Of a stretch of 64,000 nt of DNA, positions 1 to 64,000 are shown in pieces. The stretch lies in contig NC_086107.1 of NCBI RefSeq assembly GCF_963921235.1, positions 62,186,001 to 62,250,000 of the forward strand. The letters are read 5' to 3'. This DNA is from Mobula hypostoma. Lineage: Eukaryota. Below the pieces are notes generated by a model that was not told the origin of the DNA, made no database searches, and worked only from the letters and a program-made list of their open reading frames with translations. A program made the position numbers and the translations under genes. Numbering within the stretch: position 1 is the stretch's first letter; each line of letters begins with the position of its first letter.

Positions 1-910
1 ATTCATATTTGATTCTGATAAGTGAAAGTATATTACTTCTTTCCTTTCTGACTTTACAGTAAATTTAGATTGGTAGTGATGATTGTGAAGGCACGTGTCA
101 TCAAATTTAAATAATCCTTCAAAAGAAAGCACTGTTGTGTAGGTTTTTGATGAATAATTCAAAAGCAACAGAGATCTGACATATGATAAGACCTTTCTCT
201 CATCATGCAGCATTATGGTCTGGGCAATTCCTAGAAATACCATTTTTTGTGTGGCTTTGCATACCTAAATGATGCTCTGTCATGAGTGACCCGAACTTTC
301 CTCTCTTACACTTGAGGCTTCAAAAGATCATAAATGTTTATGAGACTCCAGTGAAATGGGATCTTCGTGGAGCCGAAGTGATTACAATGTTGTAAAATGC
401 ATTGCTGAAGTGTACACACTAAGGCAGGGTGTCACACTGACCTTTAATGACCCACTTCCCACTTTGCCTCAGAAGGTCATACTTGTACAAGAGTGGGACA
501 AAACAGAAAGATTACTGATTAAAAGGAAACACATTAACCTCTTGAACTGATTGCAGACCACCCATTATATGTTAATGAGGACTATTCATGGGAATCATGT
601 CAGAATTGGAATAAATGCATGCTAATGTATTCTTATTAGTTTCCGCTGTTCCTCGCTTCTGCGTAGGGCAATGCTATCAAGAGCTCTTGAATGAGGTTCA
701 GCATGTCAGCAATGTAAGAAGAGATGTGTCAGGGCACAAATTAAGACAATACAGCTTTACCTTTCAGCTAATAGCACTGAGTCAAAACATACCAATGTAT
801 TGGTGGTTCTCGTTCTTCAATGGCAGATTCATGGAGCTAGTTTTAAACTATTCAGTGCTGTGCTCTGCTGCCTCTTGGCTAGCTCCATACCTCTTTTGAT
901 GCCCATGATC

Positions 911-1880
911 AAAGTTCAAAGTAAATTTATTATCACCATATACAACCCAGAGATTATTTTTCTTGTGGGCATACTCAATAAATCTAATAACCATAATAGA
1001 ATCAATGAAAGACCACACCAACAGGGCAGACAACCAATGTGCAAAAGATAATACACTGTGCAAATACAAAAAGAAAGAAGAAAAGAAATAATTAATAAAT
1101 AAACAAACAAACAAATAAATAAATAAACAATAACTATTGATAACATTACATGAAGAGTTCTTGAAAGTGAGTCTGTAGTTGTGGGAAAATTTCAGTGATG
1201 GGGCAAGTGAAGTTGGGTGAAGTTATGTCCTTTGGTTCAAGAGCCTTATGGTTGCGGGGTAATAAGTGTTCCTGAAACTGGTGATGCGAGTCCTGAGGCT
1301 CCAGTATCTTCTTCCTGATGGCAGCAGCAGGAAGAGAGCTTGACCTGGGTGGCGGGAGTCCCTAGTGATGAATGCTGCTTTTCTGAGACGATGGTCTGTG
1401 TAGATGTGGTCAATGGTGGGAAGGTCTTTAGGCAAGTTGAACAAGGCCATATCCACTACTTTTATTAGGAATTTGAATTTCTATTGAAGAGCATTGGTGT
1501 TTCCATACCAAGCTGTGATGCAGTCAATATACTCTGCATCACACCTCCATAGAAGTTAGTCAAAGTCTTAGGTGTCTTGTTGAATCTTCACAAACTCCTA
1601 AGGAAGAAGAGCCGCTGACGTGCTTGGCCCAGGACAGGTCCACTGCAATAACACTGAGGAATTTAAAGTTGCTGATCCTCTCTACCTCTGATCCCCCAAT
1701 GAGGCCTGGCTCATGGACCACCTGGTTTCCTCTCCCGAAGTCAATAATCATCTCCTTGGTCTTACTGACAATGAGTGAGAGGTTGTTGCTGTGGCACCAC
1801 TCTGCCAGATTTTGAGTTTCCCTCTATGTACTGATTTGTCACTGGCTTTGATTCTGCCTATGACAGTGCTGTCATCAGCA
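911..1880 (-). mobile_element. Rex1/Babar-like LINE 3' fragment (decayed)
   Basis: Minus-strand frame RDSRHPGQALFLLLPSGRRYWSLRTRITSFRNTYYPATIRLLN is the typical C-terminus of this RT family; ERISNFKFL lies upstream; (TTTGAAC)-type tail near 911. Confidence 0.85.
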
Positions 1881-1949
1881 CTGTATATAATATGCATTTA
1901 ATCAAGCAGCCATTTAAGCGACCACATGTGTACAAAACAAAAACACACA

Positions 1950-2220
1950 TTGTGGCACAGTAGGACAGCTTGGAAAGCTGCTGCCTCACAGCCTTACTGA
2001 TTTGGGTTCAATCCTGATCGCGGGTGCTGCTACATGTGCTTCTTCTAGGTGATCCCATTTCCTCCCACACAGTGGTTAATTGGCCACCATATATGGCCCC
2101 TAGTGTGTAGATGAGTGAAAGAACCTGGAGGGAATAAATAGGAATGTGGGAAAATAAAATAAGATTGGAATAAAAGTAGTGTAAGTGGATGTGTGATGGT
2201 TGGCACAGAGTTAGTGACCT
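1950..2220 (+). mobile_element. tRNA-derived V-SINE-like element (decayed)
   Basis: TGGCACAGTAGG...GCTGCTGCCTCACAGC...GGGTTCAATCC (A/B-box-like head); similar to copies at 23910 and 57752. Confidence 0.65.
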
Positions 2221-2420
2221 CAAGTTCAAGTTTAATTGTCATTCAACCATGCACAAGAATACAGCCAAATGAAACACTGATCCTCTGGGGCCAAGGTACA
2301 AAAGTCACAGAATACAGTATATAGCCTAGATAATTATGATAGCAGAAAAACAAACAGTTAACACAGAAAATATATTAAAAATAATAATAATATAGCCCAG
2401 GTCCCTGAGTGTCGTGGCCT
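2221..2420 (-). mobile_element. Retroposon 3' tail shared with copy at 7340
   Basis: ttcaagtttaattgtcattcaaccat...gaatacagccaaatga...gggccaag.tacaaaa recurs at 7348-7435. Confidence 0.65.
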
Positions 2421-3479
2421 GTAGATTGATAGTGCACTGATGTTGTCCTGGAGCCATGTTTCCACAAGATCAAGCCACAGCAGTTCCTTATCTCGCTCAA
2501 GTACAGCTACAGCCAAACACAATCCAACTTGTCATCCCGGAGAGCAGCATCGACAGAAGGGGCTAGCCTACAAACCAATACAGAATCCAATGGCACATAA
2601 CCAGCTCTGCATCTCCTTCGCCAGCGGCTGCAACAGGGACACCAACGCATGAGGGCCTTGTGTGCACATTCAACCAAGGCAATGCAACTCCCATGCTGCC
2701 AGTCTCGCCAATAAACTAGTGAATCAGACTCGCAGTTTTCCATCAGGGTCTTGTGATCACAACAAAGACATCTAAGACAATCACCCACACCATCCATTGG
2801 ATCGTGCTCCTTGCACTGCATCTGACACCTTCTTCCCTGGGAGGCTGAAACAAGCTGCAACAAGACCAGCTCCACTGCTTTTCAGCAACTCACTAGTGCA
2901 GTAGACCAACCATACTTGATGTTCTTAATATCTAGCAGTCTTGCAATCATAAAGGACAACCAACTACACCTTAGTTTATACCCAGAGAAGCTGCTGCGTT
3001 GAAGTGTACCACTATCCTACCAGAATTTCCAGTATGGAAACAAAACCTGAAGGGCTTGTCTCCATGTTCTATGACTCTATGACATGTTATTCTCTTCACC
3101 ATCTTTTAGCCAGGAGCAATTTGCTTTTAACAAGCCAATGATCATTACCTTTTAGTTTTGAAAGTGACAATTAATTTTGTCCTGCAATATTGTAGAAGTT
3201 TCCTCATGATGTACAAGCCTTGGAGTTACCAGGATTATTATTTTTCCCTCCAAGATAAAGAAGTAGATTTTATCACGATGCTATTTAACTTCTAGTATTT
3301 CCTCACTCAGAAACTTTAAACTGATCCCATCCTCCACTATACAGCCTTCGAAGTACCACTTCTTTCTACTTTTAAGGTCGACCAATATCTGTACCACCTA
3401 CCCTTTCGGGCTATTTGTTGTATTCTCTTTCATGCAGAAAAATACCAAGTACTCATTTGCACTACCATCCACACCCACA

Positions 3480-3483
<4 letters not shown>

Positions 3484-3517
<34 letters not shown>
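3484..3517. repeat. (CA)n microsatellite
   Basis: Pure CA run preceded by CACCCA units. Confidence 0.97.
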
Positions 3518-3520
<3 letters not shown>

Positions 3521-3689
3521 ATCCTTTCATGGTCCCTAATAGGTACGGCCCATTCTTTGACAACCCTTTGTGTTCTTTGTACAATTTTGAGTACATACTT
3601 CAGTGTTCCATTCCATGTGTCTTGCTCATCTTTTATGACTTTGTAGCACTCATTTTGCTGAGGTGTGGGAACAGGAACATCACCCTGTC

Positions 3690-4200
3690 AACCTTACTTC
3701 AGCATTTGATTGGTATTCACAGCCTAAAGAGAAAATGAACATTAGATTTCCAATTCTCTTTGCTTGAAAACCCATCTGAATTCTTGTTCTAGAATCCCCC
3801 ACCAGGGGGAAGAATTTCTCCTCATTCAATTCCATTATTATCTGAAATACCTCAATTAGATCACGTCTCAGCCTCTCAATCAGAAAACAGTAGGCTCGCT
3901 GTCCAAGCTTGGTTATCATTCTGGTCAATCTAGCTCCACTGATGGGATCAAGGCCAGCTTTGTATTAGTCACTCTGATTATGTTTTGTAACCACCCAGAT
4001 GCTCATAGTGATTTTTGTATGTGAACATCAATATCCATTGGCTCCTCCACAATTCCTGGTCTATCAACATTTAGAGAAAAAGTCTGTATTGTCTTTCTTA
4101 GATTCGCTGTAGATACTGATTGTTTTATCTTGCCAGTGCTTTGTTTGTTTTCCAGCTATAGCTACCCACTTTCATGTCTTACCCAGCCAATTCCTTATAT
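3690..4200 (-). mobile_element. Old CR1 LINE 3' fragment
   Basis: Minus frame ERLRRDLIEVFQIIM...FFPLVGDSRTR matches the CR1 ORF2 C-terminus. Confidence 0.75.
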
Positions 4201-4848
4201 CCTTTTATATGGAATTGCATTTTCATTATCAGCATGGTAAAGTGTTTTGTCTTTTAAATAAAAAAGGGACTGCCAGGAAATTGGATTTCACCCATCTTTG
4301 CTAAGTGGATGCTGCATTTCACCCGAAAAGGACCCACACAAAAAAAACCTGCAAAATTGATTATGTGCACCTTTGAAGAATTGTTAGGGTGGGCTGCATA
4401 TTTTTCCCTTTGTTCAATTGCAGCCTGTGTGATTCTCAACAGCAGCTGCATACGGTGCCTGCAGCTGCTCTTCATTCCCAGACTGACTGCTGGGAAGCGA
4501 TCAGTGGCTTCAAGTACATTTTCCACAGCAGTCACAATACAGTAGCCGAAGGCTGCGAGCCACAGCAGTTGTGCCTGTGCATCCTATGTCAGATATGGGA
4601 ATGTAATACAGGAAGAAATTGGAAGCACTGACCACTGTGCATGTAGGGTTATAGGCATACACCTCAAATCTACTGCTCTGCTCGGCACAGTCAGGGGGCA
4701 GGATACCAGTTTCTCAGGAGAGACACCGTAGCTTACTACTACCTGGTGACTAAGTGAGAGTTTTGTCCCTTGTTGATCATTAAGGGAAAAACACATTTTT
4801 GTGCCGATACAATCAATATAGAGGAAGTGAGCATCCTGTGCACTAAAC

Positions 4849-5023
4849 GCAAACACGAGGAAATCTGCAGATGCTGGAATTTCAAGCAACACACATTAAA
4901 GTTGCTGGTGAACGTAGCAGGCCAGGCAGCATCTATGGGAAGAGTGGGTAGGAGTGGGTCGACTGTACCTCTTCCTATAGATGCTGCCTGGCCTGCTGCG
5001 TTCACCAGCAACTTTTATGTGTG
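4849..5023. mobile_element. Penelope-like element terminus, fold-back (young subfamily), with TSD
   Basis: Inverted arms about 4890-4945 and 4968-5023; 16-bp TSD ATCC(T/A)GTGCACTAAAC at 4833-4848 and 5024-5039. Confidence 0.85.
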
Positions 5024-5246
5024 ATCCAGTGCACTAAACTCATCAAATGGTTAAATGGCCCTAAAGAAATGATATCCACCTGTGGGGGAATCCGTCCTCC
5101 ACTTTTCTAATGGGCAGGACTTCAAAGAGAAATAGCCACTTGCCTCAAAACACAACTCAAGTGATCTTATCTGCATTTTATGTATAAAGAACAAGAGTAA
5201 ATGATTCAATTTCAATATTCAACAAGGAACAACAGAATCATTATAT

Positions 5247-5466
5247 ACATCAAAGTTGCTGGTGAACGCAGCAGGCCAAGCAGCATCTATAGGAAGAGGT
5301 GCAGTCGACGTTTCAGGCCGAGACCCTTCGTCAGGACTAACTCTCGGCCTGAAACGTCGACTGCACCTCTTCCTACAGATGCTGCCTGGCCTGCTGCGTT
5401 CACCAGCAACTTTGATGTATGTTGCTTGAATTACCAGCATCTGCAGAATTCCTGTTGTTTGCGTTT
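5247..5466. mobile_element. Penelope-like element terminus, fold-back (young subfamily), with TSD
   Basis: Near-perfect inverted arms about 5247-5323 and 5343-5419; 13-bp TSD AGAATCATTATAT at 5234-5246 and 5467-5479. Confidence 0.88.
5303..5338 (-). ncRNA. Minimal type I hammerhead ribozyme motif (intact core)
   Basis: Minus strand reads AGUC-CUGACGA-A-GGGU(CUCG)GCCU-GAAA-CGUC-GACU: stem I AGUC/GACU, core CUGANGA/GAAA, cleavage triplet GUC, palindromic ACGU helix III. Confidence 0.8.
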
Positions 5467-5599
5467 AGAATCATTATATGTCTTAATTAACATAATTTAG
5501 AGCCTGATAGCTATAAGATATTTAGTAGAAAGGTCAGGTAATGATTCTTATGCTTAAATTGAAGCTGTAAGCAGGGTAGGAGTGGATAGAGAATTAAAA

Positions 5600-6010
5600 T
5601 GATGGAAGCCAAGAAATTTGGAGTAACATCACAGGTGAATGGTGGTACCCTGCAAAGCAGTCTCCCAATTTATAGCTTGTTTCCTCCATGTAGGGGAGAT
5701 CACATCATGAGCATCAGGAAAGGAGTGTTTTGGGTTTAGATGATTAAAATGGCAAATTTTACACCCCCCATGGCTGAGCAGAATGGTGTTATGGGAAGAG
5801 GTGGGACTGCATGAAGAGTGGACCAAGGTAGGGCGGGGTGAACATTGCTTTTGGAATGCAGAAAGTTGAGTGTAGGGTCAGATGTGTTTGGTGGTGGTGT
5901 TGTGCTCACTGTTCAACTGCCCAGGAAGATCCATTGAATGTGGAAGCTCATGGTGGTGGGAGATGAGAACAAGACGAACACTATTGCTAGAGGGAAACAG
6001 GTGAGAGCAG
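5600..6010 (-). mobile_element. Decayed Penelope-like ORF: linker plus GIY-YIG endonuclease
   Basis: Minus-strand relics LVHSSCSPT...GCKICHF and CS*CDLPYMEETSYKLGDCFAGYH resemble the PLE pattern CxxC.LYIGETxRxLxDRFxEH. Confidence 0.7.
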
Positions 6011-7339
6011 ATTTGCAGGACTAGAAACAGGATTTACTGATCTCTAAGCTCAATTTTCTGCTGATAATACTGCATCTGCTTCTTCTTACTCCAAGTCCTG
6101 AACTTGTGAAGACCAGGGCAAAACTTGGTGCCAGCAGCCCGCTGCGTGTAAGTTGTGATGAGTAAGTCCGGTGTCCAAAATGATGAAGCCCAGCGGAATG
6201 ATTCACTTTGATCATATCAGTGGGCCAGAACAAGACCAGCCTACAAAATGACTGGAGAAACGTGCCAGTTGTCCCAACTATCAAGGACTGGAGTAGAGTA
6301 CTTGACCTACATGCAAAAGCTTTAAATTCAAATAAATAATGAAGTATTTAAAATTGGTTACTAAATTACAACATTTAAATACTTAAAACACTATCAAACA
6401 TTTGAAAACATTAAAGCAAATTTATTCAATTAAAATTGTTTATCTTATCCTTAGCATTCTTCCCTGCAGCTGTTCTTCTCCAGTCAAATGAATGGGCTTG
6501 GAAGGCTTAAATGAAGCAGGTTCAGTGGCAAATTCTCCGGAATCAGGGTAGGGAAATCCGCTAAGCATGAGTCCTGTCACGGGGCTCTCAATATCTGGAG
6601 TGCAGCCAGGAAATCACACGCAGAGCATAGCTGCCGCGTTGAGAAGTTCTGTGTTTGCACACAGGTTTCAGAGATGCTAATGTATAAGGTAGGTAAATGC
6701 TTCAATATTATCATGGAAGTGCTGCCATTTTCCATCAAGTTCAGGCACAGACTTTCTCCATCTGCCTTCCAAAAATTATTTATTTAAAAAAATCTCTTAT
6801 TACATTTCCTTTGTGTCCCAAGCCTTTCTTGTAATTCTAACCTCATACTGGTAGGAGGTTTGTAGGTAGAATGTTGTAAAGATCATTGGCAGTGTGATTT
6901 AAAACTTAATTTTTTTGGTGAAAACTGATGACTTACTGTAAAAACACCTCCAACCTATGGTCAAGGAGGCAATCAGCAATGATTGTTGTCTCTTACATTA
7001 AACAGGCAGCAATGAGTCTCACTCAAAACTGCTCGTTTTGCATCTCAATTCTCAGTGAATTCACTGAAACTACATTTTTTTGCCAGAATAACACAAAGCC
7101 ATGAATGTTGGCAGGTGTGTCAACTTGATACATGTCTCTGGGGATTCCGTTTCTCATCTTCTCCAATGTGCAAGTATGCACAGGTTACTGCTCTTTCTTA
7201 GTTATCTCATTCTCACTAGGTCACTCTCTTTTCCCTCTTCCCTCTCAGTCTCTCTCACATGCAACAATGCACACTGGTTACAAGGACAATGACCATTTTT
7301 CTTTCCAATGTTATGTCGCAGAGGCATGTTTAAAAAATT

Positions 7340-7760
7340 CAATTCAATTCAAGTTTAATTGTCATTCAACCATACATAAATACGCATGAATACAGCCAAA
7401 TGAGACAGCATTACTTCGGGGCCAAGATACAAAACATAGTACCAACAGTCATACACAGCACAAAGCACATAAAGCATGTATAAGATAGAAAGATACAGCC
7501 TCACAATAAAAGAATCCAAACTTGAGCCATCCAATGCTGCAGAAAATCTGCAGTTGATCACAATACAGCTTGTCTTCTGCCAAACGAATACTGGGTGGGG
7601 GGGGGGAGCACCGACTCCAGTCTGGATGCCATACCACACCGCCCCCTGCTCGGGCGTACCAGTGCTGATGCCTCTCTCCAGGCAGTTGTAAAGAGGCGAC
7701 ACTGCAGCTTGAGGCCTAGACCTCACACATACAAGATAGCAAAAACAAACAGGATATCAG
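7340..7760 (-). mobile_element. Retroposon 3' end (same tail family as 2221)
   Basis: (AATTC)n tail plus a shared ~90 bp with 2221-2305; body unclassified. Confidence 0.6.
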
Positions 7761-8059
7761 TAAAATGCAACCACGCAAAGTATGTATCTACATAGTCCAA
7801 ACCCGGATCTATTGAAATCTTCAGGCAACCACAATAGAACAAGGGGCCCTTCTCAATGAGGATAGCGCTTGGAGTGGTAGTTCACACATTCACTACGCAT
7901 CCTACATTACTTTGATTATCAGCAAAATAATATATGCATAAGACAGTGAACAATTTCAAATTGCTGTCTGGGTGCCTAAGGGGAAAACAGTTTGTTCTCC
8001 TTGCAGTATTTTACCACTAATTTTGCTTCTGCCTTAAAATAATCCATGATAAACAAAGA

Positions 8060-9250
8060 AATGGATTTTATCATAGGTAGGTGTGGAGTAATGCAGTTTG
8101 GACATTTAAACTAGGGTAGGACCTATACAGTGACTGGCAGGGCACTGCCGTGCATTATAGAACAAAGGGATCTGAGACTACCAGTCATAGAGACAAAAGG
8201 TGCTGATTATCTTGAGCAACGCACACACAAAATACTGTAGGAACTCAGCAAGTCAGGTACCATCTACGGAGGAGAATAGGCAGTCGACATTTCTGGCTGA
8301 GACTCTTCATCAGGACTCATGATGATCCTAACGAAGGGTCTCCACCCAAAATGTCCACTGCTTATTCCCTTTCATTGATACTGCCTGACTTGCTGAGCTC
8401 CTCCAGCATTTTATATATGTTGCTTGGGAGTACAAGTATACAATTTGCTGAAAGCAGCCATGAAAGTAGCTGGGTGGTGAAGAAGTCATTTAGCATTCTG
8501 CCCTTCATCAGTCAAGGCTTTGAGTTTAGGAGTGGAGACATTATAAAAGTCATTGATGACATCACACTTGGAGTATTGTGTACAGTTTTGGTCACACTGT
8601 TAGAAAAAAGACATTGTCAAGCTGTCATTGTTTTAATAAGACCATAAAACAGAGGAGCACAATTAGTCCATTCAGCCCATCGACTCTGTTCCACCATTCA
8701 ACTGATTTATTTTCCATCTCAACCCATTCTCCTGCCTTTGATGCCCTGACTAATCAAGAACATATCAAACTCTGCTTCAAAAATACCCAATGGCTTGGCC
8801 TCCATAGCCATCCGACTGAAGTATAGGGAGAGGCAAAGCCAGATCTTTATTCCTTGGAGAGTAGAGAATGAGAAGTGACCTCAAAGCAGTTTATAACTTC
8901 ATAATGGGTATGGATAAGGTGGATGGTTATAGTCTTTTTCCCAGGGTTGGGGAGTCTGAAACTATAGGGAACAGATGCAAGATAAGCAGTGAAAGATTTG
9001 AAAGAAACATGAAAGGTAACTTCTTTATACAGACAGTAACAAGTACCTAGAATGCCAGAGGAAGTGTTTGAGGTAGGTGTAATTGTAACTTTAAAAGACA
9101 TTTGGATAGGTTCATAGAGGGCAAAGGCTTGGAGGGTTATGGGCCTAACACCAGCAGCTAGGACTAGGATGGAAGATGCTGTGGTTGGCATAGACCGGTC
9201 AGGACAAAGGGCCTGTTTCCATACTGTCTGCTGTATGACACTATGACTGG
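8060..9250 (+). mobile_element. Old CR1 LINE 3' part, interrupted by a PLE palindrome and an opposite-strand CR1 3' end (about 8636-8815)
   Basis: MRSDLKAVYNFIMGMDKVD...LFPRVGESETIGNRCKI...MKGNFF (CR1 C-terminus); tail gggcctgtttcc...(tatgac)n. Confidence 0.8.
8211..8425. mobile_element. PLE fold-back terminus (older subfamily) with hammerhead motif on - strand at 8282-8317
   Basis: Inverted arms around 8318-8325; minus strand reads AGUC CUGAUGA A GAGUCUCAGCCA GAAA UGUC GACU (core intact, stem II eroded). Confidence 0.8.
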
Positions 9251-9339
9251 AATATGAAGAACAAAGACTTGTAGTGCAGAGGTTACAATGTTCCTAAGGT
9301 CTGTAAAGGTTGGTTCTTGAAAGACCATTTTTCTGGGCG

Positions 9340-9581
9340 GTCACTGTCCAATAACTTATCATCTGATCGGAAGTATTCTGACCACCGGAGATCATTCGGA
9401 AGCTGTGTAGCTCGGGTGGGTATTGGTCAGGTTGAGTTGTTCTCCGATTTTGGCAACTTACCAGCAAACCTTTCGTCTCCATGCGAGGAGACATCAACAG
9501 CGTCCAGATGACATCTCCTCGCATGGAGACAAAACAGTTGCAAGTAAATTGCCAGGATCAGAGACCAACTCAACACAACCA
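9340..9581. mobile_element. Second PLE-like family terminus, fold-back, with a distinct hammerhead-like motif
   Basis: Inverted arms about 9424-9500 and 9505-9581; stem II GUCUCC(UCGCAU)GGAGAC followed by GAAA; related copy at 11481-11551. Confidence 0.65.
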
Positions 9582-11480
9582 TTTAGACAATGACCATGGG
9601 AAGGATGGGCAATTCTCAATAACCAGCAAATCCAACAGCACAGAATCAGTCCATTTGTCCCATTGCACCTTTGCTAACTCACAGCAGAACCCTATATCAT
9701 AGTACTGAAATTTTGTTTATGGGTACATATCCATTAGCTTCCACAAGAAACGACTGAATTTGTTTTCATCATCTTTTAAGGGAATTTTTTTTTCAAATTA
9801 TAGCAATTGACCTCAGTAAAAACAATTTCTCCCCTTTGCTATATTCTCTTCCACCATTTGGAACCATTCTTCCTTCTTTCATTTTATCGAACATTTGTCT
9901 CTGAACCAGGAGCCTTCAGATCTGCAGTTCATCCACTGGGTTCAACCCATACACGAGATTTCTTATCTGTCAGATTGACACACTAGATCAATCATCCCTG
10001 GCGGGGGTGGGTTCGGGGGTAGGGAATGCACAATTCATTTTTGTGCCAGCAGGCCTTTTAAAGTGCTGAAAATACACTGACCACTGCTGATACTTAAATC
10101 CATTAAAAGCAAGAGATTACATTCCTGAAGCCAGATCCCAGCAGGGTGGGTAAGTGAGGGGGGAGGGATTTCTGGAATATCTTTGGCCCCAGCCCTGGTT
10201 ATCAGATTAGTTCAATTTTGGCTAGGGGGCAGCCATTCACTTTCATGGTTTCAGTATGCCAGGAAGAAGTCCATGGCCCGGTGCCTGTTTGTGGGCCTGG
10301 TAATTTTAATTAACTGGCAATTATAGAAGTCCTGTTTCACATCCCCACCCCAGCCCAGCCTATCTACAGGAAATGCTTTAGTTCAAGCAGGCTAGCCGCC
10401 CAGATCAGCCAAAACAAAGGCAGCATCCAAGACTCACTTCTCAAATGGGTTTAAAACTCAACATATTGCCATGTTAATCTGCAATAGCCTGATAGTGAGG
10501 CATGTGTAGGATACCTGGCTAAGGGATGACAGGCACCCATACTGGAATGCTCTGTATGTGGAGGAAAGCAAACAGCAGTTTGGCACAAGAAGCATGGGAG
10601 GGAGAGAGGAGATATTTTCACTGGCTGGAGTTCAGTTGACCCAGAACCATTGTGACCCTCAAATGATGTAGATTGGATGTTTTTTTCTCTCTCTGTTAAA
10701 GCCAGTTTGCTAGTGAGCTCTACTGTTCAGTCCTGACGAGATTGCTAATGATTGTAAGAAGTTACCCAACTATTCTGAGGCCGAGGCTGGGCTCTAATCC
10801 TGTCCTTGGAGATGTCAGTGGAGTAGAACCAGTGTGATCCAGAGTCTCCCTTTCACCTGAACTTTGTGTGGGCAAAGGAAGGGGTTGGGAGCTTTAGGGT
10901 ACAGGGATAGACTTGTTAATCCTGCACAGTCTCCCGGGATTCTTGAGCAATTATATAAAGAATTAAGAACAAAAAATACATAGGGGCATTAAAAGAGTCT
11001 TATCTTCCATTTTTTAAATACTAGTGTCAATCACAGGAAGAGTAAAATAGGTCAATGAAAAAAAAGGCTACTTACAGGAGTTGAAGGTGAATGTCATTGG
11101 CAAATGTGTCCAGTTATTAAGAAATAGATAATTTAGAAGGAACACACTTGTCTATTCTTATCTTTCCTTCCCCTTCATTCAGATACCTTGATCTTTGGCT
11201 AAAAAATAACATCCTACAGAAACTTCTTGGTATCATCACTGGTTGCTTGTTTTACTTTACTCCAGCTGAACTGTAAACACATTCACTTTTAATTACTTTG
11301 ACTATTATGTCGCAAGAATATTACCTAATGTCATACAACAGGCATTTTGGCACACAATGTCCATCATCTCCATTTCTACTAATCCCATATTATTCATGCC
11401 ACACTCCAATCAGCAGCCCTCACCTCAGATTCCACCATTCACTACAAACACAGGGGGGAAATTGCAGAGGGTAAATTTAC

Positions 11481-11551
11481 AATGTCTCCTCGCGTGGTGA
11501 TGAAACGTTTGCAAGTAAATTGCCAAGATCAGAGAACAACTCAACCTAACC
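11481..11551 (+). mobile_element. Fragment of the second PLE-like family, inside a decayed minus-strand SINE
   Basis: atgtctcctcgcgtggtgatgaaacgtttgcaagtaaattgccaagatcagagaacaactcaacc matches 9510-9578. Confidence 0.7.
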
Positions 11552-11621
11552 GGTCACAGAGGGAATGTGTAAGCTCCACACCCAACAGCTCAAGATGGTG
11601 CAATCGATCTTGAGTTGCTAG

Positions 11622-12005
11622 AAGTCAAGTCAAGTTTATTGTCATTTAACTATATATATATGTATACTGTCAAACGAGACAATGTTTCTCCGAACCAGGG
11701 TGTAAAGCACAGTACTACATATAACGCACATATAACACACAATAACTTATGAAAGTAAGGATAAAATCTACAGAGGAATTACGCGTAAATAAACAAACTA
11801 AAGTGCACAAATGACATGTTGTAAGGTACAGAACAAGTTAACCAGTGACACTTGGAATGGGATGGGGCAGGGAGTTCAGAAGCCTAGAGGCCCGAGGGAA
11901 GAAATTGTTTCCCACACTGACCGGTCTTGTTTTTATGCAGCAGAGTCTCGTGCTTGATGGTAGAAAGCCAAAGAGGATGCTGGATGGATGGGTGTGATCC
12001 TGATA
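11622..12005 (-). mobile_element. Rex1/Babar-like LINE 3' end
   Basis: QDHTHPSSILFGFLPSSTRL...NNFFPRASRLLN; (AAGTC)n tail on + strand. Confidence 0.8.
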
Positions 12006-12744
12006 ACAGTAGGGGCAGCGGCTCTCCAAGCTATGGCAGTGTGCTGCTTTGCATACAACAAACAAGATGTTGGGCTGGCGATGGGAATACAAGCCTACAT
12101 CACTCCTCCTTCCCTCTGAAAACCTTCACAGATGCATTAAATTTTACTTTCACGTCATTCATTCGATAACTACCAAGCTGGTGCGCAGCGACAGTTGCAG
12201 GTTTAATCCCCAGAGGGCTTGGGCCGGAATCTGACTGATGCTGATGCTGATTTGATTTAAATGTGTTAATAAGGAAGCTTACAAGTAGAGAAAGGATTCA
12301 ATTTCAGATGCAACACAGCTGAATGTGTTGGTATTCTCAGCTGTCATATACTTGGATAGAACTGCTAGGGTGGGGGAGAAATTCTCATTGTTCTTTATCC
12401 AAACTCTCATCCTCCTTCACTTTCCATCTTCTGACCTAGCAATGCAGGCCAATGTAACATCCTTATTGGCAGTGTTAAGTGCAAGTTCTTAAATAATCTC
12501 AGACCAGGAATTAGAGTATTTGTGCTGTGTATATCAAGGCATGGGTTATATTTAATTCATAACTCTCCTTGATACCAGTTGACTTTGACATTAATTGAGG
12601 TCTGTGGCATTGTGATGGAGTTATGAGTTGATTGGGTGAGGACCTCCTACTTTGGTCCTCCACAGTTAGAATCATCAGCTTTAGTCACAGTAACCTGTTA
12701 GGGTGTCAAATAGTGCTATTAGATGGGAAAGGATGGGGGAATAG

Positions 12745-12860
12745 CACACAGATGCCACTTTATTAGGTACCCCTTTACCCAATAAAGTGACGATTGAGTG
12801 TGTATTTGTGGACTTCTGCTGCTGTAGCCCAGTTATTCCAAATGTGCAAACATTGTGTTT
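12745..12860 (-). mobile_element. End of a Tc1-derived non-autonomous element (two TIRs back to back)
   Basis: gccactttattaggtac-ccctt-tacccaataaagtgacgattgagtgtgta, followed by the reverse complement of the ctacagcagc segment seen at 22430. Confidence 0.7.
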
Positions 12861-12971
12861 GTTGTATTTGTTGGCACTGGTGCCCTGGCGGTTTCAACTG
12901 TGCTTTGTTGCTTGTGTATCACTAATCAACTAGCGATTCTATGACATCAATATTAGGCACAATAGGAGTAG

Positions 12972-14530
12972 GATATCCATACTGAGCTCCCAGTTGCATG
13001 CCCTTTCAAGTCTCCTTATTTGCCCAGCCACCTGTCTGTCCTTAGCCTTTCTCACTACTAGTCTGAGGCTAAATACACACTAAAAGAACAGAAGCTTATA
13101 TTCTTCCTGAATAGTCTACAACCCAATGGTATGAACATTGAATTTCACTATTTCAGATAACCCAAACCCTTGAGTGCCTTTCTCAAAATCAGAATCAGAA
13201 TCAGACTCACTGGTGTATACTGTGAAATACCTTATTTTGCTGCAGCAGTACTTTGCAATACATCTGACAGCCGTGGTGAAGAAGCTGTTCCCAAAATGTT
13301 GAGTGTGTGTCTTGTGGCTCCTGTACCTCCTCTTTGATGGTAGCAATGAGAAGAGGGCACATCCTGTGTGGTGGGGGTCCTTAATGATAGATGCCATTTT
13401 TTTGAGGTAAGGCTTTTTGAAGATTAGGCCTCGATACTGGGGAAGATAATACCCATAATGGAGCTAGCTGAGCTTGTGACTTTCTGCAGTTTTTTCCAAT
13501 CCTGCGCGGTGGTCCCTCCATACCAGACAGAGAGCCAGTCAGAATGCTCTCCACAGTACACCTGCAGAAATTTGTGAGAGTCTTTGGTGACATATCAAAT
13601 TTTTCTTCAATTCCTAATGAAATATATCTGCTGCTGTGCCTCCTTTGTAATAGTATGAATATGTTAGACCCAGGATAGATCTTCAGAGATGTTGACACCC
13701 GTGAACTTGAAAGCGCTCATCCTTTCCATTGCTGATCCCTTGATGAAGACTGATGTGTGCACCCTTAACTTCCCTTTCCTGAAGTTCACAATCAATCCCT
13801 TGGTCTTACTGATGTTGAGTACAAAGTTGTTGTTTCAACACCACTCACCAGCTGATCTATCTCACTCCTATACGCCTCCTCATCACCATCCATAGTTGGG
13901 TCCTCAGCAAATCTATAGATGACATTTGTGCTGTGCCTAGCTACACAGTTGTGGGTGTAGAGAAGGTAGAGCAGTGGGCAAGTTCGCCCAGTGATGATTG
14001 TCAATGAGGAGGAGATCTCTCTCTCTCTCTCCTTCTGATACATTTTCACCCCTAATTTCCAACAATGCATGCCCCTCTTAGCTCCCCATTACCTGGTTAT
14101 TCCTCTCTCCATCTGTTTCAATCTGCCCATCATCCACAGTTTTAACCTACGGGGACTTTTATCCCCTCCTCCAACTGATTCCTCCTGCTTATAACCCCTC
14201 TTTCTTTGGTTCCACTTCTCACCTTCCCTACTCAGCAGTTCCCAAAATCTACTGCCCTTTGTTGTTCCTCTTTCTCATCTTCCAGCCTCTGCCTCTTCTT
14301 CCACCTGGGTCCACCTACCCATCAAATCCCTCCTCATGTTCCCACTCCTCTAGGCTGCCTACCCCTGCCTGACCCCTTCCTCTCTTTGTTCTGGCAATTT
14401 CCTCTCTACATTCTCAGTTCTGATGCAGGTTCTTAACCTGAAGTATGAAATATCCCTCTGCATCCACAGATGCTGCCAGAACCATCAAGTTCTTACAGCA
14501 ATTTGTTTTTGCTTTAGACTCCAAAATCTC
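12972..14530 (+). mobile_element. Old Penelope-like element 3' part (GIY-YIG C-terminus, pyrimidine-rich 3' UTR, decayed hammerhead), split by a LINE insertion
   Basis: 12972-13160 reads ELPVACPFKSP...LSVLSL...SEAKYTLKEQKLIFFLNSLQPNGMNIEFHYFR* (PLE EQxLIFxLxxLQPxGMNIEF end). The element resumes at about 14040 with a CT-rich UTR and cagttctgatgcagg...gatgctgcc at 14414-14480. Confidence 0.78.
13187..14015 (-). mobile_element. Rex1/Babar-like LINE 3' fragment inserted in the PLE
   Basis: IIKDPHHTGCALFSLLPSKRRYRS...GNSFF; KTLTNFCRCTVESILTG; YRFAED...DEEAYRSEI; (ATCAGA)n tail. Confidence 0.88.
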
Positions 14531-16536
14531 TTGAGTTTCAAGAGTTAGGTTTAAGGCTGGTACTTAGTTACTATCAATGATTCCATTAAGTATACCCTCT
14601 GACTATGTTGCTCTGTATTCTCTAACAAAAACTCTCACAGTTAAATCTAAAACAGGAATTATAGCTGCCTTGGTGAGACATCAGAGAATATTAATGCTTC
14701 TGATGCAATAGCTAAAAAGACATTTTTGGAGAGTGAAGGCTGTATAATAGAAAGGATAACTGTTCTTCGAGACTCCAGTATTCTGGAGATTTTAACAACC
14801 TTCCTTTGGTTACCTATGTGTTTTGCCACTTTAATAAATCATTTTTGAACTGGAGAAAGTCTAATTTTTGCACTTCCAAGAGGGACAGTATAAGCATGAT
14901 TTCAAAGGGCAGATTGAAAACGGTGACCCAGTGGATCAAGGGCTAATGTTAGGATCTGTTGAGAGGTGAGATACAAAGTGGGAATGCACACCATGTTCAG
15001 AGCTGATGGAGACTTGACACATGGCCGATAAAAAAGATTTCAAAACAGTGGTCATTAGGACAAGGAATTTAGGTACGGATCAGAGATTTATGGTTTAATG
15101 GAATGAAAGGATGAGTGGAACTGGCTCCACAAAATCCAAACAGAAACAATAACTCCTACAGCAATCATGAGCATGGATTTCATATTAGAATATTGAATTG
15201 TTCCTGTAAATGGGTGTGACATATTAATGGGACGCTTTTTTATTCTTTCTCAGTAGTTTGTTGGGAGAGGCATAGTGTAATATTCTGGTTATTCTCCACT
15301 ATTTTAGTTTGATTCGTGACTTACAGTGAATGAATCATTAATTCTGCTTGGCCTTTGTTCTTCCCTCCTTCTGATTCAGCATCATTGTGTCCATGATCTT
15401 TAATAGTCCCCACTTTGCTTCCACACTGTTATTTTCAGAAGCCATTTATTAAAGCTTCTCTTCAAATGTTCCTTTCCCCGCCCCATTTCTGATGCTTCCT
15501 TTTTCCATCAGCTGAATGCCTGTTGTTTTCCTTAACTCAGTATCATCTGTGAGTGATGAACATGCGCTGCTGAAAAAAATGCCTCCATCAGAATTTCTAT
15601 AAGGATCCTCTGGTTTTCTCCTATAACCAACACAACTGAACAGAACTGTGTAAACAATCATGGAAATTTTAGGAGCTTTATTTTTGTTTCCTTATGGATT
15701 TCTGTCATAGCTTAAAGCATTTTAGTTCTTCGAAAACTCTGTCTCAAAATGCTGTCTAGAGCTGCAAGCTGGGAAAACTGGTCCTGCCATTTTGACTAAA
15801 CAAAGGGCAAAAATAAAGTGATCTCACACAACCAATTACTGGCCAGTGTAGACATTGTGAAAACAAACCGTTGACATGCAGTGCTAGGAGCAATTAATGT
15901 ATATCAGGGGGTTATTAATTAATAGCATAATCTAATCAGCTGCTCCAACACAGGCAGCACTTACTGAATGCTTCCATTGTCAAAATAAAGCCCTTCCCTC
16001 AGCTTGCCTTTCCAAAGCCAAGAGTATATTTCTAGTAGTTATATGGATTTCAGAATCACAGCTCTTAACTAAGATTTACACTCAGTCATAATAGAATCAA
16101 AGGCAAGGCTTCAAAGCAACTGACATGGATCAGTGAGTGATCCCCTTTAGAGAAGCACTTTGTATTTTTCTAAGATAAATTGACAAACAAAACGAAGGGG
16201 AAGATCACCAATTGACGGCTTTCCTCTGCCTACCCTTTTACAAAATGGTTCACATCTACACTACTGTTTGGATGACTTCACGGATACACCACTCCTGCTC
16301 ACTCTTACAGATGATGGTCTGAAGGAACTTGGCAGGAGACGAGTCCATCAAAAACTGGCTGGTGTGACTGATATTATTTCTTTGACGTGGGTAATGGATG
16401 AAAACCGAACATAAATTGAGAGGCAACATGCAGATCTGATTTGCTCAGGGCTTATTATTTCATTTACTTTACCAGTTTGTAGGAAGCATTAGGGATACAA
16501 CCGATGTTTGGTGAATGAAGAAATTGTTACAAATGG

Positions 16537-17008
16537 CAATGCACACAAAATGCTGGAGGAACTCAGCAGGTCAGGCAGCATCAATGGAAAATAATAAACA
16601 GTCGATGTTTCAGGGTGAGACCTTTCAGCAGGAAAGAAACAGAAATGAAATGAATTTCAGCAGAAATGAAAGCACAGTCGAGGTTTTGAGCTGACGTACT
16701 TCATCAGGACCGGAAAGGAAGTGGGAAGAAGCCAGAACAAGAAGGTGGGGTGGGAGGGAAGGGAAACAGAAGGAGTACAAGCTAGAAGGTGATAGGTGAA
16801 ACCCGGTAAGTGGGGGAGGGGGATGAAGTAAGAAGCTGGCTTCTTATTCTGGCTTCTTCCCTCTTCCTTTCCGGTCCTGATGAAGTACGTCAGCCCAAAA
16901 CCTCGACTGTTCTTTCATTTCTATAGATACTGCCTGGCCTGCTGAGTTCCTGCAGAATCTTGTGTGTGTTGTTCTCGATTCACAGCATCTGCAGAAATTC
17001 TTGTGTTT
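16537..17008. mobile_element. Composite PLE fold-back terminus with mutated hammerheads
   Basis: Minus-oriented segments 16537-16633 and 16663-16840 plus a + arm 16841-17008; degenerate TSD attgttacaaatgg (16523-16536) / attattataaatgg (17009-17022). Confidence 0.82.
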
Positions 17009-17850
17009 ATTATTATAAATGGACCTCTTTCTTTCCTGTGCAGCTTAGAAAGATATATGGACATGCAAGAAATTTACCACAGAAGATCTTGAGTGGACAG
17101 GGTGGGATGTGGTAGGAATATCTGGAAAACTTCTCACTGATTCCCTTTACTGATCAAAACCAATCCAGGAGATAACATTGATTAACATGACAAGGTACAG
17201 CATTTCCTGCTTGCTCCGCCATTAGCGAGACGACCACCCACCACCGCGCCCCCCCCCCCCCAAGCCAAATACAACTCTTTGCCAGTCAGAAAAGAGAATC
17301 CAAACGTTGAACTTTGGAGTACCTGCTCAGGCATTCTCCCTTGATATTAATTTAACTTAACTTAATTTATAAAATGCATCTGCAGTGCAGCAGTACAAAA
17401 TAACCTTTAAGGCCTTGGATTATTTCATTGGATCAAATTTCCAGCTTAGTGAAAGAAACTATGAAAGCAGCGTGTGTAAATAATTGAAATCAGGCTTGTC
17501 AGCAAAAGGATTTTGAGTGGTAATCCTTATAATGAAACAGAACCATGCAAATGCGATGAGCGAATTATATTGCTGTCTAGGAAGTGGTTAAGATTTCTTT
17601 AGTTTCCTCCTTTCCCCAAACTTCTTGCCGTGATTTGTCTTGTAACAACTTGTTCACCCCTACTGCTTCAGTATGGAAGTAACATAAAGATTTCACTCTA
17701 CACCTATTCTGGTATAAATTTCAAGGCTTCATCATCAGGTTTAGCATCTGTAAACAAACGTTTCATTACTTACAAGCTGAAGTTTATTTATATTCTCCAA
17801 ACCTTTTGCACGTACATTTGTTACCTTTTTCTCACAACAATTTCTGGTCG

Positions 17851-17990
17851 TAAACACAAGAAGGTCTGCAGATGCTGGAAATCCAAAGCAACACACATAA
17901 AATGCTGGAGGAACTCAGCAGGCCAGGCAGCATCAATGGAAGTGAATAAACAGCTGATGTTTCATTCCGAGACCCTTCTTTAGGACAGGG
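17851..17990 (-). mobile_element. PLE terminus (older subfamily), hammerhead decayed
   Basis: ctgcagatgctggaaatcc...aaatgctggaggaactcagcaggccaggcagcatc...gagaccctt. Confidence 0.8.
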
Positions 17991-18007
17991 GTCTTTGTTT
18001 GGTTGTG

Positions 18008-19370
18008 TCAGAATCAGGTTCAATATCACTAACGTATCGTATGTTGTGAAGTATGTTGTTTTGTGGCATTGCAATACATAATTTAAAAAACACTATAAAT
18101 TGCATTAAGAAAAATGAAGTAACTGTTGCAAAAAGAGAGCAGCAATAAGAAAAAAAAAGTAAGGTGGTTTTCATGGGTTCTTGTTCATTCAGAAATCTGA
18201 TGGCAGAGGGGAGAAGCTGTTCTTAAAATATTGAGTGTGTGTCTTCAGGTTCCTGTACTTCCTTCTTGAGGCAGCAATGAGAAGAGGGCATGTCCAGGGT
18301 GATGGGAGTCCTTAACGATGGATGCTACTTTTCTGAGGCATCACCATTTGAAAATGTCATTGATGCTAGGGGGGCTAGTTCCCATGATGAAGCTGGCTGA
18401 GTTTGCAACTTTCCACAGCTTTTCGGGTTCTATGCAGTGGCCCCTCCATTGAAGATGGTGATACGACCAATTAGAATACGCTCCACAGTACATCTGCAGA
18501 AATTTGTGAGTGTCTTTGATGACATTGCAAGTCTTCTCCAACCTCTTATGAAATATAGCCAATTTTGCTTTTATGACTCCTTTGTAATTGCATCAATATG
18601 TTGGGCCCAAGTTAGATCTTTTAAGATGCTGACACCCGGGAAAGTGAAACTGCTCACTCTTTCCACTGTTGATCCCTTGATGAGAACTTGTGTGTGTTTC
18701 CTTAACTTCCCCTTCCTGAAGTCCAAAATCAGTTCCTTGGTCTTACTGACATTGACTATAAGGTTGCTGTTTCAACATCACTCAGCTAGCTGATCTATCT
18801 CACTCTGGTGCAGAGATTACAGGGTCACCAGATGCTCTAGGGATTCAAACAGTTGTAGCTTTATTTTCCCTTATAATGCATGCATAAAAGGTGTTGAGCT
18901 CATCTGGGAATGAAGTATCACAGCCATTCATAATGTTAGGTATTGCCTTGTAGGAAGTAATGCCCTGCATACTCTGCAGAGCTGACATGTGTCTGATTCC
19001 ATTCCTAACTTCAATCAGAATTCTTTTCACACTCTTAAAGTAGCTTTCTGTAGGTCCTCCACCTCCCGTGGCCATACCCTCCAGGTCCTCACCATTGGTG
19101 CTGAAGTCATTAGTCTCTGCCTATATACCGGGAGTGGAAGTACAGTCAGGTGATCAGTCTTTCCAAAGTGCAGGTGTGCGATGGCACAAAAGTGTTCTTA
19201 ATGCTGGTGCAACAGTGGTCAAGTGTATTGACTTCTATGGTTCCACAGGTGATATGCTGGTGGTAGTTGTTGAAAGACTTCTTCAAGCTGGCCTGTTTGG
19301 GAAGACATCGGGGGCACAGTTTCATGCATGCTGATTGCATTGCTCAGTTCCTCCAGTGCCTGCCTGGAGT
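18008..19370 (-). mobile_element. Rex1/Babar-like LINE, internally deleted
   Basis: tcagaatc tail; RT C-terminal relics at 18200-18800; tether and endonuclease relics QGITSYK...SFPDELNTFY and QHITCGT...NTLDHC. Confidence 0.85.
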
Positions 19371-19429
19371 TGGCCTGAGGTGGAATATACACTGCTACCA
19401 GGATGATGGTGGAAAACCCTCTCCACAGA

Positions 19430-20575
19430 TAAAATGGATGACACTTGAAAGGTTATCACCTTCCAAAATTATATCTTCTGGAATAGTTTCTGCAGATCGA
19501 AAGGTAGTAAATATGACCACAATTTAAGAAAGGGAGAAGAGGGAAAACTGTTAGTCTAAAATAGGTACAGTAGTTGTGAAAAGAGCTGGAATGTATCATA
19601 GAAGGGGTGGTATCAGGACACATGGAAAATAATAATAGAACCAGACAGAGTCAGCATGGCCTTAAGTAGAAATCATGTTTAATTAGCCATTTGGAGTTCT
19701 TTGAAATACATCTCGCAGAACACACAAGGCAGAATCAATGACTATGTTGTGTATTTGAAGCTTCAGAAGGCTCTTGATAAAATTCCAACCAGAAACTTGA
19801 ACAAAGTTAGAGCATCTGGGATTAGAAATAATATATTAGTATGGACCAAAAGTTCATTGGCAAGTGAAAAACAATGAATGGGATTAAGTAGATTGGCATA
19901 CCGTCTTCCTATCAATTCCCATGAAATTTTAAATTCACTGCACATAAGGGGCAATAAAACAATAAACAATGTCCATGTCTGTGAGGAAATCAGAGCACCT
20001 TGGATAAAACCTATTCTGCCATAGGATGAACATGCAAACTCCACACAAACAGTGTCCATAGCTGGACTTAATGGAGCCATGAAGCGGCAGCTTCACTAGC
20101 TGCACCACGATGCTGTTGATAGTAATCATTTCTTGATCCCCATCTCCTCAAAACTATACGAGTGATTTTGGTGAAGACCTCATTTGTAAGATTTCTAGTT
20201 TCCTGAAGACATGAAGCTAAGTGGGAATATGAGTACCAATGAGGATGCCCGGAGGCTTTAAGAGAATATATGCAAGACAAGTGAATGAGTAACAACGTAG
20301 CAAATGGAAAAAAGTGAGATCGAATGTCAATAAAATGATTAGAAATGTTGAGTACTTTTTGATGGTGAAAAACTGGCAAATGTTGGTTATCAAAGGGACT
20401 TGGGTGTCCTTGTACACAAATTATTGAAAGTTAATGTGCAGCGCAGTAGTTACTTAAGACAGCAAATTGTATGTAAGTCTTATTTCAAGAGGATATGAGA
20501 ACAAGAGTAAAGGTATCTTACTGAAGTGACCATACCTAAATCATTACCTAAAATTCTGGACTTCTTATCTAAAGA
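19430..20575 (+). mobile_element. Old CR1 ORF2 fragments interrupted by a minus-strand V-SINE (about 19960-20115)
   Basis: agacagagtcagcatgg...aaatcatgttt, tttgaagcttcagaaggctcttgataa (DFQKAFD-like), caaagggacttgggtgtccttgtacac. Confidence 0.7.
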
Positions 20576-20581
20576 TATACA

Positions 20582-22490
20582 TACACTCAGTGGCCATCCG
20601 TACATCTGCTCATTAATGCAAATATCCAATCAGCCAATCATGTGGCAGCAACTCAATGCATGGTAAGCATACAGGCATAGTCAAGTGGTGCAGTTCAAAG
20701 GTTTCTAAGGTACATTTAATATCAGAGAAATGTATACAGTATACATCCTGAAATGCTTTTTCTTCACAACCATCCACGAAAACAGAGGAGTGGCCCCAAG
20801 GAATGAATGACAGTTAAATGTTAGAACCCCAAGGTCCCCCCCCCCCAGCTCCCCTCCCTCCCGCACATAAGGGGCAGCAAGCAACAATCCCCCCTCCCCT
20901 TAGCAGCAAAAAAGAGCATCAGCACACGCCACCGAGCACTCAAGTGTGAGCAAAGCAACAGCAAAGACATAGACTTGCAGTACTCCAAAGACTACTCGTT
21001 CACCCGGTATTCGACATACCACAGGCTCTCTCTCTCTCTCCCTAATAAAGGAGAAAGAGGTGTTCCTGTTTCACAGTGAGAGGGGAGACATAACAAACAA
21101 CTCACTGGTTTACGATGTTAGAAGTCGCTTTTTCCAAGCTCTGTGCTCAAAGATCTCGGGTCTCTGAGCACACAGCCTTCGATCTTCCGCCTCCTATGAC
21201 ACACCAATCTCCTGTCCAGGAGATCTCGGACCTCTGAAGCCGTGCCCTTGGCATGCCGAATAACGGCCAGTCGTGAAACCCTGAGAGCGGGTCCCATTCC
21301 CGCAAAGAACCGTAGTCAGCGTATAACTCCAGGTCAGGGTCTTCAGAAGAACCCTGAAAGAGAAAAATAGAGCTATTAAAGATAGAGATAGAGCTGTTTC
21401 CAAAGATGCAAGCAAATGAGTTACCGTTAGGCGCCATTGACTCTCCTAAGCTCCTCCTCCTAAGAGGCTGTTGTTAAGATCAAACATCAGAACGGGGTAG
21501 AAATGTGATCAAAGTGACTTTGATCTTGGTGCCAGGCAGAATGGTTTCAGTATCTCAGAAACTGCTAATCTCTTGGGATTTTCACGCTCAACTGTCTCTA
21601 GAGTTTTGAGAGAATGCGGGTGAAAATGCCATGTTAATGAAAGAGGTCAAAGGGGAATGGCCAGATTAGTTCAAGCTGACAGGTATGCGACAATTTCAAG
21701 ATACCATTGGCAATATACAATGACGTTTTGTGGGCAGCTCACTGAACTACTAGATACTGTACTAGACCCACTTCTTCTAAACTATGAACGCTGCAATTCA
21801 CAGCCTGTAAATTCTCCTTAAGAAACATATTTTTTGAACTATCTAAACAAACTAGCAATTTTATGATCTCCTGAAGGATTTGGTGAACTTGACTCTCAGG
21901 ATGCAGTTATGGCCCCTTGAAGCGAACAACATTCACCCATTGCCAGAACAGAGAGAGACGAGACAATTAAAGCATTGAGCAAGATTAGAGTGTCAAGGCC
22001 TGAGAGCAGAAAATGAACCAGTGTTCAGCCCCACAACTTCAGGCCAGTCAAGATCCCTTACTTGAGCCCCTCTTGTCTGCCTGAATTTGATGTGTCTTGC
22101 TCTTCTTGTTACTACCATTGGATGGGAGATGCAGAAGAATTGGGTTCCACACCACTAGGTTCAGGAGCAGTGGATGGCTTCACTTGTCTCACTGCTGAAC
22201 TGATTACACAGTCCGTAAACTCACTTTCAGGGACTCTGCTTGGTTTTTCATGGATTCTATTGTATTTCTTTCTTTCATTTCCTGTGAATGCCAACAAGAA
22301 AATGAATCTTGAGGATGTATATGGTATACATACTTCGATAATAAATTGTATTTGAACTTTGGATAGTAACTCAAATAACTATGCAATACAGTAGTAGTGT
22401 GCAGATGAATATCTCTGAGTGAGGTGGATGGACTACAGCAGCTGAAGGCAACGATCATACACTCAGTGGCCACTTTATTAGGTACAGGAG
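20582..22490 (+). mobile_element. Tc1-derived non-autonomous element split by two insertions
   Basis: TIR tacactcagtggcca at 20582; HTH-region relic tctcagaaactgctaatctcttgggattttcac at 21553; second TIR-like copy at 22458-22486; colinear with 39067-39588. Confidence 0.78.
20693..21460 (-). mobile_element. Unclassified retroposon (~770 bp) inserted in the Tc1 derivative
   Basis: LINE-type tail (ttcaaagg...aggtacatttaat); CpG-retaining body; interrupts the colinear Tc1 sequence. Confidence 0.6.
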
Positions 22491-22683
22491 ACACTTAGGA
22501 TGGTAATTGAGCATACGTGCTATAAAGGGAATGTAACAAAGATTAATTTGACTGGTTCTTGAGAGGATGGGTTTGCCATATCAGAAGAGGCTTGTCCCTA
22601 ATCTTAGAAAAAACTAAGTGATGGCTAAATGAGTGGACAACAACAAGTCTTTTAACTCAGAGTCCATTAGTCACTGGAAAGTC

Positions 22684-22900
22684 TGTGCTGTGCTGGTGGT
22701 GTAGTGGCATCAGCACTGGACTTTGAGGTGGATGGTCCTGAGTTCGAATCCGGCCGGGTCTCAGCCTGGACAGCACAGTATTTATGTGGAAGATCTGCTT
22801 CTGTATCTTGCCAACTACACTATCATCTCTCCTCCAGTAAAGCAGAAAATCATAAAAAGCAGAAGATTTACACAATACTAGACTGAACATATATTTTTGG
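22684..22900 (+). mobile_element. tRNA-derived SINE
   Basis: A box TGGTGTAGTGG at 22697-22707 and B box GAGTTCGAATCC at 22740-22751; no complete cloverleaf. Confidence 0.7.
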
Positions 22901-23600
22901 TGAGATCTGACCTCCAGTAACAAAAGGAAAACATTTTTAATCCCTAAGAAATGACAAAACTATTGATTTGATATAGGTAGTTGAGAAAATGCTGGAATCT
23001 ATAATAAAACAAGTAGTATCAATTCTCTTAGAAAATAAGAATGGAATTAGGCAAAGTCGGCAATATCTTATGAACTAATCAATTGGAGATAATTGAAAAA
23101 GTATTTAGTAGAATTGATAAGGGCCAATCAGTGAATGTGGTGTGTTTGAATTTATGAAGAACTTTCGACATGGTTCCATATACTAGGAGTTTGCATTTCA
23201 GGTTGAAGAGCATCTGGAATTTGGCATAATGTTAAACCATTGATGTAAAGTCGATTAACAGATGGAAAACAGTTTTTTGCAACAAATGATATTGAATCAG
23301 CAGCCTGTTTTAAATCTCTTCCAAATTTTCTGGCATTGGCCAAACACCGGAGACTGTGTACGAAAATTAGTACCATTTATTAAAGTTTCTAAAATTCCAT
23401 GAATCAATTTATCTTGAAATGCAACAGTGATTCAGATTCAGATTTTGTTTAGTTTATTATTATATACACCAGGGGACAGGGAATTTCCTTGTTTGCAAGA
23501 AGCTCACAGAGTGGCAAGATATGGTTACAATGCCACTCCAGGTTAAAATGGAGCCTTCTATTCTTAAGTATACTTATTGAGTGAGTATAATAATACTTCT

Positions 23601-23837
23601 GCTACATAGAAAGTGCTGGAGGAAATTAGTGGTCAGGCAGCATCAATGAAGGAAAGTAGACAATCAACATTTCAGGTTGAGATCTTTCATATGGACTGAA
23701 TTAAAAGTCTGGATGAAGTGTCTTGACCTGCATGTTGGCTGTTCATTTCCCTCCATAGATGCTGCATGACTTATTGAGTTCTTCCAGGGAATTGTGCTCT
23801 TCTTCAAATTTCAGCATCTGGAGTCCCTTGTGTCTCC
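23601..23837. mobile_element. Old PLE fold-back terminus
   Basis: Degenerate inverted arms around 23700 (gtgctggagga...ggcagcatc / gatgctgc...cagcatctg). Confidence 0.72.
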
Positions 23838-23909
23838 ATAACACATCAGCTACTGATTTCTAACCTGTTTTTCTAAGAGCTGAATTCAGCACAATAGTTT
23901 TACCTTGGG

Positions 23910-24180
23910 TAAGGCAGTGGTGCAGCTAGTAGGACTGCTCTCTTATCGCTCCAGGAACTCCAGTTCAAACGTGACCTCCGGTGCTTTTTGTGCTAAATTT
24001 TCAGGCTCTCTTAGTGCTCCAAGGACAACCAGCTCACCACATAAATGGCTATAGTCAATTGTCCCAGGTATTGGTGGGTAGCAGGAGAACTGGGAGCTGC
24101 GAGGGGAAAGTGGGAATAGTACAATTCAGTGTCCAGATGGTGGGTCAAAGGTCTTGCCTCCATATGCCCTATGACCCAAC
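23910..24180 (+). mobile_element. V-SINE-like element (decayed)
   Basis: ggcagtggtgcagctagtaggactgct...ccagttcaaacgtgacctccggtgct head and a CR1-like tail. Confidence 0.6.
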
Positions 24181-25249
24181 ATTCCTCAGAGATGAAAGAG
24201 TTAACTTAATGGACATAAGGGTACGAATAAAAGTTATCCTCCCTCAGACTTAATATATGTGATAGGGAAGAATTGGAACTGGAGCTCTTAATTACATATC
24301 TTATCCACACCTCTTGAGGTAATGTCAGGAAATGCCATACATTTCTAAGGGATGAAGAGAAATTCCAAACCGATAAGTTTACTCAATCTGATTTGAAACA
24401 ATTTACATTTGTTGAACATAGATAATGTGGACCTGTTGGACCAAGTATTTTTTTCTCTCACTGCTGTGAAATTTGAAGTAGTTCAGTGTAATAATCACTG
24501 AGAGGAATCTACAAAGGAACCTCAGACCTTGTTGCCTCTGGCAGTTCTGTTCATTACTTAAATCAGGCAGCTAGAAGGTCTGTTTAAAATGATGACCATC
24601 CCACAGCATCCTTCAAAACTTCTCCAGATTTATAGTGAATGAACAGATATCCAATTTAAAACAGCACATCCCTTTCGAATGATGTAGCCACTGGTTCAAT
24701 CGAGAACATCAACCGGAAAATTGGAATGCTGAAAAAATGTACGTGCAAGCCAAATTAATTTATTAAATCCTTTCAGCTTCTCACACAGATGAAAACTGGA
24801 ACCAAGCCCTGCTTTCATAGCATTTTGGATGAAAGCATTTCATTCTGAAAAAAAAGCAATTTAATCAGAGTTAGATTGCACAAACAATCATTTCCAGGTG
24901 ATATTGTGCCTCTAGGGAAATTGGTTGGAGGAATTCAGCTTGGTGACAAACTCTACCATTGATCTGTGTGCTGACTTCAATGTCTTGTACTCAGCATTTG
25001 TCAGTCTCAGTTTTCAGTACTCAGGATACTTGAAACACTGCACTGGACATTTCCATTACTGTTTGTAGTAATTTTATGCAACATTTATATAACGTAGTGA
25101 ACATCATTAGTCCATGCTACAAGCTCTGTGTCATTAACTCTCCAGCACCTCGTATTGGCATTGAGTTGCAAGCAGTGTGAGGTTTAATTAAGGTAAGATG
25201 ATTGATAAGGGGACAGTCTGTGCATGCATCAAGTAACAACTACATGAGT

Positions 25250-25250
<1 letters not shown>

Positions 25251-25280
<30 letters not shown>
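25251..25280. repeat. (CA)15 microsatellite
   Basis: Direct observation. Confidence 0.97.
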
Positions 25281-25281
<1 letters not shown>

Positions 25282-25460
25282 CTCCTATGCTCAATTTTCC
25301 ATCATGTCTGTGACATTGCTTTCTGCTGTCGTCCTGTGGCTGTGCCATGGGGTTAGTTTGGGCAGCATTCCATTAAGGTGTGATGCCCTTCCCATTGATC
25401 AGTGCAACCATAATATTAAAGTTGGGATCTTCCCTTGCAGCTTCTGTTGGCCCCATGTTC

Positions 25461-28400
25461 ATAAGACCATAAGACATAGGCGCAGAATGAGAATTAGGCC
25501 ATTTGGCCCATCGAGCCTGCTCCGCCATTCAATCATGGCTGATCTGTTTTTCCTCTCCTCAACCCCAATTCCCTAGCCTTCTCCCTGTAACCTTTGATGC
25601 CGTGTCCAACCAAGAACCTGTCAATCTCTGTCTTAAATACATCCAACAACCTGGCGTCCACAGCTGCCAGTGGTAACAAATTCCGCAGATTTACCACTCT
25701 CTGGCTAAAGAAATTTCTCGGCATCTCTGTTTTAAATTGACACCTCTCTATCCTGAGGCTGTGCCCTCTTGTCCTTGAATCTCCCACCATGGGAAACATG
25801 CTTTCCACATCTACTCTGTCTAGGCCTTTCAACATTCGAAGGGTTTCAATGAGATCCCCCCCTTATCCTTCTAACTTCCAGTGAGTACAGACTCAGAGCC
25901 ATCAGATGTTCCTCCTATGAGAACACTTTCATTCCCGAAATCATCTTTGTGAACCTCCTCTGGACCCTTTCCAATGCCAGCATATCTTAGTTGAGGAGCC
26001 CAACACTGTTCACAATACTCAAAGTGTAGCCTCACCAGTGCCTTATAAAGCCTCAGCATCACATCCCTGCTCTTGTATTCAAGACCTCTTGAAATGAATG
26101 CTAACATTTCATTTGCCTTCCTCACCACCGACTCTACCTGCAAGTTAACCTTCAGGGTGCTCTGCACAAGGACTCCCAAGTCCCTTTGCATCTCAGATTT
26201 TTGGATTTTCTTGCCATTTAGAAAATAGCCTGCATGTTTATTTCTACTACCAAAGTGCATGATCATGCTTTTTCCAACACTTGCCACTTCCTTGCCCATT
26301 CTCCTAATCTGTCTAAGTCCTTCTGTATCCTACCTGTTTCCTCAACACTAGCTGCCCCTCTACCAATCATCATATCATCTGTAAATTTGGCAACAAAGCC
26401 ATCTATTTCATCATCTAAATCATTGACATACAGCACAAAAAGAAACAGACCCAACACCGATCGCTGTGGAACACCACTAATCACTGGCTGCCAACTAGAC
26501 AAGAATCCTTTTATTCCCACTCACTGCCTCCTACCAACCAGCCAATATTCTAGCTATGTTAGTAACTTTCCTGTAATACCATGGGCTCTTAACTTGGTAA
26601 ACAGCCTCATGTGTGGCACCTTGTCAAAGGCCTTCTGAAAGTCCAAATATACAACATCCACTGCATCTCCTATATCTTTCCTACTTGTAATCTCCTCAAA
26701 GAATTCCAACACGTTCGTCACATACAAGATTTTCCCTTAAGGAAAACATGCTGACTTTGTCCAAGCTTGTCTTGTGTCACAAAGTACTCCGTAACCTTAT
26801 TCTTACCAATTGACTCCAATATCTTCCCAACCACTGAGGACAGGCTAACTGGTCTATAATTTCCTTTCATAAACAGTGGAGTGACACTTGCAATTTTCCA
26901 GTCCTCTGGCACCATGCCAGAGTCCAATAATTTTTGAAAGATCATTACTAATGCTTCCACAATTTCTACTACTTCTTCTTTCAGAACCCTAGCATGCAAT
27001 TCTTCTGGTCTGGGTGACTTATGTACCCTTAGGTCTTTCAGCATTTTGAGCATCTTCTCCCTTGTAATAGTAACTGCACTCATTTCTCTTCCTACACACA
27101 CTACAACATCTGGCACATTGCTAATATCTTCCACAGTGAAGAATGATGCAAAATACTCATTTGCCATCTCCTTGTCCCCCATTATTATTTCTCCGGCCTC
27201 ATTTTCTAGCAGTCCTATATCCACTCTCATCTCTCTTTTATTTTTTATATACTTGAAAAAGCTTTTACTATTCACTTTGATATTAGTTGCTAGCTTGCTT
27301 TCGTATTTCATCTTTTGCCTTCTAAAGATTCTTTTAGTTTCTCTCTGTAGGTTTTTAAAAGCTTCCCAATCCTCTATCTTCCCTTTAATTTTTGCTTTGT
27401 TGTATGCCCTCTCTTTTGTTTCTACATTAGCTTTGACTTCCTTTGTAGGCCATGGTTGCACTATTTTGCCATTTGAGTATTTCTTTGTTTATGGAATACA
27501 CCTGTCCTGCATCTTCCTTATTTTTTCCCAGAAACTCACGCCATTGCTGCTCTGCTATCATCCCTGCCAGCAACTCCTTCCAATTTACTTTGGCCAACTC
27601 CTCTCTCATACCACTGAAATACTGCTACATCAGACTTTACTTTCTCCCTATAAAATTTCAAGTTGAACGTAATCATATTGTGATCAGTGGCTCCTAAGGA
27701 CTCTTTTCCCTTAGACTCCCTAATCGCCTCTGGTCATTACGTAACACTCAATCCAGTATTGTTGATCCCCTAGTAGGCTCAATGCCAAACTGCTCTAATA
27801 AGCCATCTCGTAGGCAAACAAATTCTCTCTCTTGAGATCCATTACCAAACTGATTTTCCCAATCGACGTGCATGTTAAAATCTCCCATGACTATCATAAC
27901 ATTGCCCTTTTGACACGGTTTTTCTATTTCCTGTTGTAATCTGTAGTCCACATCTCAGCTACTGTTGGGAGGCCTGTATGTAACTACCAAAAGGGTCCTT
28001 TTACCCTAGTGGTTTCTTAACTTCAAACCACAAGGATTCAACATCTTCCGATCCTATGTCACACCTTTCTATTGATTTGATGCCATTCTTTACCAGCAGA
28101 GCCACGCCACCTCCTCTGCCTACCTTCCTATCCTTCCAATACAAAGCATAACCTTGGAAAATTAAGCTCCCAACTACAACCATCTTTCAGCCGTAATTCA
28201 GTGATGGCCACATCATACCTAACAATCTGCAATAGTGCAACAAGGTCATCCACCTTATTTATTATACTCCATGCATTGAGATATACCACCTGAGTACTGC
28301 ATTTCCTACCCTTTTTGATTTTGCATCCCTAATGCACTAATACTCACTCAGCTGGCTGCAATTTTGTCCTATCATCTGCCTGCCTTTCCTGACATTCTGA

Positions 28401-29960
28401 CTGCATACTATTTTTGCTTTTTTACCATTTGTCCTATCCTGAGGCCCTTCACTCTGGATCCCAACCCCATGCCAAATTAGTTTAATCCCTCCCCAACAGC
28501 TCTAACAAACCTGCCTGCGAGAAAATTGGTTCCACTCAAGTTCAGGTGCAACCCGTCACTTTTGTACAGGTCATACCTCCACCAGAAGGGATCCCAATGA
28601 TCCAAGAACCTGAAACCCTTCCCCCTGCACCAGCTTCTCAGCAATGCATTTATCTACCAAATCATGCTGTTTTTACCCTCACTAGCATGTGTTGGCGCAT
28701 GGCCAAGTGGTTGAGGCATTGGTCTAGTGATCTAAAGGTCGCTAGTTCAAGCGTCAGCTGAGGCAGCGTATTGTGTCCTTGAGCAAGGCACTTAACCACA
28801 CATTGCTCTGCATCGACACCGGTGCCAAGCTGTATCGGCCCTAGTGCCCTTCCCTTGGACAACATCGGTGGCATGGAGAGGGGAGGCTTGCAGCATGGGC
28901 AACTGCCGGTCTTCCAGACAACATAGGCGGCAATCCAGAAATTACTACCCAGGAGGTCCTGCTTCACAGCTTTCTACCTAGCTCTCTAAATTATCTCTTC
29001 AGGACCTCATTGCTTCTCCTTCCTATGTCATTGGTACCAATATGTACCAAGACCAAGCTCTCCCACCCTCTCCAAAACGTAGTGGACATGATTCAAGACA
29101 TCCCTGACCCTGGCACCTGGGAGGCAACATACCATCCGAGTGTCCTGTTCACGTCCACAGAATCTCCTGTCTGTTCCTCTGACTATCGAGTCCCCTATCA
29201 CTACCGCTCCCCTCTTCTCCCTTTTTACCTTGTGCACTACGAATCCGTGCTCAGTGCCATTAACCTGGTCTCCGTGACATTTCCCTGGGAGGTCATCCCC
29301 CTCAAAAGTATTGAAAATGGTATACTTATTATTGAGAGGAATGGCCACTGAGGTGCTATTCATATTAACTGCCTATTCACATTTCCATTTCTCCTGATAA
29401 TTACCCAACTACTCACCTGCTGCAACTTAGGGGTGACTACTCCCTGTAACTCTGAACGATTACATCCTCACTCTCCTGTACAAGCCGAAGGTCATCCAGC
29501 TGCTGCTCCGGATCCCTGACACAATCTTCAAGGAGCTGCAGCCAGATGCACTTCACGCAGATGTAGTTCCCTGGGAGACTCTTAGTCTCCCAGGTCTCCA
29601 ACATCCAGCATGAAGAACACACAATGGCCATTTACTACACTATGTACAGCAAGAGAGAGAGAAAAAGGGAATTTTAACAAAAACTTCTCCAGAGCCAACG
29701 ACTCTTCTGAGCTGAAGCCTCCTTTGAGCCAATGCCTGACATTCCCACTCGCACCACTAGCCTCCTCCCAACAATGGCCACGCTGACAATGGTCACCCCA
29801 CTTGTTCCACTCTGCTCCAGCCACTGATTGGGGCTCTGGAATGTCCAAACGTCCGCGAAGCTCTCCTTTTAAGCAAGTGTCATCAACCTGCGAAAATCCT
29901 CGACAACTGTGTTCTGCTCCCGCCACTGATTGTGCCTTCGGACTGAGATGTCCATCTCAG
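25461..29960 (-). mobile_element. Near full-length CR1 LINE (ORF1 zinc finger + SGNH esterase-like; ORF2 APE endonuclease + RT), frameshifted
   Basis: ORF1: CSSCWM...CVKC and VIGDSIVRGTDRRFCG. ORF2: VMGDFN, NYRPVSLSSVVGKILE, SGVPQRSVLG...KFTDD, SRTRGHSL...NFFSQRVV. (ATAAGACC) tail at 25461; repeated 5' UTR motif at about 29803 and 29911. Confidence 0.95.
28691..28925 (+). mobile_element. tRNA-derived CORE-type SINE inserted into CR1 ORF1
   Basis: TGGCCAAGTGG A box, AGTTCAAG B-box-like, CORE-like TTGTGTCCTTGAGCAAGGCACTTAACC; the CR1 sequence is colinear across it. Confidence 0.78.
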
Positions 29961-30664
29961 TCAGTGCATGATTCTAGTATTAGCCTGTATGACCCTGTTT
30001 CTTTTTCTGGCCAATCTCCAATCTTTTTTCAGATGACCCATTTGGACACTAGCACATGGTTAGTGCACCTAAACATACTAAAATTAAGATCAAGACATTC
30101 TTTCCACTGAAGTCTCTGAAATGCTCTGGAATTGATATCACAATGATCTTGCCTCAAAATTGGCATTGAACTGAGCGACTGGTGAAGGGATTTGCTTGCA
30201 AGTGTTGGTAGGTAAATTTAAAGGGATATGATCAAATTAAGGGCCACAAATAGGAGCCAAGTCCTTACAGTTGTTGACACAATACTCTATACAGCAGCTT
30301 CTCACCCTGCTTAAGAAAGGATACAAGACAAGCACAGCAAATGTCTCAGTACTGGAGAAACTCTTATAAATAATGCTGATAGTTAGAATTGGCAGCAATT
30401 TGGATGTGTGTTTTTTTTTAGAACAATCTGTTGTGAATGACTCAAAATGAGCCACACAGAAGCTGTAACTTGGAAATAGAAGGGTCTTTGCTCACACAAC
30501 AAACCTCCGAGAGAGAGAGAGCCCAGGAGAATCCAAGAAAATCTCACTCTCCTGACATGATGTTTTAAACTTCTTCAAATCAAAAATAACAATGAACAAT
30601 TATCCAAGGTTTAAATTTCCATAATCCCCTACTTAACTTTAACATTTTCAATATAGTCAGGAAT

Positions 30665-30985
30665 CGACAAGTTGACGGTGCCTGGAGGTTTATGGCAGGG
30701 AATTTCTCCCTTTTGCCGCCGCTATCGGGGACTTGGGAGTCAATCGACTCGGGACTTTGAGACTTTTTTTTTACTGTGCCCATGGTCTGTTCTTCATCAA
30801 ATTATGGTATTGCTTTGCACTGCTGTAACTATATGTTATAATTATATGGTTCTGTCAATATTAATCTTTGGTCTGTCCTGTTTTCTGTGATATCACTCTG
30901 GAGAAACACTGTATCATTTCTTAATGCGTGTATGCATTTCTAAATGACAATAAAAGAGGACTGAGTGTTCTTATAATCTAAAAAA
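30665..30985 (+). mobile_element. LINE-related 3' UTR/tail
   Basis: gcactgctgtaactatatgttataattat...aatgacaataaaagaggactgagtg; CpG-richer 5' part. Confidence 0.55.
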
Positions 30986-31309
30986 AATTACAGTATTACA
31001 TATTTACAATCACATCCAGTCAGCAGGGTCCTCTTGAATATTCAGCACAGGTGTCATTTCCAAAAGTGAAACACCCAAAATATTCTCCTTTTGTTACAGT
31101 GTTGAAGGATGGCACCATATTTATACAGCTAACCAGAAAGTTAAGTGGCCAACAGATCTGTTCTGAACTGTGCCTTAAGCAGCAGGGATACACCTTATGT
31201 TAGGAATATTGATCTATTGTATTGCTTTCACTAGCCACATGGTATCAGTGGGAGTTAAATTCTGTACAGGATTTTTTTCCTGAAGGCTCATTCTCATTTT
31301 AGTTAATCC

Positions 31310-31600
31310 ATAAACCTCTTCTCCTTCCCTTTCTCCAAATTGCCCACTCTCCTCTCCTATCAGATTCTTTCATATCCAGCCCTTGACCCTTCCCACCTAC
31401 CACCTCCCAACTAGCCTCTTTACTCTTCCCCCATCTTTTTACTGGGGCATTTTACCCCTTCCTTCTCCATCCTGATGAATGTCTGAAACGTCCACTGTTT
31501 ACTCTTTTCTATAGATGCTGCCTGACCTGCTGAGTTCCTTCTGCATTTTCTGTGTGATGCTTTGGGTTTTCGGCATCTGCAGACTTCCCTGTATTTGTGA
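31310..31600 (+). mobile_element. PLE 3' terminus; hammerhead with stem II deleted (31471-31496)
   Basis: CT-rich UTR, then cctgatgaatgtctgaaacgtccact...gatgctgcctgacctgctgagttcc...gcatctgcaga. Confidence 0.8.
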
Positions 31601-33604
31601 ACCCATAATTATGCTATCTGTAATGTCATAATGGCAGAATGATTCCCAACACACTCCAGTAGTGTTAAGTAAAGTGCGAGATATCAGCCATCAGAGGCTG
31701 TGCAATAACAAAGGCAGCAGTAGCAAGGATGGAGATGACAAAGTGACAGGGGGCAGAGTGATAGTAATTTTTAAGAATGAAGTGTGTTCAGAAGACAATT
31801 GGATAAGCATTTGAAAAGGACTAGTGTCCAAAGCAATAGGAGGGGTGGGAAAGTGAGAAGAGCAGGTTTAACAGTTCTACTCTTACACAGAGCCAACATG
31901 GACTAGATGGGCCAAACGGCCTCTTCCCATGCTGTACTAACTAGTGAACACCATCTCCCTCATGTGTATCCGGGCTCAAGATTCTGCCCTAGTGCTTCTT
32001 CTTCATAAGTAGGTGGTTTTGATTACTCCATTTTAAAGCTTATTGTTCCATTACAGTGGCTTTATGGTACAAAATGCCTCTGTCAAAACTCCTTCTGCAT
32101 TGTTTCCCTGATCACCCGTTGAAAGCAAAAAGAAACAGGGTGAAACTTATCACAAATAGCTCAAAATTGTATTCATTAAAGTACTTTCACTAACTGTATA
32201 CTTCATCACCTCTGCTCATCCATTTTAGTTGACAATATGCTTGGGAAATTGTGTGCCTAACTGTTATGGCTTTTAATATAGTTAGATGCACATTCATGGC
32301 ACAAAGCCTAACTAGAATACGTACTAGATGGAACATTGAATTATAGGTGATGTTGCAAAAATAGATCTCTACTCATACTGACTGTGACTATATTACAATA
32401 ATTAATCAGGCAAGATCCATTGAAAATTAACCTTCATAGTTCCCAGAAAGATAAGTCTTTACTGGACCACTCTAAGCTTTAAATGTGTGCTTCTGGAAGT
32501 TGTTGTACCAATGAGCTCTCTTGGACTAGTTAATTTATAAAAGGTGAAGGAAATGAAGTCTGAATGTTTTTCTTCCAATTTGGTGTTTAAGTAACCTTTA
32601 GGTTCTTTCTCTGACTAAACAAAATATTTTAGTGTTTATTTTGTTATATCCGCTGCTGTCAATTTATATTTCGCAGTTGATTTTTAAAAACCAAGTCACA
32701 AATTGTTAAAATAATGAATACAAAAGCCTCCCTGGAAAGAACATAAAAAGCAGGAATGTTGTTTCTCTGGATAATCGGGATTGGAGTATTTTTAACCACT
32801 GCAGTCAGCTTTATGGGATGCGTCACTTTTCTTTAATGTTTTCCTTCACTGATCTTACTGTCGTTATGGCAACGCTGGAGTCAAGTAAATGAGAGGTCAG
32901 AGGTTTGAGTGTTTTTGTCTGCCTGGCGGGCCACTTGGGAGCCGGGCTTTACAGTATCATGTCAGGCCGGGTTCTTTTCAAAGAGTCACTATGGTATATG
33001 TCATCTCTTTGTTTGCTTCCCCCTCTCTCACTTCCCTCACCACTCCCCCCTTCCAACCTCACTTAACAGGGTAACAGTTGAAGTGGTAAATGTGGACACT
33101 TATTTAGACATCTCAGCTGGTTTGTGATTTGGGCTAAGTTAATTAACTCTCACAGGTCCCATTTCATGGTCACACCATTCTGAAAGTAGTGGTGGGTGAC
33201 CAACTTGTTGGAAAAGAGAGGTGAAGTGAAATCATTTTGATGCCAAAAGCTGATAATTAACTGAAGGTTTTTTGATAAGCTTATCATAACAATGACATCA
33301 ATTCTTTTAAGTTTTGTACAGCTCCGTCAGGGCTGGTGGGATTTCCAGATTTAATCAGAGGAAATGATGGGTGATTCACCATTTGATAAGTTTGCTTTCC
33401 AAGTGTTTCATACCACATGTTGGAGTGGGTGCTCTGCAAGCCCTCTTTCTCCTTCCAACGTTGAGCAAGATGGTGACCAGTCTGTAGATTCCCCTACAGG
33501 TAGTCACTTAAGGTGATCCTTGGAGAAAGTTGTGCAGGTCAACCCTGTCATTGTCAGACATGGCTCGCTTCATATATAGTTTGCAGTTGTGCTAATTTAA
33601 ATAT

Positions 33605-33920
33605 GAAACAAAGAAGAACTTACATTTATAGAATACTTTTTGTGGCCTCAGGTTAGCTCAAGATATTTTGTAGCTAGTGAACCAATTTCTATATGTGGAG
33701 GATGTGTCCTCAAAAAGCAACATGTTACTGATGAGATGACCCATTTGTAATAATTCTGGTGAAGGAATAGAAATTGGCCAGGTTACTAGGGAGAACTTAC
33801 ATGCTTTTCCTTGAAACATGGTCGTTATCCTTCTTCAATAAACCTGAGATGTGCCTCTATTTAATGTTCCTCGATATGGCATTAAAATATTTGCCTAGAA
33901 TCATAGGCACTAGGACTGGT
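33605..33920 (-). mobile_element. Ancient Deu-domain SINE (SacSINE1/AmnSINE-like)
   Basis: aacttacatttatag L2-type tail, ...aaattggccaggttactagggagaac...; reverse counterpart of 63330-63715. Confidence 0.6.
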
Positions 33921-34458
33921 GCTAGGTCACAGCAAAGATATATTTAATATTTGCACTTACTCTCAGACTATAGTTGGTTAAGGAGAAAGCTATGCTCCTT
34001 GATGATTAGAAAAGCACTCCATTCCTCTGACCCACAGCCCACTCAAAGAGAACAATCAAAAACTGAATGGCTTTCTTTGGAAGATTTCCGGCAAGTGGCA
34101 AAGGATTAAGTTTACAATTTACTTTGATCACAGAAGAGGGCACAGTGATGGCGGGCAGGTGGTTTGTGAAGTCATAAGATTTCTAGGGATGAGGTTGCCT
34201 TTGAAGTCAGGCTTCTTTTTATATTCAGCAGTCCGACAGACTGCATAGTTCCACAGGTGGTTGTGTTCTACAATTAGTAATTAAGGGACGATTGTGACTA
34301 AGCATTATTTTGCATTTTCCAAATACAAGATGAAACCTGAAGCTTGCCCCCATCTTAAACTAGTGGACCTGCTATATTCTGTAAAATTGATAGAAAGCAA
34401 AATTCAAGAAATAACAAAAGCATGAAGAGCAATGGGAAAAGTAGTTGCTGAAAGTTCA

Positions 34459-34549
34459 CACACAAAATGCTGGAGGAACTCAGCAGGCCAGGCAGCATCT
34501 AGGGAAAAGAGTTAACAGTCAAAGTTTCAGACTGAATTCCTCCTGGTGC
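34459..34549 (-). mobile_element. Short PLE terminus with TSD
   Basis: cacacaaaatgctggaggaactcagcaggcc; TSD TTGCT(G/A)AAAGTTCA at 34445-34458 and 34550-34563. Confidence 0.8.
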
Positions 34550-34974
34550 TTGCTAAAAGTTCATGGGGTTTGATAGGTCCAGCCAAGAAAAGCATTTCAG
34601 CTTTTAGCATATGTTTACTGTTTACACTTTACCCCAAAATCCAAAATGAAAACCTCCTTTATAGTCTATAAGCCTTTATGTCTGTGCAAGTATCATTTAT
34701 GACCACTTGTCTGTCATCGTGACTTTTGGCTACTCATGTATGCAAATCTTGATAGAAGTTAACAAAATGATCTAGAATGGAAAGCTTAAACATAAATAGT
34801 GACTCTATTACAGGCTTTTGACCGGCAGTGATCACTTGTCAAATGAGCTCCCAATGATTCTAACTTGCTCGTGAGTGGTGGTAATACAGTAGCCTGATCA
34901 GATCTTGCCTAAGCTGCTGAGTTCCTCCAGCATTTTGTGCATTTTTTTATCACTATTGTTATATTGTTCAACTC

Positions 34975-35520
34975 TATACTCTCCTTTGCTGCCGAAAAGC
35001 CAACTGTGCCATTCGTTACCTCTAGACCTGACTATTTAAATCTGGTCTCGGCCTGTCTCCATTGTTTAAACTTCTACAAGATTGTGGCCATGCAAAGTTC
35101 TGTTGTCCATGTCTTGGCTTGCATCAAGTCCAAATCAATTATCACCACTGTGCTCACAGACCTATGCTGGTTCCTATTCATCCAACAGTCTTCTAATTCT
35201 CACGCTTTTTTCAAAAGTCTCCATGATTTTGGTATAGCTTCAGGCTCTACAACCTTCCAAGTCTGGTCTTTTAATAATTTCTAAATTTAATTGTTCTTCT
35301 CCTTCACCCACCAAGTCCCCAATCTCTGGAATCCCCTCTCAAAAATGAACTGCCATTCATCATTTCTTTCCCCTATAGCACCCCTTTACAGTATATTTTC
35401 TGACCAAACTTTTGACCATAATCAACTTTGTCTTCAACTTCCTTGTGGCAGAGTGTAAAATTTTAATAAAATACCTCATGTCATGCCTTGGGTCAACTTT
35501 GTATGGTGAAGACTCTGTAT
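34975..35520 (+). mobile_element. Old L2-clade LINE 3' fragment
   Basis: FVTSRPDYLN...MQSSVVHVL...IITTVLTDLCWF resembles the L2 pattern FVTSRLDYCN...QNSAARxL...ITPVLxxLHWL. Confidence 0.75.
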
Positions 35521-35747
35521 AATTCTTCATTGTTGTTGATATTTCACCACTTGAGTTGTTTTGTGACCCAGGCTTTGATGAATTCATCCAGTGGGAGCAA
35601 TGGAATAAAAGTACTGGCCATACTTTCTTCTTTACCCCATTAACCCACGACAGTGAACTTCTTCCCTGCCTCTTTAAACCTAACAAGTTACCTTTTTATT
35701 TCTTTGGGTGAACAATCCTGAGATATGAAATGCATCATCATTGTTAT

Positions 35748-36100
35748 AAACATGAGAAAGTCTGCAGATGCTGGAAATCCAGAGCAACACTCACAAAATG
35801 CTGCAGGAACTCAGCAGGTCAGGCAGCATCTATGGAAATAAATAAACAGTCGATGTTTCAGGCTGAGAGCCTTCAGGACCGAGAAGGAAGCAGGGAAAGA
35901 TGCCAGACTAAAAATGGGAGGGGAGGGGCACCTGACAGCTAGTGTCATTAGCATCCCCCCCCCCTTTATATTCTGGCATCATACTTCTTCCTTCTCAGTC
36001 CTGAAGAAGGGTCTCAGCCTGAAATGTTGACTGTTTATTCATTTCCATAGATGCTGCCTTACCTGCTGACTTCCTCTAGCATTTTGTCTGTGTTGCTGTG
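35748..36100. mobile_element. PLE fold-back terminus (older subfamily)
   Basis: Inverted arms about 35785-35925 and 35955-36097; TSD catcat(t/a)gttat at 35736-35747 and 36101-36112. Confidence 0.85.
35997..36032 (+). ncRNA. Minimal hammerhead motif, sense to KCNQ1
   Basis: AGUC CUGAAGA A GGGU(CUCA)GCCU GAAA UGUU GACU; core intact, GUU triplet. Confidence 0.65.
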
Positions 36101-37829
36101 CATCATAGTTATTAGTATGTACCACACTGAGGACAGTGGAAAAGACAGCATGGTTCATCTTCCATGCTAGAATACTTTGCTGGGAAGATTTTGTTCCCTT
36201 AAATGATGGATCCCCGAGTATTTTAAGTGTGCATGGCTGGGATTAGTAATTCACTGTTGGGTGTTTCTGTAGGTTTGCCTGCAGCCTGCCCTTTGTTGTT
36301 GCATGCAAATCAAGTGGTGGCAAGTGCAGCAATATAACCTCACATCATTAAGAATTATGTACAGGGGAAGCTGATATGCAATATGTTCTTGATTTTGGTT
36401 TTATTCTCAATAGAAATTGAAGGCTCCAGATTTGTTAATGGAGCAGTTTCATGTTCACTAATTATGTTTTCATGTTAGCTTTTATTGACAATATATTATT
36501 AGTTTTCTGTCTTGTGGTCAGTGGGTCTTGCCTCATGGGGTGACATAATACGGATCAAGTTATAGTCTCTTTAAATGATGCCTTAAATTGGAAAGCTGGG
36601 GCAGGCCTGCAAACCACAGGCAATCAGGCAAATTAAATGAATGTCTGAAAAAAAAACAAAAATACCTTGAAACCTTGTTAAAATTCAAAAGCAAGGTGGC
36701 AGTCGAGTGAATGATAATGAATTTGATCAAAGGCAAGATATTGGCATTGGTCCAGCTGTGTCTTTTTATCTTGCTCTCCATCAGAGCGTTGTTCACTCTC
36801 TGTGATTTTATCTCTCGTGCCTTGTATGTCCTATTTCTATCCATCTAATGATCTCTTTTACTTTTCACTTGGTATAGTGATCTGCAGACTTACCAGTTCA
36901 GCCTTCTGTGTTAGGCTCCATATATCTTGCAATGTTTTTATGTGTCAGTTTTTCCTTTGATTATCTTTCTTTCTTCTTTTCTCATTGAGTGATTCCCCTT
37001 CACTATTTATCTGTATTCCTTCTCTGGCTGGTTGCTGTTCTGTGCCTGATTTTACATCTGTATCTCTTATAATTGGCTCCTTCCTTTGCTTACCCTATTT
37101 GCCTCCACGCTCAGTAATTTTCATTCCTTCTTTGCCTCTATCTGTGTCAACAATTTTTTCAATGACTTCCTCTTTTAATCTCATTTGAAAAAATGCTCTC
37201 TACTTTTTATTAAGCAATGCTTAATCAGTGACTGAAAGCTAGAAATTGGGGGGAAAGAAAATATAAATTAGTCCAAGTTTTATGGAAGACATAACATTGT
37301 TGTTTTTGGTGTAAAAGCATTTTAAGTTGCTCAGGGCTTGGCTTTGAATGTTTACGACCAAAGTTTGGATATTTCTGTAATTAATCCAACTTGTCTCAGC
37401 AGCAGTGAGAACTCAGTGGGACTATCATATTTCTGATGCTCGCAATTGCTCGCGAACTGCAAAATAAACCCCAGTACATTTGCTGTTTCAGTCTGTAATT
37501 GCTATTCTACAAAAAATAGTCATTTTACTTGGAAAAATACATTTTTTTCTGGAAAATTTATGGCCCCTTGACTTGTATCTGTAGAAATTGTATTGGAAAA
37601 AAAAGCTGTAAATCTAGAAAGTAAAATAATCCCAGATTTGCCAAAAATCATTTTTCCTAAAATGTTTCCACATCCTGTATGTTTTAAAACTGCATAAAAT
37701 TATCACTAGTTAAGGCAGGGGATATTCTAATTATATGAATTTTGACTGTGGAATCCTTTTTTCCAGCACCTTCAATAAAATATAATGATATATATCATCT
37801 ACTTATAAATATTAGATTAGATTAGGTTA

Positions 37830-38213
37830 CATGAGGAGTTCTGCAGATGCTGGAAAGTCAAGCAACACATAACAATGTTGCTGGTGAACACAGCAGGCCA
37901 GGCAGCATCTCTAGGAAGAGGTACAGTCGACGTTTCGGGGCAAGACCCTTTTCTTTCTCCCTGGGCCTCCTGTCCCATGATCCTCTCCTATCCCTTTTGC
38001 CAATCACCTGTCCAACTCTTGGCTCCATCCCTCCCCCTCCTGTTTTCTCCTATCATTTTGGATCTCCCCCTCCCCCTCCCACTTTCAAATCTCTTACTAG
38101 CTCTTCTTTCAGTTAGTCCTGACGAAGGGTCCCGGCCTGAAACGTCGACTGTACCTCTTCCTAGAGATGCTGCCTGGCCTGCTGTGTTCACCAGAAACTT
38201 TGATGTGTGTTGC
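37830..38213. mobile_element. PLE fold-back terminus (young subfamily) with perfect TSD
   Basis: Inverted arm 37830-37949 plus body 37950-38213; 13-bp TSD TTAGATTAGGTTA at 37817-37829 and 38214-38226. Confidence 0.9.
38115..38150 (+). ncRNA. Minimal type I hammerhead ribozyme motif, sense to KCNQ1
   Basis: AGUC CUGACGA A GGGU(CCCG)GCCU GAAA CGUC GACU; predicted cleavage after C38146. Confidence 0.8.
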
Positions 38214-38689
38214 TTAGATTAGGTTAGCTCTATTTGTCACATATACATCGAAATGTTGTTGCGTAAATGAAATCACCGGAGAAAAGTCCCGGCAAATATG
38301 AATCAGCTTCTTTATTCGACAAAACAAGATACAGCTGGCATCATGTTGAGGCCCTTTCAGTCGAAAGGTCTGGCTGGCCCAACATGGGCCTTAATATTTT
38401 ATGTGCTAAACATCAAAGGACAATCCATATTTACGACGCATCCATGATGCTTTCTTTGAAACTACACACAAAATTCACACCCCCTGATCCGCCCCCACAC
38501 CACAGACATCTAAATGAATTTTAATCAGCATTTTCTGGTCTGTGATTCAAGGCTTTTAGAAACCTATCATTGAAAGGTACATTTTAAATTTAATCTATAA
38601 TCCACTGTATAATTCAGATTTGAAAATTGGTGGCTGAAGTCATTTGCTAGATATGCTAAACCCAAAAATCACACTACCAGAAACATCCT

Positions 38690-38970
38690 GCTAAATTTGT
38701 CATTTGCGTTGACCAACACAGTCGAAGGCTGTGCAGGTGGCAGTCTGCCGTGTCGCCCTGCTTGGTTCCAGCACTAACATAACATGCCCACAATTTACTA
38801 ACCCTAACCTTAATAACTTCCCTGCGTCTTTGAAAGGTGGGGGAAAACCTGAGTACCTGGAGGAAAACAACATGGGTATGGGGAGAATGTATAAGCTCCC
38901 TTTGGACGGCAGTCGGAAATGAACCCTGATCGATATAAATATAAATGGTAGATTGCAGTGATATGTCAAC
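38690..38970 (-). mobile_element. V-SINE-like element
   Basis: gggaaaacctgagtacctggaggaaaac...gggagaatgtataagctcc is the reverse of the V-domain motif. Confidence 0.65.
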
Positions 38971-39066
38971 TGCACAAAGGAATAACTTAGCTACTTAAAG
39001 CTCCTCATTCCAAGATGGACGCCCCACTAATATTCGTCACAAAGCAAATCACTAAAATCTTTTTAA

Positions 39067-39588
39067 ACACTCTTTTTAAATCTTTTAAATCTTTTTTAAA
39101 GTGGCCACTTTATTAGGTACACATATTTATGCAAATATCTAATCAGCCATTATTGTGGCTGTAACTCAGTGCATAAAAACTTAGGAAATGTGATCCAAGT
39201 TACTTTGATCATGGAATCATTGTTAATGCTGGACAGGGTTGTTTGAGTGTCTCAGAAACTGCTAATCTCTTGGGATTTTCATGCACAACAGTCTCTAGAG
39301 TTCACAGAAAATGGGACGAAAAACAAAACAAAATCCACTAAGCAGCAGTTCAGGGGATGGAAATACCTTGTTAATAAACGAGGTCAGAGGAGAACGTTCA
39401 GACTGGTTCAAGCTGACAGGAAGGTGACAGTATCTCAAATAACCACATGTTACCACAGTGGTGTGCAGAAAAACATCTCTGAACGCACAGCACGTCGAAC
39501 CTTGAAGTCAATGAGCTATATCAATGGAAGACCACAAACATACACACAGTGGCCACTTTATTAGGTACAGAAAGTACACTGAGCGCAT
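39067..39588 (+). mobile_element. Tc1-derived non-autonomous element (TIR + transposase HTH region + internal TIR copy)
   Basis: agtggccactttattaggtaca at 39100 and again near 39548; relic SETANLLGFS...RGQRRTFRLVQADRKVTVSQITT...ISERTARRTL. Confidence 0.82.
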
Positions 39589-39997
39589 ATCTAAACTAAA
39601 TACCGCCAGTTTGTTTTGCATAGCGTGCCCATGCATGACCAGATAGCTCATTGTTAAGGTCTTTGTAATGACAACAGAGTCTATTGTGTAAATTGGTGTA
39701 AATTGAGTAACTTTACTTCAGCTTACTTAACTCTGAATTGAAAAGATTTAGAATTAATATTTACAGTTAGATGTTTTCCCGGTGATTTATTGCGTGAACT
39801 CTCACTTGCAGTTGCCCTGGCCACTCAAACGGCTGATTTTTCATTTTCCTTAGGATTTTAATAACTAATCATTGGAGATGTTGAAAGAAATGGTAAGACA
39901 ATTGGGAGTTGAAATTCACCTGGGATCACCAGTGCTAACAATTGAAGTCCAAAGGAAATGAATTTCACCACTGGGGCATTGTACATCTAGTCCTTCT

Positions 39998-40640
39998 AAG
40001 TTCAAAGTTCACAGTTTATATTATTTTTAAAGTGCATATATGTCACAATATACAACCCTGAGATTCAATTTCCTGCGGGTATACTCAGCAAATCTATAGA
40101 ATAGTAACTGTAACAGGATCAATGAAAGATCACAAACACAAGGAAATCTGCAGATGCTGGAATTTCAAGCAACACACATAAAAGTTGCTGGTGAACGCAG
40201 CAGGCCAGGCAGCATCTATAGGAGGAGGTACAGTTGACGTTTCGGGTCGAGACCCTTCGCCAGGACTAACTGAAAGAAGAGCTAGTAAGAGATTTGAAAG
40301 TGGGAGGGGGAGGGGGAGATCCAAAATGATAGGAGAAGACAGGAGGGGGAGGGATGGAGCCAAGAGCTGGACAGGTGATTGGCAAAAGGGATATGAGAGG
40401 ATCATGGGACAGGAGGTCTAGGGAGAAAGAAAGGCGAAGGGGTCAAGGATGAAAGATCAACTAGAGTGCAAAAGACAACAAACTGTACAAATGCAAATAT
40501 AAAGAAATATCAATAAGTAACAGAAACGTGAGATAACACGTTAAAGAGTCCTTAAAGTGAGGTAAGTGGTTGTGGGAATATTTCAATGGATGGGCAAGTA
40601 AGTGTAGTTATCCCTTTTTCTTCAAGAGCCTGACGGTTGT
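39998..40640 (-). mobile_element. Rex1/Babar-like LINE 3' tail hosting a PLE insertion
   Basis: aagttcaaagttc tail...tacaaccctgagattc...gttgtgggaa...caagagcctga; colinear with 911-1255. Confidence 0.8.
40133..40448 (-). mobile_element. PLE terminus (young subfamily) with TSD; hammerhead at 40232-40267 carries an A6G core change
   Basis: 11-bp TSD ATGAAAGATCA at 40122-40132 and 40449-40459; minus strand reads AGUC CUGGCGA A GGGU(CUCG)ACCC GAAA CGUC AACU. Confidence 0.9.
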
Positions 40641-40977
40641 GAGGTCATTGTGTCCAAGGTACTTTCCTGATAGGGAGCCATCGGTGGTCAGGAGGGCCTA
40701 GGTTCCAGGACAAGGCTATCCCATTGCACTTCAGGTGTGCTGACACCTACAATATCCCCAAATGCAGGATACTCGAACGCAGAATTTGTTGTAGTGGGGG
40801 ACAGCGTTTGCGCTCTCCCCTGAAAAAAAAGGTTAAATTTCAACTTGATTGGCCCAATAATTTTGCTCTAATCTTGTTCAGTGTACCAATATGTAATAGC
40901 TCATAATTCCTAAAGATGAGTTGCTCATTGACCTAACTGAGGCAATCAAATCCAGAAGGACCCAGTTCTGATCAACA

Positions 40978-41067
40978 CACACAGTACACACAAAATGCTG
41001 GAGGAACTCTGCAAGTCAGGCAATAGCCATGGATTGGAATAAATAATTGATGTTTCAGGCTGAGACC
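40978..41067 (-). mobile_element. Short old PLE terminus
   Basis: cacacaaaatgctggaggaactc...tttcaggctgagacc; TSD ttctgatca(a/g)ca at 40966-40977 and 41068-41079. Confidence 0.75.
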
Positions 41068-41577
41068 TTCTGATCAGCAGGTGTGAACAAGGATCACTGT
41101 GGAAGTCCTATGAAAGACTTTAGTGATCTTTAATTCCTTTTTGATGATGATATCTGTGGACATACCTGCATGCAGACACTGAGTAAAGAGACTCTGGTTA
41201 ACCAGTGAAGTTTTGCAGTGACTGCACATTGTCACACTCACTTAATGCACATCGTCTCAGCTACAAGCTGAAGAACTGCAACCCAGATTAAACAAAGAGA
41301 TTCGTGTTAATGAAATCATATTCCAGTGATGGATTAAACACAGTAGGAAAGCAGAAGGAAAGGAAGAAATAGGATGGGAAATCTTTTAACCTGCATTTAA
41401 AATGTATTTAGTTATTTAATGTGCAAAATTGAAAATGCATTTTTTCTGTTTCAACAATAAAACATGAACTATAGCTTTAAAAAGAGGATGTTTAATTATA
41501 CTCAGAAAATAAAACTTCATGAAGAAGTCTTTTTCTCAAAGGTCTTCACTCCTAACATGCTCCTGCTTTATTTACAG

Positions 41578-41653
41578 GCTGAGGGATTCCCACAGGATCA
41601 CCATCAAGGTGATTCGCAGGATGCAGTATTTTGTAGCAAAGAAGAAATTTCAG
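41578..41653 (+). CDS. KCNQ1: KCNQ1 (Kv7.1) internal coding exon, equivalent to human exon 12 (helix B, calmodulin-binding)
   Basis: Acceptor tttatttacag|G, branch-like CCTAAC at 41551-41556, donor CAG|gtgagt. 76 nt translating (Q)[25 protein letters not shown], matching human [25 protein letters not shown] with the same exon length and phase. Confidence 0.97.
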
Positions 41654-42199
41654 GTGAGTGCCTAATGATAGAAGGGAAAGTCAAAAAAATATTTCCCATT
41701 GTTTCATTTGGACTCTGTAGGAACGGCTAGCAGAGGTAACCATCTTCTATAAGGCTGCAAGTTCTACCCTTTATTCTCTGGGCTCCTTAATGGAGGAGAT
41801 TATTTCAACGAGGAATGGAAGAACAGGCATTGCTGAAACTCGACCTGGATGAATATAAATTATTTCTCTCTCTGCCAATGACCTTGACTCTTCAACTTCA
41901 GCACCTATGTATATCACTTTCCACTAACACATTCCTGTTTCTTTTCACCGACTCTGCAGTCACTTCCATCCCTTGTGTGAAGTTACTTGATGACAAGATA
42001 AGAAGCCAGTCTGTTGCAAATCTTTGACCCATTTTTTAACTAATGCCTTTCCTAGATGATGCTGTGCAAAGCAGTGACCATTTCTGCATGTTCTGCTCTC
42101 CCTCACTTTTACCATTTATTTTACTTTGTGCAATTAATTGCATATTAGACCTGTTGTATATTTATTGTCAGTACTCAGTTTGGTCGCAAGGTCACACAG

Positions 42200-42500
42200 C
42201 AGCAACACAGGTCCTTCAGTTCACAGAATCCATATTGACCAGAAGGGGCCCATTCACTCTAATCCTACATTAATCCTATTTTGTTCTCACACATTCCCAT
42301 AAAACAAACCCTCGGCATTTCCACTCTTTCCACACGTCGGGCCACTTACAGCAACCGACACGTCTTTGGGATGTAAGAGGAGGCTGGAGCACTCTGGGGA
42401 ACCCCACGGCACAAATGTTCAAACTTCAGACAGACAGCACCACAGACCCAGACAGCACCAAGGTCGCTGGATCTCACAGGTAGCAGCGCTATCGGCTGCA
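42200..42500 (-). mobile_element. V-SINE-like element in the intron between the two exons
   Basis: gtctttgggatgtaagaggaggctggagcactctggggaaccccac...aaacttcagacagacagcacc. Confidence 0.65.
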
Positions 42501-44279
42501 CCATTCATTTCATCCTTACCACTATTCTGCAGAACAAGCCCTGTCCCCTTTCCCTCAAGTGTAGGTGGAAGTGGGAGGAGGTGGAGGAAATTAAACATGT
42601 GTTCTCAAATGCTGCTGATCTTCAGCTGCTTCTCTCACACCTCCAGCACTCACCCTCACCAAGGTATTTATTGTGTCACCACTCTATGATACTATGTGTT
42701 AGTATTCCAAAGAAAGCATACTCCACTCTTTCAGCTAGTGGTGGTGATGCTTTGCCAGAAAAGTCTTGTGCTTAGTTCTCCCTGAGAGTACCACACTGAA
42801 TCTTCTTGCAAATCAGAAGTCTTACTTGGATCATTACGCTATGTTAACAATTTTAAAATGAAAATACAACAAGTCAGATCAGACAAAGTAGGAAATGTCA
42901 GTTTCTAATGTTAAAACAAAGGAAGCCACCATGGTACCGCAATCCAGTTTTACTGGGCAAGGATCATCGTGGGTTCACACTGGATGGCTTGAGGATCCCT
43001 GCCAGGAAGTGGGTGCTTGGCAACAACAAAGTGTTGCACCATCTTAAGAGATAGAAGATAAAGGACCGCAGAACCTCAAAGGCTGGATTTGTTCATGATC
43101 TGTAGTCCTCACCTTCCATGAGAAAACAATCAGAAGCTCTGTATAGGTCACTTTCACTTTCCCTTTGCTGGGCGTGGGCCATTTCTGCTGTCCGTGGGTT
43201 CATTGGAAAGAAACGGAAAAACAGCAGATGTGAGGGAAATGGGTTTAGAGCCTGAATCGATGCTTGCTTGTGGAGATGAGACCAATTACGATAGGGGCAA
43301 TGAAATTCAGAGTGGAGCAGTGTTATAACCCAATATTGCCCAATTTGCACCAGAATAATGTTTACTACTTATATCACAGAGCCCAGGGAGTCTAGATTCA
43401 AAGATGAAGGCACAGGATGGTGAACAATCCTGATGGTTAATATTATCAAAGGAGACACGAAGGCATTCCTTGTTGTGCTTGTTGCCCCATTTTTTGATTT
43501 AACAAGGGCTATTGCAGAGAGCTTGGAAACATTTGTAACATCACTCTTAGCTCTCACAACACATAAATCTCTCAGGTTCAAAGACTATGGCCCAAAATAT
43601 TTACTTAGAGGCTGCCTCAGATCCAAAGATTCAAATATATTCATACCAACTGTTAAGTATATACATTTCTAACAGTGGGAAATTCTGGGAGCCATTCAGT
43701 GTGAAACAATTTCTGAAACATTTGGTCTCACAGACTGAGGGTTTTTCATTGCTGATAATAGGCTGAACTGAACCTTGCGTATGGATACCTCATGTTTGAG
43801 TTTTTGGAATTGATCATTCTGCACAGGCAGCTCCCACAGGTTTACAACAGCTTTGGTTTATTAATGTTACCAGAGCCACAAAAATCTTTATTTTCCTTGC
43901 CTGTGAAGCATAAAATTCCTCAGGACTCTATTAAACAGTCACAATTAGTTGATAATGGCTTGTACAATAATAACAGCAAATAAATCCACAAAACCCTAGG
44001 GAAACTAAGCTGTTACAGTCTGAGATTTAAAACTTCATTCTTGCATCAAGCCACGATATTCTATTGGGTGGGATTGGCCTTGGGTGATTATCCAAAGCAG
44101 AGAATAACACATTTCACAGTTCACCTGATTGACTCTCCATTAAAGTCAATGAATCATTATTACATTGTAGGGCTGGCTCTTTGCTTTAATCAATTTTATA
44201 GCCAAGACCAGTTCCACCTCATATCAATAATGAGAATAATCTTGGATACTATTGCATTTAAGGTAATAATATTCATTGA

Positions 44280-44522
<243 letters not shown>

Positions 44523-45004
44523 TAGAAAGTAAACAGGTTTCATAATGTGCAGCATACAGACTGGTGAATGTAAACTTCCAGGGCACTCTATATTCCTGAG
44601 CAAAGTCACCCATCTCCTCAAGTTTTCCAGCCTGACCCTACTGGACCCTATGTAGTTATGTCTTAAAATGACTATTGTCAGATCAGTAGCAAACGTCCAG
44701 TGTAACATAAGATCTATGCTATACTTGTTGTGTCGGGGAGGATTGGAAAGTAGGAACTAAGAGTAGAACAGTTCCGTGGATGTTGGGGGAGTGAGAAAAC
44801 ACTAGAAACACTGAGCAGTGCAGGCTGCACCAGTGAAGAGGGAAGGTATTGTTTTTAGTACTTTTCTTTGCTGCAATCATTGGTGTTGAGTATTGCAGTT
44901 TTCTTGGGATCAGTGACTTTTCCATCTCCCTACCCAAGAAATAGCCTGGGAATGAATAATTAATCAGTTATGGATTTATAGAAAACTGCAATATGAAAGG
45001 GAGC

Positions 45005-45610
45005 CAAAGTTCAAAGTTTAAAGTAAATTTATTGCCAAAGTACGTAAATATCAGCATACACTACCTTAAGATTCATTTTCTTTCAGGCATTCAGACTAGA
45101 ACAGAAAAATCAAATAAAATCAATTCAGCCCACTATGACCTTGCTAGATAAAAAGAACTTTGTTTTAACCACTAATGCTGCTTCCCAGCTTTAAGTGTAG
45201 CCTTGTAGGTTTGAACTTAAATTAGTGCTCTCTAAATGATGGCTCTCTGCCAGAGCCAATATGGCTTCCTTAATCACTCTATTAAAATCTTTGGCCCACT
45301 GAGTTCATGCTGACCGGCAAATGATAAACGACACTAATTCAGTATCAGAATCGGGTTTATTATCACTGGCATATGCAGTGAAATTTGTTACTTTACAGCA
45401 GCAGTCCAGTGAAATGCATTAAAAATTATTGTTACAATAAAAAGTATATATATATATAAATTACAGTGTTAAAAGACAGCAAAATAATGAGGTAGAGAAT
45501 CTGAATCAGTTTAATATCATTGGGATATGTCATGAAATTTGTCGTTTTGCAGCAGTGGTATAGTGCAATGCATAATAATTTAAAACACTAGAAATTACAG
45601 TAAGAAAATA
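45005..45610 (-). mobile_element. Stack of three LINE 3' tails (45005, 45345, 45497)
   Basis: aaagttcaaagtttaaagtaaatttatt; tcagaatcgggtttattatcactgg; tctgaatcagtttaatatcattgg. The last one continues at 47908, after the Tc1. Confidence 0.7.
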
Positions 45611-45611
45611 T

Positions 45612-47907
45612 AGAAAACCAGAGATTTTGATCAATTTACCGAGGATTTTTGTTTGCGATTCACATGCTCCTTTTTTCACAGTGGAGCCCAAAACACAGGG
45701 AAAATTTAAATCATGACAAACTAAAAACTCTAAAACTGAAATGTCAGCTGTTCAAAAGTATTCATCCTCTTTGTCTATTATTTAGTTGAACTGCCTCTTG
45801 AACACAAAAAAATCTGCAGATGCTGGAAATCCAAAGTAACACACAGAAAATGCTGGAGGAACTCAGCAGGCCAAACAACATCTCTGGAAATGAGTAAACA
45901 GTCAACGTTTTGGGCCTAGCCACTTCTCGCAGCTACTATGGCCAGCAGTCTTTTTGGATAAGTCTTGATTAGCTTTGTACAATATGATATAGCAAGATTT
46001 GCCCATTCTTCCTTGCAAGATTGCTCAAGCTGTGCAGGGTTAGTTGGGGAATGGTGGTGGACACCAATCTTGAGGTCTTGCCAAAGACATTTGATTGGTT
46101 TAAGGCCAAGGCTCTGACTGGTCCACTGAAGGACATCAATTTTCTTCATTTGGACCCACTTCATGGTTGCTCCGGCAGTGTGCTTTAGGTCATTATCTTG
46201 CTGAAAGACAAACTTCCTCTCCAATTTAAGCTTCCTGGCAGAGGCGAGCAGGTTTTTATTCAGGGTTTCTCTGTATGTTGCAGCATTCATGCTCCCATCA
46301 ATCCTGACCAGATTTCCAGTCCCTGCTGCTGAAACGCAACTCCATAGCACGATGCTACCACACCACACTTTACAATAGCGATGGTATTATCTGGTGATGT
46401 GCAGCATTAGGTTTATGCCACACGTGTCACTTAGTGTTGAGGCCAAATAGTTCCACTTTAGTTTCATCTGACCACAAGACCTCTTCCACAGTTTTGCAGT
46501 ATCTTCTAAGTTATTGTATTGCAAGGTCTTTAAGGGCAAGGATATGCTTTTTTTAAAAGCCAGATCTCCTTCCTTGCCATTCCTCCATAAATACCTTTTC
46601 TGTGCAAGGCCTTAGAGGTCGAGCTTTCAACTTCAAATCCAGTTGCAGCCGATGACTTCTGCAGCTCACTGTGAGGGACTGTTGGCATCACAGCAGCCTC
46701 TCTTACAAGTGCCATTCTTCTCCAGTAAGTTTCGAGATGCACCTGACCTAGGCAGTGCGGCTGTGGTTTCATAATTTTTCCACTTTTTCACGATGGATTG
46801 CACTGAACTTTGAGGTTTGTTCAGTGCCTTTGAGAGGATCTTGTACCCTTACCCAGGTTTGTGTTTCTCTGTTTTAATTTCCCTGACTTGTCTTGAATGC
46901 ATTTCTGTCTTCATTTTGGTTTGCTTTGCGACCATACTGTTGGACCTCAAAGAGAGAGGGGATAGTTCTTTGTTTCATGCTGTCTGTGGGAAGAAGACTC
47001 TCAGGGATGTATACTGCATGCACACTGTTGTGACTTTGAACAATATCACCGAACAGACACTGAAGCTAATGGATATGGAGGTGTTTATTCTGCAAAAAAC
47101 AAGCAGCAGGCATTATATTCGAGACAGCCTTGGAAGAAGAGGCTTGCCTGACCCAATATTACATGGCTTTTTTATATGCTAAAGATCAAAGGTAACAGCA
47201 GGGCAATTCTATAGTTATCCATAATGCTTCCATAATTTTCAAACACTTCCTTCTGCACACCCACACTCCAGACACCCAAAATGAATGTTAAACAGCATTG
47301 TCTCTCTCTAGCTGCATTTATGTAAATGCAGACATCAAATGAATGCTGTTTCCTGGTGTGCATTCAACCCCAGTCTGCATTTCCAGGAAGACCATTATTC
47401 TGAGCTGTGTTTTAAATTCAATCTACAATCCACACTCAAATCTAAAGACTGGTTGCTGTTGAAATTAGTATTTGCTATATACCCTAACCCCAGAATACGC
47501 CCTAATACACACTTCGATAATAAATATACTTTCAACAATTCAACCCTTGTACTTCCAACTTTGAACTTTGAATTTTATTCAAAGTATTCCTGTGAATTCA
47601 TTGAAAGCAGTTACTCCTCTGGTTTTCTACATCAACAAATTGGGTGAGTGGGTAATGTAGTATATTGCCACTAAGTAATTATGTAGTAATTACAAAGGGG
47701 ATGAATACTTCTCCAGCCTCACAATTTTAGTTTTTAATTTTTAGCAAATTGTTGACAGGTTTTGGAATTTTTCTACTGATTTTACATGATGCACAATGTT
47801 TTGTAGATTAGCTGAAAAATCCTACTTCAATATGTTTTAAATTTAGAAAATGAGACAATAAAATGTGAAAATAGTTGGGGGGCTGAATACTTTTTCAAGG
47901 CACTGTA
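45612..47907 (-). mobile_element. Tc1 DNA transposon (DD34E-type transposase pseudogene) with internal insertions
   Basis: GSIVLWSCVSAAGTGNLVRIDGSMNAATYRETL...FVFQQDNDLKHTA...WTSQSLGLKPIKCLWQDLK; terminus TA-CAGTGCCTTGAAAAAGTATTCA (minus) ending at 47907; inner repeats at about 45753 and 47700; PLE fragment at 45800-45917. Confidence 0.92.
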
Positions 47908-50700
47908 AATTGAATTAAATAAGTGGAGCAAAAAAAAAGCAAACTAAATAGAAAAGTAGTGGGGTAGTGTACATGTGTTCATTGTCTATTCAGAGATTTG
48001 AAGGTGGAGAGGAAGAGGCTGTTCATAAAACACTGAGTGTGTGTCTTTAGGCTCCTGTACTTCCTCTTTGATCATTGCAATGAGTAGAAGGCATGTCCTG
48101 GGTATGGGAGTCCTTAATAATGGATGCCATGTTTTGGAGGCATTGCCTTTCAAAGGTATCACTGATGCTGGGGGGTGGGGGGACAGTGCCCGTGATAGAG
48201 CTGGCTGAGTTTGCAACTTTCTGCAACTTTTTCTGATCCTCTGCAGTGGCCCCTCCATGCCAGATTGTGATGCAATCAGTTAGAAAGTTGCTAGAGTCCT
48301 TGGTGACATACAGAGTCTCCTGAAACTCCAAATGAAATATAGCCACTGTCATGCCTTCTTTGTAATTGCATCAATATGTTGGACCCAGGATAGATCTTCA
48401 GAGATGTTGACACCCAGGAACTTGAAACTGCTCATCCTTTCCAGTGCCAAACCCTCAAAGATTTGAATGTGATACCTCAATTTCCCCTTCCTGAAGTCCA
48501 CAATCAATTCCCTGGTCTTAATGATGTTGAGTGCAAGGGCGTTGTTGTGACACTATTCAACTAGCTGATCTACTGCATCTCACATTTTTACGCATCCTTG
48601 TCATTGTCTGAAATTCTGCCAACAGTAGTTATATCGTCTCCAAATTTATAGATTTTTTGTGCTGTACCTAGCCACAGAGACACGGGTGAAAAGAGTAGTG
48701 CAATGAGCTAAGCATGCATCCTTGCGGTGTGCCAGTGCTGACTGTCAGTGAGGTGGAGATGTTATTTTCGATCCGCACTGACTGTAGTATCCCGATGAAG
48801 GACGTCAAGGATCCAGTTTCAGAGTGAGTTACAGTGGCCCAGGTTTCGGACCTTGTTGACCAGTACTGAGTGTATAATAGTGTTGAATACTGAGTGGTAA
48901 TCACGGAACAGCAGCCTGACGCTGTATTGCTATTGTCCAGGTAATCCAAGACCAAGTGGAGAGCCAAGGAGGCTGCACCCTCTGCAGACCGGTTGAGGCA
49001 ATGAGCAAATTGTAACAGATCCAGGTCCTTGCTTAGGCAGGAGTTGATTCTGGCCATGACTGACCTCTGAAAACACTTCATCGCAGTAAATGTGAGTGCC
49101 ACTTGGTGATAGTCATTAAGGCAGCTCACCTGCTCTTCTTGGGCAGCGGCATTACTAGTGCCCTTTAAAAGCAGGTGGGAAACTGTGACTGTAGATGTCT
49201 TTGAATATTCCCATCACTTGGCTGGCAGAGCTCTACCAGGTTCGCCATCAGGGCCTGATGTCTTTTGAGGGTTCACACTTTTGAGCGGTGTTCTGATATT
49301 TGCTTCCCAGACAGAGATCACAAGGTCAACAGATGTTGCAAGGATTCACACAGATGTAGCTTTATTCTCCCGTTCAAAGTGTGCATAAAAGGCATTGAGC
49401 TCATCTGTGAGTGAAGCATTCATGATGTTAGCTTTTGTCATTTAGGAAGTAATGGCCTGCAAACCCTGCCAGAGCTGACATGCATCTGTTTCCGTCTCTA
49501 ATCTCAATCAGAATTGTTTTCTCACTCTTAAAATAGCCTTTCATAGGTTGCACCTGGAATTCTTGTGTAGTTCTGGATCACTGGTCTTGAATGCCACAGA
49601 TCTAGCCCCCAGCAGACTACGAATCTCCAGGTTCATCCAAGGCTTCTGATCTGGGCATGTCTGGGGTATGTTCACAAAGGCACACACTCCTCCTCACAGG
49701 TCTTGATGAAGTCGGTGATAACTGTGGCATATTCACTCAGATTCAAAGACGAATTCCTGAATATTGTCCTGTCCACTGACTCAAAGCAGTCTTGTACCAT
49801 TTGCCTCACTTGACCATACCTTCTTGGTCTTCACCACCGGTGCTGCAGTCTTTAGTCTCTGCCTGTATGCTGGGAGTAGAAGTACAGCCAGGTGACTGGA
49901 CTTTGCAAAATGAGGGCACAACCATTCTTGAGGGTAGTATAACAGTGGTCAGGTGTCTTGGCTCCTCTGGTTCCACAGGTGGTGAGAGACTTCTTCAAGC
50001 TGGCCTGATCGAAACCCCCCACTGATAGGGGTAGGGTACTCTGTTTCATGACTGCTGGTCATGGTGCTCTGCTCCTCTAGTGCCACCTTTACATTGGTCA
50101 GGGGTGGAATGTACTGCGCTACCAGAATGACAGCAGGTAACTCCCCTGGCAGATTAAATTGAGGACAGTTGTACACTGGATGTTCCAGGACAGGAGAGCA
50201 GGACTGAGACAGAACCGTCACATCTGTGCGTGAACTGTGTAAGTTCAGGGATTTAAGGGCTCTTCAAGCTCTAGTATCTCCTCCCTGATGGTAGGAATGA
50301 GAAGTGGGTGTGTCCTGGATAGCGAGAGTCCCAACTTTCTGACACACCACCCCGTGAAGATGTCCTTGATGGTGGGGAGGCTGGTACCCATGATGGAGCT
50401 GGCTGTGGCTACAACTCTCTGTAGCTTTTTTTTAGATCCTGGGCATTCAAGCCTTGGGAAGAGGGGAGAGGATTCTGAGTGGTCGCATCTGAAGGTGATT
50501 CAACCACTCAGAACGCTTTCCGCAGTATGAATGTAGAGCGACTAGAGCAGTGGGTTAAGCATGCGTTCTTGAGGTGTGCCTGTGTTGATTGTCAGTGAGG
50601 ATGAAATGCTATTTCTGATCCGCTCTGACCTGCGGTCTCCTCAAAGGGAGGTCAAGTATCGAGTTGCAGAGGGAGGTACAGAGGCCCAGATTTTGAAACA
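47908..50700 (-). mobile_element. Rex1/Babar-like LINE, long decayed copy (endonuclease to 3' end) plus an adjacent second piece
   Basis: CLNDYHQVALTFTAMKCFQR...LDLLQFAH, STGTPQGCMLS, VILVAQYIPP, MASIIKDSH. Confidence 0.9.
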
Positions 50701-50779
50701 TCCTGCACAATCCTACATGAATCTTAGTCAATCCTTCATATTTCTATACAAATCCAAGTTTATTCTCCCCACACTCCCA

Positions 50780-51320
50780 TCTTATTGTATCTTGGCATTT
50801 CCTGGAGGGACAGAGTACCCAATGCAGAGGTTCTCCCTCATGCCAATCTCTGTATCGTGTACACCCTGCTCAGGCAGCATAGGTTTTGCTGGCTGGTCCA
50901 TGGCTGCCATTTTCAGGGTGGCTACATCCCAAAAAACATCCTCTACAGTGAGGTGGCTTCAGTCAAGAGAACCACTGGTTATCCTCAGCTCTGGTACAAG
51001 GATATCTGCAGGCAGGACATGAAGGTGCTGGACATCAACACTGAGTCCTTGGAGGAATATGCAGCCGACCGCACCACGTGAAGAAGCACCCTGAAACAAC
51101 ACCTTAAGTAGGCGAGGAAAAATTCCTGAAAGCAGCCAAAGGGAAACAGGCCCATAGAGAGGAACGCTATGTCTCCAGCAGGGATGGACCACTTCATATG
51201 TGACCTTTGCAACACAAACTGGCACTCCTGCATTGGTCTCGTCAGCCTCAGACGGCACTGAACCAGCAACGTAGATAGCTAGGACAAAACATCCATGGTC
51301 AACCTCAACCGACGGAGGGC
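50780..51320 (+). mobile_element. RTE-clade LINE 3' fragment
   Basis: LGISWRDRVPNAEVL...IPKNILYSEVASVKRTTGYPQLWYKDICRQDMK...AADRTTW and C-terminal FICDLCN...HSCIGL. Confidence 0.85.
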
Positions 51321-51364
51321 CACACTCCTATAAACTTTCCCCCAACCCCCCCAAGATTCTGCCA

Positions 51365-51570
51365 CTCACCTACCCACTAGGTGCAATTTACAGCAGCCAA
51401 TTAACCTGCTAATCTGCATGTCTTTGAAACGGGGAGAAAAGCAGGGCGCCCGGGGAAACCCATACCGACACAGGAAGAACGTGCAAACTCTGCACAGACA
51501 GTATCGGAGATCAAGATTGAACCCAAATCGCTGGGATCTGGTATCTATTCGATGCAGCACTCTGCCATTT
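51365..51570 (-). mobile_element. V-SINE-like element
   Basis: gggaaacccatac...aggaagaacgtgcaaactctgcacagacag...gattgaaccc. Confidence 0.7.
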
Positions 51571-51641
51571 TAACTTATCATTCTGCCCATCTTAAACGTT
51601 TTGTGCATCGAATAAATCTTCCTTTAACGTAGAAGCAATCC

Positions 51642-54250
51642 TGTTATGGTACACACCCAACCATACTAGCCCCTTTGGTTTAGACATTCCAGTTTTCCAG
51701 CGTATGGATAGCTGGTGCTGTCCCTTTAAAGATCCTGGTCTGCTCCACTAATTGGCAGCCATATCTTGGCACCAAGATTTGGAATTTAAAGAGCACCTGA
51801 ACTCGGGTTCGGTGCTCAGTCATCAGCTCAACTTTGGTTCAGCCTGCTATTGCATTTAGGATTTCCGTCTCCTTTGGATTCTCAACTAGTTTCATCAAGT
51901 TCTGGTGAAGAGTAAACCTGCAACCTTGAGGACAGTAAGGAAATGGTCGGAGGAGGCTTATGAGGCGCTCCAGGGTTGTTTTGAGGTGACAGACTGGCAG
52001 ACACTCTGTGAGCCACATGGAAAGGATATTGATGGGCTCACAGGGTGCATCACTGATTACATCAACAGTGTGGACTGCAATGTTCCGACAAGAACTGTCC
52101 TTTGTTATTCAAATAACAAGCCATGGGTAACAAAGGACATTAAGGACATCCTGAACGTTAAAAAGAGAGCGTTTAGAGATGGAAATAGGGAGGACTGAGG
52201 GCAATATGGAGTGACCTGAAAGCCAGGATCAGGGAGGCTAAAGACAGGTACAGGAGGAAGCTTGAGTGGAAACTCCAGCAGAACAACATGAGAGAGGTCT
52301 GGAGTGGGATGAGGACCATCACTGGGTTCCGGCAAACTAGCAACAGAGGAGCTGAAGGCAGTGTGGACAGGGCCAACAAACTTAACCTGTTCTTTAACAG
52401 ATTTGACATTGTGGCCCCTGCCCATCCTCCACATGAGTCATCTGTTGTCGGCCCCCAACCAACACGTATTCCACTCTCCGCTCCTACCCCTCCTCACAGT
52501 CCCCCACCCTGCTCTCATGACTATACCCCTTCCCCACACGAAACCACCACGGTGGGCTTCATGGCTGAATAGGTGAGAAGACAGCTGAAACGTCTCAACC
52601 CAAGCAAGGCTGCAGGACCGGATGGTGTCAGTACCAGGGTGATCAAAGCCTGTGCCCCTCAGCTATATGGAGTACTTTGCCATGTCTTCAACCTGAGCCT
52701 GAGGCTCCGGAGGGTTCCTGTGCTGTGGAAGACGTCCTGCCTTGTCTCTGTGCCGAAGACGCCGTGCCCCAGCGGCCTCAATGACTACAGACCGGTGGCA
52801 TTGACCTCCCACATCATGAAGACCCTGGAGAGACTTGTTCTGGAATTGCTCCAGCCTATGGTCAGGCCACACTTAGATCCCCTCCAGTTCGCCTACCAGC
52901 CCTGACTAGGAGTTGAGGATGCCACTGTCTACCTGCTGAACCATGTCTACGCCCACCTGGACAAGTCAGCGAGCACTGTGAGGGTCATGTTTTTTGACTT
53001 CTCCAGTGCGTTCAACACCATCCGCCCTGCTCTGCTGGGGGAGAAGCTGACAGCGATGCAGGTGGATGCTTTCCTGGTGTCATGGATTCTTGATTACCTG
53101 ACTGGCAGACCACAGTACATGTGCTTGCAACACTGTGTGTCCGACAGAGTGATCAGCAGCACTGGGGCTCCACAGGGGACTGTCTTGTCTCCCTTTCTCT
53201 TCACCATTTACACCTCAGACTTCAACTACTGCACAGAGTCTTGTCATCGTCAGAAGTTTTCGGATGACTCTGCTATAGTTGGATGCATCAGCAAGGGAGA
53301 TGAGGCTGAGTACAGGGCTGCGGTAGGAAACTTTGTCGCATGGTGTGAACAGAATTATCTGCAGCTTAATGTGAAAAAGACTAAGTTGCTGGTGGTAGAC
53401 CTGAGGAGAGCTAAGGCACCGGTGACCCCTGTTTCCATCCAGGGGGTCAGTGTGGACATGGTGGAGGATTACAAATACCTGGGGATACGAATTGACAATA
53501 AACTGGACCGGTCAAAGAACACTGAGGCTGTCTACAAGAATGGTCAGAGCCGTCTCTATTTCCTGAGGAGACTGAGGTCCTTTAACATCTACCGGACGAT
53601 GCTGAGGATGTTCTACCAGTCTGTGGTGGCCAGTGCGATCATGTTTGCTGTTGTGTGCTGGGGCAGCAGGCTAAGGGTGGCAGACACCAACAGAATCAAC
53701 AAACTCATTCGTAAGGCCAGTGATGTTGTGGGGATGGAACTGGACTCTCTGACGGTGGTATCTGAAAAGAAGATGCTATCCAAGTTGCATGCCATCTTGG
53801 ACAATGTCTCCCATCCACTACATAATGTACTGTTTGGGCGCAGGAGTACATTCAGCCAGAGACTCATTCCACCAAGATGCAACACAGAGTGTCATAGGAA
53901 GTCATTCCTGCCTGTGGCCATTAAACTTTACAACTCCTCCCTTGGAGGGTCAGACACCCTGAGACAATAGGCTGGTCCTGGACCTATTTCCTGGCATAAT
54001 TTACATAGTACTATTTAACTGTTTATGGTTTTATTACTATTTAATTATTTATGGGTGCAACTGTAATGAAAACTAATTTCCCCCGGGATCAAAAAAGTAT
54101 GACTATGACTATGACTGTGACTATAAGTTCTCAACTAGCGTCTAGTCAAGAAACCCCCTCTTGTCTCAGTCCCGAAATCGCATCTCGATTCTAGTCTTGG
54201 TTACTCCAACACTTGGGTCCTTACTATCCTCATCTAGGCCTCTCGTCACA
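51642..54250 (+). mobile_element. Probable solo LTR (~360 bp: 51642-51889 and 54139-54250) split by a Rex1 insertion
   Basis: Ends TGTTATG...CGTCACA; flanks AATCC (51637-51641) and GATCC (54251-54255); ttgggtcc motif near the 3' end. Confidence 0.6.
51890..54127 (+). mobile_element. Young 5'-truncated Rex1 LINE with nearly intact RT ORF
   Basis: Frames 52288-52572, 52573-52905 and 52978-53970 are one frame broken by two point stops, with one frameshift near 52195. Motifs NDYRPVALT, FFDFSSAFNTI, GAPQGTVLSP, KFSDD, YKYLG; (GACTAT)n tail; 11-bp TSD TTCTCAACTAG at 51879-51889 and 54128-54138. Confidence 0.95.
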
Positions 54251-54439
54251 GATCCCAGCCTGATCAGTCATTCTCGTACCCAATTTCCTCCAACCTCTGC
54301 CACTATCCTCGGAAGTCTCTTCTGTTTCCCTCTCTCAGGCCTTCATCCATCCTGTAAGACAGTAACCAGTACCGATGCGGCCTAACCTGGGCTTTGTACC
54401 ATTTTATATAATCTCCTGCTTTACTCATCTAAAGCTCAA

Positions 54440-55170
54440 ACAATCAAAATCATCTTTATTGTCACTGTCTTAAATTACAAAATAAGGGAAAAGTACAAAA
54501 AGAAGCAATGTTGATAGGCTCATAGACAATTGACAAATCTGATGATGGTGAGGAAGAAGCTCTTTCCAAGTTGTTGAGCGTGGGTCTTCAGGCTCCTGTG
54601 CCTAAAACCCTGATGGTAGTAAAGAGAAGGGGGCATGTCCCAGAAGGTGAGTTTTTTTCATGATGGATGCCACCATCTTGAGGCAAAGACTCTTGAAGAT
54701 ATCCTTGATGGTGGGGAGGGTCGTGCTTGTGATGAAACTGGCTGAGTCTGCAACCCTCTACAACTCCTTCTGATTCTGCACAGGGGAGCCTCCATGTCAG
54801 GTGATGATACAACCTGTCAGAATGCTCTCCATGATGCAGCTGTAGAAATTTGCTAGTCTTTGGTGACAAACCAAATCTCCTCAAAGTCCTAACAAAGTTG
54901 GGCTACTGGCATACCTTCTTCATGCATCGGTCTGTTCGGTCCAGGATAGATCCTCCAAGATGTTGACACCCAAGAATGTAAAGCTCACCCTTTCCACCAT
55001 TGATCCCTTAAGGAGGACAGCTGCATCTTTCTGCAACTTTCCCTTCCTGAACTCCACAATCAGTTCTTTGGTCTTCTGACAATGAGTGCGCAGTTGGCAT
55101 TGTGATGCCACTCAGCTAGCCGATCCATTTCACTCCTGCATACCTCCTCTGAGATTTTACCACCAACAGT
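54440..55170 (-). mobile_element. Rex1/Babar-like LINE 3' fragment (decayed)
   Basis: KTKELIVEFRK...VERVSFTFLGVNILEDLSW; MRRFGLSPKT. Confidence 0.85.
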
Positions 55171-55999
55171 GAAGGGAACCTGTTTTCTTGTAAGCAGCCT
55201 GCATAGCACTCCAAAAACATCCTGTTCCTTTCTAACCTGCTACTGTCCTTTCACAGCTTTGCAATCAACATCTCTTCTGTGGAAACACAGAACACATATA
55301 AGATCTATTAATAACCACAGAGCAGATTTTCATTGTGAAAGGATGCAAAAATATAGATGTCTTCTAAGGCCTGAAAGTATCAAAGTCAATTTCTGTCCAG
55401 TTACCAATAACAAAAACACTCTTCAAATGCTTTTTAGCATTTTGTTAAATGAAATTATAACTAGTCTAGTGAACTGTAGCAATAAGGAAATACAGCAGAT
55501 TCGGGTTAATTGGGACCAGTACATCTTGGCCCAATTAAGCAGATGCCCCAATTAGGTAGTGGACAATTCAACAGCCATACTTGAGCATAGAATTGAGAAC
55601 ATCAGTCATAGAGGAAGTTCAAAAGCAAGAATTGAAACATTGTCCATCCAGGAGGAGGTGGTGTAGGTGGGCAAGTACTGACATTTGAGAGAATGAGATG
55701 ATATAAGTTAAGATATATGGAAACCGACTGTCCTAATGACGGTGTGGATTAGTGGTCCAACAGTCAAATATACAGCCACAGCTGTAAGCAGTTGACAGAG
55801 AGAGGGATGGAAGTCGTGACTCAGCAAGGAATCTTGTGCCAAAGAATGAAGACAACTGCCTCTGCCTTCCTAATGCTAAATTAATGGACACTTCCGCTTC
55901 CTCTGTACAGAATGCTACTTAAGTGGTCAGAGAAGTTGGACTGTGGCTATGAAGCAATAGGAAATGCAGTTTCAATTTTATTTTGGAAGTAAATGTTCC

Positions 56000-56880
56000 A
56001 TAAAACATAGAACAGGGCAGCTCAGGAAGAAGCCCTTTGGCCTTCCCTGTATGTACCAACCACGATGTCAGTCTATCTAATCCGATCTTCCTGCACGTAG
56101 TCTGTATCTCTCTACCCTTGCCTGTTTAAATGTTTTGTCTAAATATGTTTTTAAATGTTGGAACCATATCTGCTTCTATCACCTCTCCTGAAAGCACATT
56201 TCAGGTATTGACCACTTTCAATGTAAAGCTGGCCTCACATATCTCCTTTAAGCATATCCCCTCTTACCTTAATGCCACACCTTCTATTATTTGACATTTC
56301 CACCGTGGGATAAAGACTCCAGTAATTATCTCTCTCATCATTTAATGGATATCTATTGGGCTTTCCTTCAGCAGCCAACAATTCAGAGGAAACAACCCAA
56401 GTTTGTCCACCAACGGGGCCTGATGAAGCGTCTTGGTCCAAAATGTTGACTATTTATTCCTTTCCATGGAGGCTGCCTGACCTGCTGACTTCCTCCAGCA
56501 TTTTGTCTGTGTTGCTCTGGATGTCCAGCATCTGCAGAGTCGCTTGTGTCCAAATCTGTCTACCCTCCATATAATTAACACACTTTAGTCCAGGCAACAT
56601 TCTGATGAACATCTGCTCTCTCTCCGAAGCCACCACATTCTTCCAGTAGAGTGGTGATCAGAATTGTACTCAGTACTCCAAATGTAGCCTAATTAAAGAT
56701 TTACACAGCTGCAACACGAGCTCCCAACTTTTATACTCAATGCCCCAAATGACAAAATCAAGCATGCCATTGGCCTATCCACTTGTGCTACCACTTTTAA
56801 GAGCAATGGACTTGCACCCCAAGATCCTTCTGTATATCATTGCTCCTAAGGATCCCGTTGTTAATTGTGTACCTTTCATT
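56000..56880 (-). mobile_element. Old CR1 3' fragment containing a + strand PLE terminus (56412-56549)
   Basis: cataaaacatagaac tail; cagaattgtactcagtactccaaatgtagcct; PLE part cctgatgaagcgtcttggtccaaaatgttgact...cagcatctgcaga. Confidence 0.78.
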
Positions 56881-57751
56881 GTGCATGAACTATCAGCAAA
56901 GATGGGGTCTGTTCGTCAGACAGCAGAGGACCAGTGTATGGTGACAGAGTAAGCTTCCTGCAGCCTGGCAATCTATTGATTTCCCATCCAAGTACCTCAG
57001 GCGGGGCCATTCATTTAGGGAACCTATTGAGCTGAGCTGTCTGCTGCTACTGAACTGGTGGCAATGGCAAGCACAAAGATCTGGCAAAATCGACACACCA
57101 ACATAATACAGAAGAGACAGAACAAAGCAACAGTTAAAATACACATCATACATTGTTCGTTCTGTGCTGTAACAGACCTTAACAACTCTGAATATTCATC
57201 ACTTAAGGAAGTGAGTGGCAGCGATGTGGTATTCTACGAACCTGAACCAAGGGACTACACAGTATATCTCTGACCACATCCCCTTCACACAAATGGATCA
57301 CCCCCCACCCCCCAAGTCATCTTAAACATATGTTCTGTCTGCTTCAGGCAATTGCTGCTTATGCTGACAGAACTGCAGAGCAGATGGAATTGGTGTATGG
57401 CACTCCACATTCTTCTTAGCTTTAAAACAATTCTATCCAGATTGGAAAACACTGCCACTTCCTGCTTGCAGGTGTTGATAAAAAACAGGCAGAAGCTTGT
57501 TGAAATTGTCATTTGAAAGTAATGCTGAAACTGACATTAGATTTCACAATTCTGTTAGCCAAATCATTCTGGCTCAACAAAGCGATCTGCAGTTACCCGA
57601 ACAAAAAAAGCTGCAGTTGTGTTTGCACATGGTCATGGCAGCAAATACAGTATATGTTATTTTCTCATCTCTTCTGCCACTCAAAGCACTGCAGCCAAAA
57701 ACACATTGTCCATAGAGTTCACTGAAATAGACAATGAAATCCACCTCTAAC

Positions 57752-58030
57752 AAGGCAGCACAGTGGTGCAGTGAATAGAGCTGCTGTCTCACAGATCTGG
57801 AGACCTGGATCCATTCCTGACTTTGGATCCTGCCAGCGTGGAGTTTGCACATTCTACCAGTGACTGCATGAATATCCCTCTGGTTTCTTCCATGCCCTAA
57901 CAACAAGTGGGTTGACAGGTTAATTGGTCACTGTAACTTACCTGCAATATGTAAGCGAGAGGTAGAACCTGTGGGAAGCTTGTATTGGGAGAACAAATTG
58001 AGCTACAGATATACCATGAACACCGTTTGG
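57752..58030 (+). mobile_element. V-SINE-like element
   Basis: ggcagcacagtggtgcagtg...gctgctgtctcacag...gtggagtttgcacattct...gtgactgcatg. Confidence 0.72.
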
Positions 58031-58039
58031 TATGGGGAG

Positions 58040-61000
58040 GGGAGGGGAGTTCTGTGCACAGGATTGAAAGAAGCTTCGGCAAGTTGTAAAATTAGTCAGG
58101 TCCATAGTGTCAGCTTCCATAGTGTCCAAGACATCTTCGAGGAGTGCTGCCTCAAAAAGGTGGCATCCATCATTAACTACCCAACACCACCAAGGACATG
58201 CCCTCTTCTAATTGGCACTGTCAGGAAGGAGGTACAGAAGGCTGAAGTCACACACTCATTGATTCAGGAACAGCGTCTACCCTTCTGCCATCTGATTTCT
58301 AAATGGACATTGAACCCATAGAATCATAGAACATTACAGCACAGAAACATGCCTTTTGGCCCTTCTTGACTGTGCCAAACCATTTTTCTGCCTAATCCCA
58401 CTGACCTGCACACGGACCATATCCCTCCATACACCTCTCATCCATGCACCTGTCCAAGTTTTTCTTAAATGTTAGAAGTGAGCCCATATTTACCACTTCA
58501 TCTGGCAGCTCATTCCACAGTCCCACCTCTCTCTGTGTGAAGAAGCCCCCCCTAATGTTCCCTTTAAACTTTTCCCCCTTCACCCTTAACCCATGTCCTC
58601 TGGTTTTTTTCTCCCCTAGCATCAGTGGAAAAAGCCTGCTTGCATTCACTCTATCAATACCCATCATAATTTTATATACCTTTATGAAATCTCCCTTCAT
58701 TCTTCTACGCTCCAGGGAATAAAGTGCTAACCTATTCAACTTTCCTCTGTAACTCAGTTTCTCAAGTCCCGGCAACATCCTTGTAAACTTTCTCTGCACT
58801 CTTTCAACCTTATTAATATCCTTCCTGTAATTTGGTGCCAAATCTGTACATAATACTTCAAATCTGGCCTCACCAATGACTTATACAACCTCACCATAAC
58901 ATTCCAACTCTTATACTCAATACTTTGATTTATAAAGGCCAATGTACCAAAAGCTCTCTTTACGACCCTATCTACCTGTGATGCCACTTTTAGGGAATTT
59001 TGTATCTGTATTCCCAGATCCCTCTGTTCTACTGCACTCCTCAGTGCCCTACCATTTACCTTATATGTTCTAACTTGGTTTGTCCTCCAAAGTGCAATAC
59101 CTCACACTTGTCTATATTAAACTCCATCTGCCATTTTTCAGCCCATTTTTCCAGCTGGTCCAAATCTCTCTGCAGGCTTTGAAAACCTTCCTCACTGTCC
59201 ACTCCATTATCAGCAAATCTGCTGATCCAACTTACCACATTGTCATCCAGATATTATTATAGATGACAAATAACAATGGACCCAACACTGATTCCTGCAG
59301 CACACCACTAGTCGTAGGCCTTCACTCAGAGAAGCAATCCTCCACTACCACCCTCTGGCTTCTTCCACTGAGCCAATGTCTAATCTAATTTACTACCTCT
59401 CCATGTATACCTAGCGACTGAATCTTCCTAACTAACCTCCCATGCGGGACCTTGTCAAAGACCTTACTGAAGTCCATGTAGGCAACACCCATTGCCTTCC
59501 CTTCATCCACTTTCCTGGTAACCTCCTCGAAAAACTCTAATAGTTTGGTTAAACATGACCTTCCACGCACAAAGCCATGTTGACTCTCCCTAATAAGTCC
59601 CTGTCTATCCAAATACTTGTAGATCCTAACTCTCAGTACTCCTTCCAGTAATTTACCTACTACCAACGTCAAATTTACTGGCCTATAATTTCCCGGATTA
59701 GAGCCTTTTTTAAATAACGGAACAACATGAGCTATCCTCCAATCCTCCGGCACCTCACCCATAGATACTGACATTTTAAATATATCTGCCAGGGCCCCTG
59801 CAATTTCAACACTAGTCTCCTTCAAGGTCCGAGGGAATACCCTGTCAGGTCCTGGGGATTTATCTACTCTGATTTGCCTCAAGATAGCAATCACCTCCTC
59901 CTCCTCAATCTGTATAGGTTCCATGACCTCACTGCTTATTTGTCTTATTTCCATTGACTCCATGCCAGTTTCCTTAATAAATACAGGTGCAAAAAAAACA
60001 TTTAAGATCTCCCCCATTTCTTTTGGTTTCATACATAGCCGACCACTCTGATCTTCAAGAGGACCAATTTTATCCCTTACTATCCTTTTGTTCTTAATAT
60101 ACCTGTAGAAGCTCTTTGGATTATCCTTCACCTTGACTGCCAAAGCAAACTCATGTCTTTTTTTAGTCCTCCTGATTTCTTTCTTAAGTATTTTTTTTTG
60201 CACTTTTTATACTCCTCAAGCACCTTATTTGCTCCCTATTTCCTATACATGTCATACATCTCTCTCTTCTTCTTTTTCAGAGTTCCAATATCCCTTGAGT
60301 TCCTTATTCTTATTCACTTTGCCTTTAATCGTGACAGGAACATACAAACTCTGCACTCTCAAAATTTCTCCTTTGAAGGTTTCCCACTTACCGATCACAT
60401 CCTTGCCAGAGAACAACCTGTCCCAATCCACGCTTTTTAGATCCTTTCTCATTTCTTCAAATTTGGCATTTTTCCAGTTTAGATCCTCAACCCAAAGACC
60501 AGATCTATCTTTATCCATAATCAAGTTGAAACTAATGGTGTTATGTTCACTGGAACCAAAGTGTTATTCCTACCCTCACTGGCATGTGGCACAGGTAGCA
60601 ATCCTGAGATTACCACCCTCAAGGTCCTGCTTTTTAACTTCCTACCGAGCTCTCTATACTCACTCTTCAGGACCTCCTCACTCTTTCTTCCTACGTCATT
60701 GATACCGATGAGTACCGTGTCATCTGGCTGATCATCCTCCCACTTCAGAATGCTGTGCACGCGATCAGAGACATCCCTGACCCTGGCACCCAGGAGGCAA
60801 CAAACCATCTCTGTCACGACCACAGAACCTCCTTTCTGTACCTCTAACTATCTGCGCCTTGTAAGGCATGAAAATGCCCAACGCAGGCCTCTCACGGTCT
60901 GAGTCGACGTTCCCCTCCCTATATATTGATTTAGAAAACTTTCCTGAACACATTTTACAAACTCTAACCCATCTAGACCTTTAACAGTATGGGAATCCCA

Positions 61001-62992
61001 AACAATATGTGGAAAATTAAAATCCCCTACTATCACAACTTTATGTTTCCTGCAGTTGTCTGCTATCTCTCTGCAGATTTGCTCCTCCAATTCTCGCTGA
61101 CTATTGGGTGGTCTATAATACAACCCCATTAATATGGTCATACCTTTCCTGTTTCTCAGCTCCACCCATATGGCCTCAGTAGACAAGCCCTCTAATCTGT
61201 CCTGCCTGAGCACTGCTGTAACATTTTCCCTGACTAGCAATGCCACCACCCCCCACCCTTCATTCCTCTGCCTCTATCACGTCTGAAGCATCGGAATGCT
61301 GGAACATTAAGCTGCCAGTCCTGCCCCTCCTGCAGCCCAGATTCACTAATGACTATAATGTCATAATTCCATGTGTCAATCCACGCCCTCATCTCGTCAG
61401 CCTTCCCCACAATTCTCCTTGCATTGAAATAGACACACCTCAGAAGATTATTACCACCACACACAGCCCTTCTATTTGTGACTTTGCATGAAATTTTAAC
61501 ATCATGTATTTTCATCCCTGCTCCACTATCTGCTCTGGTACTCTGGTTCCCATCCCCTTGCAAATCTAGTTTAAACCCTCCCCAAAAGCACTAACAAACC
61601 TCCCTGCAAGAATATTGGTCCCCTTGTAGTTCAGGTGTTACCTGTCTCCCTTGCACAGGTCCCACCTGCCCCAGAAGAGGTCCCAATGATCCTGAAATCT
61701 GAAACCCTGCCCCCTACATCAGTCTCCCAGCCACTTGTTCATCCACCAGAGCATGCTATTCTTACCCTCACTGGCACGTGGCACAGGTAGCAATCCTGAG
61801 ATTACCACCCTCGAGGTCCTGCTTTTTAACTTCCTACCAAGCTCTCTATACTCACTCTTTCTTCCTACGTCATATATCCTACGATGTGTACCATGGCATC
61901 TGGCTGATCACCCTCCCACTTCAGAATGCTGTGCACACGATCAGAGACATCCCCGACCCTGGCACCCGGGAGGCAACAAACCATCTGGGAGTCTCTGTCA
62001 CGACCACAGAACCTCCTTTCTGTACCTCTAACTATCAGGTCCCCTATCACTACTGCTCTCCTCTTCTTCCACTCTCCCTTCTGCACTGCAGAGCCAGACT
62101 CAGTGCCAGAGATCCGGCTGCTGCAGCTTGTCCCAGGTAAGTGATCCCTCCCAGCAGTATCCAAATCATGTTGTTGAGGGGAATGGCCACAGGGCAACCC
62201 TGCTCTGCCTGCCCTTTCCCCTTCCCTAGCCTGACGGTAACCCAATTACCTGTGTGCTGCTCCTTTGGTGTAACTACCTCGCTGAAGCTACTATCTATCA
62301 ACACTTCATTCTCCCGAATGATCCGGAGGTCATTCAGTTCCCTAACGCGGTTTGTTAGGAGCTGCAGCTGGATGCACTTCTTGCAGGTGTCATTGTCAGG
62401 GACACCGGAGATCTTCCTGACTTCACACATCCTGCAAGAGGAGCATCCCAACATCCTGCCTGGCATTCTCTCTTCTCTAAACAAACAAAACAAAACTTAC
62501 CGGAACCTTCCCTCGCCTCTGCCTGTTCACGCCGAAGCCTGTTGAACCAAAGCCGTCCCACTCTGCTCCCTCTCACTCCGCTGCCTGCTGTATATGGTGG
62601 TCTTTTTTTTTAACCTTTGGCACTCTACGTCATGCACCTGTGCAGTCTAGCCTCTTTTCCCCGAGCAGTGTAAAAAAAAATGTCTTCTCTCTGAGATTCC
62701 TTACTCCTTCTCTCTCAGCCTCTTGCTCTGACTTAAAAAAGACGGTTGAAAATTACACTCCGTTTTAAACCTTTAGCACTCTACATCACGTGCCTATGCA
62801 GTCTAGCCTCATGAACACTACCTCACTATTTTTTTAAATTTGTTTTTTGCACTACTTACTGTAACTTAATTATTTAATATACATATATATACTTTCTGTA
62901 TTATCATGTATTGCATTGTACTATTGCCACAATGTTAAAAAATTTCACGACATATGCCGGTGATACTAAATCTAATTCTGATTCTGATTCTG
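58040..62992 (+). mobile_element. Rex1/Babar-like 3' end (58040-58317 and 62811-62992) split by the CR1
   Basis: CLKKVASII...caggaaggaggtacag...ggacattgaacccat | atgaacactacctcact...(TTCTGA)n tail. Confidence 0.8.
58318..62810 (-). mobile_element. Near full-length CR1 LINE (second subfamily), fairly young, internally rearranged
   Basis: ORF1: CSSCRMC...CKKC and VIGDLIVRG. ORF2: CVYFNARRI, VGDFNFP, NYRPVNLT, YMDFSKVFDKVPH, RFAD, TRGHGL...FFTQR. 5' UTR ~43-bp direct repeat at about 62611 and 62768; (ATAGAATC) tail. Confidence 0.95.
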
Positions 62993-63329
62993 AATTAGAT
63001 TCTGTAGGATTTGTGTAGGTGAATACTTGATGGTCAGTGTGGACTTAGTGAATGAAAAGTCCTGTGCTGTGCTCTATAATGCGATGACACTATGACTTTT
63101 ATACATTTCCATTTGTGCTTTAAAAATTGGGATAATATTAATGAAGGTGAACTGCTCAAACAGAAAGCCAGTTCTGCTAAATTGCAAACGAGGCAATGGA
63201 ACTTGAATTTGATGCTCAAAATGAGTATGAATCATTTCTTAAGCTTTGACATTCAATTTAAAAGAACGAAATCTGACTTTCCATGACACATCACATATCT
63301 AAGACAATTCCTGTTCAACTTTGACTCAT

Positions 63330-63715
63330 AATAACACTGGCTGTAGGCTCAAGCCAATTCAGAAGTTGGCACATAACTCAGACCGATGTTCCTGTGCAGC
63401 CTTGTTGGAGTGCTACACTATCAGAAGTTCTGTTCTATGCCTGAGACTTTAAAGTCCTTTCAGTTGAACATAAATGGAATATTGAAAGAAGAGCATGAAA
63501 ATCTCTTGGCGTCTTGGTTAATATTTGTTCTCAGTCAACATCATTAAAACAGATTAATGAGTAATTAATCTCTTGATTATTTGGGTTCTTACTGTGCATA
63601 AATTAGCTGCTGCATTTCACTCCTTTACCACACTTGAGAAAGTACTTAATTGACCATAAAGCTCTTAAGATGCCCCCCAGATTTGAAAACATTGCATGAA
63701 TACATGTTTGCTCTC
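63330..63715 (+). mobile_element. Ancient Deu-domain SINE (SacSINE1/AmnSINE-like)
   Basis: gtcttggttaatattt...caacatcattaaaacagatta...cttactgtgcataaattagctgctgcattt...aagtacttaattg. Confidence 0.65.
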
Positions 63716-63819
63716 TTTTTGAACTGCTCACCAGGCCTTACAGCAGATGGCAAAGAACTGTTATCAAGGCACTCCTTATGTGAACAATCAGGGTTTTTAT
63801 AACGGTTTTCAAAGTTCCA

Positions 63820-64000
63820 TATTCAAAATTCAAGATTGTTTAATGTCATTTCTGGTACACAGTGTAAGGAGAATGAAATAACAGTTACTCTGGATCCAAT
63901 GCAGCATATAAAAAATACACACTAAGATAAATAGCACAAAAACACAATAAATATAAGTGCAAAAGATAGCTTATCTGCTTAGGTTGATTATATGTGCCTG
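63820..64000 (-). mobile_element. Retroposon 3' tail (continues beyond window)
   Basis: ttcaaaattcaagattgtttaatgtcattt...gaatgaaataacagttactctggatcc. Confidence 0.55.

Follow-up and report, generated by a model that had tools for sequence, protein, structure and literature searches.

The short repeats scattered through this stretch of KCNQ intron are best read as independent insertions of the 3'-terminal part (the pseudo-LTR, or pLTR, end) of Penelope-like retrotransposons (PLEs), an interpretation to which we assign a probability of roughly 0.85. The window analysed comprises 64,000 nt of Mobula hypostoma DNA (NC_086107.1 62,186,001-62,250,000, assembly GCF_963921235.1), and loci are given in window coordinates; the insertions lie in introns of a KCNQ channel gene, the host gene, which is on the plus strand. 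Judged by its sequence, the inserted part would consist of a putative minimal, dimer-dependent type I hammerhead followed by an RT-start module of 65-100 nt. The family is a new one of a known kind, its layout having already been described for PLEs, and the fold-back form is likewise not novel, an inverted 5'-truncated copy with a one-sided tail being a PLE signature (PMC8557442, PMC3846280, PMC11167929). The PLE insertion features present here are severe loss of 5' sequence, an inverted twin that is likewise 5'-truncated, a tail on one arm, target-site duplications (TSDs) of variable length, and a hammerhead in the terminal repeat.

One common terminus was found at 14 clear loci and two to three fragments, which measure 88-474 bp and occupy approximately 5% of the window. 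A BLAST search of the window with a single arm matched 17 segments (E down to 1e-68), in word searches the two subfamily words occurred 21 times and the GATGCTGCCTGGCCTGCTG box 17 times, and longer references yielded the 14 loci together with two fragments (34900 and 14373), in agreement with the preliminary description of about 15 short insertions, many of them palindromic, that share one terminus. Inverted pairs with outward-facing termini account for seven loci (4850, 5247, 8198, 16537, 23604, 35748 and 37829) and single arms for the other seven, with arm lengths from 66 to ~316 bp. Arms end, on the 3' side, at either ~270-280 or 310-313 of the reference, which defines a tail of ~35 bp; in all seven fold-backs exactly one arm carries this tail (at 8198 a partial tail only), and the internal junction is different in each of the seven.

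Fold-backs of subfamily A lie at 4850-5023, 5247-5466 and 37829-38215. In the first, a tailed antisense arm (4850-4944) faces a sense arm (4958-5023), both truncated 3' of the ribozyme core, and the TSD is ATCC[T/A]GTGCACTAAAC (16 bp, one mismatch). The second joins an antisense arm (5247-5342), within which the 36-nt hammerhead motif is intact (5303-5338, minus strand), to a tailed sense arm (5342-5461/5466), with a 13-bp TSD, AGAATCATTATAT. In the third, the tailed antisense arm (37829-37950) meets a near-complete pLTR as sense arm (37950-38215), whose hammerhead (38115-38150) is intact and lies on the plus strand, the sense strand of the host gene; the TSD is 12-15 bp, with one mismatch over the 15 bp. 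In the subfamily B fold-back at 35748-36097 the arms include ~65-70 nt of sequence 5' to the motif, and the antisense arm is tailed; the plus-strand motif (35997-36032) has an intact core and a CpG-decayed helix III, and the TSD is 12 bp with one mismatch. At 8198-8426, an old fold-back of subfamily B, the arms meet head-to-head, each starting from the 5' edge of its ribozyme motif (8282-8317, minus strand, core intact; 8324-8359, plus strand, decayed), and the arms of a very decayed subfamily B fold-back at 23604-23833, with a tailed sense arm, also join at the ribozyme 5' edges. The old fold-back at 16537-17010 has long arms that include ~95 nt upstream of the motif; its antisense arm contains two hammerhead-like motifs (16676-16711 and 16600-16635, at a spacing of 76 nt), its sense arm one (16873-16908) plus the tail, and its TSD is 10 bp with one mismatch.

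Complete pLTRs occur as single arms at 40133-40448 (minus strand, subfamily A, solo and tailed, with a motif at 40232-40267 carrying a core change of A6 to G and a perfect 11-bp TSD, ATGAAAGATCA) and at 31314-31597 (plus strand), an old copy that runs from the same 5' start as 40133 to a tailed end, with a helix II deletion in its hammerhead and a 9-bp TSD with one mismatch. An 88-bp untailed arm at 34457-34544 (minus strand) is truncated inside helix II and has a 14-bp TSD with one mismatch. The subfamily B single arms are found at 17852-17989 (minus strand, tailed, motif decayed) and 56416-56549 (plus strand, decayed, tailed), both beginning at the ribozyme 5' edge, and at 40981-41081 (minus strand, decayed, untailed) and 45801-45926 (minus strand, decayed, tailed), which begin near it. 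A short terminus fragment of subfamily B lies at 34900-34951 (plus strand); 14373-14511 (plus strand) is a weak older relative (63-65% identity) with a hammerhead-like remnant (covariance model E 0.46), and its membership of the family is uncertain. A shared fold-back junction between 37829 and 40133, as expected of a fold-back master, was considered and rejected: the 16 nt of 40133 that appeared to be antisense are native pLTR, and by alignment the old copy 31314 opens with them too.

TSD scores of at least 10, a level reached by only 0.5% of 400 random pseudo-insertions, were obtained at six loci (4850, 5247, 34457, 35748, 37829 and 40133; 11-16 bp), and weaker duplications of 9-10 bp at 16537, 31314 and 40981, whilst the same scoring detected no TSD at 8198, 17852, 23604, 45801 or 56416. 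The earlier statement that most copies have TSDs of 11-16 bp is accordingly correct for six copies, the young ones, but does not extend to the three with weaker duplications or the five with none. A precise empty site exists for 37829-38215: a contig from a related species (organism C) joins 37816 directly to 38214, and the 397 nt skipped equal the insertion plus one TSD copy. Together the TSDs and the empty site in a relative confirm that the copies are discrete insertions, as first supposed. The left edge of the 37829 insertion was found in a closer relative, and the right edge of the older 35748 copy in the more distant organism C. These contigs, and a comparison between subfamilies, confirm the proposed division into two age subfamilies, A and B; between them, the ribozyme (identity 0.70) and the GATGCTG box (0.85) are better conserved than the spacer (0.44) and the proximal end (0.50), and the majority states of the two 36-mers differ at N7 and one loop-2 base only.

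Inverted termini between direct duplications, and folding into long hairpins, are also what would be seen if the palindromes were cut-and-paste DNA elements (MITE or foldback), bounded by terminal inverted repeats and moved without reverse transcription. We consider such an origin very improbable, given that single-arm copies of the terminus own TSDs (34457, 40133, 31314), that the arms are unequal with a break point different in each copy, that the TSDs range in size between 9 and 16 bp, that the outer ends of a pair are unlike by the ~35-bp tail, and that the terminus includes a PLE-type ribozyme.

The string CTGANGA-N13-GAAA occurs four times in the window (0.27 expected), and the full 36-mer is perfect at 5303-5338 (minus strand) and 38115-38150 (plus strand). 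A covariance model built from ten window copies gave 16 matches at E<0.05, all within terminus loci. The catalytic core, taken as C3-U4-G5-A6-N7-G8-A9, G12-A13-A14, A15.1-U16.1 and H17 at the cleavage site, is complete in the two perfect 36-mers and in 35997-36032 and 8282-8317, and mutated in the others; two motifs are therefore intact, two more core-intact and ~12 decayed, mostly at CpGs. The palindromic ACGU (15.2-16.2) is present in young copies and has become AUGU or ACAU in old ones through CpG decay. An extra base between 9 and 10.1, the palindromic C15.2-G16.2 within ACGU and a 4-bp helix I agree with the minimal hammerheads (min-HHRs) of PLEs (Cervera & de la Pena 2014, PMC4209133), so that the initial assignment of the 36-nt motif to this type I layout appears sound at the level of sequence. 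The published ribozymes are matched further in their CUGANGA and GAAA boxes, their open helix I and their terminal-repeat location; there is no real helix III, and the palindromic ACGU can pair between two molecules. Both sets comprise thousands of mostly solitary copies per genome, with some opposite-strand pairs 100-700 bp apart. They differ in helix II, which is 4 bp here (mostly with G.U at 10.1-11.1) and often drawn with 6-8 bp in the invertebrate PLEs, and in host, a ray being outside the sampling of PMC4209133; the motif described here is known from sequence, whereas the published PLE min-HHRs have been assayed and cleave poorly in vitro.

Pairing in helices I and II (81% of cells) equals the shuffled value, with no two-sided changes among the window copies, a result that is uninformative rather than contrary because the copies derive from near-identical masters. 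Neither at the gathering threshold nor at E<=10 did Rfam match a hammerhead (types I, II, III, HH9, HH10), as expected of models that require a real helix III. The Rfam searches otherwise returned only sub-threshold microRNA look-alikes, which are attributable to the fold-back hairpins, and a U1.

The motifs might instead be thought of as KCNQ regulatory elements kept by host selection, for instance for cleavage of the pre-mRNA, a view suggested by the intact motif at 38115-38150, which has the same orientation as the host gene. We regard this as more improbable still than a cut-and-paste origin: the motifs show no strand bias and hardly any has escaped decay, and the intact sense copy is missing in a related species. 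Moreover, 38115-38150 needs a dimer partner, and the fold-back copies are predicted to fold into long hairpins in which the motif, including this one, would be buried.

The link to a PLE coding region had been drawn from supposed decayed GIY-YIG ORF ends at 5600-6010 and 12972-13160, and is not supported: no tool matched either, and neither adjoins the terminus. A stop-interrupted ORF end (..ELPVACPFKSP..KEQKLIFFLNSLQPNGMNIEFHYFR*) is indeed present at 12972-13157 on the plus strand, but what comes after it is (GAATCA)n and a minus-strand LINE tail, and not the terminus as had been stated. None of the five ORF-remnant pieces had a Pfam match, a homologue search with the 82-aa piece produced no candidates, the 32-aa end piece gave no usable Atlas match, and a second copy of the ORF end was absent from the window by tblastn and motif scan. 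None of the termini in the window is linked to an ORF for a PLE reverse transcriptase or a GIY-YIG endonuclease; two RVT_1 ORFs, at 52906 and 59388, are LINE-like in appearance and unlinked to termini. The source element is outside the window.

The insertions do share the architecture of canonical PLE insertions (Evgen'ev & Arkhipova 2005; Arkhipova et al. 2013, PMC3846280; Craig et al. 2021, PMC8557442; Frangieh et al. 2024, PMC11167929) in their heavy 5' truncation, the head-to-head inverted 5'-truncated copy, short variable TSDs and a tail of 30-40 bp at one end only. Two internal RT start sites, and priming in vitro by both DNA strands, are the corresponding biochemical features. The copies here are extreme, most being without an ORF and without most of the pLTR, partial tandems are absent from the window, and the TSDs, at 10-16 bp, are somewhat longer than the 8-10 bp given for rotifer elements. 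On a mechanism whose steps we infer from published PLE biochemistry, the element's endonuclease would make a staggered break, giving the 10-16 bp duplication, and reverse transcription would begin inside the RNA at either of two nearby sites, the choice of site deciding whether the ~35-bp tail is present. Synthesis would mostly abort early or run off a short RNA, so that 90-320 bp are copied, and where both break ends prime cDNA the products would be joined head-to-head, so that each event yields an inverted pair, tails outward, with a junction of its own. The hammerhead would travel as part of the template, held constant in active lineages and decaying after insertion, CpGs first. Twin priming of L1, said to have been described by Ostertag and Kazazian in 2001, reportedly also involves two cDNAs from both ends of one staggered break, and resembles this scheme in the inversion within one TSD. 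The second L1 primer anneals internally on the same RNA, giving an inverted 5' segment, whereas here both arms begin at the element-specific 3' initiation module, giving a tail-out palindrome.

For the ORF-less palindromes, two origins had been offered, extreme truncation products or a retrozyme-like non-autonomous class, together with the suggestion that junctions shared across loci would indicate a non-autonomous family. That all seven fold-back junctions in the window differ argues against a non-autonomous family of fold-backs, and extreme truncation is the better of the two options. Animal non-LTR retrozymes (Cervera & de la Pena 2020, PMC7229834; Li et al. 2026 preprint, 10.64898/2026.07.22.740005) are comparable in being non-coding, in having type I hammerheads related to PLE pLTRs and in their proposed dependence on PLE enzymes. 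They are, however, tandem direct repeats with units of 170-400 nt, each with a ribozyme, expressed as circular RNAs; the copies here lie apart from one another, flanked by TSDs, as single or inverted units, one decayed pair excepted, and since the window lacks tandem arrays of intact ribozymes they are not retrozymes.

Simple random truncation is nevertheless at odds with the uneven spread of arm 5' ends, which among 21 arms cluster at two positions, the pLTR start and the ribozyme 5' edge. Seven of the 21 begin no more than 5 nt from ribozyme position 1 and 10 fall within -5 to +9 of it (binomial P 7e-5 for clustering at the ribozyme edge against a uniform spread). The pLTR start precedes the ribozyme by ~160-180 nt, and helix I begins directly after a pyrimidine tract and CAG. 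The two clusters could conceivably mark two discrete RNA 5' ends, the shorter RNA being an abundant, dedicated minimal template of ~125-135 nt that comprises ribozyme and RT start, although we think this doubtful; if true, such an RNA would be a SINE-like parasite of ray Penelope elements and would explain much of their very high copy number. The related alternative is a non-autonomous SINE- or retrozyme-like family with its own master RNA of this length, running from the hammerhead 5' edge to the RT-start module and copied in trans by a PLE enzyme, with fold-backs and mini-units as its normal products. It is unlikely, if marginally less so than the dedicated template, and draws on the same cluster (P 7e-5), on 31314, 35748 and 16537, copies of like age in which upstream homology can still be detected, and on 8198 and 23604, in which both arms end at the ribozyme edge. 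Published work also lends it some plausibility, in that rotifer pLTR sequences alone suffice for mobilisation in trans (PMC3846280), short RNAs serve as templates in vitro (PMC11167929) and the 2026 preprint traces animal retrozymes to pLTRs (10.64898/2026.07.22.740005). Set against this, intact ribozymes in tandem direct repeats are absent from the window, where the sole tandem pair (16600 and 16676, in the 16537 antisense arm) is decayed, and every fold-back junction is unique. The 5' ends of old copies are placed to ~5 nt, five of them with no TSD fixing the boundary, and the copies in the window, being few and decayed, would not reveal substitutions peculiar to mini-units. Transcripts of the autonomous element itself would produce the same cluster if they had a pause site or an end there. 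The clustering at the ribozyme edge is a small, testable lead on the RNA that these elements copy.

With truncated Penelope ends as the preferred reading, the main use of the analysis is in annotation: ~5% of an intronic window consists of Penelope tail ends, which might otherwise be mis-called as hairpin RNAs, MITEs or novel ribozyme genes. The window also illustrates the two RT start sites and both-strand priming recently shown in vitro for a lizard PLE, and provides dated presence/absence polymorphism between related rays. Related copies are carried by contigs guessed to be RNA, from which starts, ends and strand are not readable. The very large genomic copy number initially anticipated is backed, to an order of magnitude, by the 383,311 contigs of one run that pile onto 5.6 kb; summed depth over repeats is 1e5-4e6 compared with ~18 for unique DNA, figures to be read as orders of magnitude only, and there are probably ~1e5 Penelope tail-end loci genome-wide.

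A repeat family with a single common terminus is present in the window, and the preliminary description of terminus-sharing insertions was sound in this respect. One arm used as a BLAST query returned 17 segments (best E 1e-68), searches with diagnostic words gave 7 hits for one subfamily and 14 for the other, and four longer references resolve 14 clear loci together with fragments at 34900 and 14373; all terminus loci sum to about 3.4 kb, approximately one locus per 4 kb. These copies, named here by their start coordinates, are discrete insertions. A scored search identified target-site duplications (TSDs) of 11-16 bp with at most one mismatch at 4850, 5247, 34457, 35748, 37829 and 40133, an equally high score being reached by only 0.5% of 400 random pseudo-insertions, as well as weaker duplications of 9-10 bp at 16537, 31314 and 40981, and none at the five oldest-looking copies. 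Independent proof was provided by public contigs aligned to 35600-41200 from a closer and a more distant relative (divergence on unique DNA about 1.4% and 4-5%, respectively). A 692-nt contig from the more distant species links 37816 straight to 38214, and the 397 nt that it skips are exactly the 37829 insertion plus one TSD copy. The closer relative contains the left edge of this insertion, and the more distant one contains the 35748 copy's right edge.

Two subfamilies of different age can be distinguished. Copies of the young subfamily A (4850, 5247, 37829 and 40133) are 87-97% alike, retain their CpGs and are missing from the more distant relative at the single orthologous site tested, whereas those of the old subfamily B, to which 35748 belongs, are 59-81% alike by block, CpG-decayed and present in that species at the single site tested. 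The contigs of a single genomic run that match this 5.6-kb stretch (35600-41200) at ≥85% identity number 383,311, and summed contig depth, which does not equal copy number, is 1e5 to 4e6 in repeat bins versus approximately 18 on unique DNA; genome-wide copies may thus be described as very many, of the order of 1e5, as an order of magnitude only. Other very high-copy repeats lie at 39153-39713 and 39901-40087, with summed contig depths of 1e5-5e5 in three species, and also occur in contigs guessed to be RNA.

The central proposal, that these termini carry the minimal hammerhead ribozymes (min-HHRs) of Penelope-like elements (PLEs), was right: the motif AGUC-CUGACGA-A-GGGU-CUCG-GCCU-GAAA-CGUC-GACU, perfect at 5303-5338 (-) and 38115-38150 (+) and with a complete core also at 35997 and 8282, shares the layout defined for PLE terminal repeats by Cervera and de la Pena (PMC4209133). 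The insertions constitute a new family, and the hammerhead layout itself is already published. Min-HHRs occur as thousands of solitary copies per genome and as opposite-strand pairs 100-700 bp apart (PMC4209133). Rfam hammerhead models did not detect the motif in the window; a covariance model built on ten window copies found 16 motifs or remnants (E<0.05), every one within the terminus loci. The ACGU and CGAC CpGs are gone from most old copies, and the majority states of the subfamilies differ within the 36-mer only at N7 and one loop-2 base. Excess conservation of the motif, which had been proposed as a test, is observed between source lineages, with A-versus-B identities of 0.70 for the ribozyme and 0.85 for the GATGCTGCCTGGCCTGCTG box versus 0.44 for the spacer and 0.50 for the proximal end. 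No compensatory changes in helices I and II were found among the window copies, and the structural assignment here therefore rests on conservation and on fit to the published motif. The alternative label of retrozyme fails, since the window contains no tandem ribozyme array.

With all arms set in ribozyme sense orientation and numbered on the longest copy (minus strand of 40133-40445), the hammerhead occupies 179-214, and 3' ends fall into two classes, at approximately 270-280, directly past ...GTGTGTTGCT, and at approximately 310-313, separated by a "tail" of about 35 bp. Seven loci (4850, 5247, 8198, 16537, 23604, 35748 and 37829) are inverted pairs with 3' termini outward, and exactly one arm is tailed in 7/7 pairs, if only partially at 8198 (P ~0.001-0.008 under independent tail assignment). 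A helix is predicted between the conserved boxes GATGCTGCCTGGCCTGCTG and CCAGCATCTGCAG, enclosing an inner AGCA...TGCT hairpin; the boxes are invariant, and the predicted helix accordingly exhibits no covariation. Tail-less arms stop just past the inner hairpin and tailed arms 15-17 nt past the outer helix, positions that fit initiation beside a stem-loop.

All of these structural features match published PLE biology. Reported PLE features include a 31-bp tail present on just one member of an inverted pair of pseudo-LTRs (pLTRs), TSDs of 8-10 bp and pLTRs that suffice for mobilisation in trans (PMC3846280), and a lizard PLE protein in vitro cleaves and extends both DNA strands, starting reverse transcription at either of two neighbouring internal sites, the distance between which corresponds to the tail, with short RNAs sufficient as templates and insertion unimpaired by ribozyme mutants (PMC11167929). 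Given this fit, we infer that each fold-back is the product of a single event, in which cDNA synthesis on the 3' module was primed by both ends of a staggered break and the resulting pair of short cDNAs was then joined. In the fold-back at 16537-17010 the inner parts of the arms are 95% alike and the outer parts only 74%, and one arm contains two hammerhead-like motifs 76 nt apart; the sequences suggest copying from different templates, or a template switch.

Junctions shared across loci had been expected if the fold-backs were a non-autonomous family, and this idea fails, as inner arm ends are unlike in all seven pairs and every junction is unique. A candidate junction common to 37829 and 40133 was rejected because alignment A5 identifies the start of 40133 as native sequence: its first 23 nt match the start of 31314, an old single-arm copy, at 19/23 positions, and in both copies the segment directly follows the TSD, thus marking a discrete 5' end, the pLTR start. 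The sense arm of 37829 starts approximately 16 nt inside this segment and is joined to the antisense arm at a short microhomology. Complementarity exists between the subfamily A pLTR 5' end (GACCCCTTCGCC, 40433-40444 (-)) and the segment GGCGAAGGG(G)TC of the hammerhead (40247-40261 (-)), so that an RNA of pLTR length could mask the ribozyme that it carries; this similarity also provides the microhomology at the 37829 junction.

The 5' ends of 21 arms are bimodal, with three at the pLTR start and seven no more than 5 nt from ribozyme position 1; 10/21 fall between -5 and +9 of that position (P = 7e-5 versus a uniform spread), boundaries of old copies being accurate only to about 5 nt, and in two pairs both arms end at the ribozyme 5' edge. 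The clustering at this edge might be explained by a discrete short RNA, by a second start of transcription or by an end that is related to splicing. At 38090-38116, 35985-35998 and 40266-40290 (-), the hammerhead is directly preceded by a pyrimidine tract and CAG, a sequence that resembles a 3' splice site and parallels the intron of Drosophila virilis Penelope that ends exactly at helix I (PMC4209133). Folding predictions for fold-back transcripts give long hairpins (-171 and -186 kcal/mol) with the ribozyme buried within. At 4905-5008, 5298-5367 and 35876-36001, Rfam returned matches below its threshold (E 2e-5 to 0.02) to unrelated microRNA precursor families; these matches reflect the fold-back hairpins only, which could mislead automatic miRNA annotation.

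The reported GIY-YIG ORF ends were recognised by no tool. The piece at 12972-13157, which looks like a putative PLE endonuclease C-terminus, is followed not by the terminus, as had been described, but by (GAATCA)n and a minus-strand LINE tail; the adjoining feature (13116-13397 (-)) comprises a LINE-type ORF 3' end (..IIKDPHH..RRYRS..) and then a (TGATTC)n microsatellite. Open frames matching RVT_1 at 52906-53967 (+), which also matches ALKBH8_N, and 59388-60206 (-) look like LINE remnants and are unlinked to Penelope termini.

The window (G+C 42%, no gaps) includes two exons that encode part of a KCNQ-type potassium channel, at approximately 41580-41650 and 44400-44495 (+), identified by protein motif scan and Pfam (KCNQ_channel, 47 bits versus a cut-off of 25); the gene is presumably KCNQ1 rather than another KCNQ, judging only from the human protein. 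As these exons are on the plus strand, the intact hammerhead at 38115-38150 lies on the sense strand of the pre-mRNA. A full-length U1 snRNA-like sequence (40659-40822 (+); Rfam RF00003, 95 bits) lies roughly 200 bp away from the 40133-40448 Penelope copy. It has an altered 5' splice-site-recognition end (GUACUUUCCUG) and contig depth some 15x that of unique DNA, and probably represents a U1 variant or pseudogene within the KCNQ intron.
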